A stretch of DNA of 64,000 bases, taken from NCBI RefSeq assembly GCF_964204645.1, contig NC_134036.1:9527859-9591858 (forward strand), read 5' to 3'. Each line of letters starts with the position of its first letter. Position 1 is the first letter of the stretch. The position numbers and the translations under genes are program-made. Shown piece after piece: positions 1 through 64,000 of the stretch. The notes beneath the pieces were generated by a model that worked only from the letters and a program-made list of their open reading frames with translations, made no database searches and was not told where the DNA came from. Source of the DNA: Tubulanus polymorphus (taxonomy: Eukaryota > Animalia > Nemertea).

Positions 1-148
1 CGTACGATGTTTAATTCGTGTTTGTCGTATATATTTCTGTCTGATGTGATTCCTTACCTTCGCCTGAAGATACGACAGATTATTCCCTATTTAGTGATGA
101 TCGTTAGAACAGATGTCCGTTTCTCCAGTATTTGACTATGTTATTAGG

Positions 149-196
149 TGTTGCTGTTCCCTATGAATTGGTGTAAATTCACAGGGAACAGCAACA
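149..196. other. Short inverted repeat / hairpin (21-bp stem, 1 mismatch, 6-nt loop)
   Basis: tgttgctgttccctatgaatt-ggtgta-aattcacagggaacagcaaca. Confidence 0.75.
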
Positions 197-3100
197 GTTA
201 TAAGGCGCAGCTATAAATTGACTTTCAATTTTGGAATTGAAGAAAATTATATGAACTTTAAAAAGTCCGATATTTTCAATCTATGATTTGCTGTGATATT
301 TTGTAATCGTATTTCATTATACAATCGTCGCGAGTGTTGTGTTCTGAGTTTTGTTTGTCTCATCTTGATTTTCGGGGCGAAAATATTAAGTCCTTGGGGA
401 TATTAGGAAGATAGTGATGTGTACGGAAGCTGGAGTTCATGGTTAGTGTTACTATTGCCAGACTACTGCCTGCGTTGATGCATGAGGCAGACATAAACAA
501 TTAATAGAAATAATGTAAATAAACACGTCTGGATGTGACGTATGTGTCTACGTAGGAAAACCTAAACATAGTACGGCCATGAGTTCCGACGAGTACACAA
601 GATATGTTGTTGTGACGTGTATAGGTACGTTTACATTCCATACATGGGCTGGAGGAATGTTTTGACGCATAAATACATGAAAATCCTTGAATTCCAGCCA
701 TGTGTGGTAAGGGTCTGCACACGTTACAACATTCCTCCAGCCTCCTTTTAAAGAGTAAAATGATTTAAAATGAGACACCGGGAAACATTAAAAGTAGAAA
801 AAAAACAACGAGACTGGAAAGAAAACAGCCAGAGCGAATATACCTCTGTGAATAAAAGATTATTATACCTACTGGAGAAGATTCTTTCAACCTTCATTAT
901 CTATCACTTATTTTCGATCGAATTGTCTGTAAAACATCAGTCTTCGTCCATGATTTGAATTCAATCCAATAGTTTTCACTATTTTCAATTTGTTCTGCTT
1001 ATAATCTCTTATCTAGAGTACCAATGCTTAATTTTGATGCTGATTAAACATACACTCACGTAAATTTAGGAAAGTCCATATTAAGAATTTCGTTTCTTGT
1101 TTTTGTATTGCATCTACACGCCAGAGGTAATAACGGATTCATACATTTGACTACAAAGAGAAAAAAAATTCCTTGTGTACAGACAGTTCAACTTTTTAGA
1201 TCCCTGAAAAGCTTCCATTTTAGATATCTCGATAATAATTGACCATTTATTTTTCTGATTGACCATTAATTTTCCCAAAAAGTCCCCCCTTCGAAAAACC
1301 TAAGCAACCGATGTATGTTTGCTTTGTGTTTACCAATGCACTTATTATTAGTACATTAGCAAGCACATTGTTACCTTTTCTAGCTATTTCCACTGTTTTC
1401 AGTGAAATATTGCATCCTGTATTACATGAATCATTCAACGATACTCCGGGACTAATAACTCACAAAAAGTTTAGATTAACCATTAAACCATATGATACAT
1501 GACCAAATACACGTTTAATACGAAAAAGACCCACTACGCGCATATTTCAAATTTCGAACCATGGCTTATCATTTAAAAATTACGACACGACGTTCGATCT
1601 CTCACTAGAGATCATCGTTTTAAATTTATACGCAGCGGGTTTGATTGTTTTGTCAAATATCTACATTTGAGTGTGACTATACTACAAATACAAAGTTATT
1701 TTAGCAATGAAGTTTTAATTGCAATTACAAATATTAACAATCCACTGGTAAACTCCAAACAACTTTGGGCAACTGACCTTAGGTCGTAGATTGGTCTCAG
1801 GTGGCCTGCTGATCCATTATTTTTATACTACTAAATAAAATTAAATATACAGTATAATTTGAAGTAGTACATTGAAGTACCCTTTATTTTCATATCAGGA
1901 TAATTTGTGTACGGAAGATTGAAAAACGATATTCCATTGAGTTTTATGATTCTCTAGATTATAGTGTATACAATCAATAATTAACTTTCTTCCACGGATA
2001 CGAATCATCCCAAGTTAACACAATAATTTTCTTGTAACTGTTACTGTTGATTACGATGTTTTCTACTGATCTGAAGTAATAAAGACCAAGCCGAATGTAG
2101 GTTCATGTATATTTTAGATTGTTAAATTTAGGGTGTTAGACACATACGACAGCACACGGCTATTCTTATAGTGAGAACGCTGAACTAAATGTATTGCCTA
2201 AACGCAGTTAAACGACTGTCTCGAGCAGATTTAATGCGTCGATCGCTCTAAATTACTTCGAGAAGTTACTGTATCGGCCAAAGAGTGACATGTGTATCAA
2301 CCTGACTGATTCAACCGCGCGCAGCCGTCTCGCGCATATTGGTCCCTATATGAACGACTAATTTTTTGCGCCAAATTCTGGAAATAACTTCTCCCGGGTC
2401 TCCCTAAATTTTCGAGGCCGTACTTCAGGTCGATCGATTTTCTTCTCCACAAAACAATTGTTCAGTGATCACCAGTGCGTTAAGAGTCGATTTTTGGTAT
2501 ATAAGCTAGGAACAAACATCGATGTTGAAGGTGGCTCCAAAAAATAATCGTTCTAGCGTTGCTGAATCTCTCATTGGCTCATTGGACCGTGTACTGTATC
2601 AGACCGGTCGATGAGAGCGGGATTAGACGCACGACTTCTCAACCAATAAGGTAGGTCCCTAAACAAACGGTGAGCAAATATATGTAGCTAGTTTTACGCT
2701 GACACTCGCGCATTCTGGCGAAACACGCTGTGCGAATAAATTCGCTGCGAAAATAACGTAGTGTGTAAGGGGTTTACTGATGCTTCATCGGGTAAAAGGG
2801 TTAATAACAAAATCTTACATGCACTAATTCTGTATCGATTATAGAAACGTTCTTCTATTCTACTTTATGACAACTGAAATTACCGACGGATTACCTCCAC
2901 AATATTTACAAATATCTAGTTATAAGATCAGGTTAAGTGTAGGCATAATGTATATATTGATGGATACATTGAATGTTTCTCGCTCCTCAAGCAGCAGGCG
3001 ATGCTGGACCGTAAAAGCGTCCTAAACCGTAAATGTGTTTTTGTTTTTAATATCACCTACTGTTGTTGGTAAAAATGAAATAATTTGGCCTAATTGTATA

Positions 3101-3469
3101 TCCTCTACCTCACATACTACACCAAATTTATAGTTCAGTTCTTTGATGACACCTGTTATAAACACAAAGCAATGAATATATGTTAATAAAATTATATTTG
3201 GGTCCGGAAATTGGATTTTTGTCAGACTTGGCCTTTAAAAATCTAACAACATTGCTAGCACATAGAAAAAAGGTAGAAACAATACTAATTGCATTTTGAT
3301 AGCAGCTTTTCGGATATTCAGTATAACTTCAATTAAGCTGGCATACGACTAAATTCACAAAGTTATCGTTGAAATGTGGTAAAATTCAAGGTTGCAGCGG
3401 GCTAAGAAAATGAATTAAAATTCCACTAGCTAAAGCCGATGTTGATCTGTGTCTAATGCAGCATGATAA

Positions 3470-3690
3470 GGCTAAATAAAAATGATACCTTGTTTCTCCG
3501 CAGCGGCTGGGTCATTTTTGTAAAATATGATAAAATTTATAAACAGTTCATTTCTATAGCGTCCGGGTCTGTTATGGTAAAATTGATCACGATTTAAAAA
3601 AAAAGTAATGTATAGGGTAGATAGGCGGCCGGCTGGGTCAACATTTAAGCTCAGCAGAGCGGAGAAACAAGGTATCAATTTTTTTTAGCC
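3470..3690. mobile_element. PIF/Harbinger-type MITE
   Basis: ~32-bp TIRs GGCTAAA..TGATACCTTGTTTCTCCGC; TAA duplicated on both sides; empty site (tgataa|gtcgatg) visible in repeat copy B at ~10921. Confidence 0.85.
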
Positions 3691-4111
3691 TAACGTCGAT
3701 GTTTTAGATTGTCTTTTGTTGCCAACGGTGACGTACATAAACGAAAAAATGGGTAGATGAAAGAAAAACATCGGCTTCATGACCATTTTCTTAAGATCCC
3801 TGGTACACCTACTTTGCAATTGGCTTGTGTGCGTTCACTTTTCTCTTGTCTGTTTGTCCGGGAGTCGACGATATCAAATTATTTCCCGATTTCGACTAAC
3901 ATTTCGATCTGTTGTTGATGTTTATGAGTTATTGGTCCGTTCTTAGATACATACATTATAACTCGACCTGTTCCAGTCAATCTTATTATGTCTACAGATC
4001 TCATACCTTTGGATACTGCGCGTATTATTCCAGTAGCATGTACATCAATCGTGTACTCGAGCCACAAAGTGTAACGCCAAAATATTGCGTTCACTTTATA
4101 TACATGTGTTA

Positions 4112-4592
4112 CAGTAGTAAGTAGTAAGTCGGTCACGCTAGGACCACGGTCAAATGTCCGACTCAGAAAAATTCCGATTATATTATGAGTAAGTCGGGTT
4201 TTTGGGGTTTTCTAAGAAAAATCCGAGTTAGCTACTAATACTAAGACCCTTACCCTAACAACTGGGTGCACGGGGTCAATATTCTATTATATAGCCGACT
4301 ACAATTGCAAAAAGGTGTGTCCGTCAAAAGAAAAATCGATCTACCGGTGTATAATACAATGCGCGCCGGTTTCGATTTGTTTAGAAATAACTGAAATTGG
4401 ACGACTGACTTAGAGATTGAAAAATGCATTGCTTTGAAACCTTCGGAACATATATTCTAGCCGACTTAGTGGAATTTCTAAGTATGAGACAGATTTGGAT
4501 AGGAAAATGAACTGAAAAAATCGGGTCCTTGGATTCGGCTGATTTTGCTGATTTTCCTATTTAAAGCCGTCCGACTTGGGCCAGTTCTACTG
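4112..4592. mobile_element. Tc1/mariner-pogo-type MITE
   Basis: TA|CAGTAG..AAGTCGG ... CCGACTT..CTACTG|TA; absent from repeat copy B. Confidence 0.6.
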
Positions 4593-5422
4593 TAGTTGTC
4601 CGTGTGTCTCACTCCGATACGTCGAGAGAATCGAGTAATTTGGAGTGTTCGGGAAATGTTTTATTGGTGTTAATTCCCCGTATATAAGTTCTGCAGGTTA
4701 CATACTCTGCATTGTCGTTTACTGCGGTATTGGATTTTGTGGTTACACTTGTGATATTGTGTCCTTTATCAATGTTTATCATCCAACTTTTTACTAATCT
4801 GCCTGCCTGGAACTTGTCTGTGGCCATCGGTATGTTCTGTATCATGTCATATTACCCCGATGATATATAATTAGCTGCATCACCCTCGTGATATCTGTAT
4901 CTTATTCTTTTTGCACATAACATGCTTGCTATAAATATGTACTGCTTCTAGATATGTGAGATGGATATTGCCTGAATAATCCCTGTTATGCGGAAATGTG
5001 CTTTTGAGACACCGTCCCGTCATTAAAGGTTTACTTACCCATGACATATTTTTCCATTCAAAGCGCCGCTTACTTTTCGTGTGCTGTATCTTTTTTTTCT
5101 GTTAAAGGACAGTTAACATCTTGCCGTAGTGGTAATTTTCGGGACATAGAACCAATAACAATCATTAGTATCACAATCATATGATATCTTACCTTCAATG
5201 AGTAGAAATCCGTGCAAATACACCCGTGAACACCTTAGAGGTGACTCGGACCATGTGCTCACTCTACAGCACCTGTCCACTCCCTCCATCTGGAGGCCAC
5301 CATGCAAACTACTGATGTACTAATAATGGAATAAATATATCATCAGCTTATCAGTGCGCGATGACGCATCACAAATGTAGTAAAATTATCGAGCTGTTGA
5401 TACAAACATCGTGACTGAAGTG

Positions 5423-5791
5423 CACTGTTAAAAATAAATTGGTAAATTAACCAAAAAAATTGGCAGGACATTTGACCCATAGGTGTAGTAAAATTACGAC
5501 ATATAGTAAATTTACTGACTTAATCGTTATGCTTAAACACCAATGATAGTTAATTAACATACAGTAAGTAATTTTACATTACCTATATAGTAAATTTACT
5601 GGCTTAATTGTCAATCTTAAACACCAATGATAAGCGAATTTACATACATAGAGCGAGTATATTTACATTATCATATAGTTAATTTACTTCTTTATAGACA
5701 ATGTTAAATACAAATAATATGGTGTAAAACCAATTTTCATGGTCCTACTACCAATTTAAAGAACTGGTAAATGTACCCAATTATTTTAGTG
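5423..5791. mobile_element. Non-autonomous DNA transposon with CACT...AGTG termini (CMC/EnSpm-like MITE)
   Basis: Imperfect TIR CACTGTTAAAAATAAATTGGTAAATTAACCA vs reverse complement CACTAAAATAATTGGGTACATTTACCA; internal AGTAAATTTAC-like subrepeats. Confidence 0.5.
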
Positions 5792-6999
5792 TAAATCCAA
5801 TGAAACCTCTAGAGTTACCACAAATCAGTGCAAAATAACAATAATAATATTTAAGTATCAAAACATCAACAAATGATTTTAGTGGGCCAAAAAATCATGA
5901 CTGCCCATTATAAACCTATAATCAAGATACAATTACATTGATTGCAAAACAAACCGACTTCTTTCAGGTATCCGATTACTCTATATTTCATATGCCCAAG
6001 TCTGAAGTGAATTTAAATTTTCTCAAAAAAATAGAAAAGAGAAGGAGCTGAAATTGTGCATGTCTCAATATTCTATGACATCAGATTTTTTTTAAACAGA
6101 GCTTGGATATCAAAAACATGCAACTAGGCATATCCCAGAAAAGGGCCAAAGCTTTTTACCGAAACAATTGATGAGCTAAATCAATTTGAGCTTAGGCAGT
6201 AAAATATGAGAAAATTCATAATAAAGCCAGACAAGTGAAATAGTTATATATTTACAACTAAAATCGAATACAAAACTCTCAACACAACGGTCTAAACTTG
6301 AACTCACATGTGAAACTTTTACATGTAAATTACATATATTAAGACGAAGTACGAACTGCTAAGTACTGGTATGGCACAAAAACATCCAATATTAAAGCCT
6401 AAGATAAATCTAATCTCTCGTGATTCAGCACAGCCTAAGAAGAACAAACATTTTTAAACTATTACAACAATAATATTTTAGAAAAAAGGTACTGCACTTC
6501 AGTCATTTAACTAGATATCAAGTAATATTGTATGAAAAACCTGTCAAAATTACTGTTAGTAGTTTTACACATCAAAATACCCAGTAGGCGTGATAATATG
6601 AAAGGTAAATTAATTTTGACAGTTTTCCATGCTCAAAACACTTCAACTCAAAATATCATTTCAAACTACTTTTAATCTACTAACTCGCAGAAAAGTGACA
6701 CACCTCGCGCCGATGGAATTAATTAATTAATTTGCTAAGTCAACGGATTATTTCCATTCAAGCTCAAAATCTACCAGTTTATGGAAATGAAACAGCACTC
6801 TTCCACTTTCAATTCTAATATATCAAGTTTAGTCATAACCTCTGGTCATATTCAAACATAATTTGTAAAGATGAAATTCTTTTCAACAATGAACAAATCA
6901 GGGGAAACTGTCAAAATTATTTCAAAAGTAAAATGTAGTTTTACCAATCAAAATACCAAGAAGGCGTGCGACACGCAGAAATACGGAAGTGATGGGTTA

Positions 7000-7037
7000 A
7001 ACCATGGACGTATAAACTAGATTATACGTCCATGGTT
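7000..7037. other. Perfect 16-bp-stem palindrome
   Basis: AACCATGGACGTATAA-actaga-TTATACGTCCATGGTT. Confidence 0.85.
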
Positions 7038-7218
7038 GAACTAACCGTCAAAATAGACAAATGATATATAAAATAGGCCTAATGAAATGATGCGTACTAA
7101 TGGAAACAAATATTTCTTCAGTGTCTTTATAGCATGAGTCCATAGATTATTTCCAATACATTCCATGGAATTCCTGAATTAATTTTTAAAATCAACAGGT
7201 TATTTCCCATTCACTCCT

Positions 7219-7470
7219 CAAATCTGCCCGCTTGCCGACAAGCAACACAACTCGCGTCGACGGACTTCTCGAATTAACACATTGTAAAGTCACCGGATGA
7301 TAGCCAATCGGTCTCGAAATCTGCCCGCTTGCCGACAAGCAACACAACGCGCGTCGATGGACTTCTCGAATTAATAATGTCACATCATCAGATCATATGC
7401 AGTCGGTCTCGAAATCTGCCAGCTCACGGAAGAGTGACACCACCCGTGGCGATGGACTTCCTGAATTAAT
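7219..7470 (+). repeat. Degenerate ~95-bp tandem repeat (about 3 copies)
   Basis: aaatctgcccgcttgccgacaagcaacacaa..gcgtcga.ggacttctcgaattaa at ~7220 and ~7317; degenerate copy at ~7411. Confidence 0.7.
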
Positions 7471-8968
7471 TGACAGGAAACATCTAAAAGAAAACAAAAG
7501 GAAATCATAACTTAAAAGGATTTTCAAAAAACCTTAAAAAATAATTATTCGCAAAAAACTGAGTGTGTAATGACAGTACACTCGATGCGTTATATATTTC
7601 ATAATACTAATAATTTGTGGTTTGAGTTACATGTCGTGAGTAGCCAAGTTCATCTGCATTGATGCTGTATATGCTTTTTTGTTTTTGCATATAAAACTGG
7701 CCCATGACTCGGTAATGCACCCTAACCACTGACAGAAGAAACAAGTATTTTTGCATAATTTCTTAAATTAATGGCTTTGAATCAAATTCTTAAAAATTTG
7801 AACCAGTTTCTGATGTTTCTGAAAACTTAAAGGCCGATACACAAAGGCTGGAATTGAAAATTTGCAGATATTGATACATGTATATTCCGACTGAATCCCA
7901 GTTCTAATAAATGTATAGCCAGTTCAACATTCTAAGCCTTTGTGTATGCAGGTTTCGCCCAATATTTTTTTTTCATTCGTAAATTTACTTTCGATGATTG
8001 AAACAAAGAAAAGCTGACTGGAAATCAAAGAATGAGATGATCAAAATGTTACAAATTTTCAATGAAATATTTAATTAAAACGTTGTCATTTTTTAGTTGT
8101 CATTTTTTAGATCTGTCAAACACGTTCAAACATAACACTTTGCCCAAGGGTATCCTCCATTTATTCATTCTGTAAGAACATTTTTGCTAATGTTTGACCT
8201 GTTTGTGTACACATTCGTAAGCATTATAGTACATAGGAATGTTGGCACAATTTTGACTCCGTCCCCTATGTATAATAGAAAGAAGACTAACCTCTGAATA
8301 AACTCCATTGTCTTTATCCAGTTTCTAGTGTCCCTGTGGATACTCGATATTGAACACAAAGAAACAGATGAATAGCAGTTTAACTGCATCATTGTAATCA
8401 CTTATCATCATGCTCGAGAAAACTGCACCATAAATAACAATATATAGAACGTATCAGCTGCGAATGTTGAATCTCCTGTAAAAAGATGTTTAACTAGTTA
8501 AATAAGCTAAAAACATATATTAGATCTTTCATATACATTATGCACAAAATATTGCACACTTGTTTAGAGGGTTATCAAGCTGCTTATAAGAAAAAAATGA
8601 AAAACTAAATCTTGAAGCAATTTTGAAGACAAATTCATTCAAATTTAACCCCGTGTTGAATGGGAATCCTCTAGCATCTAGGTTAACCTGGAATTATGGT
8701 TTGAGGACTTTGACTGGTAGTTTGCTGGTGTTTACACTTACCCATAACAGCAATTAATGGCGTTAATGGTTTATTCTAGCCTTTGTTGATTTTGGCCTCA
8801 TTGCCATCAATCTAAAAATTTAAACACAACAACAGATTAAAATTTTGCCAAATTTTGGGACTCGTATTTGCTGGCAAAATGGAATACAGTAGAACTTGCC
8901 TACCTCAGAATTTGTTTGGCAGTAGACTTTTTCCGAGATAAGTGTTGTCAATCTATTGAAAACTTAGC

Positions 8969-9072
8969 GAGTGAGTGAGTGAGTGAGTGAGTGAGTGAGT
9001 GAGTGAGTGAGTGAGTGAGTGAGTGAGTGAGTGAGTGAGTGAGTGAGTGATTGAGTGAGTGAGTGAGCGAGT
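8969..9072 (+). repeat. (GAGT)n microsatellite
   Basis: Directly visible. Confidence 0.95.
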
Positions 9073-10010
9073 GTTGGGGAGGGGGAGAGTGAAAAATAAG
9101 ATCTCGGGACCATCCAAATAAAAAGTGTGCCCCATTTCTATAGACAATTTTCACGAGAGGCCAATCATGGACAGCACAATTTATCGACATTTTTTGCTTA
9201 TCTTTATCGTTATGGGAACTAGCTCTTAAAAATGATGAAGAAACTCCAATTAAATATAATCACAGAAATCCATATAATCGTTTTTAATGTTTGTCTCAGA
9301 GAGATCCAGAATGTTGGATTTGGATCTCCCTGAGACTTAAGTAGCCCTTGGCTCCACCCTCCAAAACTTTGTGACAGGTGGGCTGTGATTGGTAAAAAAC
9401 CAAAGTAACCAAAGTTTTTGACAGTTTTTAGGCCTAGCTGAGATGGCAGTTTGTTGATTACTCACATTTATACCCACATTACTCGATCCATGCTATTGTT
9501 CTAATAGTGGTGGCTGAGCAGTTTTATGATAACCGAGTAGTACGTAGTACTGAAACAGTTTGTGAATGTGCACACAAAGAAACTGTCGTAATGTAAGATT
9601 CTCCTATTTGAGTTACTTAAAACGATGCCCAAAATGTTATGATAATCATAATGCATCATATAGATAAGAAAGACACAATACAAAATAGTAGCGTTAAAAG
9701 ATCATCAGCTGGTGATTATCAAAAGCGAACCATAGGTTTGTTGAAAATACAAATGTGACCGTTAACTGAACTGACTGTCAGTATCGGTCGCCACAGACAG
9801 TTTACCTTTTAGTCTCATTGTGTATATGCAGCCATAAAAATAACAGAGTGTAGTAGTAGTGTCATGCAAGCGAATTATTTAAAAGTAAATTGTATTACGT
9901 TTTATTTCATAGTTGGTTATTTATTCGGCGTCTGTTTCGTTAATCTTTTTCTTATATATTTTGCACTTAGCACATACTACCGTAATTATGAATACGATGT
10001 TTTCAAGGCG

Positions 10011-11764
10011 GTCTCGAGCGGAATTAATGCGTCGATTAATGCGTCGATCGCTCGAAATTGCTTCGTGAAGTTACCACCTCTGCCAAAAGTGGCGTGCGTA
10101 TCGGTCCGACTGATTGGACCGCGCGCAGCCGTCTGGCGCACATCAGTCCCCATATCAACGGATACTTTTTGGCTTCAAATTCTGAAAATAACTTCTCCCG
10201 AGTCTCTCCGAATTTTCGAGGCCGTACCACAAGTCGATCGATTTTTTTCCAAAAAAAAAAATTATTGTTCAGTGCTCACCGGGGCGTTAAGTCGCGATTT
10301 TCGGCATATAACCTAGAACAAAAAATACAGCCGTTACTAAATCGTTTCGCGTGCACATGGCTTGTGACGGTGAATTTCTCATGGAGCCACGTTCATTGGT
10401 CAGGTCCGGGGTTTAGGCTCATTATCCAAAGCCAATAAGGTAGGTCCCTGTTTCCATTTGCTAAAAACGTTCGGTTCAGCAGTAAGTTCATAACGTACGT
10501 TGAGTGCGTAAATACATGAATCTAGTTTTACGCAGGCACTCGCGCATTCTCGCGTGAGTGGTTGCTCGATATACCGGCAGGTGTAGTTTAGTTCTTTGAT
10601 GACACCTGCAAAAGAAAAATCAATGAATTTATGTAAAAAACTGATATTTGGGTCTTTTCGGCAATTTCTGTCCGACTTGGCCATGAAAAATCGAACAACA
10701 TCACAAGCACGTGTATAGGAAACGTGAAGAAAAGTCTGGTGCATTTTGATAGAACCGTTGCGGATATTCAGCATGAACTCAGGTAAGCCGGCACTAGACT
10801 GTTAAACTATTCAAAACATGGTCATTGAAATGCGATGTGCATTCAAGCATGCAGCGGGCTAGAAAATTGAATTGAAATTCCGCTAGCTACAGTTGATGCT
10901 GATCGGTGTCTAATCCTGCGTGATAAGTCGATGTTCCAGGTGGTATTTCGTTGCCAACTTGTAGAATGGTGACGAACATAAATATCAAAATACATAGATG
11001 AAAGAGATATTAAAAAACAATGACTTAACTTAAAATACCGGATCCCTAGTACATCTAACTACATTCGGCTGATGTACGTTCACTTTTCGCTTGTCTGTTG
11101 ATCTGGAAGTTGACAGTTTGAACGGTTTGATCTATTTTTGATGATTAGGATTTACTGTTCCGTTCACAGATACAATTTCAGTAGACCTATTGCAGGCAGC
11201 CTTAAACGTCTACGAATCTCGTTCCACGTTTGTTGGATACGGTAGTAGCATACACATCGATCGTGTACTCACGGGGAGGTTCTTTTGTTTGTTGTCCGTG
11301 TGTCTCATTCCGACCCGTCGAGGGAATCGAGTAATTTGGAGCGTTCTGGAAACGATTTATTGGTGTTAATTCCCCGTATATATTTCTACAGGTTACATTA
11401 CTCTGAATTGTCGTTTACTGCGGTGTTGGATTTTGTGGTTAAATGTGTGGATGATTTGTGTCATCTGTCAATGATTATCATCCAATTTTTCACTGGTCTA
11501 CTTGCCTGGATCTTCTCTAGTTGTGGCCATCGCTCTGTTTTGTGCTGTGTCCTATTACCCCGATGACATATAATCTGCCCTCATCACCCTTATGATACAT
11601 GTCTCTTATTCATTTGCATATAGCATGCCTGCTATAAATATCTACGGCTTTTAGACATATGAAATGCATATTACCTTGAGAATCCTTGTAATGCAGAAAT
11701 GTGATTTTGAGACAACGTCCTGTCATTCAATGCATGCTTTCTAAAGACTTATGTTTCCATTCAC
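10011..11764 (+). repeat. Dispersed non-coding repeat, copy B
   Basis: Colinear with 2218-5060 but lacking its MITE insertions. Confidence 0.75.
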
Positions 11765-11890
11765 ATGCATGATACTCAGTGAATAAAGACATTTTCTCGA
11801 CTCGCTCTAATAGAATTAATCAAATTGAAAATGATTTTTCAGCCATTAAAGACGCTGGCGCTGACGGGATCTCTGTAAAATTAGTACGTA

Positions 11891-12443
11891 CAGTCAACCC
11901 CGCATAAGTCGTCATTGAATTAGTAGTCGTGTCATCACATCTCTCGTATAACTATTTCGGTCTCGATTTTTTCTTTGTACCATATAATATTATGCTTATT
12001 ACTCATACCTTATAAGTCGTATTTTCACGTTAGTCGTATCAATTATAGGGGCCAAATCTTCTAATTCCATTCAAAATACCTCGCGTAGGTCGTAGCCCGA
12101 TATGCCGGTATCAGATGAAAATACCCTGCAATATTGTCAAGTGTTTAGACAGTTACAATGTAACCTCCTTGTGACGTTGTCTACGTGGTGCACTTGACAG
12201 CTTAAGATGATTGATTGAGAGGAGATTTTAGCAATATATATCTGCACTGTCAGGTCAGCTCAGTGATACGACCTCTGCTGGAATCTGAGCGTTGTATATA
12301 TTGTATTTTCACGGATTATTCGCTGAATTCGTATAAAACCGCGATATATAGATAATTTGTAAAATACGACTTACACATGACTCGTAACTAAGTCGTAGGA
12401 AAATCGTCAGTCCCGAGGGCTACGACTTATGCGGGGTTGACTG
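11891..12443. mobile_element. pogo/Tigger-like MITE inserted in the CR1 fossil
   Basis: Perfect 22-bp TIR CAGTCAACCCCGCATAAGTCGT; TA target duplication; internal TAAGTCGTA subrepeats. Confidence 0.9.
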
Positions 12444-12621
12444 TATATTTAATTGTAGTTTGAAGGCACGTATATTATCTAGTGAACTGAAGTTTGTGCG
12501 GGAACGTCCACTTTACAAAGCAGGCAATAATGACTCTTCTGATAATAACAAACCGATATCTGTACTGCCTTGCTTTTCCAGAATTCTGGAAAATATCGTA
12601 TATAATCGATTAACGGAATAT

Positions 12622-13877
12622 TGTAACACAGTTTCATAGTATTGATACGCCGGTCACAATCCTCTCCTTAGTCGTATGATAATATAAGCAATAATCGGTC
12701 CCTGGCGAGAGAACATGTCCGCGCACAAACCCACGTAAAACTAGAATACCGGAAATTTTGAATGGATATTACAATACAAGATGAATTTATTTACCTTAAT
12801 ATTTAAACACAGCTCTCCAGTTTAACACAATCCAAATCCTAGCTCTAAATTCCTATTGCACTCTCCTGCTGGTAACCCGTCTTGAATCAAGTCCCAAACA
12901 AGCTTTTAACAAGTAACTATCGAATCTCTATCGAGTGTCTTTTGAGTGTCTCTTGAGTGTCTGCTCTCTCAAGATGCGGGTCCCTTTTATAGAAAGAGTC
13001 GGCATTCTTAAAATACCGACTCTCCCACTCGACTTTTGGCAAGAAGCAGCAACCTAACTGTCATGACTGTTTTGGTCATATAGAATTTAGCCTTAATGAT
13101 TCGCTGATGAAAAATTATTTTCATAACTTATTTGCTGAACTAACTTTTTCCTTCCAACCCTCCTGTCGTGACGCGGAATGATTTACTCACTCCTTGCTTA
13201 TCATCGTTGAGAGAACAGCTATTCTCTGCGAGTTACCAACAGACGTATACAACAAGAGAAACTTTAGGGAGCTAGTAATATCATTTAACACAAATTAGTT
13301 TTCTTAAAACTTTAGCGATTATAGAGCATTTGTTCTCAATAACATCTAGGATATTCAAATTAAATGTATTTTCGAAACTTTAGTATTTGTCTCAAATAAG
13401 GGTACCACTGATTATTTCTTTTTGAATTATTATAAATACTTTTGATTCGGAACTTCATTATGATCCATTATCATTCTTAAAATCATTCAATAATTGTTAT
13501 ACTAAATAAATTTGATTACAATACGGGATAAAGCAAAACAACAATGTCTCCCCATACTTCCGTTTTCCTTTTTAAAGAAAGTAGTTGGGAGTATCATGAA
13601 GTAACAGCGTGATTCTTTCACCAGCCGCATAATTAATGCAACCCATTGTTCCGAACAAATACGGTTCCGTCTATTCTTAAGTTTATAAAAAGATTTCTGA
13701 ATGTTTGCCAGATAACGAAGCAGAAGAACCGAGAAAGAATTATTTTTACACCAGGCTGATTTATGGTCAGCGCTGATAGATCAAAGCATCAAACAACAAC
13801 CTGCTTACTACATCTTACTACGTTTGTTGTCTGAAACCATTAATAACCACCAACGCATTCAGGAAATCAACATTACA
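12622..13877 (-). mobile_element. Probable solo LTR inserted in the CR1 fossil
   Basis: TGTAA...TTACA ends; imperfect 5-bp flank duplication aatat/aacat; TATAAAAAGGG (~12985) and AATAAA (~12787) on the minus strand; CR1 RT motifs resume after it. Confidence 0.45.
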
Positions 13878-16289
13878 AACATTTTTAGCTACTACGAAAT
13901 CTTGCTGCGGATCAGTATGCAACCAAACCAGTTTGGCTTTTCAAAAGAACCATTCAACTGCCATGGCCGTAACCTTGATAAGTGACGAAATTTCATAAAA
14001 TTTAGAAAGAAACAAGAAAATTAATTTTAGAAAATTATTTGACGCCTGCGAAAAAAATGTAGAATTTCTGGGCTAAGCTAATGTGGAATTGCAAATTTGA
14101 AATCGAAGTTTTTAAGAAATTTGGGGAATGATGAGATTTGGCGATTGGGTAGATGATACAGGTCTTCGACTATAGTAGTGGTTTAAATTTTTTTTATTGA
14201 AAATTCTCAATAATTGATCGCGAACTTGCGACCGACTTCATTTACTTAGGCCTCTAAGCTGGTCTGCAACTTCATTGCCTCCATGGTTGAAGAAAGAGCT
14301 CTTCTGATGTCTGCTTCATCATGACTTCGAGCATATCGTGTGGCCTAGCCAGCCGGCCCGGTCCCCGGGCCCGGGCCAGGGGTTTGGCTGTCACTCGATA
14401 TCCTAGAGTCTTGAGTCTGGGTGGGTTGAAGTAGACATTGTCATTTGAAATAACATGCTTATGTTGTTCTGTATGAATTACCCGTGTGTCATGTATGTTG
14501 TATTAATTTATTTTAAAATTTGTATTTATTGAATTTGGGAATTTTATCCCAGAATTGAATGTAATAAGGATCAATTAAGAATTGAATTAAATTGTCACCT
14601 AATATACATGCCATCAGAGGACGCGGAGCCGTATATGACAGCTATGCTATTATAAATTGCTAATCTCACGAAACCTGCATACTCCTAATATCAAACATAT
14701 TTTCTAAAACTCAAAATTAGAAATCTTCATTCGGAACTGTTAAAATCCGAGTTCCCCAAGGCTCAATTGTAGGTCACTTGCTTTTTTTTTATACGTTAAT
14801 AACTGAATTAAATTTTCTAGTGTGTTAAAACTTATATTTTTTGCTTATGACGCAAGTGCATTTTTATAGTTACAACAATTTAGACGGATTAGTATGTACT
14901 GTACATATTGAATTATCAAAATTTTTACCTGGTTTCAAACAAACAAGTTGCCATTTAATGTATAGAAGACGTCATTTATGGTTTCCAGTTAATTATTGAA
15001 AAATAACTTGAGAATATTGAACAAGTCAATGTCCTAAATTTTGTTAGAGTTCTTATCCAGATATCTAAACTGGGACGATCTCATAAAATCAGTCGACACA
15101 ATAGTTTCTCGAAACATTGATATAATAAATAGACTCAAATATAAGCTCCCAGCGAGCTCATTTCGTACACTTTATTTTTCGCTTATCGATCCTTGCCTCC
15201 AGTTTTATAACTACAGCCAATAATTGAATTGCGAAAAGAGGTATTAGGTTCATTTCGAATTCCTATTATTTGACGTACACTGACCCTATATTCAAACAGT
15301 AAATTTCCTCAGGCTCAAAGATATTGATAACCCCCAGTTAGGTACTTTTATCAACTAATTCGTCCACTCTGAATTGTCGAAATCATTCGAAAATGATTGA
15401 AGCCAAAATTTTCAAATCTACAGTCATAATAGTCGGTGACGACAAGATTTACACACACTTTCTCACAATAGCCAAAGTAGAACCATTTCTGGAAAATTCA
15501 AAACTGTTTCTGAGAAATTATAGAAAAAAAAACTTTGCCCTTGATTACATTATATATTCATCCTCTTATTAAAACTCAAATTATAGTTATATTGAAAAAA
15601 TAGAATTACATGTTAATCTAACTGTTTATTATGTGTGCAATTGTGTGTTTTGAGGGTTGACTGTGAGCGTGGTTTTGTGTTATCTTTCCCGTTTTTCGTT
15701 TGCACTTTTCTCTTTTGAGGGACCTTTTTATATAAACTCTTTCTTAGTTTCTACGGAGCCATTCGAGTCTAATTTACTGTATTTTGTATGACGCTTCGGT
15801 GAACTATGCTGTGTATTATATTTGAAAAACGAGGCTTCATTTATTCTTTCCAGGTGCCACTTTTATTTCGTGTGCTGTATCTATTCCTGTTAAAGGGAAA
15901 TTCTCTTTGTCGATTGCTAGCTTTATATTTAATCATTGTCCGAATGCAGAATGAAAGCAGTTCTGAGAAAAAGTTGAAGTATGTTCTGAAGGCTGCCCTC
16001 TCATTAAGAGGTTAACAAAGCTTGGACATGGAACTGGATACAATGCTTTTTAAAAAGCAGTTAACAAAACTTCATTTAATGGGATTAAATGATGTAACTG
16101 AATTTATTAAGTATATTCCTAAAATTACGCCCAGTTAAGTCCGATATAAAGCTAAAACCTACGGAAAGCCTCGCTTGCCCGTATGTTTGCGCAATCTGCG
16201 GTAGAACGGCAGCGACATTTCAGCTCGTAGAGTCACTACGAAAGATTTCTACCGGTGTTGCTGTTCCACGCCGTAGTTATAAGCAAAAA

Positions 16290-16860
16290 AAAACTGCGTG
16301 ACGAATGCTCGTCCATGCAGCAGCGTGTTGCGTCCAGCGAAACGACGACTATGTTGACTTCTACCCCCACGATCATGTACCTATTCCCCTGGCTCGAATT
16401 TACTATAACAAGTCCAATGACTTGCTCTTTCTTCATTAGCATTATCATAAGCACCATGTGTGTAATGTTTGTTCGTTAGGTGCTTCACCGCACGTATGTA
16501 TTCTTGCGAAGTGTACACTTGAATGGCTGTCCGCCACTGTGGCTCCTGCTATGGTGAACCTAGCGACTTCTTTGCATGGAAGCCTTGCTGCACATTTCAC
16601 GGGGGAAATTCTTGCTTGGTTAGTCTGTTGTAATGTTTCTTTCCTGTATTTTGAACAATTACCACGAAAACAATTACGTTCAAACTTATTCAGATTCATA
16701 ACATACAACCGGGATACGTTCCGAGGGTTCATATCCATGCTCACTGCTTCTTGCTTCCGTGTCTCTGGAGGTCACGTCCTCTCAAGTACCTTCTCCCGTA
16801 ACCCCCACACGCGTAGCATTTTTGGTGGTCGGTAAGTCCCTTTTGGTTAATTTTCTGTCA
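16290..16860 (-). pseudogene. Degenerate Ty3/Gypsy-like gag (zinc knuckles) and protease fragment
   Basis: Minus-strand KCYACGGYG and RGNCSKY knuckle relics; IVGVEVNIVVVSLDATRCCMD resembles a decayed retroviral aspartic protease motif. Confidence 0.4.
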
Positions 16861-17559
16861 CCCCAGAATGAAATAGAATATGCTTTGCATTTCAGACAGT
16901 ATCAAACTTCAGAATATTAAGTAACATATTGCACACCAAAAAGATAGTGTTAAGTAATTAGTTAAATGGTTTTCATGTTATCCCCTACTCCTACGTCTGA
17001 TATCTGGGTCGTTTTCGTTACGGCGCATTATTTCTTTGAAGGACAATGGATACTACATTTTTTAAACCCTCAACCCAAGATATTTATATATCGTAAAGCC
17101 CAATGACGTAGTGGTGTCATAATGGCATACTCACCATCAATGCAGATAAAATTGATAGAGGCAGGCCATAACATGGACTTGTTTTGAAACAACGGGGAAA
17201 ATCTCTGTTTAGTTTGGTTTAGTTTATTGGTCATATATGCATAAATCATGAACAGACAAACTTACAACTAGGTTACATATACATAGAATATATGTTCGCG
17301 TCTAGTGAACGACGAACGACCGGTATGATTGAGTATTTACGGGTTTATTACAAACGTTATTTAAATATGTAGTACAGTATAAACGGTAAGCACAAAAGTC
17401 GTCGTACCATCGGCGGTCGGTCGCTGCGTCTACGTGGTTGCAGCGGCACCCTGAAAAGAACGTACGACGGGAACGTTAAGCTAGCTGTCGTGCCGTCGGC
17501 GGCTTTCTACGGCGAGCGACGCGAACGACGAAGCTTACCTTGAATTCGGATTGTCAGCC

Positions 17560-18130
17560 GATCTGCTGTCATTGATCGTAGGCGGCGTCCGCCGTTTTCA
17601 GGGAATGCGCCAGGTGTTTCGCTAGCGCCTGCTGAATATCTCACGCCATACTGCGTTGAGGCACTTGGACATAAGCTGAAAGCGTGAAAGAGGAGACGTT
17701 ATAGGCGGCGGCGGCGGCGGTCTACTCCGGTCGGCCGCGGGTTACTTACCAACGAAGACAATTTGTCCCCGTAACGCGTGGTGAACAAATAGTCGTGTTC
17801 GTGTCGGCCGTCGAGAAAGAATCGGCGCGTATTGTGCCCGTATTTCTTCAGCATGCGATATATTTTGGCGTCGACGATGAGTTAGCACGCCTGTCCGCTT
17901 TTCGTCGTCTTGTGAGTTAAAACCTGACGACGTATCTGGTTTCGTTTTCGGCGTCGGTAACTTTGCATGCTATCTTCAGCCGCGAGTATTCGACGTTCGA
18001 CGGGTCGCCACCCCGCTTCCCGACGCTGATGACTAGCGTCAGCATCAGGTAGTTCCTGGCGCGAAGAGCTTTCGACTGCGTCAACGACGCCGGCTTCGAA
18101 TAAAGAAGTTTCCAGTTTCCAGGCGCCATT
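17560..18130 (-). pseudogene. Degenerate tyrosine recombinase (distant paralogue, YR-3)
   Basis: Across frames: RNYLMLTLVISVGKRGGDPSN (catalytic R), VLTHKTTKSG (K), DYLFTTRYG, ALAKHLAHSLKTADAAY (H...Y); frameshifts and stops. Confidence 0.75.
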
Positions 18131-18520
18131 TTGTGGCGGTCCCTCGAGGTCTCCATTGTTGCGATAATTTGAGCTCATTTTTAAAACATAAGTTTAGATT
18201 GAATATCACATAGTTCTGCAGTCCCTTGCTCGATGAACTTAATTTATACACCATTTTAAAGGAAATAAAATGCAGATATTTGTTGGCGATTCTTGGAATT
18301 TTAGAATGCAACAATTGAGAACAGTGACGATATGAAACCAAGGACCGCATATCTTATAGCGCGTTAAAGAAATCGCGATATTTATTAATTTGAAATATCT
18401 AAGTATATCTTGAAGCTTTATTTCCAATTTTCACAGAGGTTAAAGATGGTTATTTGCAGTTTAGGCCTGCTTTAAAATTTTTTAACATCTTTCCTGGGGA
18501 CTGATCAGTACGGGAGGGGG

Positions 18521-18525
18521 CCGGG

Positions 18526-18556
<31 letters not shown>

Positions 18557-18567
18557 TAGGGTTAGGG
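18521..18567 (+). repeat. G-rich hexamer tract (ACAGGG)n grading into ATAGGG/TTAGGG
   Basis: ggggcagggacagggacagggacagggacagggatagggttaggg. Confidence 0.85.
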
Positions 18568-19215
18568 CCAGAATCCTACCGAGATCGGAACATTTAAAAT
18601 GCGCGCATAGTCCAAAAGTGTTCATAAAGTACGAACGTTAGAATCCTAGGATGTGCCGAAGGACAAGTCGGCCTTTAGGCACATACCTTTTTGCCTTTGT
18701 GCACACTTCTGCACCCCTTATGCACACTTCTCTTCCCTTGGGCACATCGACGTGACTTAGGCACACAATTTTTTAATCGCGTTTCGACGCTCTCCCGACG
18801 GGTCCGTATCGGGCCCGGCCGTTCGGGCGCTTACGGGCGCGGCAAACGGCCGAAACTCCGGGGGTGGCTGGACCCCCTCCCGTACTACGGCTACCGACCT
18901 TTTCGAGGGTCTGGGCCCGGCGCAAGTTAGGGAATTCCCTCGGGATCCCCCCTAAGTCGGAACGAAATTTCGTCAGAAAAAAAGTCAGAAAAAAAAAATT
19001 TTTTTCTCCCTAAAGCGCCCCCTACGGTAATAGAATTGTTCCATTTCGCGTGGAGAACTCTCGAGGTCGTCAGGAGTCCGCGCATGCGCGGCACGACGCG
19101 TTAGACCCCAGGGGTCGGCCCCGGGACCGGGTACTCAAGAAAAGGCTTTTGAAATAGAGTGTGCGCAAAAGCCATCCGGTTAGAGGTATCCCTATACTGA
19201 CAGCCTCAAAGTAGA

Positions 19216-19418
19216 ATGTGCGTAAAGTCCATCGTATCAGAAGTATCCCTATACAATCATGTTCGAATCCCGAATTAAATTATTAGCGTGTGCGTAAAGT
19301 CCATCCTGTTAGAAGTATCCCTATACAATCATGTTCGAATCCCGAATTAAATTATTAGCGTGTGCGTAAAGTCCATCCTGTTAGAAGTATCCCTATACAA
19401 TCAGGTTCGAATCCCGGA
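19216..19418 (+). repeat. 72-bp tandem repeat (about 3 copies), each with a Pol III B-box-like GTTCGAATCC
   Basis: tgtgcgtaaagtccatc..tagaagtatccctatacaatca.gttcgaatcccg; single unit in copy 2 at ~54205-54260. Confidence 0.85.
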
Positions 19419-20969
19419 TGAGTGATTTTTTTTAAGGATCAAAATCGTTATAATTCCTCATTTTTCAGATGTGTCCGGGTTTTTGCTAGAAATCCTCGTT
19501 TGATGACCGAAAAGTGATAACAATAAGAGTGAAATTCGATATATCTAAATCATTTATTCAAAGGTTTCTCAGGTATTGCCTCAATTTTTCAACACCGTAT
19601 TTATTTACTATTTTTTTATGTCTTTATTCTTTTCTGCGACAAGCACTATTCTCCATGCTGGCATGTACTTTTTGAACGCGGCCCGAATCGCCTTCACCTC
19701 CTCCGTTGCATATCTTGTTCGCTTTTTTACGCGCTGCAAAACAAAATGGATAAGAATGATCCTGAAACTGTCTTGGTTGGCGGAAACAAATAAAAATGAA
19801 CTTACCACCGATACGTCGGTTGTGCTGGATGAGGCTAGGCTTATATTTTGTTCTCGGTCGGAACTGTCTTCTTCGTCTTCTTCATCGTTTGTTTGACCTC
19901 GTTCCTCGCTTCGTTCGCCTGGTTCAACATCTTCAGTGCCGACATCTGCGTCTTCCGGGGGGCACTCGTTCCTGCATCCGATTCCATTTCTATTTCTTCC
20001 GGGGGGCACTCGTTCCGGCCTCCGATTCCGTTCGAGGTTTTTTTGTTAAGACACCTGTTTCGAGCTGACAAAAAGAAAGAACTGGTTATGCTTGATGAAA
20101 CAAAATTGTGTCTATTACAGCCATTATGCCTACCCCGAATGTCCGTTTTACGGCTTTGCTCACGTCGATGGTTCCTTTGTGTCCATCCTTTAAGTTGTAG
20201 AACCTTTGAGCTGTCTTTTCACTGTGTAACATGTAGTGCGATAATTGCGTTCGCAATCGCGGATTCTTATCTGCCATGGCGGTCATAATGGATTTTCGGA
20301 TTATCGTAGGCGTAACCTGTCTTTTTCCAATGGTCAACTTTACGTACTGTTGTAAAGGTCTGAAAAACATATCATGAATTAGTCGCTGAATTTCATTTCC
20401 TAAAATGATTGATACAATTACTGACCGTTTGAGGTAATGAGACGGAAGAACACCTCCCTCGAAGTTACGCCAAATCGTTTGGTCTGGTTCGTTGTCGAAT
20501 CGCTTCGCGAATGTTTTCAGAAATCCAAATGGTACAGATTCAAGGTGAATATACCCGGCACCATACTTAGCGGTTGTCTTGTGCGGTATAACCTGAAAAA
20601 GAAAATAGATAATAATCGCTGAATAGTTCAGATACTTTGAACAATGAATGGGCTATACCTTGATCGTATACGTATTATCGACATCTTTCTTCGCATCATT
20701 AATCGCGCTCGGGGTAATGCCAACGGTTAGCGAAGGGCGGCTTGCTCCCAACGCAGTAACCACGAACAACACGAAGTTGCGTACAATGCAGTACTCCTCT
20801 GCAGTCAACGACGTCGGCTTTTTCTTTAACAGTTCTACTGCTGCTTTTGATGTCTCCGATTGTAGAATTTTTTTAACATCATCACAGTCAAGCAGTAGTT
20901 CTACAAAAAAGATTAAACATGACAGGAAAAATTCACCCTTAGTCACTGCATGCAGTGTATGTATGTATG

Positions 20970-21312
20970 AGTAGTGATGGTGGGTTACTATAGGCCCGTG
21001 GTTAAATTGTGGTTGTGGTTAAATCCAAGATGGCGGCTGTCATGTGATCCAAGATGGCGTCCGTCCAAGATGGCGGCTGTGGTCACGTGATCAAAGATGG
21101 CGCCCCAATCCAAGATGGCGACTGTGGTCACGTGATCAAAGATGGCGCCCCGATCCAAGATGGCGGTTGTGGTCACGTGATCAAAGATGGCGGATTTTGA
21201 AATTTCGATGGATGCTTACACCAGCTGTTACCCGATTACTCATGCGATAATCCGCGTTCGAATAGATTAAACAATACCAAATAACGACAGTTATATATTT
21301 CAAACAATGTTA
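20970..21312 (+). repeat. Left terminal inverted repeat, 343 bp
   Basis: Reverse complement of 36855-37197 with 3 mismatches counted by eye. Confidence 0.97.
21027..21192 (+). promoter_or_regulatory. Array of 8 AAGATGGCG (YY1 consensus) and 3 GGTCACGTGATC (E-box, USF/TFE type) motifs in the TIR
   Basis: Motifs counted directly; factor assignment rests on known consensus sequences. Confidence 0.6.
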
Positions 21313-21520
21313 CATATGTGAAACCATTGCCACGACACAAAAACAAGTGCGGGCAAGAATATTTATGCAATAGATTTACATCATAGGTCGAAAAGTTATC
21401 ATTTAGTTACCAGCCATCAAGGGGTAAACATCGTCACGATCGCAAAGGAATATATTAAAATGGAGCCGACTAGTTCATCGTATCTCTCCGCGGTCTCTGC
21501 ATATCGTAGAAGTCGATGAT

Positions 21521-22374
21521 ATGTGTGCACCGAAAAAGCGTCAAAAACTTAACTTACAGGAACGAAGAGGAAAATACCCCAATCTAAAATTGGATTTTAG
21601 TGGTACGTTAAATTTTTGATTTAATTTAATTTTCAATATCTTTGTACTTTTAACTTGGGGGGGGGGGATATCATGTAGCGGGGTCACTTTTCATGACAGT
21701 CGTTGTTAATAATAATTATTTCGTTTTCTTTTTCAGGCTTCCACGATGAAAATGCTACGGACAATGTTTTAACACCGCAGTCATTACGGCAAGTCTCCAA
21801 TACAGAATGTATAACCTACAAGGCGAATTTCAACCAGGATCCTCACTATATAGGAATGAGGGTATATGCGTCTGTAAAATTGTGGCAGGGGAAGAAACGA
21901 ATCGACATACGATTGCATGATTGTAATCGTACAATGAAACTATTCCCTACAAAGTGTGGAATTTCGTTGTATTTGGAGGAATGGATAAATCTAAACCGTC
22001 GAAAAGCAGCCATCGAGGATGATATCTTATCCGTAAAAAACAATCATTTACACAAAGGCGTGTTCAGCTTAGGTCGAAATAACTATTTAAAAATATACCG
22101 TTCACTACATTCAGGGCATATTTGCGTTGACATTAGAAAATATACTAGAGACGTTGTCGTCGGTGAAACAAAAGCCACCAGTACCGGTATAACGTTGTCT
22201 CTCGCGCAGTGGCAAAATTTAGAAGCTATCAATTTCGAGCACGATGCACCGGAACTAGAAGAAATGTCAATCTGTTTTCACGAAAATCAGGAGGATCGAT
22301 GTTTATTTTGTCCAGATGATGACACGTCAGATATACTGCAATGCCCCGAGTACTTCGATATTTCATTTAAGTAA
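21521..22374 (+). CDS. Tandem PC4/Sub1-domain protein (ssDNA-binding / transcriptional coactivator), 2 exons
   Basis: Exon 1 MCAPKKRQKL.. (NLS-like); GT-AG intron 21603-21736 in phase; PC4 signatures YASVKLWQGKKRIDIR..PTKCGISLYLEEW and CVDIRKY..ATSTGITLSLAQWQNL; C-terminal Cys/His cluster. Confidence 0.8.
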
Positions 22375-22865
22375 AAAACACAATCATATATGTATAAGCG
22401 TAAAAATAAAAGTATAATTTATTGATCTCTTTATGAATACGTAATAAAAAGTATAAAAATAATATAGAATAAACATCTTTTTTCATCATTCTTCTGGTAT
22501 ATATATGGATCGTGACATATGATATATATTGAAATAAGAATATAAAACGGAATATCTGGATTTTACAACACTCATCGGAAATTTGAGGATTAGAGCATAG
22601 TTGCCGATTTTACAAATATACAACCAAAAAAAAAACAGTTATCATTCTTACTACGGTAATACATCTAATGTACGTCGTAAATGATATAAAACAAAATTGA
22701 TACAAACAATACGGGTAAAATATGTTGTTTACTTCAAATCGTTGGACAACGATAAATGTAAAAACATTTGTTCTTTATGCGTAAATGATATAAAACGAAA
22801 TCGATACAAACCATATGGGTAAAATATACAAAAAACAGTTTTCGTTCATAATTTCTCATTTTTTC

Positions 22866-25800
22866 TCAAAAACCAAATGGAACGGTAATGTGCGGAGTAC
22901 CCGGAACAAACGCACGTTTCGTATATACAGCACGATAAATCTTTCGTTCATCTCTATTTACAATGTCGCACGTTTTTATTAGCCTAGTAATTTTGTTCGG
23001 GTTATTAACGTACAAATGATCAAATTTCCCGACGACGACCATTTCTAACATAGAATTAAAGTTTATTATTTTATTATTTCTATGGTTAAGCGATATCCCC
23101 TTAACTTTACATACCGTGGAATACTTTTTATCCCGCGGCGAGTACACATTAAACGCGTAATTTTTTGGCCCTCCCGATACAAACTCTGTGATATAGGCCC
23201 CCTCCCCATAATCCCCCGATAACTCGTCGGTCATATCCCCTAAAAATAATCCAGTAGAGGGGCACCAATCCCCCGGTTTGTGAACGTATATTATGGAATC
23301 CGTATCTGAGTATAGGGTTCGATCCCCTAATTTTTCCATATAGCTATATAATATCAACCGCGCATGCGCCGTTGTGAATGCGGCTACAGTAACGTTTTTT
23401 CTCAAACTCATTTCGACAGCGTCGTCGACCTTTTTATAGTGTACGCGTACAATCCCGTCGTTGCACAATAACACATCGCTGATCTCTAACGACGAGTCGT
23501 TTATCATGGCGAACAAATCACCCGGGTCGGAAATATATTTCGATGTAGTTTTATTTTGTTTCTGCCCGAGTTTCCCCCACATTGAATTTAGACATAACTT
23601 CGCGACAGTTCGAAGGCCACTAATCTTTTTGATTTTCTCTTTTTCCAAATGAACCCCCTCCCGAAATTTGTAATCATCTATGCATTTATCTCTTTCAGCC
23701 TCTGACATATTATCGTGCGGCCACCCACTGGCTTCGGTTTTCACTTTAAGAAATTGATTAATGTAATCTTTGAACAGGCCCGTTGCATGTGAGTTCCAAT
23801 GCCAAACCTCATGAATTTGAATGATTTTATAACCCAAACTTATGGCTTTCTCCACCTCTAGCGTAACCCACTCCCCCAAAAGAACGCGCTCTGTTTCGTT
23901 ATGCGTGCATACGTCGTGTTGGTTACACGTGTTGGCGCATGTTGCGCAAAGTGGGAACGTCAATTTACCACCGGACCTGTATGGTAATACGGGCAGAAAT
24001 AAACCCCGGGGTGGTAAAATTGAGCATTTGATTAGACCGTAATATTCAGATATATCGCCCCTGAAATTTTCAGTGATAACATCTGGGTGCCCAATCGGGT
24101 AGCTACATCGACTATTCACGTACGGGTATAAAGAGCAAATGTCGATGTAGCTGATTTTTTCATCGTCGACGATTTTATGATGAAGCTTTATGGCGTTAGT
24201 TCGACCCCCGTAGAAACATTTTCTAGGTTCGAGGGGGTCGAAAACAGTTACACGTTCCACAAAAGACTTAAAATTTACGTCGTCACGAATCTTACGGTTG
24301 TAATCGTGTTCCCACATTTGCACAACAGTATAACCCATTGTTTCCAACTCGTGCTTACGACGTAACGTAGCCTGATACACGTCGTCAAACGTACGACCAC
24401 CTCTGTTACAAGCTACCGGGTCACCTCTAACCGGGAAGCATTCGGGGCAACCGTGAAAGTAACACCCGTTAAACTCGTAGACGGTGCGTGTTTTTTCGTG
24501 GAAGCCGTCTACCTTAAATTTACCGAGTGTTACTTCACCCCCGTTCAAAACGTGTTTGATATCCAAATTTTTTTCCACCGCCAACCATTTCAACCACCGA
24601 ACAGCCATTTTTGAATACTTTGCGTTTGGTTTATATCCACCCGGTGGTATGAGACCAATCGTGTCGGGTTTTAAAAAACGCGATCTGAGTGCGAGATTGC
24701 ACGCTGCGGCGATCGTGATGCAACCGTCGAATGGGTCGACACTCGTAATACTATAGAATAGCTCTTGGAATTTGACTACGGATTGCATCAGAATATCGAC
24801 ATCCGAGCGGCAATACTCGACTAGCTCGGTTTGCATATCGAAATGTTTTTCAAGCTGTTCGGCGTGCCATTTGAGAAATTGCTGTCGATCGTTCTCGTTC
24901 ATTCTGTCGGGGTTATAATATTTTGATTCGGGTACCGGACCGGAATAATTCAAAGTTTCCTCCCGGCAGAAGAGATAGGGAAAATACCCCTTTTTTAATT
25001 CAATTAACCCCAACGTCGATGGTAATTTTACCAATTTCATGGGTAAAAAGTTTAATGTATCTAAAAATTGCATATTCAAATACTTCACTTACATGGACAT
25101 GATTTTACCGCCATTAGGGATAACTTCGGGTAAAATGCCCTGATTCACTAGAAACCTTAACACAAAGTAACCGTCGAATGACATGAAATTGTGGGCAAAC
25201 ACCAGCGACCCTCGGTTCTCTTCTGAAAATAACCATTCGCAGAACGAGGTATCGCTGGTAAATATGTGCTCGTTTTTCCCACAATCGCTACATGTCGAAT
25301 CGGCGGTTCTTTTGGTCAAAGCACAAGTACCGCACGTACGGTGCGCAATTGCCAAAATAACTCTGTGCGTACCATCCACCGTCATCGTCTCGAAGTCAAA
25401 CGATATTAATTTTTTTTCCAAGACGAATTCGGTAGATTTTTCGGCGACCTTTTCATCGTCGTCGTCGTCGTCGTTAGACTTTTTTGTGACCAGTTGCATG
25501 TAACAGAGGTGATCGAGGGGCATATCTTTACCGCACGATTTGCAAAAGTTCAACCCGCAATTATGATCGTCTAATTGATTTCGTGCGACAATTTTTTTAC
25601 AACTGAGACAACGTGCTTTTCGATCGCACATTACCGAACCGAATTTATTTTTGCGAGTCGTGTGCTGAAGGAAACACGACTCGTTTTTGAAATATATGCG
25701 GCACCTAGCGCAATAGAATACACCGGGTTGCTTAACGCAATCTATACCTAAACATAAAGAACAAATGTTTTTACATTTGTCGTTTTCCAACGATTTGAAT

Positions 25801-27182
25801 CCTCTTCTACATTTAAAACAGTAGTACGATTTACACGTGAATGCTGTCATCGATTTGATAACGTCGAAGTGGTTATCGGAATATAAAAGAATGATATGTC
25901 GTTCACAATCGGCTTTCCCGTTTTCATAAAGATATCTGTAACTGACGTTATCACCGGTGACAACAATCACGTGGTATTGTTTCAAAACGGTTTTGCAAAA
26001 TTTATCTAGCTCACCTAAACCACAAAGACCGACTGGAACGTTGGCCTCATGGTGTAATTGTATAGCAGCTGTTTGTTGAGCGCACTTTTCTGGATGTCTC
26101 AATTGGTCGTATGCGGGGTTATTGTCGGCTAGCGCTTTACCTACTACGAGTGCCCTCGCCAGACATATCTCGTCGTCGGGGTTGATAATGCATACAATCG
26201 ATCGTTTCGTTTTCGTGAAATTTTCTAGATTCACGCTAACGCGTTTCTTATAACCACCGCCTTCGGGTAGTCTAATAAAAATGCAATGGAAAATTATTCC
26301 ATTCACATCCAACGATTCATGCGATTGCAACACCTTTCCGATCGTATCTACTATGAACTCTAAAGAGAGTTCCCTGACATTCATCAGCGGAAAGTTGATA
26401 TTGCCGTTTAAATCGGGATGTTCGATTGACAACCTCATGTGATCGCGATCAGTGGCACCCATCATCTCGAAGATTCCCTCCATGATTGTATTTATTGAAT
26501 TACGAATGAGTGTACTAATCTCAGGCGGTTGGTCATCCTGAGTATCGTTCGATGGTTCGTCGTCATCGGGCATGTTGAGGGTTGCTTTAAACACATCGGT
26601 TTTCATCGAAAACTTTTTACTCTCTTGTCGATGCATCTGGAAAGACCATGAATTACAACGTTTTAAAACATTGAAAATATTTCACATTAACTTATATTTT
26701 ATAATTATATAGCTTCTTTATAAAAGTAAAGCGATACATACTCTTCGTAACGTAATACCGTCTTTTATTATTTCGTCGTATGCGTCTGTTCGTTTCCTTT
26801 TCTGTTTCGGTTCTTCTTCGCTGGTACTGGGTTTTTGAATGCAAACTTCGGAGTGTTTTTTCAACCCTGTTACGCTCCCAAACACTTTGGTACACCACGT
26901 GCATCGGAATTCGGAAGATTTTGTATTCGTCATTGAAGTACTACTACTCGCTGCGGGTGATGACACGTGCGGTAACGGATCTGTTGTTGTTGTTGTTGTT
27001 TGGGGTGATGATAGTCGGTGTTGTCTCGACTTCATGTGTCGAACCAGGGCATCCTTCCTACCGAATGCCTTCCCGCACAACGAGCACTTAAACCCTTTCT
27101 TGCCGATATGCGTCATTTCGTGGCGTTCGAGTACGTGTTTGTATTCGAACGTTTTTCCACAAATTTTACAATCATGCACCAT
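22866..27182 (-). pseudogene. Protein-primed family B DNA polymerase with N-terminal C2H2 exon, OTU-like protease region, exonuclease and Vsr-like nuclease insert; one in-frame stop
   Basis: Exo motifs FDFET, AHNFMSFDGYF, YCRSDVDIL; Pol motifs YIDICSLYP, KLCLNSMWGKLGQ, YSDTDS, GPKNY; DEICLARA..NHFDV (OTU-like); VDGF..YEFNGCYFHGC..QMWEHD; phase-0 intron 26741-26637; TAA at 25091-25089 joins the two ORFs in frame. Confidence 0.92.
26742..27182 (-). CDS. C2H2 zinc-finger exon (3 fingers), probably exon 1 of pPolB
   Basis: [50 protein letters not shown]; gtatgt donor after exactly 147 codons. Confidence 0.8.
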
Positions 27183-27316
27183 TTTTTCTTTTTGTTTTCT
27201 GAAAAATATAACAAACCCCCGGAAAATTAGTTATACATTTTATCAATCATTAAAAGAGATATACTTAAACATATACTCGATATACCCGAAAAAAGCGTGT
27301 AATATAGTTTTTTAAA

Positions 27317-27964
27317 ATGACTGAATATACCGGCCCTCGAAATTTGATTCACCCGATGACCGCCTTAGTTAGTGGTCCCACCGGATGTGGAAAAACATGA
27401 CTCGTGAAAAACATCATCAAAGAAAAAGTTATAAACGAACCGCCAGAGAAAATTTACTGGTTTTACGGGGAAGCGCAGTCGAAGTTATTCGCGGACCTAC
27501 AGGATGAAGGGGTGACGTTTATTCAAGGATTTTCATCAGAGATTTACGAAAATATAGATGGTAGTCAACGTACTTTGATAATTATCGATGATTTGATTGA
27601 TGAAATTGCGTCAGACAAAAATCTAGCGGTCATTTATACAAAGGGGTCACACCATAAAAACATATCGGTGATCACTATAGTTCAAAATTTATTTCCCAAA
27701 GGGCGACAATTCAGAAACATTAGTCTTAATTGTCACTATATAATAGCGTTCAAGTCGGCGAGGGACAGAAATCAAATAAAAACTCTAGCGCAACAAGCCG
27801 GTCTGAGGAAGGAAGTCGAATACGCGTTCAAAGATGCTACTAAAAATCCTCACGGATATTTGTTATTGGACTTCAAACCTCACACGGAAGATAGATGGCG
27901 TATAAGGACCCGCATTCTACCTAGCGATAAATACCACGTTGTATATAAACCGAGAAAAACTTAA
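27317..27964 (+). pseudogene. FtsK/A32-like genome-packaging ATPase with an in-frame TGA
   Basis: ATG 27317; Walker A GPTGCGKT followed by TGA (27398-27400); Walker B LIIIDD; SHHKNISVITIVQNLF; GYLLLD. Confidence 0.92.
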
Positions 27965-28006
27965 GCATTAAAAGTAACTGTCCGAGATTTCGATAATGTT
28001 GTGAAT

Positions 28007-28443
28007 ATGATTAAAAGGATGGCCAAGTCGCGAAGTGTACTACCCGCGAAACGTCGCAAACCCGATAAGCATAGTAATATTAAAAAGTATACGCCCCATC
28101 TACACGTATTGGCAACATCTGATCGGAAACTAAGAAAAGGAGTTGTTGACAATGCGCCTTTAGGATTCATTAAATGTTTGTCGGAAATGTGTATGAATTC
28201 GCTCGTCGGAAATATACCGCACAGTGCAAAAGAGAAACGCGTTTTGAAACAGCATAAACGATACATACGTATGCTAGCAAACAAATCTCTTGCAGGGAAA
28301 CACAAACGGAATTATTTCGCAAAAAGGTGGCTCTTTGCCATTCTTATTACCGGCTTTATTACCCGCTCTCGGTGGTCTAGCGGCTAGTGCAGCAGGAGCT
28401 GCTATAGGAGCAACGATCGAAAACAAAATTAGAAATGGCTAAC
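28007..28443 (+). pseudogene. Basic core protein with adenovirus protein X-like tail; frameshifted
   Basis: Basic N-terminus CLSEMCMNSLVGNIP; after a 1-nt shift at ~28315-28320 it reads QKGGSLPFLLPALLPALGGLAASAAGAAIG..NG*. Confidence 0.7.
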
Positions 28444-29130
28444 CCTGTTGAGAAACTCATTATCGTACCCGAATCAATGTTGACCTTATTACAAGAATAT
28501 CTAGAAGAACGACAACTCGACGACAAAACTGTTTTGTCGAATGAAAAGAATTATTTCGTTTACAATCAACGTTTACATCAAATCTTGAAAGATAGGGATT
28601 CACCTACGCAGATACCCGACGTACCAGAGAAAATACAGAATGAACCCGAAGCGGAAAGAGAAGAAAAACATCAACATGAAACGCCATTCGAAATTGATAA
28701 CATTCTCAAACTTTTACCACAAAGATATCATGAAAAATCGGGACAGATTTTACGTATGTTTAAGAATAATTCTCACTTGATAGACTGGAACGAACGTATG
28801 GAAATAAACTTCAAGGGAATTTTAGTGCCGAATAGTAATTTGATTGATTTGTTATATACGTCAATGGTTCAGTCGAGCAATTTTAACGCACCGGGTATGG
28901 ATGAATTTGTCGAAACGTTCCAAATACTAAATATACCCGTAACGCTCGTAAATAATGGTAAATTACGCGATATGATAAAAATGACTTCTCTTACCATTGA
29001 TGCGAAGCCTAAGCGTAAAAGAGCCTTAGTTCTCGGTGTAGATGACGAGTCCGATGTCAATCAGCGCGGTTCTGGACGACAAGTTGTGAAACGAAATAAA
29101 GACAAATGTAATAAATGGATCTTCTTTTAA
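28435..29130 (+). CDS. Conserved Polinton protein of unknown function
   Basis: IDWNERMEINFKGILVPNSNLIDLL..PGMDEFVETFQILNIPVTLVNN..KWIFF resembles the ORF commonly found between the pX-like gene and integrase. Confidence 0.75.
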   Translation: MANPVEKLIIVPESMLTLLQEYLEERQLDDKTVLSNEKNYFVYNQRLHQILKDRDSPTQIPDVPEKIQNEPEAEREEKHQHETPFEIDNILKLLPQRYHEKSGQILRMFKNNSHLIDWNERMEINFKGILVPNSNLIDLLYTSMVQSSNFNAPGMDEFVETFQILNIPVTLVNNGKLRDMIKMTSLTIDAKPKRKRALVLGVDDESDVNQRGSGRQVVKRNKDKCNKWIFF

Positions 29131-29241
29131 TACGAATCTAACAATAAATACTATTATCATTATTATTATGTAATGACAACATATGTCGCTCTCTTCATTT
29201 GTCTACACGGAGTACCCGTTTATACACGAATCGTCATTAAA

Positions 29242-29796
29242 ATGGAGATAGTCAACGTGGTCGGAACGGCTTGCTTAAACTGTGAAATTGATCTAACTAG
29301 TTTAGCTAATACAGAAAGTAACATTATTTACAACAAACGTAATTTCAGTGGAGCGATATGGAAACATCGGAAAGTCGATGGAACTTGTTTATTATTTAGA
29401 AATGGTAAAATGGTAATAACGGGTTCGAAAAGTATATCTCGGAACAAACAAGCAGCGAGACAATTTGGTCGAAAAGTGCAAAAGTTGGGATATAAAGTTA
29501 CATTTTCCGATTTCAAAGTACAAACTATTTCGGCTGTGAAGAAAACTGGAAAACGAATTTCTCTGAAAACTCTTGACAATTTGCTGGGTAGCAGCTCGAG
29601 TTATGAACCAGAAATATTTCCCGGACTCGTTTATACAGCGGAAAATGGAATAAAATGTATCGTACATAACGGTGGAACAATCATCTTAACAGGAGCTAGA
29701 AATGAACGCGTTATAGAAGATGTGTACTCTAACATTGTTTTAAATATCCTTCTCTGTCACGACTCTTTTAAAAAAAACTTTATAAAGTCGTATTAG
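29242..29796 (+). CDS. Divergent TATA-box-binding-protein-like protein (two-repeat core only)
   Basis: IVNVVGTACLNCEIDL, YNKRNF, CLLFRNGKMVITGSKS, AARQFGRKVQKLGY..FSDFKVQ, SSYEPEIFPGLVY, GTIILTGAR align with the TBP core; upstream in-frame ATG at 29173. Confidence 0.92.
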   Translation: MEIVNVVGTACLNCEIDLTSLANTESNIIYNKRNFSGAIWKHRKVDGTCLLFRNGKMVITGSKSISRNKQAARQFGRKVQKLGYKVTFSDFKVQTISAVKKTGKRISLKTLDNLLGSSSSYEPEIFPGLVYTAENGIKCIVHNGGTIILTGARNERVIEDVYSNIVLNILLCHDSFKKNFIKSY

Positions 29797-29798
29797 TA

Positions 29799-30095
29799 TT
29801 GATGATGCTGATGATTATGGAGAAGATTGTGAGATTTATGTTATACGGATTATTCGAAATGACACACATATACGTGATATTTATACCTAGAAATTATCTA
29901 GACGACATCAATCGTATGGTGACAACTTTCGTCGAAAAACGTAGTGACGTGAATAGCTTAAAAACGATTCTAAAGGAACTCGATATGTCCGGTAATCTAT
30001 TTCGTAAAATTGTTGGCGCGATATTTTGTATAAAATTAACTAAAACATTACCCACTCAGAAGTATGTTATAAAGAAACTTTATATGATTTTTTGA
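29799..30095 (+). CDS. Hypothetical protein, possibly degenerate
   Basis: ORF followed by AATAAA; no recognisable motif. Confidence 0.3.
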   Translation: MMMLMIMEKIVRFMLYGLFEMTHIYVIFIPRNYLDDINRMVTTFVEKRSDVNSLKTILKELDMSGNLFRKIVGAIFCIKLTKTLPTQKYVIKKLYMIF

Positions 30096-30346
30096 AATAA
30101 AAAATGTTCAAACCTAATTTTGCGTAATTAAATTTTCTATCAAACCCAAGTTTACTCAATCGGGAATTTTGTCGAACCTTTTGGTATTTTCCCTTTTTAA
30201 TTTGTAAAACCGGAAATTAATGGCATATAAATATGTTCAAACAGGAAATAGAGTTTCATTTCTTTATTACGAACCTGGTTTGGTATAAGATCCTTTAAAA
30301 GGCTACATACCGCGTGTAAACATCTCTATTATAATTATTTGCAAAC

Positions 30347-30616
30347 ATGTGTAGTAAGGTATTGAAATTGTGCTGCTGTTTAGCCGATAAAAATTTAGAG
30401 TCGAACTGCAAGTTTAGTAAAATAAATTGTATTTCCTCTTGTTGTCGAGGTAATACAATCGTAATTGATAATAATGACAAAGTTGACAGAAATGCAGAAC
30501 AAGTGGTTGAAAAAAGTATATTTCACACCAAAACATCCCGGTTCTTTTGGAAGCGTTCAAACTCTAACCAGACTAGCAAAAGTAAACGGTCAGAAGATTT
30601 CTCGAAGACAAATTAA
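30347..30616 (+). CDS. Small Cys-rich ORF overlapping the integrase 5' end in another frame
   Basis: aaacATG context, TATA-like tataaata at ~30226, LCCCL..NC..NCISSCC. Confidence 0.45.
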   Translation: MCSKVLKLCCCLADKNLESNCKFSKINCISSCCRGNTIVIDNNDKVDRNAEQVVEKSIFHTKTSRFFWKRSNSNQTSKSKRSEDFSKTN

Positions 30617-31577
30617 TGATTGGTTGTTAAGCCAGGAAGTATACACCCTACATGCACCGGCCCGGAAACGATTTCCGAGAAACAAAACCGTCGCGTACAG
30701 ACTTAACTCACAATTTCAAGCCGATTTGTGTGACGTTTCCAACATATCGAAACATAACGATAATCATCGATTCATTTTGGTAACGATTGACGTACTAAGT
30801 CGTTACGCATGCGCAGAACCGATTAAAAACAAGTTTCCATCATCGGTTATCGAAGGTTTTAAGAAGATTTTCAGAAAAAGGAAGCCGAAAATATTACAAA
30901 GTGACGCGGGTAAGGAGTTTACGGCTAGTGTAACGCAAAGCTATTTCAAAGATGTCGGAATTCATTTTTTCACGACTAACAACGAAACCAAGTGCGCTAT
31001 AGTAGAGCGATTTATACGGACTTTAAAGTCAAAATTGTATAAAGTTTTTTCGCATCGAAATTCTTACAAATATCTGGATGTACTTCAAGACGTAATAACG
31101 TCGTACAACAAATCATACCATCGCAGTATTAAAACGCGACCTGCTGATGTCGACATGTTTTCGGAATATAAAGTGTTTAAAACCCTGTATGGAGACCCCG
31201 ATGTAAAGAAAAGAAAAAAGCAGAAATTCAAATTCAAAATCGGCGATATCGTCCGTATCAGCGAAACAAAAGGAAAATTCCAAAAGGGCTATCTGCCGTC
31301 GTATAGCACAGAATTGTTCAAGGTTGTAAAATGTATTGATCGCGTTCCACAAGTATATCGTATCGCTGATAAAGATAATGAGGAAATAAAAGGCACGTTT
31401 TACGAATACGAATTGATTAAATTCAATAAAAGGATCGACCGTAGCTCGGTATTCAAGATTGATAACATTCTAAAGGCTCGTGGTAAAGGAAGTCGAAAAC
31501 AATACTTTGTGAGTTGGTACAACTATCCGGAGAAATTCAACAGTTGGATTAAAGCGCGAAATCTACAGGAATTATAA
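30474..31577 (+). CDS. Retroviral-like (rve, c-integrase) DDE integrase with C-terminal chromodomain
   Basis: FQADLCD, IDVLSRY, LQSDAGKEF, KCAIVERFIRTLK, YNKSYHRSIK; chromodomain QYFVSWYNYPEKFNSWI. Confidence 0.95.
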   Translation: MTKLTEMQNKWLKKVYFTPKHPGSFGSVQTLTRLAKVNGQKISRRQINDWLLSQEVYTLHAPARKRFPRNKTVAYRLNSQFQADLCDVSNISKHNDNHRFILVTIDVLSRYACAEPIKNKFPSSVIEGFKKIFRKRKPKILQSDAGKEFTASVTQSYFKDVGIHFFTTNNETKCAIVERFIRTLKSKLYKVFSHRNSYKYLDVLQDVITSYNKSYHRSIKTRPADVDMFSEYKVFKTLYGDPDVKKRKKQKFKFKIGDIVRISETKGKFQKGYLPSYSTELFKVVKCIDRVPQVYRIADKDNEEIKGTFYEYELIKFNKRIDRSSVFKIDNILKARGKGSRKQYFVSWYNYPEKFNSWIKARNLQEL

Positions 31578-31591
31578 AAAAATCAATCGAT

Positions 31592-32416
31592 ATGAGCGAC
31601 TTTTACATATACCTTAAAAGTGACGCGAACGGTGACATTTATCCCGACAATACGCCGCACAGTTTCAAAGTAAAACTACGAGCACCCGTCTCACTCGATG
31701 GGAGATGGGAGTGCGCTTTGCAACAAGTCAATTTCGTATTTGATTTCTATAACATTAGCACTGGTAAATTTAAATGCGTGACACCCAAAACTGGCGAAAA
31801 AGAACTAAGAATTCCAGAGGGTCGTTATTCGAGCATTGAAAAATTAATCGCGGCGATTCAAGAAAAAATAGACGAGGTTTTTAAAGATAAGATTAAAATT
31901 ACATTCAACGAAATAGAACAAAAAGTAAAGATGAGATTTTACGACAACTGCGCGTTGGTTTTTACCGAAGATATTGCATGGATTTTGGGGTTCAAAGAAC
32001 ATATACCGATCACGAACGCGTTACTGGATGTAAGGCAAGGGGACAAGGAGCCTGGACCCAAGTTGACCGTCAGAAGAGCTGATTTTGATTCGTACGAGTA
32101 TATAGACGTGAGCGCCTCGCGCTGTGTCGATATCGAAACTGATTATCACAATTTAATGATTTATACCGACATAATAGAACATCAGATGGTCGGTGGTCAA
32201 AGCGCGAATTTGTTAAGAATGGTAGCTTTGAAATCTGGACATGTCGGAAAAATAGTCGGTATCGAATTTACTAAGGCTCAGTATTTTCCTGTACAGAAGA
32301 ATAATTTTCAAACGATAGAAATCTTTATAAGGCGTGAATCCGGTAAAATACCTTATTTCCGTAGAGGGAAATTTAACTGCGTTTTACATTTCAAACGAAA
32401 ACATCTACTGTTATAA
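31592..32416 (+). CDS. Minor capsid protein (penton, single jelly-roll)
   Basis: FYIYLKSDA..YPDNTPHSFKVKL..LDGRWECAL; IYTDIIEHQMVGG..NLLR; VLHFKR; canonical position. Confidence 0.85.
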   Translation: MSDFYIYLKSDANGDIYPDNTPHSFKVKLRAPVSLDGRWECALQQVNFVFDFYNISTGKFKCVTPKTGEKELRIPEGRYSSIEKLIAAIQEKIDEVFKDKIKITFNEIEQKVKMRFYDNCALVFTEDIAWILGFKEHIPITNALLDVRQGDKEPGPKLTVRRADFDSYEYIDVSASRCVDIETDYHNLMIYTDIIEHQMVGGQSANLLRMVALKSGHVGKIVGIEFTKAQYFPVQKNNFQTIEIFIRRESGKIPYFRRGKFNCVLHFKRKHLLL

Positions 32417-32835
32417 TGAGGACTGTTTGCCAAATAGATCACGCCGCGTGTTGTAGATATTACTCGAGTCAAGGTGGATCAGGGATAGATATATACACCT
32501 CACACCCCGTACAGGGTGGCCGCGGACTAGGATCCGCGGTGAGTGGTTTGACTCGTAAGGCGATACCGTTTTTGAAGAATATCGCGTCCACAGTTACACC
32601 TTACGTAATAAAAACAGGCGTCAAGGTTTTCGGTGATTATTTAAGAGGATGGCCGTTAGGGGTCTCTATTAAAAACCGTGCATCGGAGACCGCGAGCGAA
32701 GCTCTGAATTCAACTTTCAACGTTAGAAAGGAACAGGTTTTAAAAAGCAAGAAACGGCGTCGCATCAGCCGCGGACGTTTAGTAGCACGTGGTAGGAGAC
32801 ACAACGATTCTTTAACAGAAACAGAAGCCTACTAG
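32416..32835 (+). CDS. Conserved small basic Gly-rich virion/core protein (putative adenain substrate)
   Basis: YYSSQGGSG..QGGRGLGSAVSGLTRKAIPFLK, Arg/Lys-rich tail; lies between minor and major capsid genes. Confidence 0.7.
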   Translation: MRTVCQIDHAACCRYYSSQGGSGIDIYTSHPVQGGRGLGSAVSGLTRKAIPFLKNIASTVTPYVIKTGVKVFGDYLRGWPLGVSIKNRASETASEALNSTFNVRKEQVLKSKKRRRISRGRLVARGRRHNDSLTETEAY

Positions 32836-32854
32836 AAAAATTAACTCATTGGAA

Positions 32855-34162
32855 ATGTCGCTGTTAGTGGACCCCGATTCGCCTCTGTGCGCGAGCAGTG
32901 AACTGGATTTGTTTACAGTGCCCGGATCAGTGTTTAGCTACAAACACTGCGATTATGTCGCTTACGAATCATCAACTTCAATTAGCGACAACGGGCCGAT
33001 AGTATTTAGAATTCCAAAAACGGATAAATACATAGATTTGAATTTAACTTATTTGAAATTGAAATTCCGAGTTGTAAGGGCCGACGGAAACAATCTCGAT
33101 GAAGGAAACGCAGTTTCTATGATCAACAGTTGCAACAGTTTTTTCAGCGACGTCCAAGTATCGTTTAACGATAAAATAGTAACGCACGACAATGGACTTT
33201 ACCCGCTCAGGTGTGAAATTGAAAATTTAATAAATTATAGCCACGAAACGAAAAACTATTCTTGGTTAAACTGCGACATTTACGCAAAAGATGAAAGCGG
33301 AAAAAAATCTGATTTCGATGTGAAGAAGGAAGGTGTGAATAGCGGATTAATGAAACGACATGATTATGTGACAAACAGCAAGTTAGTGACCGCGTACACT
33401 AGATTACACGCCGACGTGTTTAGAATGGACAAAGTGCTATTGAATAACGTTGATATACAAGTGAAACTACTCAGATCAAAAGATAGTTTTGTTTTAATGT
33501 CTGGTGACCAGCACGCGGACTATAGATTGAAAATAGAGAGCGCTCAGCTGCATGTCAGAACGTGTGAATTGGATAGTTCTATTTTAATGGCTCACGCTAA
33601 TACTTTGGGAAAGAAAATGGCGAAATATTTCTTTACACGATCTGAAATGCATACGATTAATATCCCTAAAGGACATAGAACTATTACTAAAGATTCGTTG
33701 TTTTTAGGTGAAATTCCAAGAGCTATAATAGCTTGTTTTGTAGAAGACGAAGCAATGTCTGGTAATTATAGAAAATGCCCTTACAATTTTTTAGATTACA
33801 ATTTAGCAGAAATGTCTGTTACGGTAAATAATGTTCACATCCAAAATAGCCCATTGGTTTTAGATTCCGAGGGGGATGGGGTGGAGGCATATTTCAACGC
33901 TTTACTTTCGAGAGGTATGTTATACAAAAACGAGAATTTCGGTATTAAAAGAGACGAATTTATAGCGGGAAATTTCATGTGTATTTTCAATATATCTCCT
34001 GTATTGGGCGACGACCATTTGTCTCTTATTCAACGCGGATCGTTAAAAATTCAGTTACGATTTGATAAAGATTTACCGACCAATGTAAATTTAGTTTTAC
34101 TCGCCGTGTTTGACGAAGTTTTGCTAGTCGCTGAAAACAGAGACATTACCATTGATTTTTAA
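32855..34162 (+). CDS. Major capsid protein (double jelly-roll, hexon-like)
   Basis: SELDLFTVP, GPIVFRIP, YIDLNLTYL, FFSDVQVSFND, RLHADVF..KVLLNNVD, GNYRKCPYNF, GSLKIQLRF. Confidence 0.9.
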   Translation: MSLLVDPDSPLCASSELDLFTVPGSVFSYKHCDYVAYESSTSISDNGPIVFRIPKTDKYIDLNLTYLKLKFRVVRADGNNLDEGNAVSMINSCNSFFSDVQVSFNDKIVTHDNGLYPLRCEIENLINYSHETKNYSWLNCDIYAKDESGKKSDFDVKKEGVNSGLMKRHDYVTNSKLVTAYTRLHADVFRMDKVLLNNVDIQVKLLRSKDSFVLMSGDQHADYRLKIESAQLHVRTCELDSSILMAHANTLGKKMAKYFFTRSEMHTINIPKGHRTITKDSLFLGEIPRAIIACFVEDEAMSGNYRKCPYNFLDYNLAEMSVTVNNVHIQNSPLVLDSEGDGVEAYFNALLSRGMLYKNENFGIKRDEFIAGNFMCIFNISPVLGDDHLSLIQRGSLKIQLRFDKDLPTNVNLVLLAVFDEVLLVAENRDITIDF

Positions 34163-34167
34163 AAATA

Positions 34168-34635
34168 ATGTTATACACTAATCAGATTATAGAATTAATG
34201 AAACATGACGAATGTATAAAACCTTGATTTAAAGGTGTTTTTCCGTGTGATATGATGCCGACAGTAAATATTTTGAAACCTTATGGTTTTATTGTAAATA
34301 CTGATAATTCGTATGAGCCTGGTACGCATTGGTTAAGCATATTTATAAACGGATCTAAAATCGGATTTTTCTTTGACTCTTTCGGCAAAGCACCGAATTT
34401 TTACGGTGAAATATTAACTGATTATATGCACGAAAATTGTAAGGAATGGTATTATAACTCTGTTCAATATCAAAATGTCATGTCTAGTACTTGTGGTTAT
34501 TACGCGATGTTTGTACAAATATTATTATGTCACGGACTGGATATGAATGAAATTGAAAAGTATTTTTCGAATAATAGCAAGGAAAATGATGAGATTGTTA
34601 CAGACTATATTGTAAATTATTTCAATTTGATATAA
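34168..34635 (+). pseudogene. Adenain-like cysteine maturation protease with an in-frame TGA
   Basis: ATG 34168; TGA 34225-34227 before FKGVFPCD; NTD..PGTHW, FFDSFG, QYQ..SSTCGYY. Confidence 0.9.
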
Positions 34636-35179
34636 TGGAATAAAACATATCATATACTTTAAAGAGTTTTTTTACACTTACCCCGGACTTGATTGTAGCC
34701 TTGGTTGGATATGGTCTAAATGAAGCGTCTCGGTCGGAACTTGTTTTCTGCTCTCGGGAATATCGACGACAAAACGACTATCTATTTCGAGGACTAAATT
34801 TGAAGTGAAATTGACGGTATTCGTACCTAGTTAAATACTTACGTAGGATAGCTTCAAACTCAACAGTGGGGTAAGGGGAGGATTTCACGGCGATAGTATT
34901 ATTATATAGATATTATATAATATTGGGAAAAATATGGATTACGGTTGTCCCCTAGTGTTATTTGGTTGGTCACACATGGTACCCCCCCACGAATACCGGG
35001 TTAATGATTCATGATATTAATTATAAACTTGGAAATAGAAATGAAAAATAATATTTTCATATAATGTTTTAAAGCAAAAGCAAAGCGAGGAGAGGCAAAC
35101 GTAACCAGCTCTTTTTGGAATTTTAGGTTGGTCTTGAAAAAGACCTTTTTTTTTTTCGTATACATCAGATACGTGTATA

Positions 35180-35842
35180 TTAAAATATATACGCGTTCTG
35201 AATGTTATACATCGGAATTGACCGACATTGTTCCGATGGCAGTGGATCGCTGTCATCTCTTCGGCAGTACGGACATTCGTAATGTCGTATGTTCTTTAAG
35301 CGTTTAATACACTTAACGTGGATCTGCTTTCCGCAGCACGTTGTCGGTGTATCCATACACACTTCCAAACACACACAGCACGTTAGGTCCAGAGTCGTGC
35401 TGCAAAATTCACATCGGTGGTGTTGTGAGTGATCGATTTTGTCGCAGCAATCATCACATATCGGCGTACGACAACACGGTATCTGATTGGTTGTGAAGTG
35501 GAGCGCACACCCTCTGCATACTTCATCATTCCTTAGGGCAGGAACCGAACCAGTACACCCATTGCGGAAAATGGGGTCTAGATGTTCTTCGAACCCAATG
35601 ATTCGCATCATTGGGCACATGATCCTTGACTGGTCCCCTTGGTCCTCAGCCGCGTTGTCGAAGCAGGTATCGCAAATTATTTTATTGCAACATCTAGTTA
35701 CAAACTCGTATGGGTTTACGCCATAGCGTAAAATCTCCATACAGGAGTGACATTTTATGACGCCCCGCTCTGAACAAAATACCGGAACGGTATGAATTTC
35801 CACTTCTTCTTCATTTTTCCAAAATACTGGAGAATACGCCAT
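35180..35842 (-). CDS. Triple RING-like zinc-finger protein (putative E3 ligase)
   Basis: CHSC..RCCNKIICDTC..CPM; CRGC..PCCRTPICDDC..CEFC; CCVCLE..TCCGKQIHVKC..CPYCR. Confidence 0.75.
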   Translation of the reverse strand: MAYSPVFWKNEEEVEIHTVPVFCSERGVIKCHSCMEILRYGVNPYEFVTRCCNKIICDTCFDNAAEDQGDQSRIMCPMMRIIGFEEHLDPIFRNGCTGSVPALRNDEVCRGCALHFTTNQIPCCRTPICDDCCDKIDHSQHHRCEFCSTTLDLTCCVCLEVCMDTPTTCCGKQIHVKCIKRLKNIRHYECPYCRRDDSDPLPSEQCRSIPMYNIQNAYIF

Positions 35843-36275
35843 TTTTCGTAGAGAGTGTTGAGTAAGAATTTCGTAGAGAGTGTCGAGTAAGAATGAATAA
35901 TATCGTCAGGATGTATAAAAGTATTTATATAATGCAAGTCGAAAATATATGACTGAACATGAATATTATCATAGTAGAAAACATATAAACATATATAGTA
36001 CAATACAAGTCGATAATTCAATACGATGTAAATAAACAATGGCATGTCACCGATGACACGTCAATAGTAAATATATCATTCTCTTTGAATCGAACACTAA
36101 TGAATATCACAACGGGGAGTACTTTTAAACCCCCTCATATTTTGGTTACCATATGTCATCATAAACTTTACTAACTCGTAACTAACAACAATCAAATATC
36201 CTGACGTGAATGTGCTTGATTTGTTTCATAACATCATTTTAATACTTGCGAAAAGAACAACAAAAACAAAAAAAA

Positions 36276-36809
36276 ATGGATTCCTTGATCACCGTAGAAA
36301 AGGCATTTTTCGAGTGCAGCGAAATTGAATTAAGCGAAATAATGATGATTAGTTTCGACTGTGAACCAGGTTATGTATTTTGTCACGGTTATTGTAGAAT
36401 GATCGTACATATTTCGTACTTAAAACTGACGAAATGCTGTAAGAAAGGTATTTGTTCGGTATGTTGGGAGATAACGGTGAAAAGGTGTGAACCTAACTCA
36501 AAGAATTTCAACTGCCCGATGGAAGATTGTTCAGCTATTCATAACTTGACGCGTAGGATCCGAACAACAATGTGTCGCCGCTGTAAAGATTGGAAGTCAC
36601 CTGACGTTTATCAGTCCTGTATTGCCGGAACATTTTGTAGAAAATGCAAAGATGACCTCGAAACATCATCGCGTGTTTGCAGCATTAAATTGTGCGCGAT
36701 ATGTATGGAACATTGCAAAACTGAGAGATATTGTGGATGCGTTATTCACGATGTGTGTGCCAAGGCGTTCAGCAATAATCGTGAAAAATGTATAAAATGT
36801 AAAAAATAG
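36276..36809 (+). CDS. Second triple RING-like Cys-rich protein, divergently oriented
   Basis: CHGYC..KCCKKGICSVC..CPMEDC; CRRC..FCRKC..VC; CAICME..YCGCVIHDVC..CIKC. Confidence 0.65.
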   Translation: MDSLITVEKAFFECSEIELSEIMMISFDCEPGYVFCHGYCRMIVHISYLKLTKCCKKGICSVCWEITVKRCEPNSKNFNCPMEDCSAIHNLTRRIRTTMCRRCKDWKSPDVYQSCIAGTFCRKCKDDLETSSRVCSIKLCAICMEHCKTERYCGCVIHDVCAKAFSNNREKCIKCKK

Positions 36810-36854
36810 AACGCTATTCCTATATTACATATATATATCTTGGTTTGAAATAAA

Positions 36855-37197
36855 TAACATTGTTTGAAATATATAACTGTCGTTATTTGGTATTGTTTAA
36901 TCTATTCGAACGCGGATTATCGCATGAGTAATCGGGTAACAGCTGGTGTGAGCATCCATCGAAATTTCAAAATCCGCCATCTTTGATCACGTGACCACAA
37001 CCGCCATCTTGGATCGGGGCGCCATCTTTGATCACGTGACCGCAGTCGCCATCTTGGATCGGGGCGCCATCTTTGATCACGTGACCACAGCCGCCATCTT
37101 GGACGGACGCCATCTTGGATCACATGACAGCCGCCATCTTGGATTTAACCACAACCACAATTTAACCACGGGCCTATAGTAACCCACCATCACTACT
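36855..37197 (-). repeat. Right terminal inverted repeat, 343 bp
   Basis: Reverse complement of 20970-21312. Confidence 0.97.
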
Positions 37198-37434
37198 TGT
37201 ATGTATGTATGTATGTATGTATGTATGTATGTATGCCCACTTTGCTGCTTATCATGCACTTCATGCTGCCTTGCTTTTGATTCTTTGCGCAGCTTTTGAG
37301 CATATGTTGCTAGGCGCGTTTCCACCCGATCCAACATGTGGCGTCTAATACCCGATTCCTTGTGTCCACGCTGGAAATCAAAAGTTTCATCAATATGTAG
37401 CATGTTATGTCGGGTATGCCGGATTTCTTACTTG

Positions 37435-37625
37435 ACGGTGTACATGGAAAGGGAAGTAGACGGTGCACAAGGGAAGGGCTAGGGTGAAAAGTTTTCCAAG
37501 TAGATGGTGCACAAGGGAAGGGAAGTACGCGGTGCACAAGGGAAGGGAAGTACGCGGTGCACAAGGGAAGGGAAGTAGACGGTGCACAAGGGAAGGGAAG
37601 TAGACGGTGCACAAGGGAAGGGTTT
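37435..37625 (+). repeat. 25-bp intronic tandem repeat GGGAAGGGAAGTAGACGGTGCACAA
   Basis: About 6 units; homologous array at ~56036-56200. Confidence 0.85.
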
Positions 37626-40600
37626 AAGGTACAACATCCACCGAGTGGAGGGAGGTCCATGCATTTATACTCACGTCGCGAATGAACCTGATTAATCGAT
37701 TCTTTATTGAATGTACATAGGACTTTAGCGACCCAGGCGTTTTGCCACTCTCTTTCTCCACCTCCAACCACTCGACTACGTTTGTAGGTGTTATCTTGCC
37801 ATTACAAAAATCAAGCAAGTGTCGACTGTCGCGCACATACGCCTCCGACGTTTTCTCCTCTTCAGCCATTGGCCGAAGCCATGACATGAATTCCTCATCA
37901 AATTCTATCGGAAAAATAAGAATTAGGTCATCACGAACAAACACATGAGTTAAATATGTAGGACTTACCCTTCTTCATCATGGGATGGACTTTCTTCACT
38001 CTTTTAACTTCCTTTCTCTCCTCTTCCTACTCTTCATCACTTTCCCCAGTCACCTCCTCCACATCACTTTCATCCGCATTCTCTTCTTCACTGCTATCTC
38101 TGTCTTCGGGGCTGGTTTCTTCGACTTCAGAATCTGAACTTTTATCCGAATCACTGCTCTGATCTAAAGATAAAAATGAAAGACATGGTCATTCATTAAC
38201 TATTTCATTCGCAAAGTCACTAGCACCTGATGTTACCTCGTGATAGGCATTTAGTGTGGCTTGATAGCCGTCTGAAGTAAAAACCACATTTACTACATTT
38301 AACCATTGATCTGCGCTTATTGTACGGGGCTAGCGTCTTGTATTGAGATTTTCCGATGTCTTCCTCCGTCCTGCGATTCCAATTTCTCGATCGCACGCGC
38401 CCCCACTTATGGACGACTCTTAGGTGTTGCGGCATATGAGTCTTCGGCCGCGAGCAAATTGGGCAATCCACGTACGTACAGACAATGCTAAGAATAAGAG
38501 ACCTTGAAGTTTCGCGTAATTGTTGTGACCTTTAAGGAAATCAATATTATTCGGTGGCCGCGAACAAATCTATTGCGCGCGATCACGATCTTCAGCAAGA
38601 CGTGGAGTCATCCTCGCTAGACACGATAGTTAAAATATCGGAGTGTATCATGAATTGGTTGCCTTTGAAACGATTCCAGTTGCTTTAATGGGTGTCATTT
38701 GTTAATGTAAGTAAAGAATTACGTTTGTGGCCGTTAATAGTGTATGTTTGCTGCATGTTGACCCAATAAATGTAAAAATACGACTGAATTTGTTTACTTA
38801 CTTCCGGGTTCGCTGAAACCCGGAAATATTTCCACTTCAAATTCTTAACTCAGACCGCGGCCTATATTGAAGTAATTCTGTTAAAATGTCAACCCATAAT
38901 GAAAAAAAGATTCGTATCAACAGTTAACCGCATTCACCTTCAGGCCTAGCTCATCGATGGGCCTATTTCATGTATTGAAGTGCAAACTGTCAGATAATTT
39001 GACCCGTCCCAGGCTAGTAAATTCCCTCAGTTATTTGTTTTTTCGGGGCAGTCGAAGCAGGGATGGGTTGTGACCACAATGAATTGTAGTAAGAGTTGTA
39101 ATATTGTCAGGTAGGCCTAGAGAGTGGGCGATAATCTGATAATCTGTGGCAATCGACGCCGTGCGATTATAGTCAATCTAGGCCTAAAGCCTCCAGTACA
39201 TTTCGTAAGCCCTATCATATTATATATTACAGGTTTTTTTAAGACAGCAAATGTTTTTCAAAGGGGACAGACAAAGCTATTCAAGTAAGTTTAATCGATC
39301 GAACATCTCTAGAGCAATACTAAGAATAAGCTTCGCGCACTCATCGTGACCTTTTAGGAAATCGATATTTTTTGGTATCGAAGAAGGGGTTGCGGTTAAA
39401 AGTGTTTCATTGCTTTCATCTGCCAACTGCATGTCACTTTTCGCTGATTTTCTCCTAGAGCCTGTTAGATTGATTGAAAGAACATTCAACTCATTAGATA
39501 AAAACTTAAGGTACAACCCAGTAATTATTGTAAATCAAATTTATATGGTGCAGCTTGCACGAGTGTACCTTAAAAACTGTTAATGCAACTAACATTTTGT
39601 AATATTACAATTTAAAACATAAAGGTATCAGCATTTTTTGCTTTTAATTAATTATATATAAGGTAATACATGTATTTAGTTCGACGCAATTTGTCTATTG
39701 TGAAACAATGATTTCAATAAATTCTATGTCTACCACTTGCTGAAAATGGAATAGTTTTAAATTTGTTGGTATGTTGCATGCAGAGGAAATTAAATGATTA
39801 ATTAGGCAAAAGAAAAATTAACCAGTCTGTCATCAGATAGAAATTGTTAGTGATAATTTGATATTTCACCATGTCAAATGCTACCACTTTTGGAACACTA
39901 TTTTGACTAACAATTGTCCTGTAACAAACTTCAATTTCACTCAAGGACAGACTCAAGTTAGTATGGATGTATAAAAGAAAAAAACAGTCAACATATGTAA
40001 AATTAGAGAATTGATCAACTTGAATTTTTATCAACTAGTCTTTAACAAACATTCAATGGACATTGTCAAAATAAACTTCACAGCAATTAACAAAATTGAT
40101 CGGTAAATTGACTGTCTGCTATAACGAGCAGTATTCCTATTATTGCGAATTATATTTTTCACAAACTATTATATACCGGAGTTTGTTAGAACAACAGTTC
40201 CATTGAATTTACAATCTTTCAAATACAATTGACTTGATTTTTGGCATTATTTCACAAGGTTACCACCAATTGCGGAATTAAGAAATCATTGCCAATCTTT
40301 GCCATAAGTCATTTTTAATTATCAGAGCAACTTTCCAAAATAATAATCAGGGTAGAGTCATAATGTAATGAACAATAGAAATAAATAATAAACATCTAAT
40401 ACAAAATGCTGCATAATCACTTACTATGAAGCTTAGCCATTTTTTCTTTAAATGATATCTTTTTCCTCGCTGTACCATAGTAGATCTTTCTTGCAGAACC
40501 CAACATGCTGGTAACCTTCCCAGCTACCCTGCCCCAGGGCTCGCGGTCTACTGCTTTCTGACCTACAAAAATCAATTAAACAATATATCAATGTATGTTC

Positions 40601-40671
40601 TAACTATAGGCCTAAAAATTTCTTTAAATCCATTGACTTACCCCTGTGTTCAACAATTACTGAATCCCTTC

Positions 40672-41765
40672 AATGATTACGACTAGGTTTGACAATTACA
40701 ACTTCGTTAAACGATTACGACTCCATTCAGCGACTACGACTCCGTTCAACGATTACGACTCCGTTCAGCGACTACGACTCCGTTCAACGATTATGACTCC
40801 GTTCAGCGACTACGACTCCGTTCAACGATTACGACTCCGTTCAACGATTACGACTCCGTTCAGCGATTACGACTCCGTTCAGCGACTACGTTAAACGATT
40901 ACGACTCCGTTCAGCGACTACGACTCCGTTCAACGATTATGACTCCGTTCAGCGACTGCGACTCCGTTCAGCGACTACGACTCCGTTCAACGATTACGAC
41001 TCCGTTCAGCGACTATGACTCCGTTCAGCGAGTATGACTCCGTTCAGCGACTACGTTAAACGATTACGACTCCGTTCAGCGACTACGACTCTGTTCAACG
41101 ATTACGACTCCGTTCAGCGACTACGACTCGTTTAACGATTACGACTCCGTTCAACGATTACGACTCCGTTCAGCGACTACGACTAGTTTAACGATTACGA
41201 CTCCGTTCAGCGATTACGACTCTTTTAACGATTACGACTCCGTTCAACGATTACGACTCCGTTCAGCGACTACGACTCGTTTAACGATTACGACTCCGTT
41301 CACCGACTACGACTCTTTTAACGATTACGACTCCGTTCAACGATTACGACTCCGTTCAGCGACTACGACTCGTTTAACGATTACGACTCCGTTCAGCAAC
41401 TACGACTCGTTTAACGATTACGACTCGTTTAACAATTACGACTCCGTTTAACGATTGCGACTCCGTTAAACGATTATGACTCCATTCAGCGACTACGACT
41501 CCGTTCAACGATTACGCTTCCATTCAGCGACTACACTCCATTTAACGATTGCGACTCCGTTAAACGATTACGACTCCATTCAGCGACTACGACACCGTTC
41601 AACGATTACGCTTCCGTTCAGCGACTACGACTCCGTTCAATGATTACGCTTCCGTTCAGCGACTACGACTCCGTTTAACGATTGCGACTCCGTTAACCGA
41701 TTACGACTCCGAAACTTACTCCTGTGTTCAACGATTACTGAATCCCTTCATCGATTACGACTCTG
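40672..41765 (+). repeat. 19-bp minisatellite with two alternating variants, ~1.1 kb
   Basis: ACGATTACGACTCCGTTCA / GCGACTACGACTCCGTTCA; flanked by ~45-bp direct repeats at ~40637 and ~41715. Confidence 0.92.
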
Positions 41766-43189
41766 CTCAATCCTTTATGACGAACCCGACTATGTTGAAT
41801 GACAAATCTATTCCGACTATGACAAATACATCTACAATTACAAAAAATGTACCAATAGTTATTACCATTTGGAGGCCCGAGAGACCTCAAATGCAAAGGA
41901 CCTAGGCCTATACATTAATCAAACTACATGTATTTGATTCGGTAATTTTACAAGGTCGAAAAGCCGTAAAAGGCTTATACTATATGAAATAGACAGACTT
42001 GATAAGCGCCAAGGCTCGAGAAACTATAGTAGACGATAGAGGCCTATCACTCGCCCACCTAGACTGCAACAATTTCTAGTTTAGGCCTATATAAGTGTCA
42101 TTTTTGCTGTCTATGAGAATGGGTTGTTTTGAAGTTGAAGACATATCACTATTAACACATAAAAGCTCCTGCGTTAAACATAACTCTGTCGAATAAAATT
42201 TAATTTTGCTTGATTTTGAATACCATCTTAATTTTCACTTCTTTTTTAACAAGGACACAATTTCACTTGAATAGAATGAAATCTAATTGATCTCAATCAA
42301 CTGTTTAAAAAACTTAACAGTAGAAATAAGCAGTTTAGTGACTATGTGCAATGTAAAAAGACGAAACGTAAAACGATTATTATGGGCGCCAAAAAAAATT
42401 TTAATAATTGTGCAAATTTACAGACGAGTGTCACTTTTTTGACATTATACAATGACAGAGACCCATAAAATTACATAGTTATATAAACTACATACTAATA
42501 TCTAGTTCGTCACATTTTGTTTTTTTAAGTTAGGCCCATTGTATGGATAGAAATCGCACATTTGTAGCGGAAAATGTCGAAAATTTTATTTCCGGGTTAC
42601 GAAATTCAGAAAATGTTCAAAAAAACGAGAATGTTAATAGAAATTCCGAAAATTCTACGAACTAGTGGCGGATGTTTACTAAAAATCTTATCATATTAGG
42701 TTCGAATCCCACATTTACTGACGATGTATTCGGAGCACTCCCGAGTCACTCCAAGTCTATATCTCACAGCATTAGCACAAAATGGCGCGAAGCTCAGTGC
42801 GCGATATCGATTAATACGATCAATAATTGAAGTTGGCAAGATTATCTAATATAATTTCAATTATCTAATATAATGTCTTTGAATGTAATTATATGATTTA
42901 GGTACATGTAGGACACAATTTACACTGGTACGATTTCCTGAAATAAATGACATTTTTTAGTATTTACGACGAATGTTCATAAAATAGAATATATGTAATA
43001 TAATATATATATAAAATATATGTAATATAATTTCAGCATTTATGAATGTAATGATATGATCTAGACAATTTACACAATTTACACTTGTACGATTTTCTGG
43101 AATAAATGATATTTCCTTAGTATTTACAATGAATGTTCATCTAGTAATATCGAACGTTATATATATCATCTGTGAATGTAGTATGATTC

Positions 43190-45295
43190 AGGTAGTACAC
43201 AATTGACATTTGTACGATTTTTCCCGATCTGTAGAGTTTTAATTGGGCGCTTTTGATTCCTACGCATTCACAATGGAACCATCGGCAGCAAGAATCGCAC
43301 TGAATCAAGTTAGTTGTTTTTTTTTTGTTCTCAACGTGGTAAGATCCACGGACCACGCATACATCTTCTTTCTTATTTTTCGTTCCTTTTCGTCTTGCCG
43401 ACTTGCTCCAATGTTCTTGCGAGGTCTTCTGCAATTGTTTTAAGAAATGTATTATGATGTACGTGTAACTATTTGATACAACCCTAGTAAACTATGTGCA
43501 TGTACATTATTACGTTTAAATCTCATTGTCTTACCCATTGAAATACTCGATGAACGGCCTTGCAGCGATTCTTGTATGTCATCTACGTGTACATTGCAAA
43601 TTGATTCTGGAAATGACAGTTCTTTCATCACGCATTATTTTTACCAAAGAAACTACTCGTATTGTTAATTAGGTACCTGATCTCTGCTCATTTGGTCTTG
43701 CCGACATAACCCGACGTGCCCGAAGCCGTGGTCCAAAGTTTACGGTGACTTCCATCGTGTCTGAAATGATAGCTATACAACCATATATACTCGTTCTTAA
43801 ATTTTCAAAAGTCATTTTCAATATGAATCTTATGTTTTCTCTTACCGGCATTCGGCTCTACAATTGATTCTGCAATTACTTTCTTGGTAGACTCTGAAAT
43901 GAAAAACTATTAGATATGATTCTCAGTTTTTGATTTCTTTATATTTAATCAACTTGATGGTTATTTCTTTTTTATTGAATTGTTAAGGTATTTTACCTGC
44001 GCTCGGTGCTTCAAATGACATTTGTTCAGGAGACACGGGTGTTTTACTTGCACCACTCGGTGCTTCAAATGACATTTGTTCAGGAGACTCTGAAATAATA
44101 ATTATTCAATATAATTCTCTGTTTTTTTGGTCGTTACGTTAACAAATATTTTATATATTTATATATTTTGATAGTTCGGCATTTTCTAACCTGCTCTCTG
44201 TCTAGCCAATTCCATCGATTCCATCGTCTTCTTTGGATCTTGGACGTCCCGAAGTCGTGGCTCAGAATTTTCTGGAAAAAAAATATTTCTTCGTTTACGA
44301 TTGAACGGTGATAGAATTTCCGCTCATTTCGAACAACATACATACCAGCGAATAATCGGTCGACTAGTTCGGTTGGTATTTGAGAAAGCGGAATTACTGC
44401 CGACGATACATTACTTCCCCCGATTCTCGAATGTCGCCCACAACGTCCCCCATCTCCAAAACCCCATCCTTCAGTTTTTTCTCGCTTATCGTTATAGTCG
44501 ATTGCCTTGCCCGCATTTCGGCGCTCAGTGCTCTTATTCCAACGGCAAGACAGCGCTCTTGTTTGCCGTTAAGTGAATGATGAGTGATAGCTATGATTCT
44601 ATGAAGCTGAAAACGTCCGAAAGAATATACAATATGTGATGAATATACTGTGTTTTGAGTAATGTTGTCATTAGATTTAGACATAAATACACACAAGTTT
44701 ACCTCTTGTTTGCTGAAATGTGCTGGGGCATCCGCTAAGGTGCTGAGTAAGGTGTTTTCATACCTAATGTCGACCCCAAACACCTGATGGGCTTGATAAC
44801 CTCTTGGCACGACAGACTCACGTAGGAAAGATTCCAACCCTTCAGAGCAACACAAATCCGTAAGATTTAATTGTGTAAGAAACTAAAAAAAAATGTGACA
44901 AGCTTTTAAAGGTCATTCTGCTCACACATACAGATGCTTACGATTAGTTAAGAAGGCATAACTTACCAACTCTGTTAGGGCGAACAAGCAACCATAATTT
45001 TTTTGCAATTCTGGGGTCTTCGATGCCCGTAGCTTCGGCCCAGCGGCTGCACGTGCGTCTAATGTCACTGATATCAATTGACGATAGGCTCGGGATATTT
45101 TTTCCCGCATTTGACATGGCTGAATCTATGTCCACTGACGGGGTTTTCAACGAACCATTAGTCAACGGTAATACAGTCAACCTGCTTATTTCGCGGAGAC
45201 TAGAATATAAAAGAAAATATAGCTGCAAAGCAGCGATAACGGGTTTCTGCCTTGCCGGGTTAGACACCGTACCAGGAAGGTTGCAAAAGATTTCA
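43190..45295 (-). pseudogene. Intron-rich gene relic ending in a PHD finger; probably transposon-borne
   Basis: IQCDSCCRWFHCECVG (PHD); several ttttcag / gtaag junctions flanking open exons (e.g. ~45295-44966, ~44880-44704, from ~44607). Confidence 0.45.
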
Positions 45296-45332
45296 CTGAA
45301 ATCAGTTCATTACGTACCACTATCTGTGAAGA

Positions 45333-46327
45333 AGCGCCACCTAGGGGTTATCCTGTGGGTCAGCCCATATCATGGATATGTTGACCCATGGCTCTTAAGT
45401 GCAAAGTAATGATGTACCGAGTTTAGCGAAAATAACTTGGTGATACAGTGTTCTACCATTCCCTCGTAGCAAAGTACCTGTGTATCAATTTTCATAGAAA
45501 TTCCTCCATCCGATAAGTAGATATCAATGAAAATGCATTTCCAACAATTTGTAGGTGGCGCTACTGGAGCACCATATGAGTTACCTACTTAAACCATACA
45601 CCAATACAAGTGTCTTGTAAAGGGCTACTAACCACACATTTCAACCTCGATTCTATGACCAACGGTTTAGGAGCAAAGATCTTTGTTTTCACAGTCCCCT
45701 GGTGGCAGTTGTATGAACTAATCATGCAGGTTGGCATATTACACACGTGTCTTTGTACTTATACTAAGTTTTGTGATTTTCATAATAAACAGACCGCATT
45801 ACATACGAAAAAATGGATGCCGAAATCGATTTTTCAAAATGTACGCCCCCTAGTGGTTAAAATAGGAACTAATCATGTGGGAGGTTCGTTGCATTTAGTA
45901 ACCAGGTACATGTGTATCAATTCTCATAGAAATCCATTGATACCCTTAGTCGATATAGATGAAAATGTGTTTTCCAGCCTCTTATAGGTGGCGCTACTGG
46001 AGAACCATATGAGTTACATAGTTATACCATACATCAATACAAGCGTCTTGTCAAGGGCTACTGATCACTCGCTGCAACCACAATTCTATCTCCACCGGTT
46101 AAGGAGCTAGGAGCAAAAATCGCTTTGAAAAATTTGGTGTCCCATTTTCGAGCCCGTAGAGCCCAAACGGTTAATCGCAGATAGGGCGTGCCACTGACTT
46201 TTTTAGCCTCCAGGCTGTCATGAACAACTTTCGTGCCCGGCCGAAGCTGAAAACTCAAAGACAAAAATTTTCTCACACAGTAACTTTTCCATGTCAGAAT
46301 TTTCAAAAGTAAAACGCCCCCTGGTGG
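45333..46327. repeat. Repeat with ~433-bp internal duplication and clustered CTCF-like motifs
   Basis: taggtggcgctactggag.accatatgagttac at ~45552 and ~45985; cgccccct(a/g)gtgg at 45844 and 46315. Confidence 0.6.
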
Positions 46328-46960
46328 GTGAACGGGGTCCCCAATCAAAAAGCCATTAGACTTACCTCAAGGTACCTGTGTTCCGTACATCTCACGTAAG
46401 TTTCAAGTAAAACCGTTGAGCAATATTCTTGTTACTAGCCGAATTCGAAGTATCAAAGCCTATGATGCTCACTACTAGTGTTGCCAGCTCTCTAACTTGT
46501 ATACGGCACAAACACAAACAAGGCTATTAAAAATTCCACAGTTGCGTTCAGTCGAGCAATGTCCTAATTCAACGATCGATTCGTAGAAGTAAGAGATAAA
46601 AATATCACTACTGCTTACGTGTTTACTACAGATTCAGAACAATACAGCTCTATCGATATAAGGACACAGACACAAACACACGTATTTAGGACGTGCTGTG
46701 GGAATGACACGTAGGCAATACACATACGTATATGGATACTGTTTGAATCGGGCTTAAATTTCGATGTTTAGAGGCTCACAGTGAGTAAACAGTGCAATTC
46801 TAATTAATATCATATACAGTATATGTCAATGCAGCGTAGTACTTGTGATACAGAATGGTTTCACCGACAGTGAAAGTAAATTGCAGTTTTTATGGTTTCA
46901 CCGACAGTGAAAATAAATTGCAGTTTATATCCTTTCAGTACGATCCAGTGTGAAAAAGAA

Positions 46961-47886
<926 letters not shown>

Positions 47887-50244
47887 TAGTACGATTATAA
47901 ATATTTACATGACACTAGTGTTTAGATTGGTACTATAGATATGCGCTTTAATCATTTATATTTCCCTTTTCAATTAATTCTATAAATTTCTATATATCTA
48001 TATTCATTATTCTAGATAGTAGATAATCTTGTTATTTTATATAGATTACGCTAATAAAGATTAAGCTAATTTAGATAGCTAGCTTTGACAGAAGATCGGG
48101 AAGGATATTGTGTGAAAATAATTGTTTCTCAAATCTAATGGAAACTAGCTAAAAGCTAATTGAAAGTCTGAGATTAGAATTTAAAATCTAATATAAATCC
48201 TAGAATAATTATTATTAAGAAAAGGCCTAAAGAGTCTAAAAATATAGCAGAATCTGAGTATGGCTTACCTGAAATTTGATTGAAGACAAACCAATGAATA
48301 TGTAGTTGATATCTTTATTCAACGAGAGCATGAGCAGGAATGACCAAGCCAGGCCTGAGCTGGACATCCTTGACTCAAGCTCCACCCCAAACAAGCTCGG
48401 GGTCGGGGGCACATATCATTGGCTGATTAGCCACCAGACTCACAAATCTGACAGCTGACCTCGGTAAACAACACTAAACAAACAGGGAGCGAGGGATTTA
48501 ATTATTGATTGTCTTCAAAGTCAGGCTTGGTTAATCTTTAGATTTTAGAGACGAATGGCATGTAAACATCCTGACACTAAACCCATAACAAAGGCGTGTC
48601 TGCCATATTGCATAAAGATATTAATAGAATTTGGAATAAAACTAAATTTGGAGACTAAAAAAATGAATTTGATTTGAGAATGAATATGATATTTGTAATC
48701 TTTAGATTTTGCAGAATATTTCTATATCTATTGTGACACTATTTCAATAAAGAAGAATTTTGAAAAAAAGCAAAACACTATAATACTATGTTTAAAAAGT
48801 TATCAAAGACATTTGAAAAAAGTTTTCTGAATTCGTCAACTGTTAAACTAGTAACAACCAGATGTGTTCCCATTAAACCACCGACCGCGAGCCGAGTCGA
48901 TGTGAGATGTGCCCTACACTGAAAATCTCAAGTGCTATACAACCGGTTTTTTAGGTGCCTCTGAATGTCGGCCGTTAAAAAACTGAACAATTCCCATTTG
49001 GAAAGGGCCTACGTAGTAAGAGAAAATTCAAGATGTGTATATCGTGTGAGATACAGGCTCCATATTTCATGTGCGTTTGGAATTTAACCTTGTTTATAAC
49101 GAAACACGCATGTATTTATGCTATTTTAGATTTAAAAAGAGCGCACGAAAGTGTTTCATGAGACCCGCAAATAACGTCAAGTTATTTATGCATTTTTGAT
49201 TTATATGAATAAATTTCGCTTCGAAATCTTTAAATTTCTCAGGTGGATTATTCAATAAATTCACAACAGTCCATTATGGATTAGTTTGACGCCAATCGTT
49301 CTTTTAAAGATCTTTCTTTCTCGAAGAAAGATTTTCTTAAAAACTTTGATTATGGCGAATCTTTTATGTGTCCGATAGTTAAACCTCCGGGTATTATAAT
49401 AGAACACAAATTTTTAAAGATATTCATAACATACTGAAGGATATCACAGTTTATACCCAAAGATATGCAGTTGGATAGATCTTTTTGTTTCGACTCGCAT
49501 GCGACAGTAAAAACGGTACTTGATATAATAAGTGAACTTCATCATTGATATTTTCACTAATCTACTTGAATTCCAAAAAAGAACTGACAATGAACAAGGG
49601 TTACAGCTGTGACTGATATCGCTCCAAATTTCAATTCCTATGAACACTTTTAATATAAAGAAAACTATTAACGAAACAGTTTTTAGAGGCGAAGAATCCG
49701 CGTTACCATCGAATTTTCAAAACTTGAAGGAATGTTTAATGCCTCGGTGACCACTGGTCTAGTACGCGGTTTTCTGAAATGAAAGTGGCCAAGTCTAAAG
49801 AACAACTTTTGTATCACATGATTTCAAAAATTAGGAACCCAATGCGTTTAATGATTTAATTAATTGGTATCGCGCAGATTGGTTGAAAGACGGGTGTTAG
49901 TCACCTTGTGATTTTATTGTTTTTCATGCATCGATTAATTATTCTTATTATAACTTATTTGTAGGCGCATCCCGCAAACATTTTCTATTCGTTGAGTTTT
50001 CAAACGCAGTACTGTTCAGATGATTCGAGTCAAGTAGTAAAAAAGTTTATGTATTAGCATTACTATGCAGTGAAAATAACGCACTGCGGCAAGTGAGGTG
50101 CTGTGATCCAGATGTGTAACCCATTTATGGGTAATAAATTTCCATCATGTCAACGCCATTCAAAAACAGTAGCGAATCTTTCTGTTGGTTTCTAGAAATA
50201 GCAATACGACGACAAGCACTTTCGAATTCGACCACGATATTTGA

Positions 50245-50715
50245 GAAGTTTCACTGGTGGTCAGTGATGGTCAATTTATGAATTTTAATGGCGAATCCTT
50301 TCTAGTTTCACACCAAAAGCGGTACCGGTATATCGTTCTTTCAAGAAGTTTCAATTGGTCAGTGGTGGTCAGTGATGGTCAATTTATGAATTTTCAATGG
50401 CGAATCGTTTCTAGTTTGACACCATAACGCGGTATATCGTTTTCATATTCGAGAAGTTTGAATTGGTCATTGGTGGTCAGTGATGGTCAATTTATGAATT
50501 TTCAATGGCGAATCGTTTCTAGTTTGACACCATAACGCGGTATATCGTTTTCATATTCGAGAAGTTTCAATTGGTCAGTGGTGGTCAGTGATGGTCAATT
50601 TATGAATTTTCAATGGCGAATCGTTTCTAGTTTGACACCATAACGCGGTATATCGTTTTCATATTCGAGAAGTTTGAATTGGTCAGTGGTGGTCAGTGAT
50701 GGTCAGTGATGAATT
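50245..50715 (+). repeat. 108-bp tandem repeat, about 4.3 copies
   Basis: tggtggtcagtgatggtca recurs at 50363, 50471, 50579, 50687, with a degenerate copy at ~50255. Confidence 0.9.
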
Positions 50716-51263
50716 TGCAATGATGATTCCTTAGAGGTTTGAAAACAAACATTACATGATAAATTTCCGAAATTCGAAGTCAAGTGTTCAGACTCGGGGA
50801 TATCTCAATTGGTCAGTTACTGACCATCATGGTGTCACCATTGTGGTCTATAGCTCAAATGAAACATGTGGAACCGACGAAGGGGCCCAAAAGCGTTAAG
50901 TCATTTCCTGGAGTGACGTGATCCAAAAATGCCCTAACTGGAAAAGGCAGTCTCTCAATTGGATGAAACCAAATCGGACAGGACAATTAAAATTTGGGAA
51001 GGTCACAGGTAGTGGTCTTTCTACGAAGCCCACGCGGTGAGCGTATCATTATGAAATCTTTTTTTAAACCACCATGTACCACGAAGCAATAAGCATCGTT
51101 GTAAGCACTTGAAACAGCCATTAACCACTTGCAACTGTCAGATCAAACATCATACCGCATCCCCGCAAAGAGGGGTGGTTCAGCAAACCGGAGTTCTCAT
51201 TGGCCTCTCTAGACTACCCCGCCAGTACGGGTAGCCGAGCAAACCGGAAAACTCATAATGCGA

Positions 51264-52244
51264 GTTTTCCCACGGGGATACCCACTGTCGGACAGCGCAC
51301 CGGACCGATCGATGCAACGAGTTAGGTTCGAATCCCATTATTTGCAGGCAATTTTATATGGAATATTATATTACGATACCGTTGACTGGCTGCCACCTGT
51401 AGAAGAAGTCAGAATCAAGTGGGGTGAAAGAGACCAGGCACCTAATGTCTATTTCTACTAGGCAAACTTCGGTTATCGAAGTTCATCGACTTTTTGAGAA
51501 CTTCAGAAACGAATATTATCAGATAAATATTGAGCACGTTCGCGGTGTAGGACCGTAGTTGTAGATGGTTGCAAACATGAAATCCTACGACCAAACAAGT
51601 ACCGGTTCAAATTCCTTTGAAATTATTATAATTTTACGGCCGTCCAGTACCGGTACCAATAAGATTCTTTTGATCCAAATAATCAGCATAGGGACATATA
51701 TGTTATAGCAGTCACAAAGTAAACATTAAAAAAAACGAAACCATTTTATAATCTTTCATATCATTTAATTCTAAAAGATAAACCACATTCGCTTATAACA
51801 ACAATGTAGACACACAACACGCATGAAATGAAATATACATGCGAATGAATGAAATATACATAATGTCTATTTATTTTCGTCTGACATCGATCCAGTTCCA
51901 CAGTCGTGAGTTAACTCTCAGTTACTTAGAATCAATTCATTTCCAATGTTTTAAATCCAGAGACCAGAGTCAAATCTTAACTCGGAAATGAGTCCTGGAG
52001 AATGACCCATGATGTCATCACAAATCCTACGTTTACGTACCATCGATTTGTATTCCTTCAGTTACTGCAGCGATACTCTGTATCACTGAATTCGCAAAGC
52101 ACGTATTGCCTAGGTTCTCCATTATTTGGAACAGTATCGTTAAGTTGTTGACTAGCGATATGATAAATTATCAAATACTAATTCCGGGTGTTGAAAACCT
52201 GGGTCCGGTGCCCTGTCCGACAGTGGGTATCCCCGTGGGAAAAC
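51264..52244. mobile_element. Non-autonomous DNA transposon with 43-bp TIRs
   Basis: GTTTTCCCACGGGGATACCCACTGTCGGACAG(C/G)GCACCGGACC at 51264-51306, inverted at 52202-52244 (1 mismatch); TSD not resolved. Confidence 0.75.
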
Positions 52245-52799
52245 CCCGTTTATTATTCATAGTAAAAATGAAGAAATTCCGCGTTTTTGGAAAATTCCGC
52301 GATTCCGTCTTTCCGCGATATGACAACACCGTATGAAATGGCAGGAAGACATTTGAAATAACAATTCAGTGTAGTATTATACTTATAATAGATGAATTTT
52401 GAATAGTTTTTGTTCATATATCAGCAAATATCATAATACCTTTTCTTTAACTGATGATCTCTCAATCAAAAACACCTAAAAGGATAAAATGGACAACTTT
52501 TCATGTCGTATATCATGCTTTTATAGTTTTAGTAAATGTGTATGTCCCGGGTGTATGTGCGCGTACTGTTTCGACCTAAGGATTACAGAAAAAGAATGAT
52601 ATAGATGAATCACCTGATTTCATTTGAAAAAATAATAAATTTTTCGCTAAAAAGGACGTCTTCCAAAGCTGCGTTAAATTCATGAAATCAGACAGTGATT
52701 ACGTAAACACCTCCTTTAGCATAAACGAATTAATGTTGAGATAAAAACTCGCGACGCCAAACGCAATTTTGATTTTATTTGTAGTTGATTTTCTCGGGA

Positions 52800-53757
52800 C
52801 GCATCCACGTGAAAATCAAGTACGACATCAAGTACATACAGTCCAACGAACTCACGCTGCATGTGGCGGCCAGAGTTTGCGGAGATGCTGCGGAAGCTTG
52901 TGGGAAGGAACTAGGCTACGAGAAATGCGGGGAAGCCCACATGGATCGTAAGGGCGGAGTGACGACGGAGGAGGCAGACAATGCGCCACTGCCAGTGTAG
53001 GGAAGAGGGAGCACGTACATCTGAGAGCGCTCCAGTTGCTAGAAACCTGCATGGGTGACCTGAAGACGAAAATCAAAGACCACTTATGCGCCAAGGCGAA
53101 GGCAATCTGGGGATCCACGCTCAGTTCCAACCAGAAAGTAACCTCGCACAATGCCGCGTGTATGGGTGCCTTAAGGTAATACTGCACGATAGGGTCGTTG
53201 CACCGCACAGATGCTGATGAAATCCATAGCTCGCTACGGAAAGTGACGAGTCAGAACGGGGCACTGTCCAATCACCAGTCGATTGATAGACTATATCTAC
53301 CCAAGGAAGGGGCGGACTGGGGCTCCAGTCAACTTGGTACGTGCTGACGCAAACCGCTGTGGGTTTTTCTAAGTACGTACTACAGACCGAGTACCCGTTC
53401 GCCAGGAATCTGGCGGATGTGTTCTGCTACCTGGCTAAGTACAATAAAGACAATGACAATGTGGTCCGTGTAGTGTTTAAGCGAGCTGGCGCTGAGCGCA
53501 CCCACTGGTCGGGAGACAGGAAGGATGCAGACATCTTGCCAACCAAGAACGAAATCAATGCCAGAATCACCGGGGAAGTCCGAGCCGAAATTAGGGCAAA
53601 GACGATCCACGGGAAGTTCTGGTAGGCGGAGAGGGGCAACGCCACCTTTGCTTGGCTGACCACTAAGTCGAGGAATTACACATCGGAAACGGTGTGTGAT
53701 ATAATGTCGATGCAAGATGGAACCGTTCGGACTGCCTACTGGCAACACCGGCTTGCA
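52800..53757 (+). mobile_element. Degenerate RLE-type (R4/Dong/NeSL-like) non-LTR retrotransposon, RT C-terminal fragment
   Basis: IWGSTLSSNQKVTSHNAA, LRKVTSQNG, SIDRLYLPKEG/GLGLQS, KTIHGKFW; many frameshifts. Confidence 0.65.
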
Positions 53758-54399
53758 GGCTAATAGGGATAAGTAAAAGGTGGGGGGTCGATGTGCGAAA
53801 GGGCCAAATCGATTTCTCGAAACAGCTCTCCGGCCGGAAGTGTCGGGTTTGGAGATTTGAACTACCGGTCACGCATTAAGGACCCCACAGGGAATCTACA
53901 CACGAGAAATGGGCGTCGTTGGACGTATGCTTCCGGAGATATTTCGTTTATTTTACAGCACTGAAAATTTTTTAACCCTCCCAAACGGTACCCGGCCTAT
54001 TCATGAGACCCAGCTCACGTTAGTGGCGGACGAGGCCTCTAGACGCCGCTCGAGTTCGTTAGGAGTCCGCGCATGCGTAGCACGACGCGTTAGACCCCAG
54101 GGGTCGGCCCCGGGACCGAGTACTCGAAAAAGGCTTTTGATATAGAGTGTGCAGAAAAGCAATCCGGTTTGAGGGATCCCTATACTGACAGCCTCTAAGT
54201 AGAATGTGTCTAAAGTCCATCCCATTAGAAGTATCCCTATTCAATCCGGTTCGAATCCCGGATTAGTGATTTTCTTTTTAGGATCAAAATCTTTATAATT
54301 CCTCATTTTTCAGATGTCTCCTGGTTTTTGCTAGAAATCCTCCTTTCGTGACCGAAAAGTGATAACAATTGTGAAATTCGATATGTCTATTTCATTCAT

Positions 54400-57078
54400 T
54401 TAAACATTTCTGAGGTACTGCCTCAATTTTTCAACACGATACTTTTTCACGATTCTTTGTATGTCTTTGATTTTCTCAGCGACTAGCATTATTTTCCAGG
54501 CCCGTAAGTACGTTTTAAATGTGGCGCGAATCGCCTTCACCTCATCGGTCGTGTATCTGGTTCGCTTTCTTACGCACTGCAAAATAAAATGGATAAGAAT
54601 GATCCTGGAACTTTCTTGGTTGGCGAAAACAAATAAAAATGAACTTACCACCGATACATCGGTTGTACTTGATGAGGCGGTCACATTCTGTTCTCCATCA
54701 GAACTGTCATGTTCGACATCTTCGGTTGGTTGACCTCGTTCGACATATTCGGTTGGATGATCTCGTTAGACATCTTCGGTTGGTTGACTTCGACATCTTT
54801 GGTGCGGACATCTGTGCCTGTGTCTTCCGGGGGCACTCGTTCCAGCCTCCGATTCGATTCTAGCCTTTTTCTTTACCTGTTTCGAGCTGACAAAAAGAAA
54901 GAACTGGTTATGCTTGGTGAAACAAAATTGTGTCTACTACAGCCAATATGCCTACCCCGAATGTCCGTTTAACTGCCTTTCTTACATCGATGGTCCCCTT
55001 GTGGCCATCCTTCAGGTTGTAAAAGCTATATGCGGTCTTTTCGCTGTGCAGCATATAGTGGGCCAATTGTTTTCGCAACTCCGGATTCTTGTCCGCCATA
55101 GCAGTCATGATAGACTTTCGGATGATCGCAGGAGTCACCTGTCTCTTGCCAAACGTTGACTTCACGTACTGTTGTAATGGTCTGAACATATCATGAATAA
55201 TTAATTGCTGAATTTCATTTTCTAAAATGATTGATTAAATTACTGACCGATTGAGGTAATGGGATGGTAGAAGACCTCCCTCGTAGTTTCGACAAATCTT
55301 TTTGTCCGGTTCTTTGGCGTATCGCTTGGCGAATGATCTAAGAAATGCAAATGGTACGGATTCAAGATGAATCAAACCGGCTCCGTACTTTGCCGTTGTC
55401 TTGTGCGGTAAAACCTGAAAAAGAAAATAGATAATAATCCCTGAATAGTTCAGATACTTTGAACAATGAATGGGCTATACTTTGATCGTATATGTACTGT
55501 CAGCATCTTCCTTTGCATCGTTTATTGTGCTAGATGTTATGCCTATGGCAAGCGAAGGGCGGCTCGCTCCTAGTGCTGTAACCACGAACAAGAGAAAGTT
55601 CCGTACTGTGTAGTATTCCTCTGCATTCAGTGAAGCCGTCCCTTTCTGCAAAAGTTCTACTGCCGCTTTCGATGTTTCAGATTGCAGTATTTTCTTCACA
55701 TCGTCACCGTCAAGCAGTAGTTCTACAAAAAAGGTTAAACATGTGTTAACAGGAAAAATTCATCCTTAGTCCTTGCATGCAATGTATGTATGTATGTATG
55801 TATGTATGTATTTATGTATGTATGCATGTATGTATGCCCACTTTGCTGCTTGTCATGGACTTCGTGCTGCCTAGCTTTTGAATCCTTTCGTAACTTCTGG
55901 GCGTACGTAGCTAGACGCATTTCGACACGATTCAATGTGTGTTGTCGAATACCCGATACCTTGTGTCCACGCTGGAAATCAAAAGTTTCATCAATATGTA
56001 GCATGTTATGTCGGGTGTGCCGGATTTCTTACTTGACGGTGCACACGTGAAGGGAAGTAGACAGTGCACATGGGAAGGAAAGTAGACGGTGCACAAGGGA
56101 AAGGCTAGGGTAAAAAGTTTTCCAAGAAGACGGTGCACAAGGGATGGGAAGTAGACGGCGCACAAGGGAAGGGAAATAGACGGTGCACAAGGGAAGGGTT
56201 TTAGGTGCAACATCCTGGAGGGAGTAGAGGGAGGTCCATGCATTAATACTCACATCGAGAATGAATTGGATTAATCAATTCTTTATGGTATGAACATAGG
56301 CCTTCAGTGACCCCGGGGTGTTACCGCTGTCTTTTTCCGCTTCCAACAAGTCGACTACGTTTTGAGGCTTTAGTTTGCCATTGCAAAAATTTAGCAACTG
56401 GCAACTATCGCGCACATAAGCCTCTGAAGTTTTCTTCTCCTCAGCCATTGGGCGAAGCCAATGTAGGAATTCCTCATCAAAATCTATCAGACAAATAAGA
56501 ATTAGGTCATCACGAACAAACACAAGAGTAAAATATGTAGGACTTACCCTTTTCATCGGATGGACTTTCTTCATTCGTTTAACATTGTCTTCCTCTTTCT
56601 CTTCTTCCTCCTCTTCACCCCTTCCTCAGTCACCTCACCCTCCTCCACATTACTTTCATCTGCCTTCTCTTCTTCATTGCTTTGATCTCTATCTTTGGGA
56701 CTAGTTTCTTCCACTTCTGAATCAGAATATTTCACTTCCGAATCTGAATCTTTCACGGAATCACTGCTCTGATCTAAAGATAAAAACGAAAGACATGGTA
56801 ATTCGATAACTTTTTCATTCGCAAAGTCAATAGCATCTGATGTTACCTCGCGATAGACATTTAGAATGGCTTGAAGTAATTCCGCATTTTCTACACTGAA
56901 CCATTTATCTCCGCTTGTTATATGGGGCTATGGTCTTGTATTGCGTCTTTGTGACGTCTTCCTCTATTCTCCGATTCCAGTTTCTGGATCGAACACGCCC
57001 CCACTTGTGGCCGACTCTGAGGTGCTGCGGCATGTGTGTCTTTGGCCGCGTGCAAACGGGGCAAGCATGTTTGCGCCG
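54400..57078 (-). pseudogene. Multi-exon tyrosine recombinase YR-2
   Basis: Same exon/intron structure as YR-1; GASRPS, PHKTTAKYG, TPAIIRKS, YMLHSEKTAYSFY; stops at ~56905 and ~56275; empty (TATG)n intron at 55783-55836. Confidence 0.8.
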
Positions 57079-57120
57079 CTGTAGAAATAAAGAACGTGAA
57101 AATGTATGAAAAATAAACAG

Positions 57121-57590
57121 AGGGTGCACAAAGTTAGGGTTAGTGAAGATTTCTAAGTAGAGGGTGCACAAAGTTAGGGTTAGTGAAGATTTCTAAGTAG
57201 ATGGTGCACAAGGTTAGGGTCAAACGGTGCGCAAAGTCCACTGAGTGTCCACAAGGTTAGGGTTAGTAGTTCAAGTTTCAAAAAGAATGTGCATAAGGCT
57301 AGGGAGTAAACGGTGCACAAACGCCGGGAGCTAATATCAGTATACGGTGCACAAGGGTAGCGAGTTAGGGTAAAACGGTGCACAAGGTCGGGGTTTGTGA
57401 GGTAATGTAAGTATAAGGTGCACAAACGCCGGGGGCTAATATCAGTGAACGGTGCACAGGGGTAGGGGGTTTTGGATTAAAAGGTACGCAAGGTCCACTG
57501 AGTGTGCACAAGGTTAGGGTAAGTAGTTTCAGTAAGTAGAAGGTGCACAAAGTTTGGGTAGGGAGTTCGGGTTAGGAGGTGCACAACGTT
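57121..57590 (+). repeat. Subterminal repeat cluster of GGTGCACAA units with GTTAGGG(TTAG)
   Basis: About 12 GTGC(A/G)CAA-type cores, many followed by TTAGGG. Confidence 0.8.
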
Positions 57591-58499
57591 CAACGATTAG
57601 AGGGCCAGTCCATGGATAACAATAATATATCTACGCACTTTTATGCCTTTTGATCCTTTTTTCGGTTTGTATCGTATTCTCGGTCGACCCTGTTGACTCG
57701 TTTTCGCCTGGCTTTTTCGGCGTGGATGTCACTATTACCATTTTTGAAAGTCCGGCTATAAACGTATTTACATAATCTTAATTGATTTCTATAATGCAAT
57801 ATTAGGTAACGGTTATTCACGAATACAAGCTGCAAACACTAAACAAACTAATCTTCAAGCATAAAACTTCAAATAGTTATTAGATCAGAAAATGAAACGA
57901 GAAAGTGTTAGAATCGCATTCAATTCGCGTACCGATCAAGTCGTTTTGCAGCATTTTATCGCGCATTCGCTCCATCACTGAAAATAAGTGCCAGTTATTA
58001 TGTTCAAGCGCAATACAATAAAGTAAGTTCCTACAATGGAATATGATGTTACTTACGATCCTCGTCTCCATTAGTATATTGCTCCTCGAGCCTGGCAAGT
58101 GCCGACGCAATATTTGGGTTTACGTCTGTTACTGCAAACAAGCACAGTTTTTTCAAGTTAGATTTGCACAAAAGCCAAAAGTACAAAAAAGTCATGTAAA
58201 CGTCAAATGAACTAACTGTACTGCGTGGCGATTATTTCGCAAACACGAGGCTGCAACTTCTTAGAAACCACAGCAATACCTTCTGATAAATAGACATAAT
58301 ACTAATAACCACTTGAAATTCTCATGTACACAATTTCTCAACCTTAACTGAATAAACTTAAAATACTATGGAAGAAGCTAAACTTGTCTCTTCCTTTAAA
58401 CAGAACTTTTCAGAGTTCCTAAACATTTTTCAATGTTTTATCAATCAACATATTATACTCTAAAGTAGGAATTAGAGGGCACTTGACCTTTAACATTGT

Positions 58500-59000
58500 T
58501 TCTTAGATTATGTTGCAAAGCATCCTGTAATGCTAGGTTTCCAAGTAACCGAAAAACCCAGTTTTTTCATCAACTGAAAGCGAAGCCGCATGTCAGGCGT
58601 TTACATTCATATTATGTGAAAGCAGTCACCCGTCTTTACACCTGCAGATGCAGACGACATGTTTGTAGCCATAGCAACACAACCATGGACAGGTTGGTGA
58701 GTTTCCATGACAACGAGTAAAGTAGGTTCCGCGACGGGCTTTCCAAGACAAGTCCACGAAATGTATAGAGGTAGAGCGAGAATATTAAGATGGAATAGCA
58801 AGTGGTGTGCGCGAGTGGTTTCGTTCCCACGAAGAGATCTTTTCCTTAAACCAATATCAATTTTCACCGGGTCTCCGTTAAACCTGCTACTGGTCATCGG
58901 AAATACGAACCATACTTCTTTCGTTTTTTTCCCTGGATCCAATTCTACAATTTATGTAAAAAAGCCACATAACCGTAATCATTTGCTCCCTTAATCACCC
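58500..59000 (-). pseudogene. Possible decayed Gypsy integrase fragment
   Basis: SRFNGDPVKIDIG..GNE..HHLLFHLNI..VKTGDCFH loosely follows the rve core motif order. Confidence 0.3.
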
Positions 59001-59769
59001 ATCCGCCCTAAACTGCTCATCCACTCTGCATATGAACGTATTCACCAGTGGGATTCTAAAGATTTCATGTTTTCTTCTAGGACTCTCTTGTAAACGTCAT
59101 CGTGAATCCTGGACGTGCAGGTGTTCAAGTGAAATTCATGTGGATTGATATCAGTTCTACATATCGGTCAATTTACCGGACTATTAGTGAACTAACCGGA
59201 CTACACGTGAACTAACTGCACTAGTGGAATAGCCGAATTATGCGATCTTGATCTTGTGATCACTAATAGTCAACTTACCAAACTTCGTTAATTGATACTC
59301 GCAAAAATGGTCAGCGGTGGACTCTTTGAAGGTTGGGAACTCAGTGTGTGTATTTGTGGAATTTGGTGAATCTTTAACTCCGAGACAAGACAGGAGACGT
59401 GTGTGAGTAGAATTTCTTTTGGACTTTAAAAAAAAATCAATCATGAGCAAGCAGTTATCTATTAAAACCTAAGTGTTTGCTGAATTTCAAAATTCTGAAT
59501 TGTAAATTGAGTTATTTGCAGCAGCCTGTAATTGTGTTGCGGGAATTGTAATATGGGGATTTAGTAAGAGCATCAATTTCTATGTAAAATAGAGTATTTG
59601 GCAACATTAGGTTAACAATTATATCTGATCAAAATCATTTTGATCAAAATTTGTGACGAAAATTAGCGGGTCAAAACACGAAATCCAGAATATCGAATCG
59701 TAATATCAAATCAAAAAAACTAACTGCATATTCGTTATTATTGGAATCTCTCATCACTATGATGAATGA

Positions 59770-60480
59770 GCAGCAGCCTTTCTAGCTTTGCCTTTGTCCT
59801 TGAGCTTGTTGATGCGTTCGGCTTCGAAGGATACGACAGCATTATGACAGTGGGTGCGTCAGAGCAATCTGTCCAGGGCAGAACGTTCCCATGTCTCAAG
59901 TGTCCATACCACTGGCTTTGAGTTGACGCTTGAGTGAGTCCTTGAAGCGGAGGCGTGGGCGGCCAGTGTTACGGCGGCCATGACGCAGTTGGCTGTATAG
60001 AAGGGCCTTGGGTATCCTGCTATCATCCATCCGTACAAGGTGACCGCACCAGCGGAGTTGAGCTTTCATGATATTTGCCTCTACGCCAGTACAGCCACAT
60101 CTCTCAAGCACGGTTGTGATCGGTACATAGTCCTGCCTTTTTATTCCACAGATGCGCCTTAAGCAACGCATGTGGAAGCTATCAAGCTGCTTAATGTGGC
60201 GCTTGTAGATTGCCCAGGTCTCGCAGCCAAATAGCACAGATGAGAGTACTGTCGCTTGGTACACATGGATCTTGTTAGATCATTCCAGAGTCTCTTATTG
60301 AGTCTGCCGAATGCAGTGCTGGCTTTGGCAATGCGTAGGGCAATATCTGCATCAAGGCTTGCATCATGACTCATAATGCTGCCCAAGTAGCAAGACAATC
60401 AAGACAATCTACTGCATTCAGGGTGTGACCATCGACGGTAATGGCTGGTGGTACATAGGGCTGCCCTGGGGCTGGCTGGC
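59770..60480 (-). mobile_element. 5'-truncated RTE-clade LINE, RT C-terminal region
   Basis: CYLGS..RIAKASTAFGRL; YQATVLSSVLFGCETW; FHMRCLRRI; QLRWCGHLVRMDDSRIPKALLYSQL..GRPRLRFKD. Confidence 0.9.
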
Positions 60481-61866
60481 ACGACCGTACAGCGGTCTAT
60501 CGCAGCGTGAACTCTGAACTTATAGTGGGCGGAGCTAAGCTTCGTGGCTTCACGCTCACCCAAGCTCGGCAGTCTCCGACGTTGAATACGAACACATATT
60601 ACATTCATCGAAATCAATTTGATTTTAACGCAATTTATCTTAAATATCCATTATCCCTCTAATATTAAGAATAACTTGTATGATCCATTGAAATAACATA
60701 TTAATATATATATTCTGATACTCGTAGTCATGTGACAGCGGATTATTTTAACAAAATGGCGGACGGTTGTTTTGTTTTGCCGATGTGAAATTCGTCGTGT
60801 ATTTGAAGGCAGAAACCGTTTACTGATTTGTTTTTTGTTATCAAAATTTCATAAATTAGAATTAAACGCTATGAGGATTGCAATAGATGTATTTAGCTGG
60901 GCCTGGGGTGATAGGGGTAGTGTACCCGGCAGGTCGAAATCTAAAATTACGACAAAAACTTCTACTTCCGCGTTCAGTTACTTAGTTAGTCACTCTCGAT
61001 TTAGACTCATAACACCTGGTAAATTAGTCAGTAGATGTCGAATTGAGACATGAGTAAAGGTGATGCAATATTTACACGAAGCTAAATGCCAGGTAGGCTA
61101 CTTAACTCACCATGATGATGATCGATGGGGGGAAATGGGTCCGTAGGCCTAGTCTACATAAGATTAGTAGGCCTAGTCCTTATCAAACAATTAAAAGGCC
61201 TCAGCCAAGCCATCCTCATGTATCGACTAGGTAGCTGAGACATACCCGAAGCAGCGGTTATATGCTTTCCGGCCTGGGGAATTTAAATGGAGCCTCCCTT
61301 GGGATATTTTTTAAAATCAGACCTACGTAGCCACGTTCAGGGCTTTTTAACTCACAAATTGAATCAGATAAAGGATTTTTCATTGTGCATTGTCTTGGTT
61401 CGCACAAAAAGGTCAGTTCAGCAGTGCACTTTAAGGGTGAGAGGCGGGGGTGCGTGCCGTAGGATAGGCTACTTTTTACAGCGATAAGGTCCGTGTGAAT
61501 GTTATCTATTGGAAGTTTTATCTGCCTAATTTTTGCTGCCCAAACGACTTGACTCAAACACCACATGGGCCTAGTGTGATATAGCGTACATGATGGACTA
61601 TGGAAGAGCATATTATTAAGGTTAGCACGATACCATTTTTGTTATTTCATGCTACGCTGTCTGGATCAAAAAGTCAACTGAAAATTTCAAATTTTTGTCT
61701 TTCAGCCTGGAAAGAGTAATGCAAATTATCTGGTCATTGCAGTTTTATGATCACAAAAAGGAAGGTAAGCCGAACGCATTGTCATAAATTTAACGTAAAA
61801 TGTTTAATTCGCTGTTTGTAAGCATATAATCAAATATAGTAGTAATAATTTTTAATCATTCAATTT

Positions 61867-62338
61867 GGAATTATCTGTACAGGATTTTCATAACGGTGAG
61901 TGTTTGATGCACACCTGCCTTAAACCAATATTCCAAAATAAGCAACTGAAATTATCCCCTGGCCAGTGTAGCGGGCGGGAGAGATTTAAACAGAAGGAAT
62001 GCTGGCCCATTTCGCTTCCACCTCTACACTGACTATTGATATTCAAGTTGCTTAATTTGGATTTATGGTGAAATTCATAGATAATAACATTTTGATTTTA
62101 CTATATTTACAGATTTACTACAATACAAGTTTTTAATCAGTCAATGTGGAATTATCTTTACAGGATTTTCTTAACGGTGAGTGTTTGATGCACACCTGCC
62201 TTAAACCAATATTCCAAAATAAGCAACTGAAATTATCCCCTGGCCAGTGTAGCGGGCGGGAGAGATTTAAACAGAAGGAATGCTGGCCCATTTCGCTTCC
62301 ACCTCTACACTGACTATTGATATTCAAGTTGCTTAATT
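61867..62338 (+). repeat. Near-identical ~190-bp direct duplication
   Basis: ggaattatct.tacagg...gttgcttaatt at ~61867-62058 and ~62148-62338. Confidence 0.9.
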
Positions 62339-62451
62339 GCGTATTCACGGTTTCATAACTACTATCTATATACTAATCAAGGATTTCAATTCATATACCA
62401 TTTTCATTTACTGTATGAAAATTGGTTTTTAATTGTTGTATTTTGGTAAAT

Positions 62452-63117
62452 CTATAATTTTGCAATTTTCTTGCAGATTTTACAAACTCTAGCTTCATTG
62501 GTTTTTTTATAGAAACCTCCGCATTGACATTTTCTTTTTATAGCATCGATCTTCAGGGTTTTAGTTGTATACAATCCTTGATTGATGAATAGTAGTTTGG
62601 TTCTGAAGATGTTGTTTCGTATTGTGCAATAAATCCGTGCATCTCTGTTTACACTTGCATGTTTGCACTCTAGGCCCTGTTCGCTAAACAGGCCTAGAGA
62701 GCCCCATAATCTAACAAATCTAGGTACATGAAACAGAAGTATGTGGAGCTTGGGTGTGATGTTAGTTTGGGGGAAGGTTTTAGGGAACCATGATCCAAAT
62801 GTATTGCAAAGATAATCTAACTGATCAATTTCCTGAGGGGTAAGCATCCGGTTGGCTGTATATAAGCTGTATAAATGATGGAATTTCTCAAACAGAGAAT
62901 AGAATTTATGTTCCTCCTCTGGGTGCCCGGCAAGAACTTTGCATAATTTCTGAGGGTTGTTTACATCCGACCTTTGATCTATATACAGTAATTTGTGGAT
63001 ATGATTTCCTACAAAGGAATTCGAATGATATGCCTGTTTATCGATTCCTATTTCTTTAAGTATTTCATTCAGGCGTTTCTGCAGTGGACCCATCTTAGCG
63101 TTGACTCTTTCGAATAC
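62452..63117 (-). CDS. C-terminal part of a Chapaev-like (Transib/RAG1-related) DDE transposase, cut by an LTR insertion
   Basis: QAYHSNSFVGNH, ITPKLHILLFHVPRF, LGLFSEQGLECKH, C-terminal CQC..CKIC; frame stays open up to the LTR edge at 63117. Confidence 0.75.
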   Translation of the reverse strand, partial: VFERVNAKMGPLQKRLNEILKEIGIDKQAYHSNSFVGNHIHKLLYIDQRSDVNNPQKLCKVLAGHPEEEHKFYSLFEKFHHLYSLYTANRMLTPQEIDQLDYLCNTFGSWFPKTFPQTNITPKLHILLFHVPRFVRLWGSLGLFSEQGLECKHASVNRDARIYCTIRNNIFRTKLLFINQGLYTTKTLKIDAIKRKCQCGGFYKKTNEARVCKICKKIAKL

Positions 63118-63334
63118 TGTCGGGAATTGTTATATGTCAGTTACCAGTAACGCACTCCCCTCAGTTCATGTAACCCCGCCTATGTAAGCCCCGCATGAAC
63201 TTATGCTGTAGCGAGTAGATAAATAAATCAGAGTTTACTTAGACACCAAACATATTGGTCGTTGTTCACCTCTCCGGCGGTCTTGCTTATTTTACTCAAA
63301 CCTGGACCATTTAATGTGGCAATCATAGCCCACA
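63118..63334 (+). mobile_element. 5' LTR of a BEL/Pao retrotransposon
   Basis: TGT...ACA ends, AATAAA at ~63222, followed directly by a PBS. Confidence 0.75.
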
Positions 63335-63337
63335 TTT

Positions 63338-63355
63338 TGGTGCCGTGACCAGGAT
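63338..63355 (+). promoter_or_regulatory. Primer-binding site complementary to the tRNA-His 3' end
   Basis: TGGTGCCGTGACCAGGAT. Confidence 0.75.
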
Positions 63356-63387
63356 ATACAAGCAGTAAATTCAGAAACTCAGCCAAG

Positions 63388-64000
63388 ATGCCGTCGAAAG
63401 AAGAGATATAATGCGAAATGCGCAAATTCGACAGATGACGAAACTTTTTGATCAGGCGAGGGATTTACTTCATTCGGAAAGTGACGAAAGCCTAGACAAA
63501 TTGTCTGGCGTCATAACTAGAATACGTACAAAATTGGAAGTTATCGCAGGATATGATTCGGAACTGATTGCGAACGCAGAGTTAGGGAAACTCGAAGACC
63601 TCGTATGTGAAACCGATGATTATATGAACGAAATAAACATCGAACTATCAACCTTCATCGGATACCTCGAACGGAAAAAGAATCAAATCGAACCGACAAC
63701 GCGCATGAAATCCGAGCAACAAAAAACTGCGAAAAGACCGATCCAGTTGCCGAAGTTATCTTTGCCAACATTCGATGGCGATATTCTGAAATGGCAAACG
63801 TTCTTCGATGGGTTTTTCTCGGCAGTTGATAGTGATGAGAACTTAACGAATATCCAAAAGTTCCAATATCTGTCCGCACAGCTAAAGGGCGACGCAGCAA
63901 AAACGATCGAAAACCTGAGTTTAACAAACGAAAATTATAATCAAGCTTTGGAACTTTTGTTAAACCGGTACGGGACACCACACAAAATTGTGGCCGCATA
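63388..64000 (+). pseudogene. BEL/Pao gag (DUF1759-type), disrupted, runs off the window
   Basis: QLPKLSLPTFDGDILKWQTFFDGF..LTNIQKFQYLSAQLKGDAAKTIENLSLTNENYNQALELLLNRYG. Confidence 0.88.

Follow-up and report, generated by a model that had tools for sequence, protein, structure and literature searches.

The 64,000-nucleotide stretch of Tubulanus polymorphus DNA analysed here (contig NC_134036.1, positions 9,527,859 to 9,591,858; termed the window) contains two linked homologous genes, copy A and copy B, which lie in the same orientation on the minus strand and are both enclosed by a large host gene on the opposite strand. Self-BLAST and alignments resolve each copy into nine exons (E1 to E9) and eight introns. 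The copies were ~16 kb apart before a Polinton/Maverick-like element was inserted into copy A. The components of the locus are as follows, with percentages and fractions giving the differences between A and B.

54049-57064, minus strand: copy B, whole homologous unit (nine exons, eight introns, 350-nt 3' flank)
37198-38466, minus strand: 5' portion of copy A, running from E1 into intron 4 (first 43 nt)
20970-37197: Polinton/Maverick-like insertion of 16.2 kb, interrupting copy A at a (TGTA)n run in its intron 4
19060-20969, minus strand: 3' portion of copy A, from the remainder of intron 4 through the 3' flank
B 56847-57064, A 38237-38466, minus strand: E1; 20.2% (pS 0.58, pN 0.09)
B 56774-56846, A 38164-38236, minus strand: intron 1; 7/73, GT..AG in both copies
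B 56548-56773, A 37969-38163, minus strand: E2, acidic and of low complexity; 13.7%, with six indel events
B 56484-56547, A 37905-37968, minus strand: intron 2; 4/64
B 56254-56483, A 37675-37904, minus strand: E3, with a weak integrase N-terminal SAM-like match; 20.9%
B 55972-56253, A 37371-37674, minus strand: intron 3, 282 nt (B) or 304 nt (A), with a 25-nt minisatellite inside
B 55842-55971, A 37241-37370, minus strand: E4; 25/130, including 18 third-position differences
B 55723-55841, A 37198-37240 plus 20901-20969, minus strand: intron 4, with a (TACA)n microsatellite; 7/112
B 55481-55722, A 20659-20900, minus strand: E5, putative catalytic Arg region; 22.3%
B 55415-55480, A 20593-20658, minus strand: intron 5; 1/66
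B 55248-55414, A 20426-20592, minus strand: E6, 'HKT' motif; 17.4%
B 55182-55247, A 20360-20425, minus strand: intron 6; two 3-bp indels and ~5 substitutions
B 54956-55181, A 20134-20359, minus strand: E7, 'IRKS...MLHSEKTA..FY' motifs; 21.2% (pS 0.76)
B 54887-54955, A 20065-20133, minus strand: intron 7; 3/69
B 54649-54886, A 19806-20064, minus strand: E8, repetitive acidic linker; 23%, with seven indel events
B 54577-54648, A 19734-19805, minus strand: intron 8; 4/72
B 54400-54576, A 19558-19733, minus strand: E9 including the stop codon; 21.6%
B 54049-54399, A 19060-19557, minus strand: 3' flank common to both copies; 9.1%

E1 carries two Cys/His zinc-finger-like motifs, and no in-frame ATG is found upstream of it in either copy. 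The junction between E5 and E6 is supported by a RefSeq model (P0001); this model places the E7 donor 30 nt upstream, and the period-3 spacing of the differences between A and B favours an exon ending at 54956. The 3' flank includes tRNA-3'-half-like units on the plus strand, and homology stops sharply at 54049 in B and 19060 in A. Both copies are now broken. Copy B has in-frame stop codons at 56905-56907 (TAA) and 56275-56277 (TGA), and its E8 begins with a 5-nt deletion and contains a further stop. Copy A displays an in-frame TAG at 38027-38029 in E2, its E8 is frameshifted and its E9 has lost 1 nt.

Identification of the encoded protein as a recombinase is only weakly supported by its sequence, the label being based on motifs and sub-threshold matches. 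Candidate catalytic residues were located by eye in the order R...K...H-x-x-R...H/W...Y, comprising 'GASRPS' in E5, 'HKT' in E6, and 'IRKS' and 'MLHSEKTA..FY' in E7, with the first His of H-x-x-R absent from these candidate motifs. Searches with the catalytic exons and P0001 returned no Pfam match at E <= 5, no PHROGs match at E <= 1 and no NCBIfam match at E <= 10 except a chance match to rnfG (E 0.05), and only chance matches to PDB sequences at E <= 10. The sole distant relative, L002, is 34% identical to E7 and matches XerC/XerD over profile positions 192-278 (E 6e-4 to 9e-4), far below curated cut-offs. E3 of copy A matches PF13495 (E 0.005; 17.7 bits, below the cut-off of 27) and the XerD N-terminus (E 0.08), and an AlphaFold2 model of residues 1-215 of P0001 was poor (mean pLDDT 39). 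Databases hold one annotated protein of the family only. The genes resemble Cryptons and other eukaryotic tyrosine-recombinase elements (PMC3212892) in having an intron-bearing open reading frame, tyrosine-recombinase-like motifs and no terminal repeats, but differ from them in lacking a significant recombinase or DUF3504 match and in being known as two linked copies. Dispersed copies, defined termini and evidence of insertion, by which a Crypton would be recognised, were not seen: the ends of the pair are sharp but featureless, with no terminal direct or inverted repeats, and no further copies occur in the window or in the T. polymorphus reference sequence L001.

Global alignment of A and B with MAFFT revealed a rare and extreme pattern, known from this one gene pair, in which the introns are far more alike than the exons. 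The exons differ at 365 of 1808 positions (20.2%) and the introns at 74 of 801 (9.2%), while the clean non-coding sequence, comprising six short introns aligned without gaps, intron 6 realigned by eye and the 3' flank, differs at 63 of 869 (7.2%). Every intron and exon count made by eye in the original prediction was reproduced (1/66, 1/70, 3/69, 4/72, 4/64, 7/73 and 25/130), except that the segment differing at 1/70 (37371-37440 against 55972-56041), then taken for a whole intron, constitutes the last 70 nt of intron 3. The Nei-Gojobori method applied to 437 codons gave pS 0.588 and dS 1.15 against pN 0.097 and dN 0.10 (dN/dS 0.09), and 83 of 150 four-fold sites differ. The proposed discordance, with an exon excess that is almost purely synonymous, is thus borne out by formal alignment and proves stronger than first proposed; a dS close to intron divergence would have spoken against it, but the two lie far apart (synonymous sites versus non-coding divergence, Fisher p 6e-72). 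Low divergence extends to all eight introns and the 3' flank, and a single divergence time fits the nine clean non-coding segments (chi2 7.3, df 8, p 0.51), while an independent exponential age for each island is rejected (P 0.002). Among exons, pS ranges from 0.37 (E6) to 0.76 (E7; chi2 p 0.025). GC content, third-position and codon composition and CpG are equal in the exons of A and B. The exon substitutions have a symmetric spectrum near saturation (ts/tv ~1.2; 81 of 274 differences involve CpG) and therefore resemble old paralogous divergence rather than a recent sweep of ~150 silent changes.

The rise in identity beside splice junctions, noted from the start, is pronounced: pS is 0.136 in codons within 12 nt of a junction and 0.639 in exon cores. 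The low-divergence zone extends ~12-20 nt into every exon; maximum-likelihood change points, a noisy estimator, placed 11 of 16 boundaries at 12-20 nt and five outliers at 0, 4, 24, 40 and 41 nt. The spread of zone lengths is smaller than expected for exponentially distributed lengths (P 0.02). Of the 14 outermost core differences, 11 are synonymous, so that it is not clear that the boundaries are set by changes of amino acid; E4, for instance, shows four silent differences at its 3' end ahead of the first amino-acid change. The first amino-acid differences are nevertheless often close to the zone boundaries, a few nucleotides from the outermost differences. Past the E9 stop codon, divergence remains high for ~15 nt and then drops, at about the cleavage position predicted from an AATAAA at the stop codon. 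At the exon edges pN is 0.05, compared with 0.07 in non-coding sequence, and since the scaffold split both copies look unconstrained, having drifted in a roughly neutral manner and acquired stops and frameshifts.

Positions 8802-11827 of L001 represent an allele or orthologue of copy B, ~98.6% identical to it. Here the exons differ at 24 of 1843 positions (1.3%) and the introns at 11 of 809 (1.4%; p 0.86), with pS 0.010, pN 0.012 and dN/dS ~1. This equal divergence of exons and introns indicates that no process specific to exons is at work at present.

The coding and non-coding parts of the pair have different histories, and a mosaic ancestry, in which old exon cores are set in a young scaffold, explains them with a probability of roughly 0.85. 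The exon cores are of old paralogous origin, having diverged while the protein was strongly constrained (dS ~1, dN/dS ~0.05-0.09). The scaffold, comprising the eight introns, 12-20 nt of flanking exon on each side and ~350 nt of 3' flank, goes back to a single recent divergence time (~7%).

That the mosaic arose from one recombination event bounded by exon-intron structure, rather than from many events, is the best guess at the mechanism, a serious but tentative proposal falling somewhat short of even odds. In its favour stand the single age of the non-coding segments, the narrow spread of zone lengths, the mostly synonymous outermost core differences, the fall in divergence near the predicted cleavage position, the absence of exon acceleration between B and its allele and the equal composition of the exons. 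In the simplest but more doubtful version of it, which we would hold only loosely, the template would have been intron-less. It is similarly questionable, but conceivable, that the exon cores were replaced in one step by sequence from a diverged paralogue, supplied as spliced RNA or cDNA, with the introns left in place. A 3-kb gene segment would first have been duplicated ~16 kb away, and one copy would then have paired with an intron-less homologue of the diverged paralogue, a cDNA or retrocopy derived from spliced mRNA. Conversion to the donor sequence would have covered the paired exon cores, stopping ~15 nt short of each junction and reaching as far as the poly(A) site; the introns, looped out, and the poorly paired adjoining bases would have kept the recipient sequence. 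Alternatively, in a two-gene variant, the old linked paralogues may have paired with each other, the unpaired introns, exon edges and 3' flank being copied across and the exon cores restored. The single-event model requires heteroduplex at ~80% identity in which loops and mismatches are resolved in opposite ways, and a single donor does not predict the heterogeneity of pS among exons. As shared scaffold is absent upstream of E1, the model also has to set the duplication boundary within E1 or at its start. Recombination with an intron-less template is expected to cause intron loss, and we know of no documented case of conversion from such a template that spared all introns. No third paralogue, retrocopy or intron-less copy that could have been the donor was found in the window or in L001. 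The nearest known process is cDNA-mediated intron loss, or conversion between retrocopy and parent gene, which likewise involves recombination of an intron-less transcript copy with an intron-bearing gene and is likewise limited to transcribed, spliced sequence (PMC3652778). Its known outcome is intron loss, whereas here eight introns and their exon flanks are kept, and the proposed donor is not the gene's own transcript but a diverged paralogue.

Concerted evolution of the kind described for primate red/green opsin genes and colobine RNASE1 duplicates, in which the introns of paralogues are more alike than their exons (PMC3924837), is the main rival, a possible though rather unlikely source of the same mosaic. 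Frequent short conversion tracts between old linked paralogues would have homogenised the introns, exon edges and 3' flank, conversions reaching the cores being removed by selection or blocked by mismatch, until conversion ceased ~7% of divergence ago. The phenomenon is established and requires just the two observed genes. The known cases are duplicates that share an orientation and lie tens of kb from each other, with greater similarity in introns and UTRs than in coding exons (PMC3924837); A and B are likewise linked and share one orientation. The proximity of first amino-acid differences to zone boundaries favours it, and occasional partial conversion is compatible with the variation of pS among exons. 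In the opsin and RNASE1 genes, however, the introns span kilobases and the exons have diverged by a few percent, with peaks around known adaptive amino-acid sites (PMC3924837), while in the present pair silent sites are near saturation (dS ~1.15), the short introns measure 62-73 nt, the low-divergence zones end ~12-20 nt inside every exon, and the non-coding pieces are of one age rather than forming islands of different ages. Conversion would have had to operate on homology islands of ~90-100 nt (a 62-73-nt intron with its exon edges) between cores ~22% diverged. A mismatch limit alone predicts that constrained exons stay convertible for longer than introns, the opposite of what is seen. The low dN/dS does not point to divergent selection on the protein, and the mainly synonymous outermost differences and fairly uniform zone widths also speak against this explanation. 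With independent island ages rejected, it needs very frequent conversion and a simultaneous stop.

A raised mutation rate in exon cores alone, arising for example where spliced mRNA re-anneals and the displaced DNA is damaged, would, together with purifying selection on the protein, account for the restriction to mature mRNA and for the sparing of exon ends near intron loops. It is nevertheless very improbable. The comparison of B with its allele displays no exon excess, and the substitutions carry no single-mutagen signature, transversions being common, strand asymmetry absent and CpG involved in only 81 of the 274 differences. Moreover, as the copies look unconstrained since the scaffold split, selection would have been unable to filter the 10-20-fold mutation excess required.

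The explanation favoured in the original prediction, silent recoding of mature mRNA by selection on a mobile element escaping piRNA/siRNA while the introns drift neutrally, fares worse still and can largely be set aside. It fits the confinement of the almost purely synonymous excess to the exon cores and ~15 nt of 3' UTR, but it requires ~150 adaptive silent substitutions and leaves the exon ends spared, although these belong to the mature mRNA. The symmetric, saturation-like spectrum, the equal composition of A and B, the equal exon and intron divergence of B from its allele and the broken state of both copies are also contrary to it, and element mobility with high copy number finds no support in two linked copies with no terminal repeats and almost no database relatives. 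The alternatives listed alongside it fared unevenly: cDNA-templated replacement and conversion on introns became the leading explanations, while direct constraint on introns is unlikely. Such constraint, by structured RNAs, mirtrons, regulatory elements or exons of an overlapping gene, would suit the conservation of every intron and the position of the copies within a host gene, but has almost no probability, since the introns are unique within the window, unstructured and have no Rfam match, and conservation is just as high in the 3' flank, which is not transcribed. Such constraint would need to act on nearly all bases of the eight introns and of 350 nt of flank, and between B and its allele the introns evolve as fast as the exons.

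Each intron matches only its own counterpart in the other copy, with no similarity among introns or to other sequence in the window, and this mutual dissimilarity speaks against introners or an intron-generating transposon. A mirtron or another intron-encoded structured RNA would be expected to form a stable conserved hairpin or to match an RNA family, but none of seven introns folded more stably than shuffled controls (z -0.7 to +1.8) and no Rfam match reached the gathering score. Snake venom genes, with accelerated evolution and ASSET (PMC2711939), and conotoxin genes are similar to the present pair in combining introns >85% similar with profoundly different paralogue exons. In venom genes exon change is mainly non-synonymous, with dN at least equal to dS, and alters the protein, whereas here it is silent and a non-toxin protein is kept; with dN/dS at 0.09, accelerated exon evolution of the venom type was rejected.

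The 16.2-kb insertion in copy A is outside the exon/intron pattern. No capsid genes were recognised in it, and matches to an ATPase and a protease are weak (E 0.002 and 0.03, respectively). It has the features that define Polintons/Mavericks, namely a protein-primed type-B polymerase (pPolB; PF03175, 2e-44), a retroviral-like integrase (a chromo domain together with rve at 1e-07, whose 32.5 bits fall just under the cut-off of 32.6), long inverted terminal repeats (357 nt, 98% identical) and a 6-bp target duplication. The element ends in AG..CT and is flanked on both sides by TGTATG, the exact placement of which is ambiguous within the (TGTA)n run.

Self-comparison of the window revealed that a unit of ~3.0 kb is present twice on the minus strand, with sharp limits to the homology at both ends:

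54049-57064, minus strand: copy B, uninterrupted
19060-20969 and 37198-38466, minus strand: copy A, broken by a 16.2-kb element at 20970-37197

No indication of mobility was observed, as no terminal repeats of the unit were found and the known copies are two and linked. Each copy carries a gene modelled, by combining reading frames and splice signals with the alignment of A to B, as nine exons (E1-E9) and eight introns (I1-I8). The short introns are 62-73 nt long with GT..AG ends, in a window of ~38% GC. The nearest database protein is P0001, a RefSeq entry described as [quoted passage not shown]. Its locus, L001 (OZ123237.1, GCA_964204645.2), displays a 97.4% match to window positions 60482-53367 and holds the counterpart of copy B (termed C), either its allele or its orthologue. 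A third copy of the unit was found neither in the window nor in L001. The spliced RefSeq model of P0001 independently supports junctions E5/E6, E6/E7 and E8/E9 together with the acceptor of intron 7, and places the E7 donor 30 nt upstream of the one chosen here; the latter was retained because differences across those 30 nt show a coding-like spacing of three. An in-frame ATG ahead of the first zinc-finger-like motif is absent in A and B; either a 5′ exon is missing or the copies do not share it.

Both copies are damaged. In copy A, E2 has an in-frame TAG, E8 is frameshifted, E9 lacks 1 nt and intron 4 holds the large insertion. Copy B has stop codons in E1 (TAA) and E3 (TGA) that occur in C as well, whereas its E8 has lost 5 nt and acquired a stop, both without counterpart in C. 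Unlike in the window's copy B, E8 is intact in C. In addition, the position taken by the putative catalytic Tyr in A and B (“FYNL”) is occupied by a Cys in C (“SFCNL”; L001 10684-10906, P0001 residues ~190-200). The RefSeq annotation at L001 covers E5-E9 only, fused to a WSC-like exon downstream. Copy B is intronic to a host gene, since a very large gene call on the opposite strand, spanning the whole 26.9 kb of L001 (1-26856, approximately the window plus strand around 51000-60500; 280-residue product), encloses it. Copy A is probably likewise intronic to a host gene.

The original prediction had described paired genes with nearly identical introns and silently recoded exons, and all its counts of intron and exon differences were recovered by formal alignment. 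The segments were as counted, except that 37371-37440 and 55972-56041 constitute not a whole intron but the 3′-terminal part of intron 3, which is longer and in both copies contains a 25-nt minisatellite. A and B differ at 365 of 1808 exon positions (20.2%), at 74 of 801 positions over all introns (9.2%) and at 32 of 350 positions of the 3′ flank (9.1%). A clean non-coding set, comprising the six short introns aligned without gaps, I6 (realigned by eye) and the 3′ flank, gave 63/869 differences (7.2%). Nei-Gojobori estimates over 437 codons were a pS of 0.588 (dS 1.15) and a pN of 0.097 (dN 0.10), with a dN/dS of 0.09, and 83 of 150 four-fold sites differ. A dS close to intron divergence, the outcome that the original prediction had named as refuting it, was clearly not obtained: dS in the formal alignment is ~16 times the intron divergence (Fisher p = 6e-72 for synonymous versus non-coding differences). 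The exon/intron contrast is therefore confirmed and statistically overwhelming within the one gene pair that provides it.

The zone of low divergence extends past the introns into the exons. The mismatch frequency is 9.6% over the 15 nt next to a junction and reaches 20-25% farther in, and codons within 12 nt of a junction display a pS of 0.136 and a pN of 0.052, as against 0.639 and 0.101 in the exon interiors (cores). Maximum-likelihood change points were located at 12-20 nt in 11 of the 16 exon ends, and their spread, although the estimator is noisy, is narrower than that of exponentially distributed zone lengths (P = 0.02). The pattern spans all eight tiny introns and, in each exon, stops at a constant short distance from the junction. 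For the nine clean non-coding segments one divergence suffices (chi2 7.3, df 8, p = 0.51), and independent exponential ages per segment were rejected (P = 0.002). pS is heterogeneous among exons (p = 0.025). At the 3′ end, high divergence runs ~15 nt beyond the stop codon and then falls; in this small sample, the switch lies approximately where cleavage is expected, because AATAAA overlaps the stop codon in A. Upstream of E1 no common scaffold was identified.

Exon GC is 0.46 in both copies, third-position composition is alike and no CpG depletion was detected in the exons of A or B; CpG decay or a compositional difference was ruled out on these grounds. Exon substitutions are symmetric (ts/tv ~1.2), which, together with the equal composition, has the look of old, near-saturated divergence and not of a single mutagen. 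The pN of edge codons (0.05) is near the non-coding divergence, and between B and C pS (0.010) and pN (0.012) are similar, indicating that the copies have evolved roughly neutrally since the split of the scaffold (the introns, exon edges and 3′ flank). B and C differ at 1.3% of exon and 1.4% of intron positions (p = 0.86), revealing no exon-specific process now running in the B lineage. An assembly chimera was ruled out by the same B structure in the independent assembly L001. That complex exons are free of frameshifts was not taken as evidence of constraint, as indels cluster in low-complexity DNA in exons and non-coding segments alike. The sole match of each intron is its partner in the other copy, and the lack of similarity between introns rules out an introner origin. 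The seven introns other than intron 3 all lack a fold more stable than that of shuffled sequence (z-scores between -0.7 and +1.8), and Rfam and ARAGORN searches returned nothing; structured or mirtron introns were ruled out by the fold z-scores and the empty Rfam search.

A mosaic ancestry of the pair is a robust conclusion: the exon cores reflect an old split under strong protein constraint, and the scaffold one young split. As origin of this mosaic we favour, with a probability of about 0.45, a single recombination event bounded by the exon-intron structure. In its simplest version, the gene would pair with an intron-less copy that originated from the spliced transcript of a diverged paralogue, the exon cores would be converted to the donor sequence, and the looped-out introns, along with the poorly paired bases adjoining them, would be retained. 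This intron-less-template version is possible but tentative: conversion by cDNA is expected to end in intron loss, a heteroduplex at 80% identity would be hard to form, the unequal pS among exons speaks against it, the sample is a single pair, and no donor sequence was found in the window or L001. If true, it would constitute direct genomic evidence that spliced transcripts overwrite exons while introns stay, providing an RNA-mediated information route between paralogues and confounding the dating of duplications by dS. A two-gene variant of the single event, in which unpaired segments moved between two old paralogues, is improbable.

Between paralogues, introns that resemble each other more than the exons do are a well-known mark of gene conversion. 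In opsins and RNASE1, intronic gene conversion operates between linked duplicates while selection acts on the exons (PMC3924837). The known conversion cases display a mild contrast centred on adaptive amino-acid sites, whereas the A/B pair presents a ~16-fold contrast with saturated silent sites and nearly identical introns; literature searches for an identical phenomenon returned the opsin/RNASE1 and venom analogies only. The pair presents an extreme, structurally sharp form of this excess of intron over exon similarity between linked paralogues. Conversion of the opsin type, with which the linkage and common orientation of A and B agree, is a rather unlikely explanation here. At steady state it is opposed by the extreme contrast between silent sites and introns, by homology islands of just ~100 nt, by the lack of a signal of divergent protein selection, by the one age of all islands and by the fairly constant width of the exon edges. 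Given that single age, the model would have to assume very frequent conversion that later halted everywhere simultaneously; were it true, ~100-nt homology islands would have been kept identical until silent sites saturated. The “synonymous-first” zone boundaries weigh against it as well, but not decisively, because the first amino-acid differences lie nearby, at approximately the spacing their density predicts.

That direct constraint covers almost all bases of the eight introns and of a 350-nt flank is implausible, and it conflicts with the B/C comparison, in which exons and introns change at equal rates. Silent recoding selected for escape from small RNAs, favoured by the original prediction, is most improbable, as it needs ~150 adaptive silent substitutions, leaves unexplained why exon ends, likewise in the mRNA, were spared, and is supported neither by the substitution spectrum nor by the B/C comparison or any evidence of mobility. 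The earlier interpretation was thus partly supported, its discordant exon and intron divergence being upheld and its preferred mechanism not.

The “recombinase” label of the gene is plausible but tentative; its support comprises the motif order, read by eye in the A and B exons, and sub-threshold matches. Searches of the catalytic exons, taken one at a time, and of P0001, the sole multi-exon query, against Pfam, NCBIfam, PHROG and PDB sequences gave no significant match, and the AlphaFold model of P0001 (pLDDT 39) is too poor for a fold search. The sub-threshold matches are a SAM-like hit in E3 (E = 0.005) and XerC/XerD hits (E = 6e-4 to 9e-4) in the sole distant relative, a metagenome ORF (L002). 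Protein searches for family members with the E7 ORF of B and P0001 as queries recovered P0001 alone. Besides P0001, a HMMER search with the E7 of A brought up P0004, which is a distant metagenome ORF; two further hits, the repeat proteins P0002 and P0003 (the latter checked), were rejected as spurious. Metagenome scans with P0001 peptides and an intron-5 pattern gave no matches. Public protein sets contain hardly any members of this family.

The element in intron 4 of copy A is Polinton/Maverick-like, with 357-nt TIRs that are 98% identical, AG..CT ends and TGTATG at either flank. It comprises:

20970-37197: Polinton/Maverick-like element, 16.2 kb
21703-22374: PC4 coactivator domain (3e-16)
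22866-25088, minus strand: pPolB
26718-27182: C2H2 zinc-finger protein ORF
27404-27964: A32-like ATPase, weak match
29173-29796: TATA-binding protein ORF (PF00352, 2e-35)
30465-31577: rve+chromo integrase
34252-34635: adenain-like protease, weak match

The TATA-binding protein, PC4 and C2H2 zinc-finger ORFs are unusual contents, and no capsid genes were identified by Pfam.

Other repeats were observed around the unit. The minisatellite of intron 3 (37434-37622 in A, 56035-56223 in B) has a GGTGCACAAGG core in common with ~40-nt tandem repeats at 57099-57566, directly upstream of B where the A/B homology ends. The 3′ flanks of both copies contain tRNA-3′-half-like units on the plus strand (GGTTCGAATCCCGG followed by a T run), three in tandem of 72 nt each in A (19155-19433) and one in B (54200-54277); these received no ARAGORN or Rfam call and could represent a SINE-like remnant. 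The interval between A and B contains three satellite arrays:

40606-41760: 19-nt period, strong GC skew (-0.24)
46798-47900: 9-12-nt period, with a 458-nt imperfect palindrome (83% complementary, 4-nt spacer)
50232-50750: 108-nt tandem repeats

Dispersed repeats of 78-91% identity (2281-2462 and 10085-10266; 4595-4686 and 11291-11382; 12640-13903 and L001 17020-18251) are probably transposon fragments unconnected with the exon/intron finding. Finally, a minus-strand segment just upstream of A (38490-38550; “..ATTGATTTCCTTAAAGGTCAC..CTTATTCTTAG..”) recurs, as read by eye, ~800 nt upstream at 39300-39365, and may represent a local duplication at the unit boundary.
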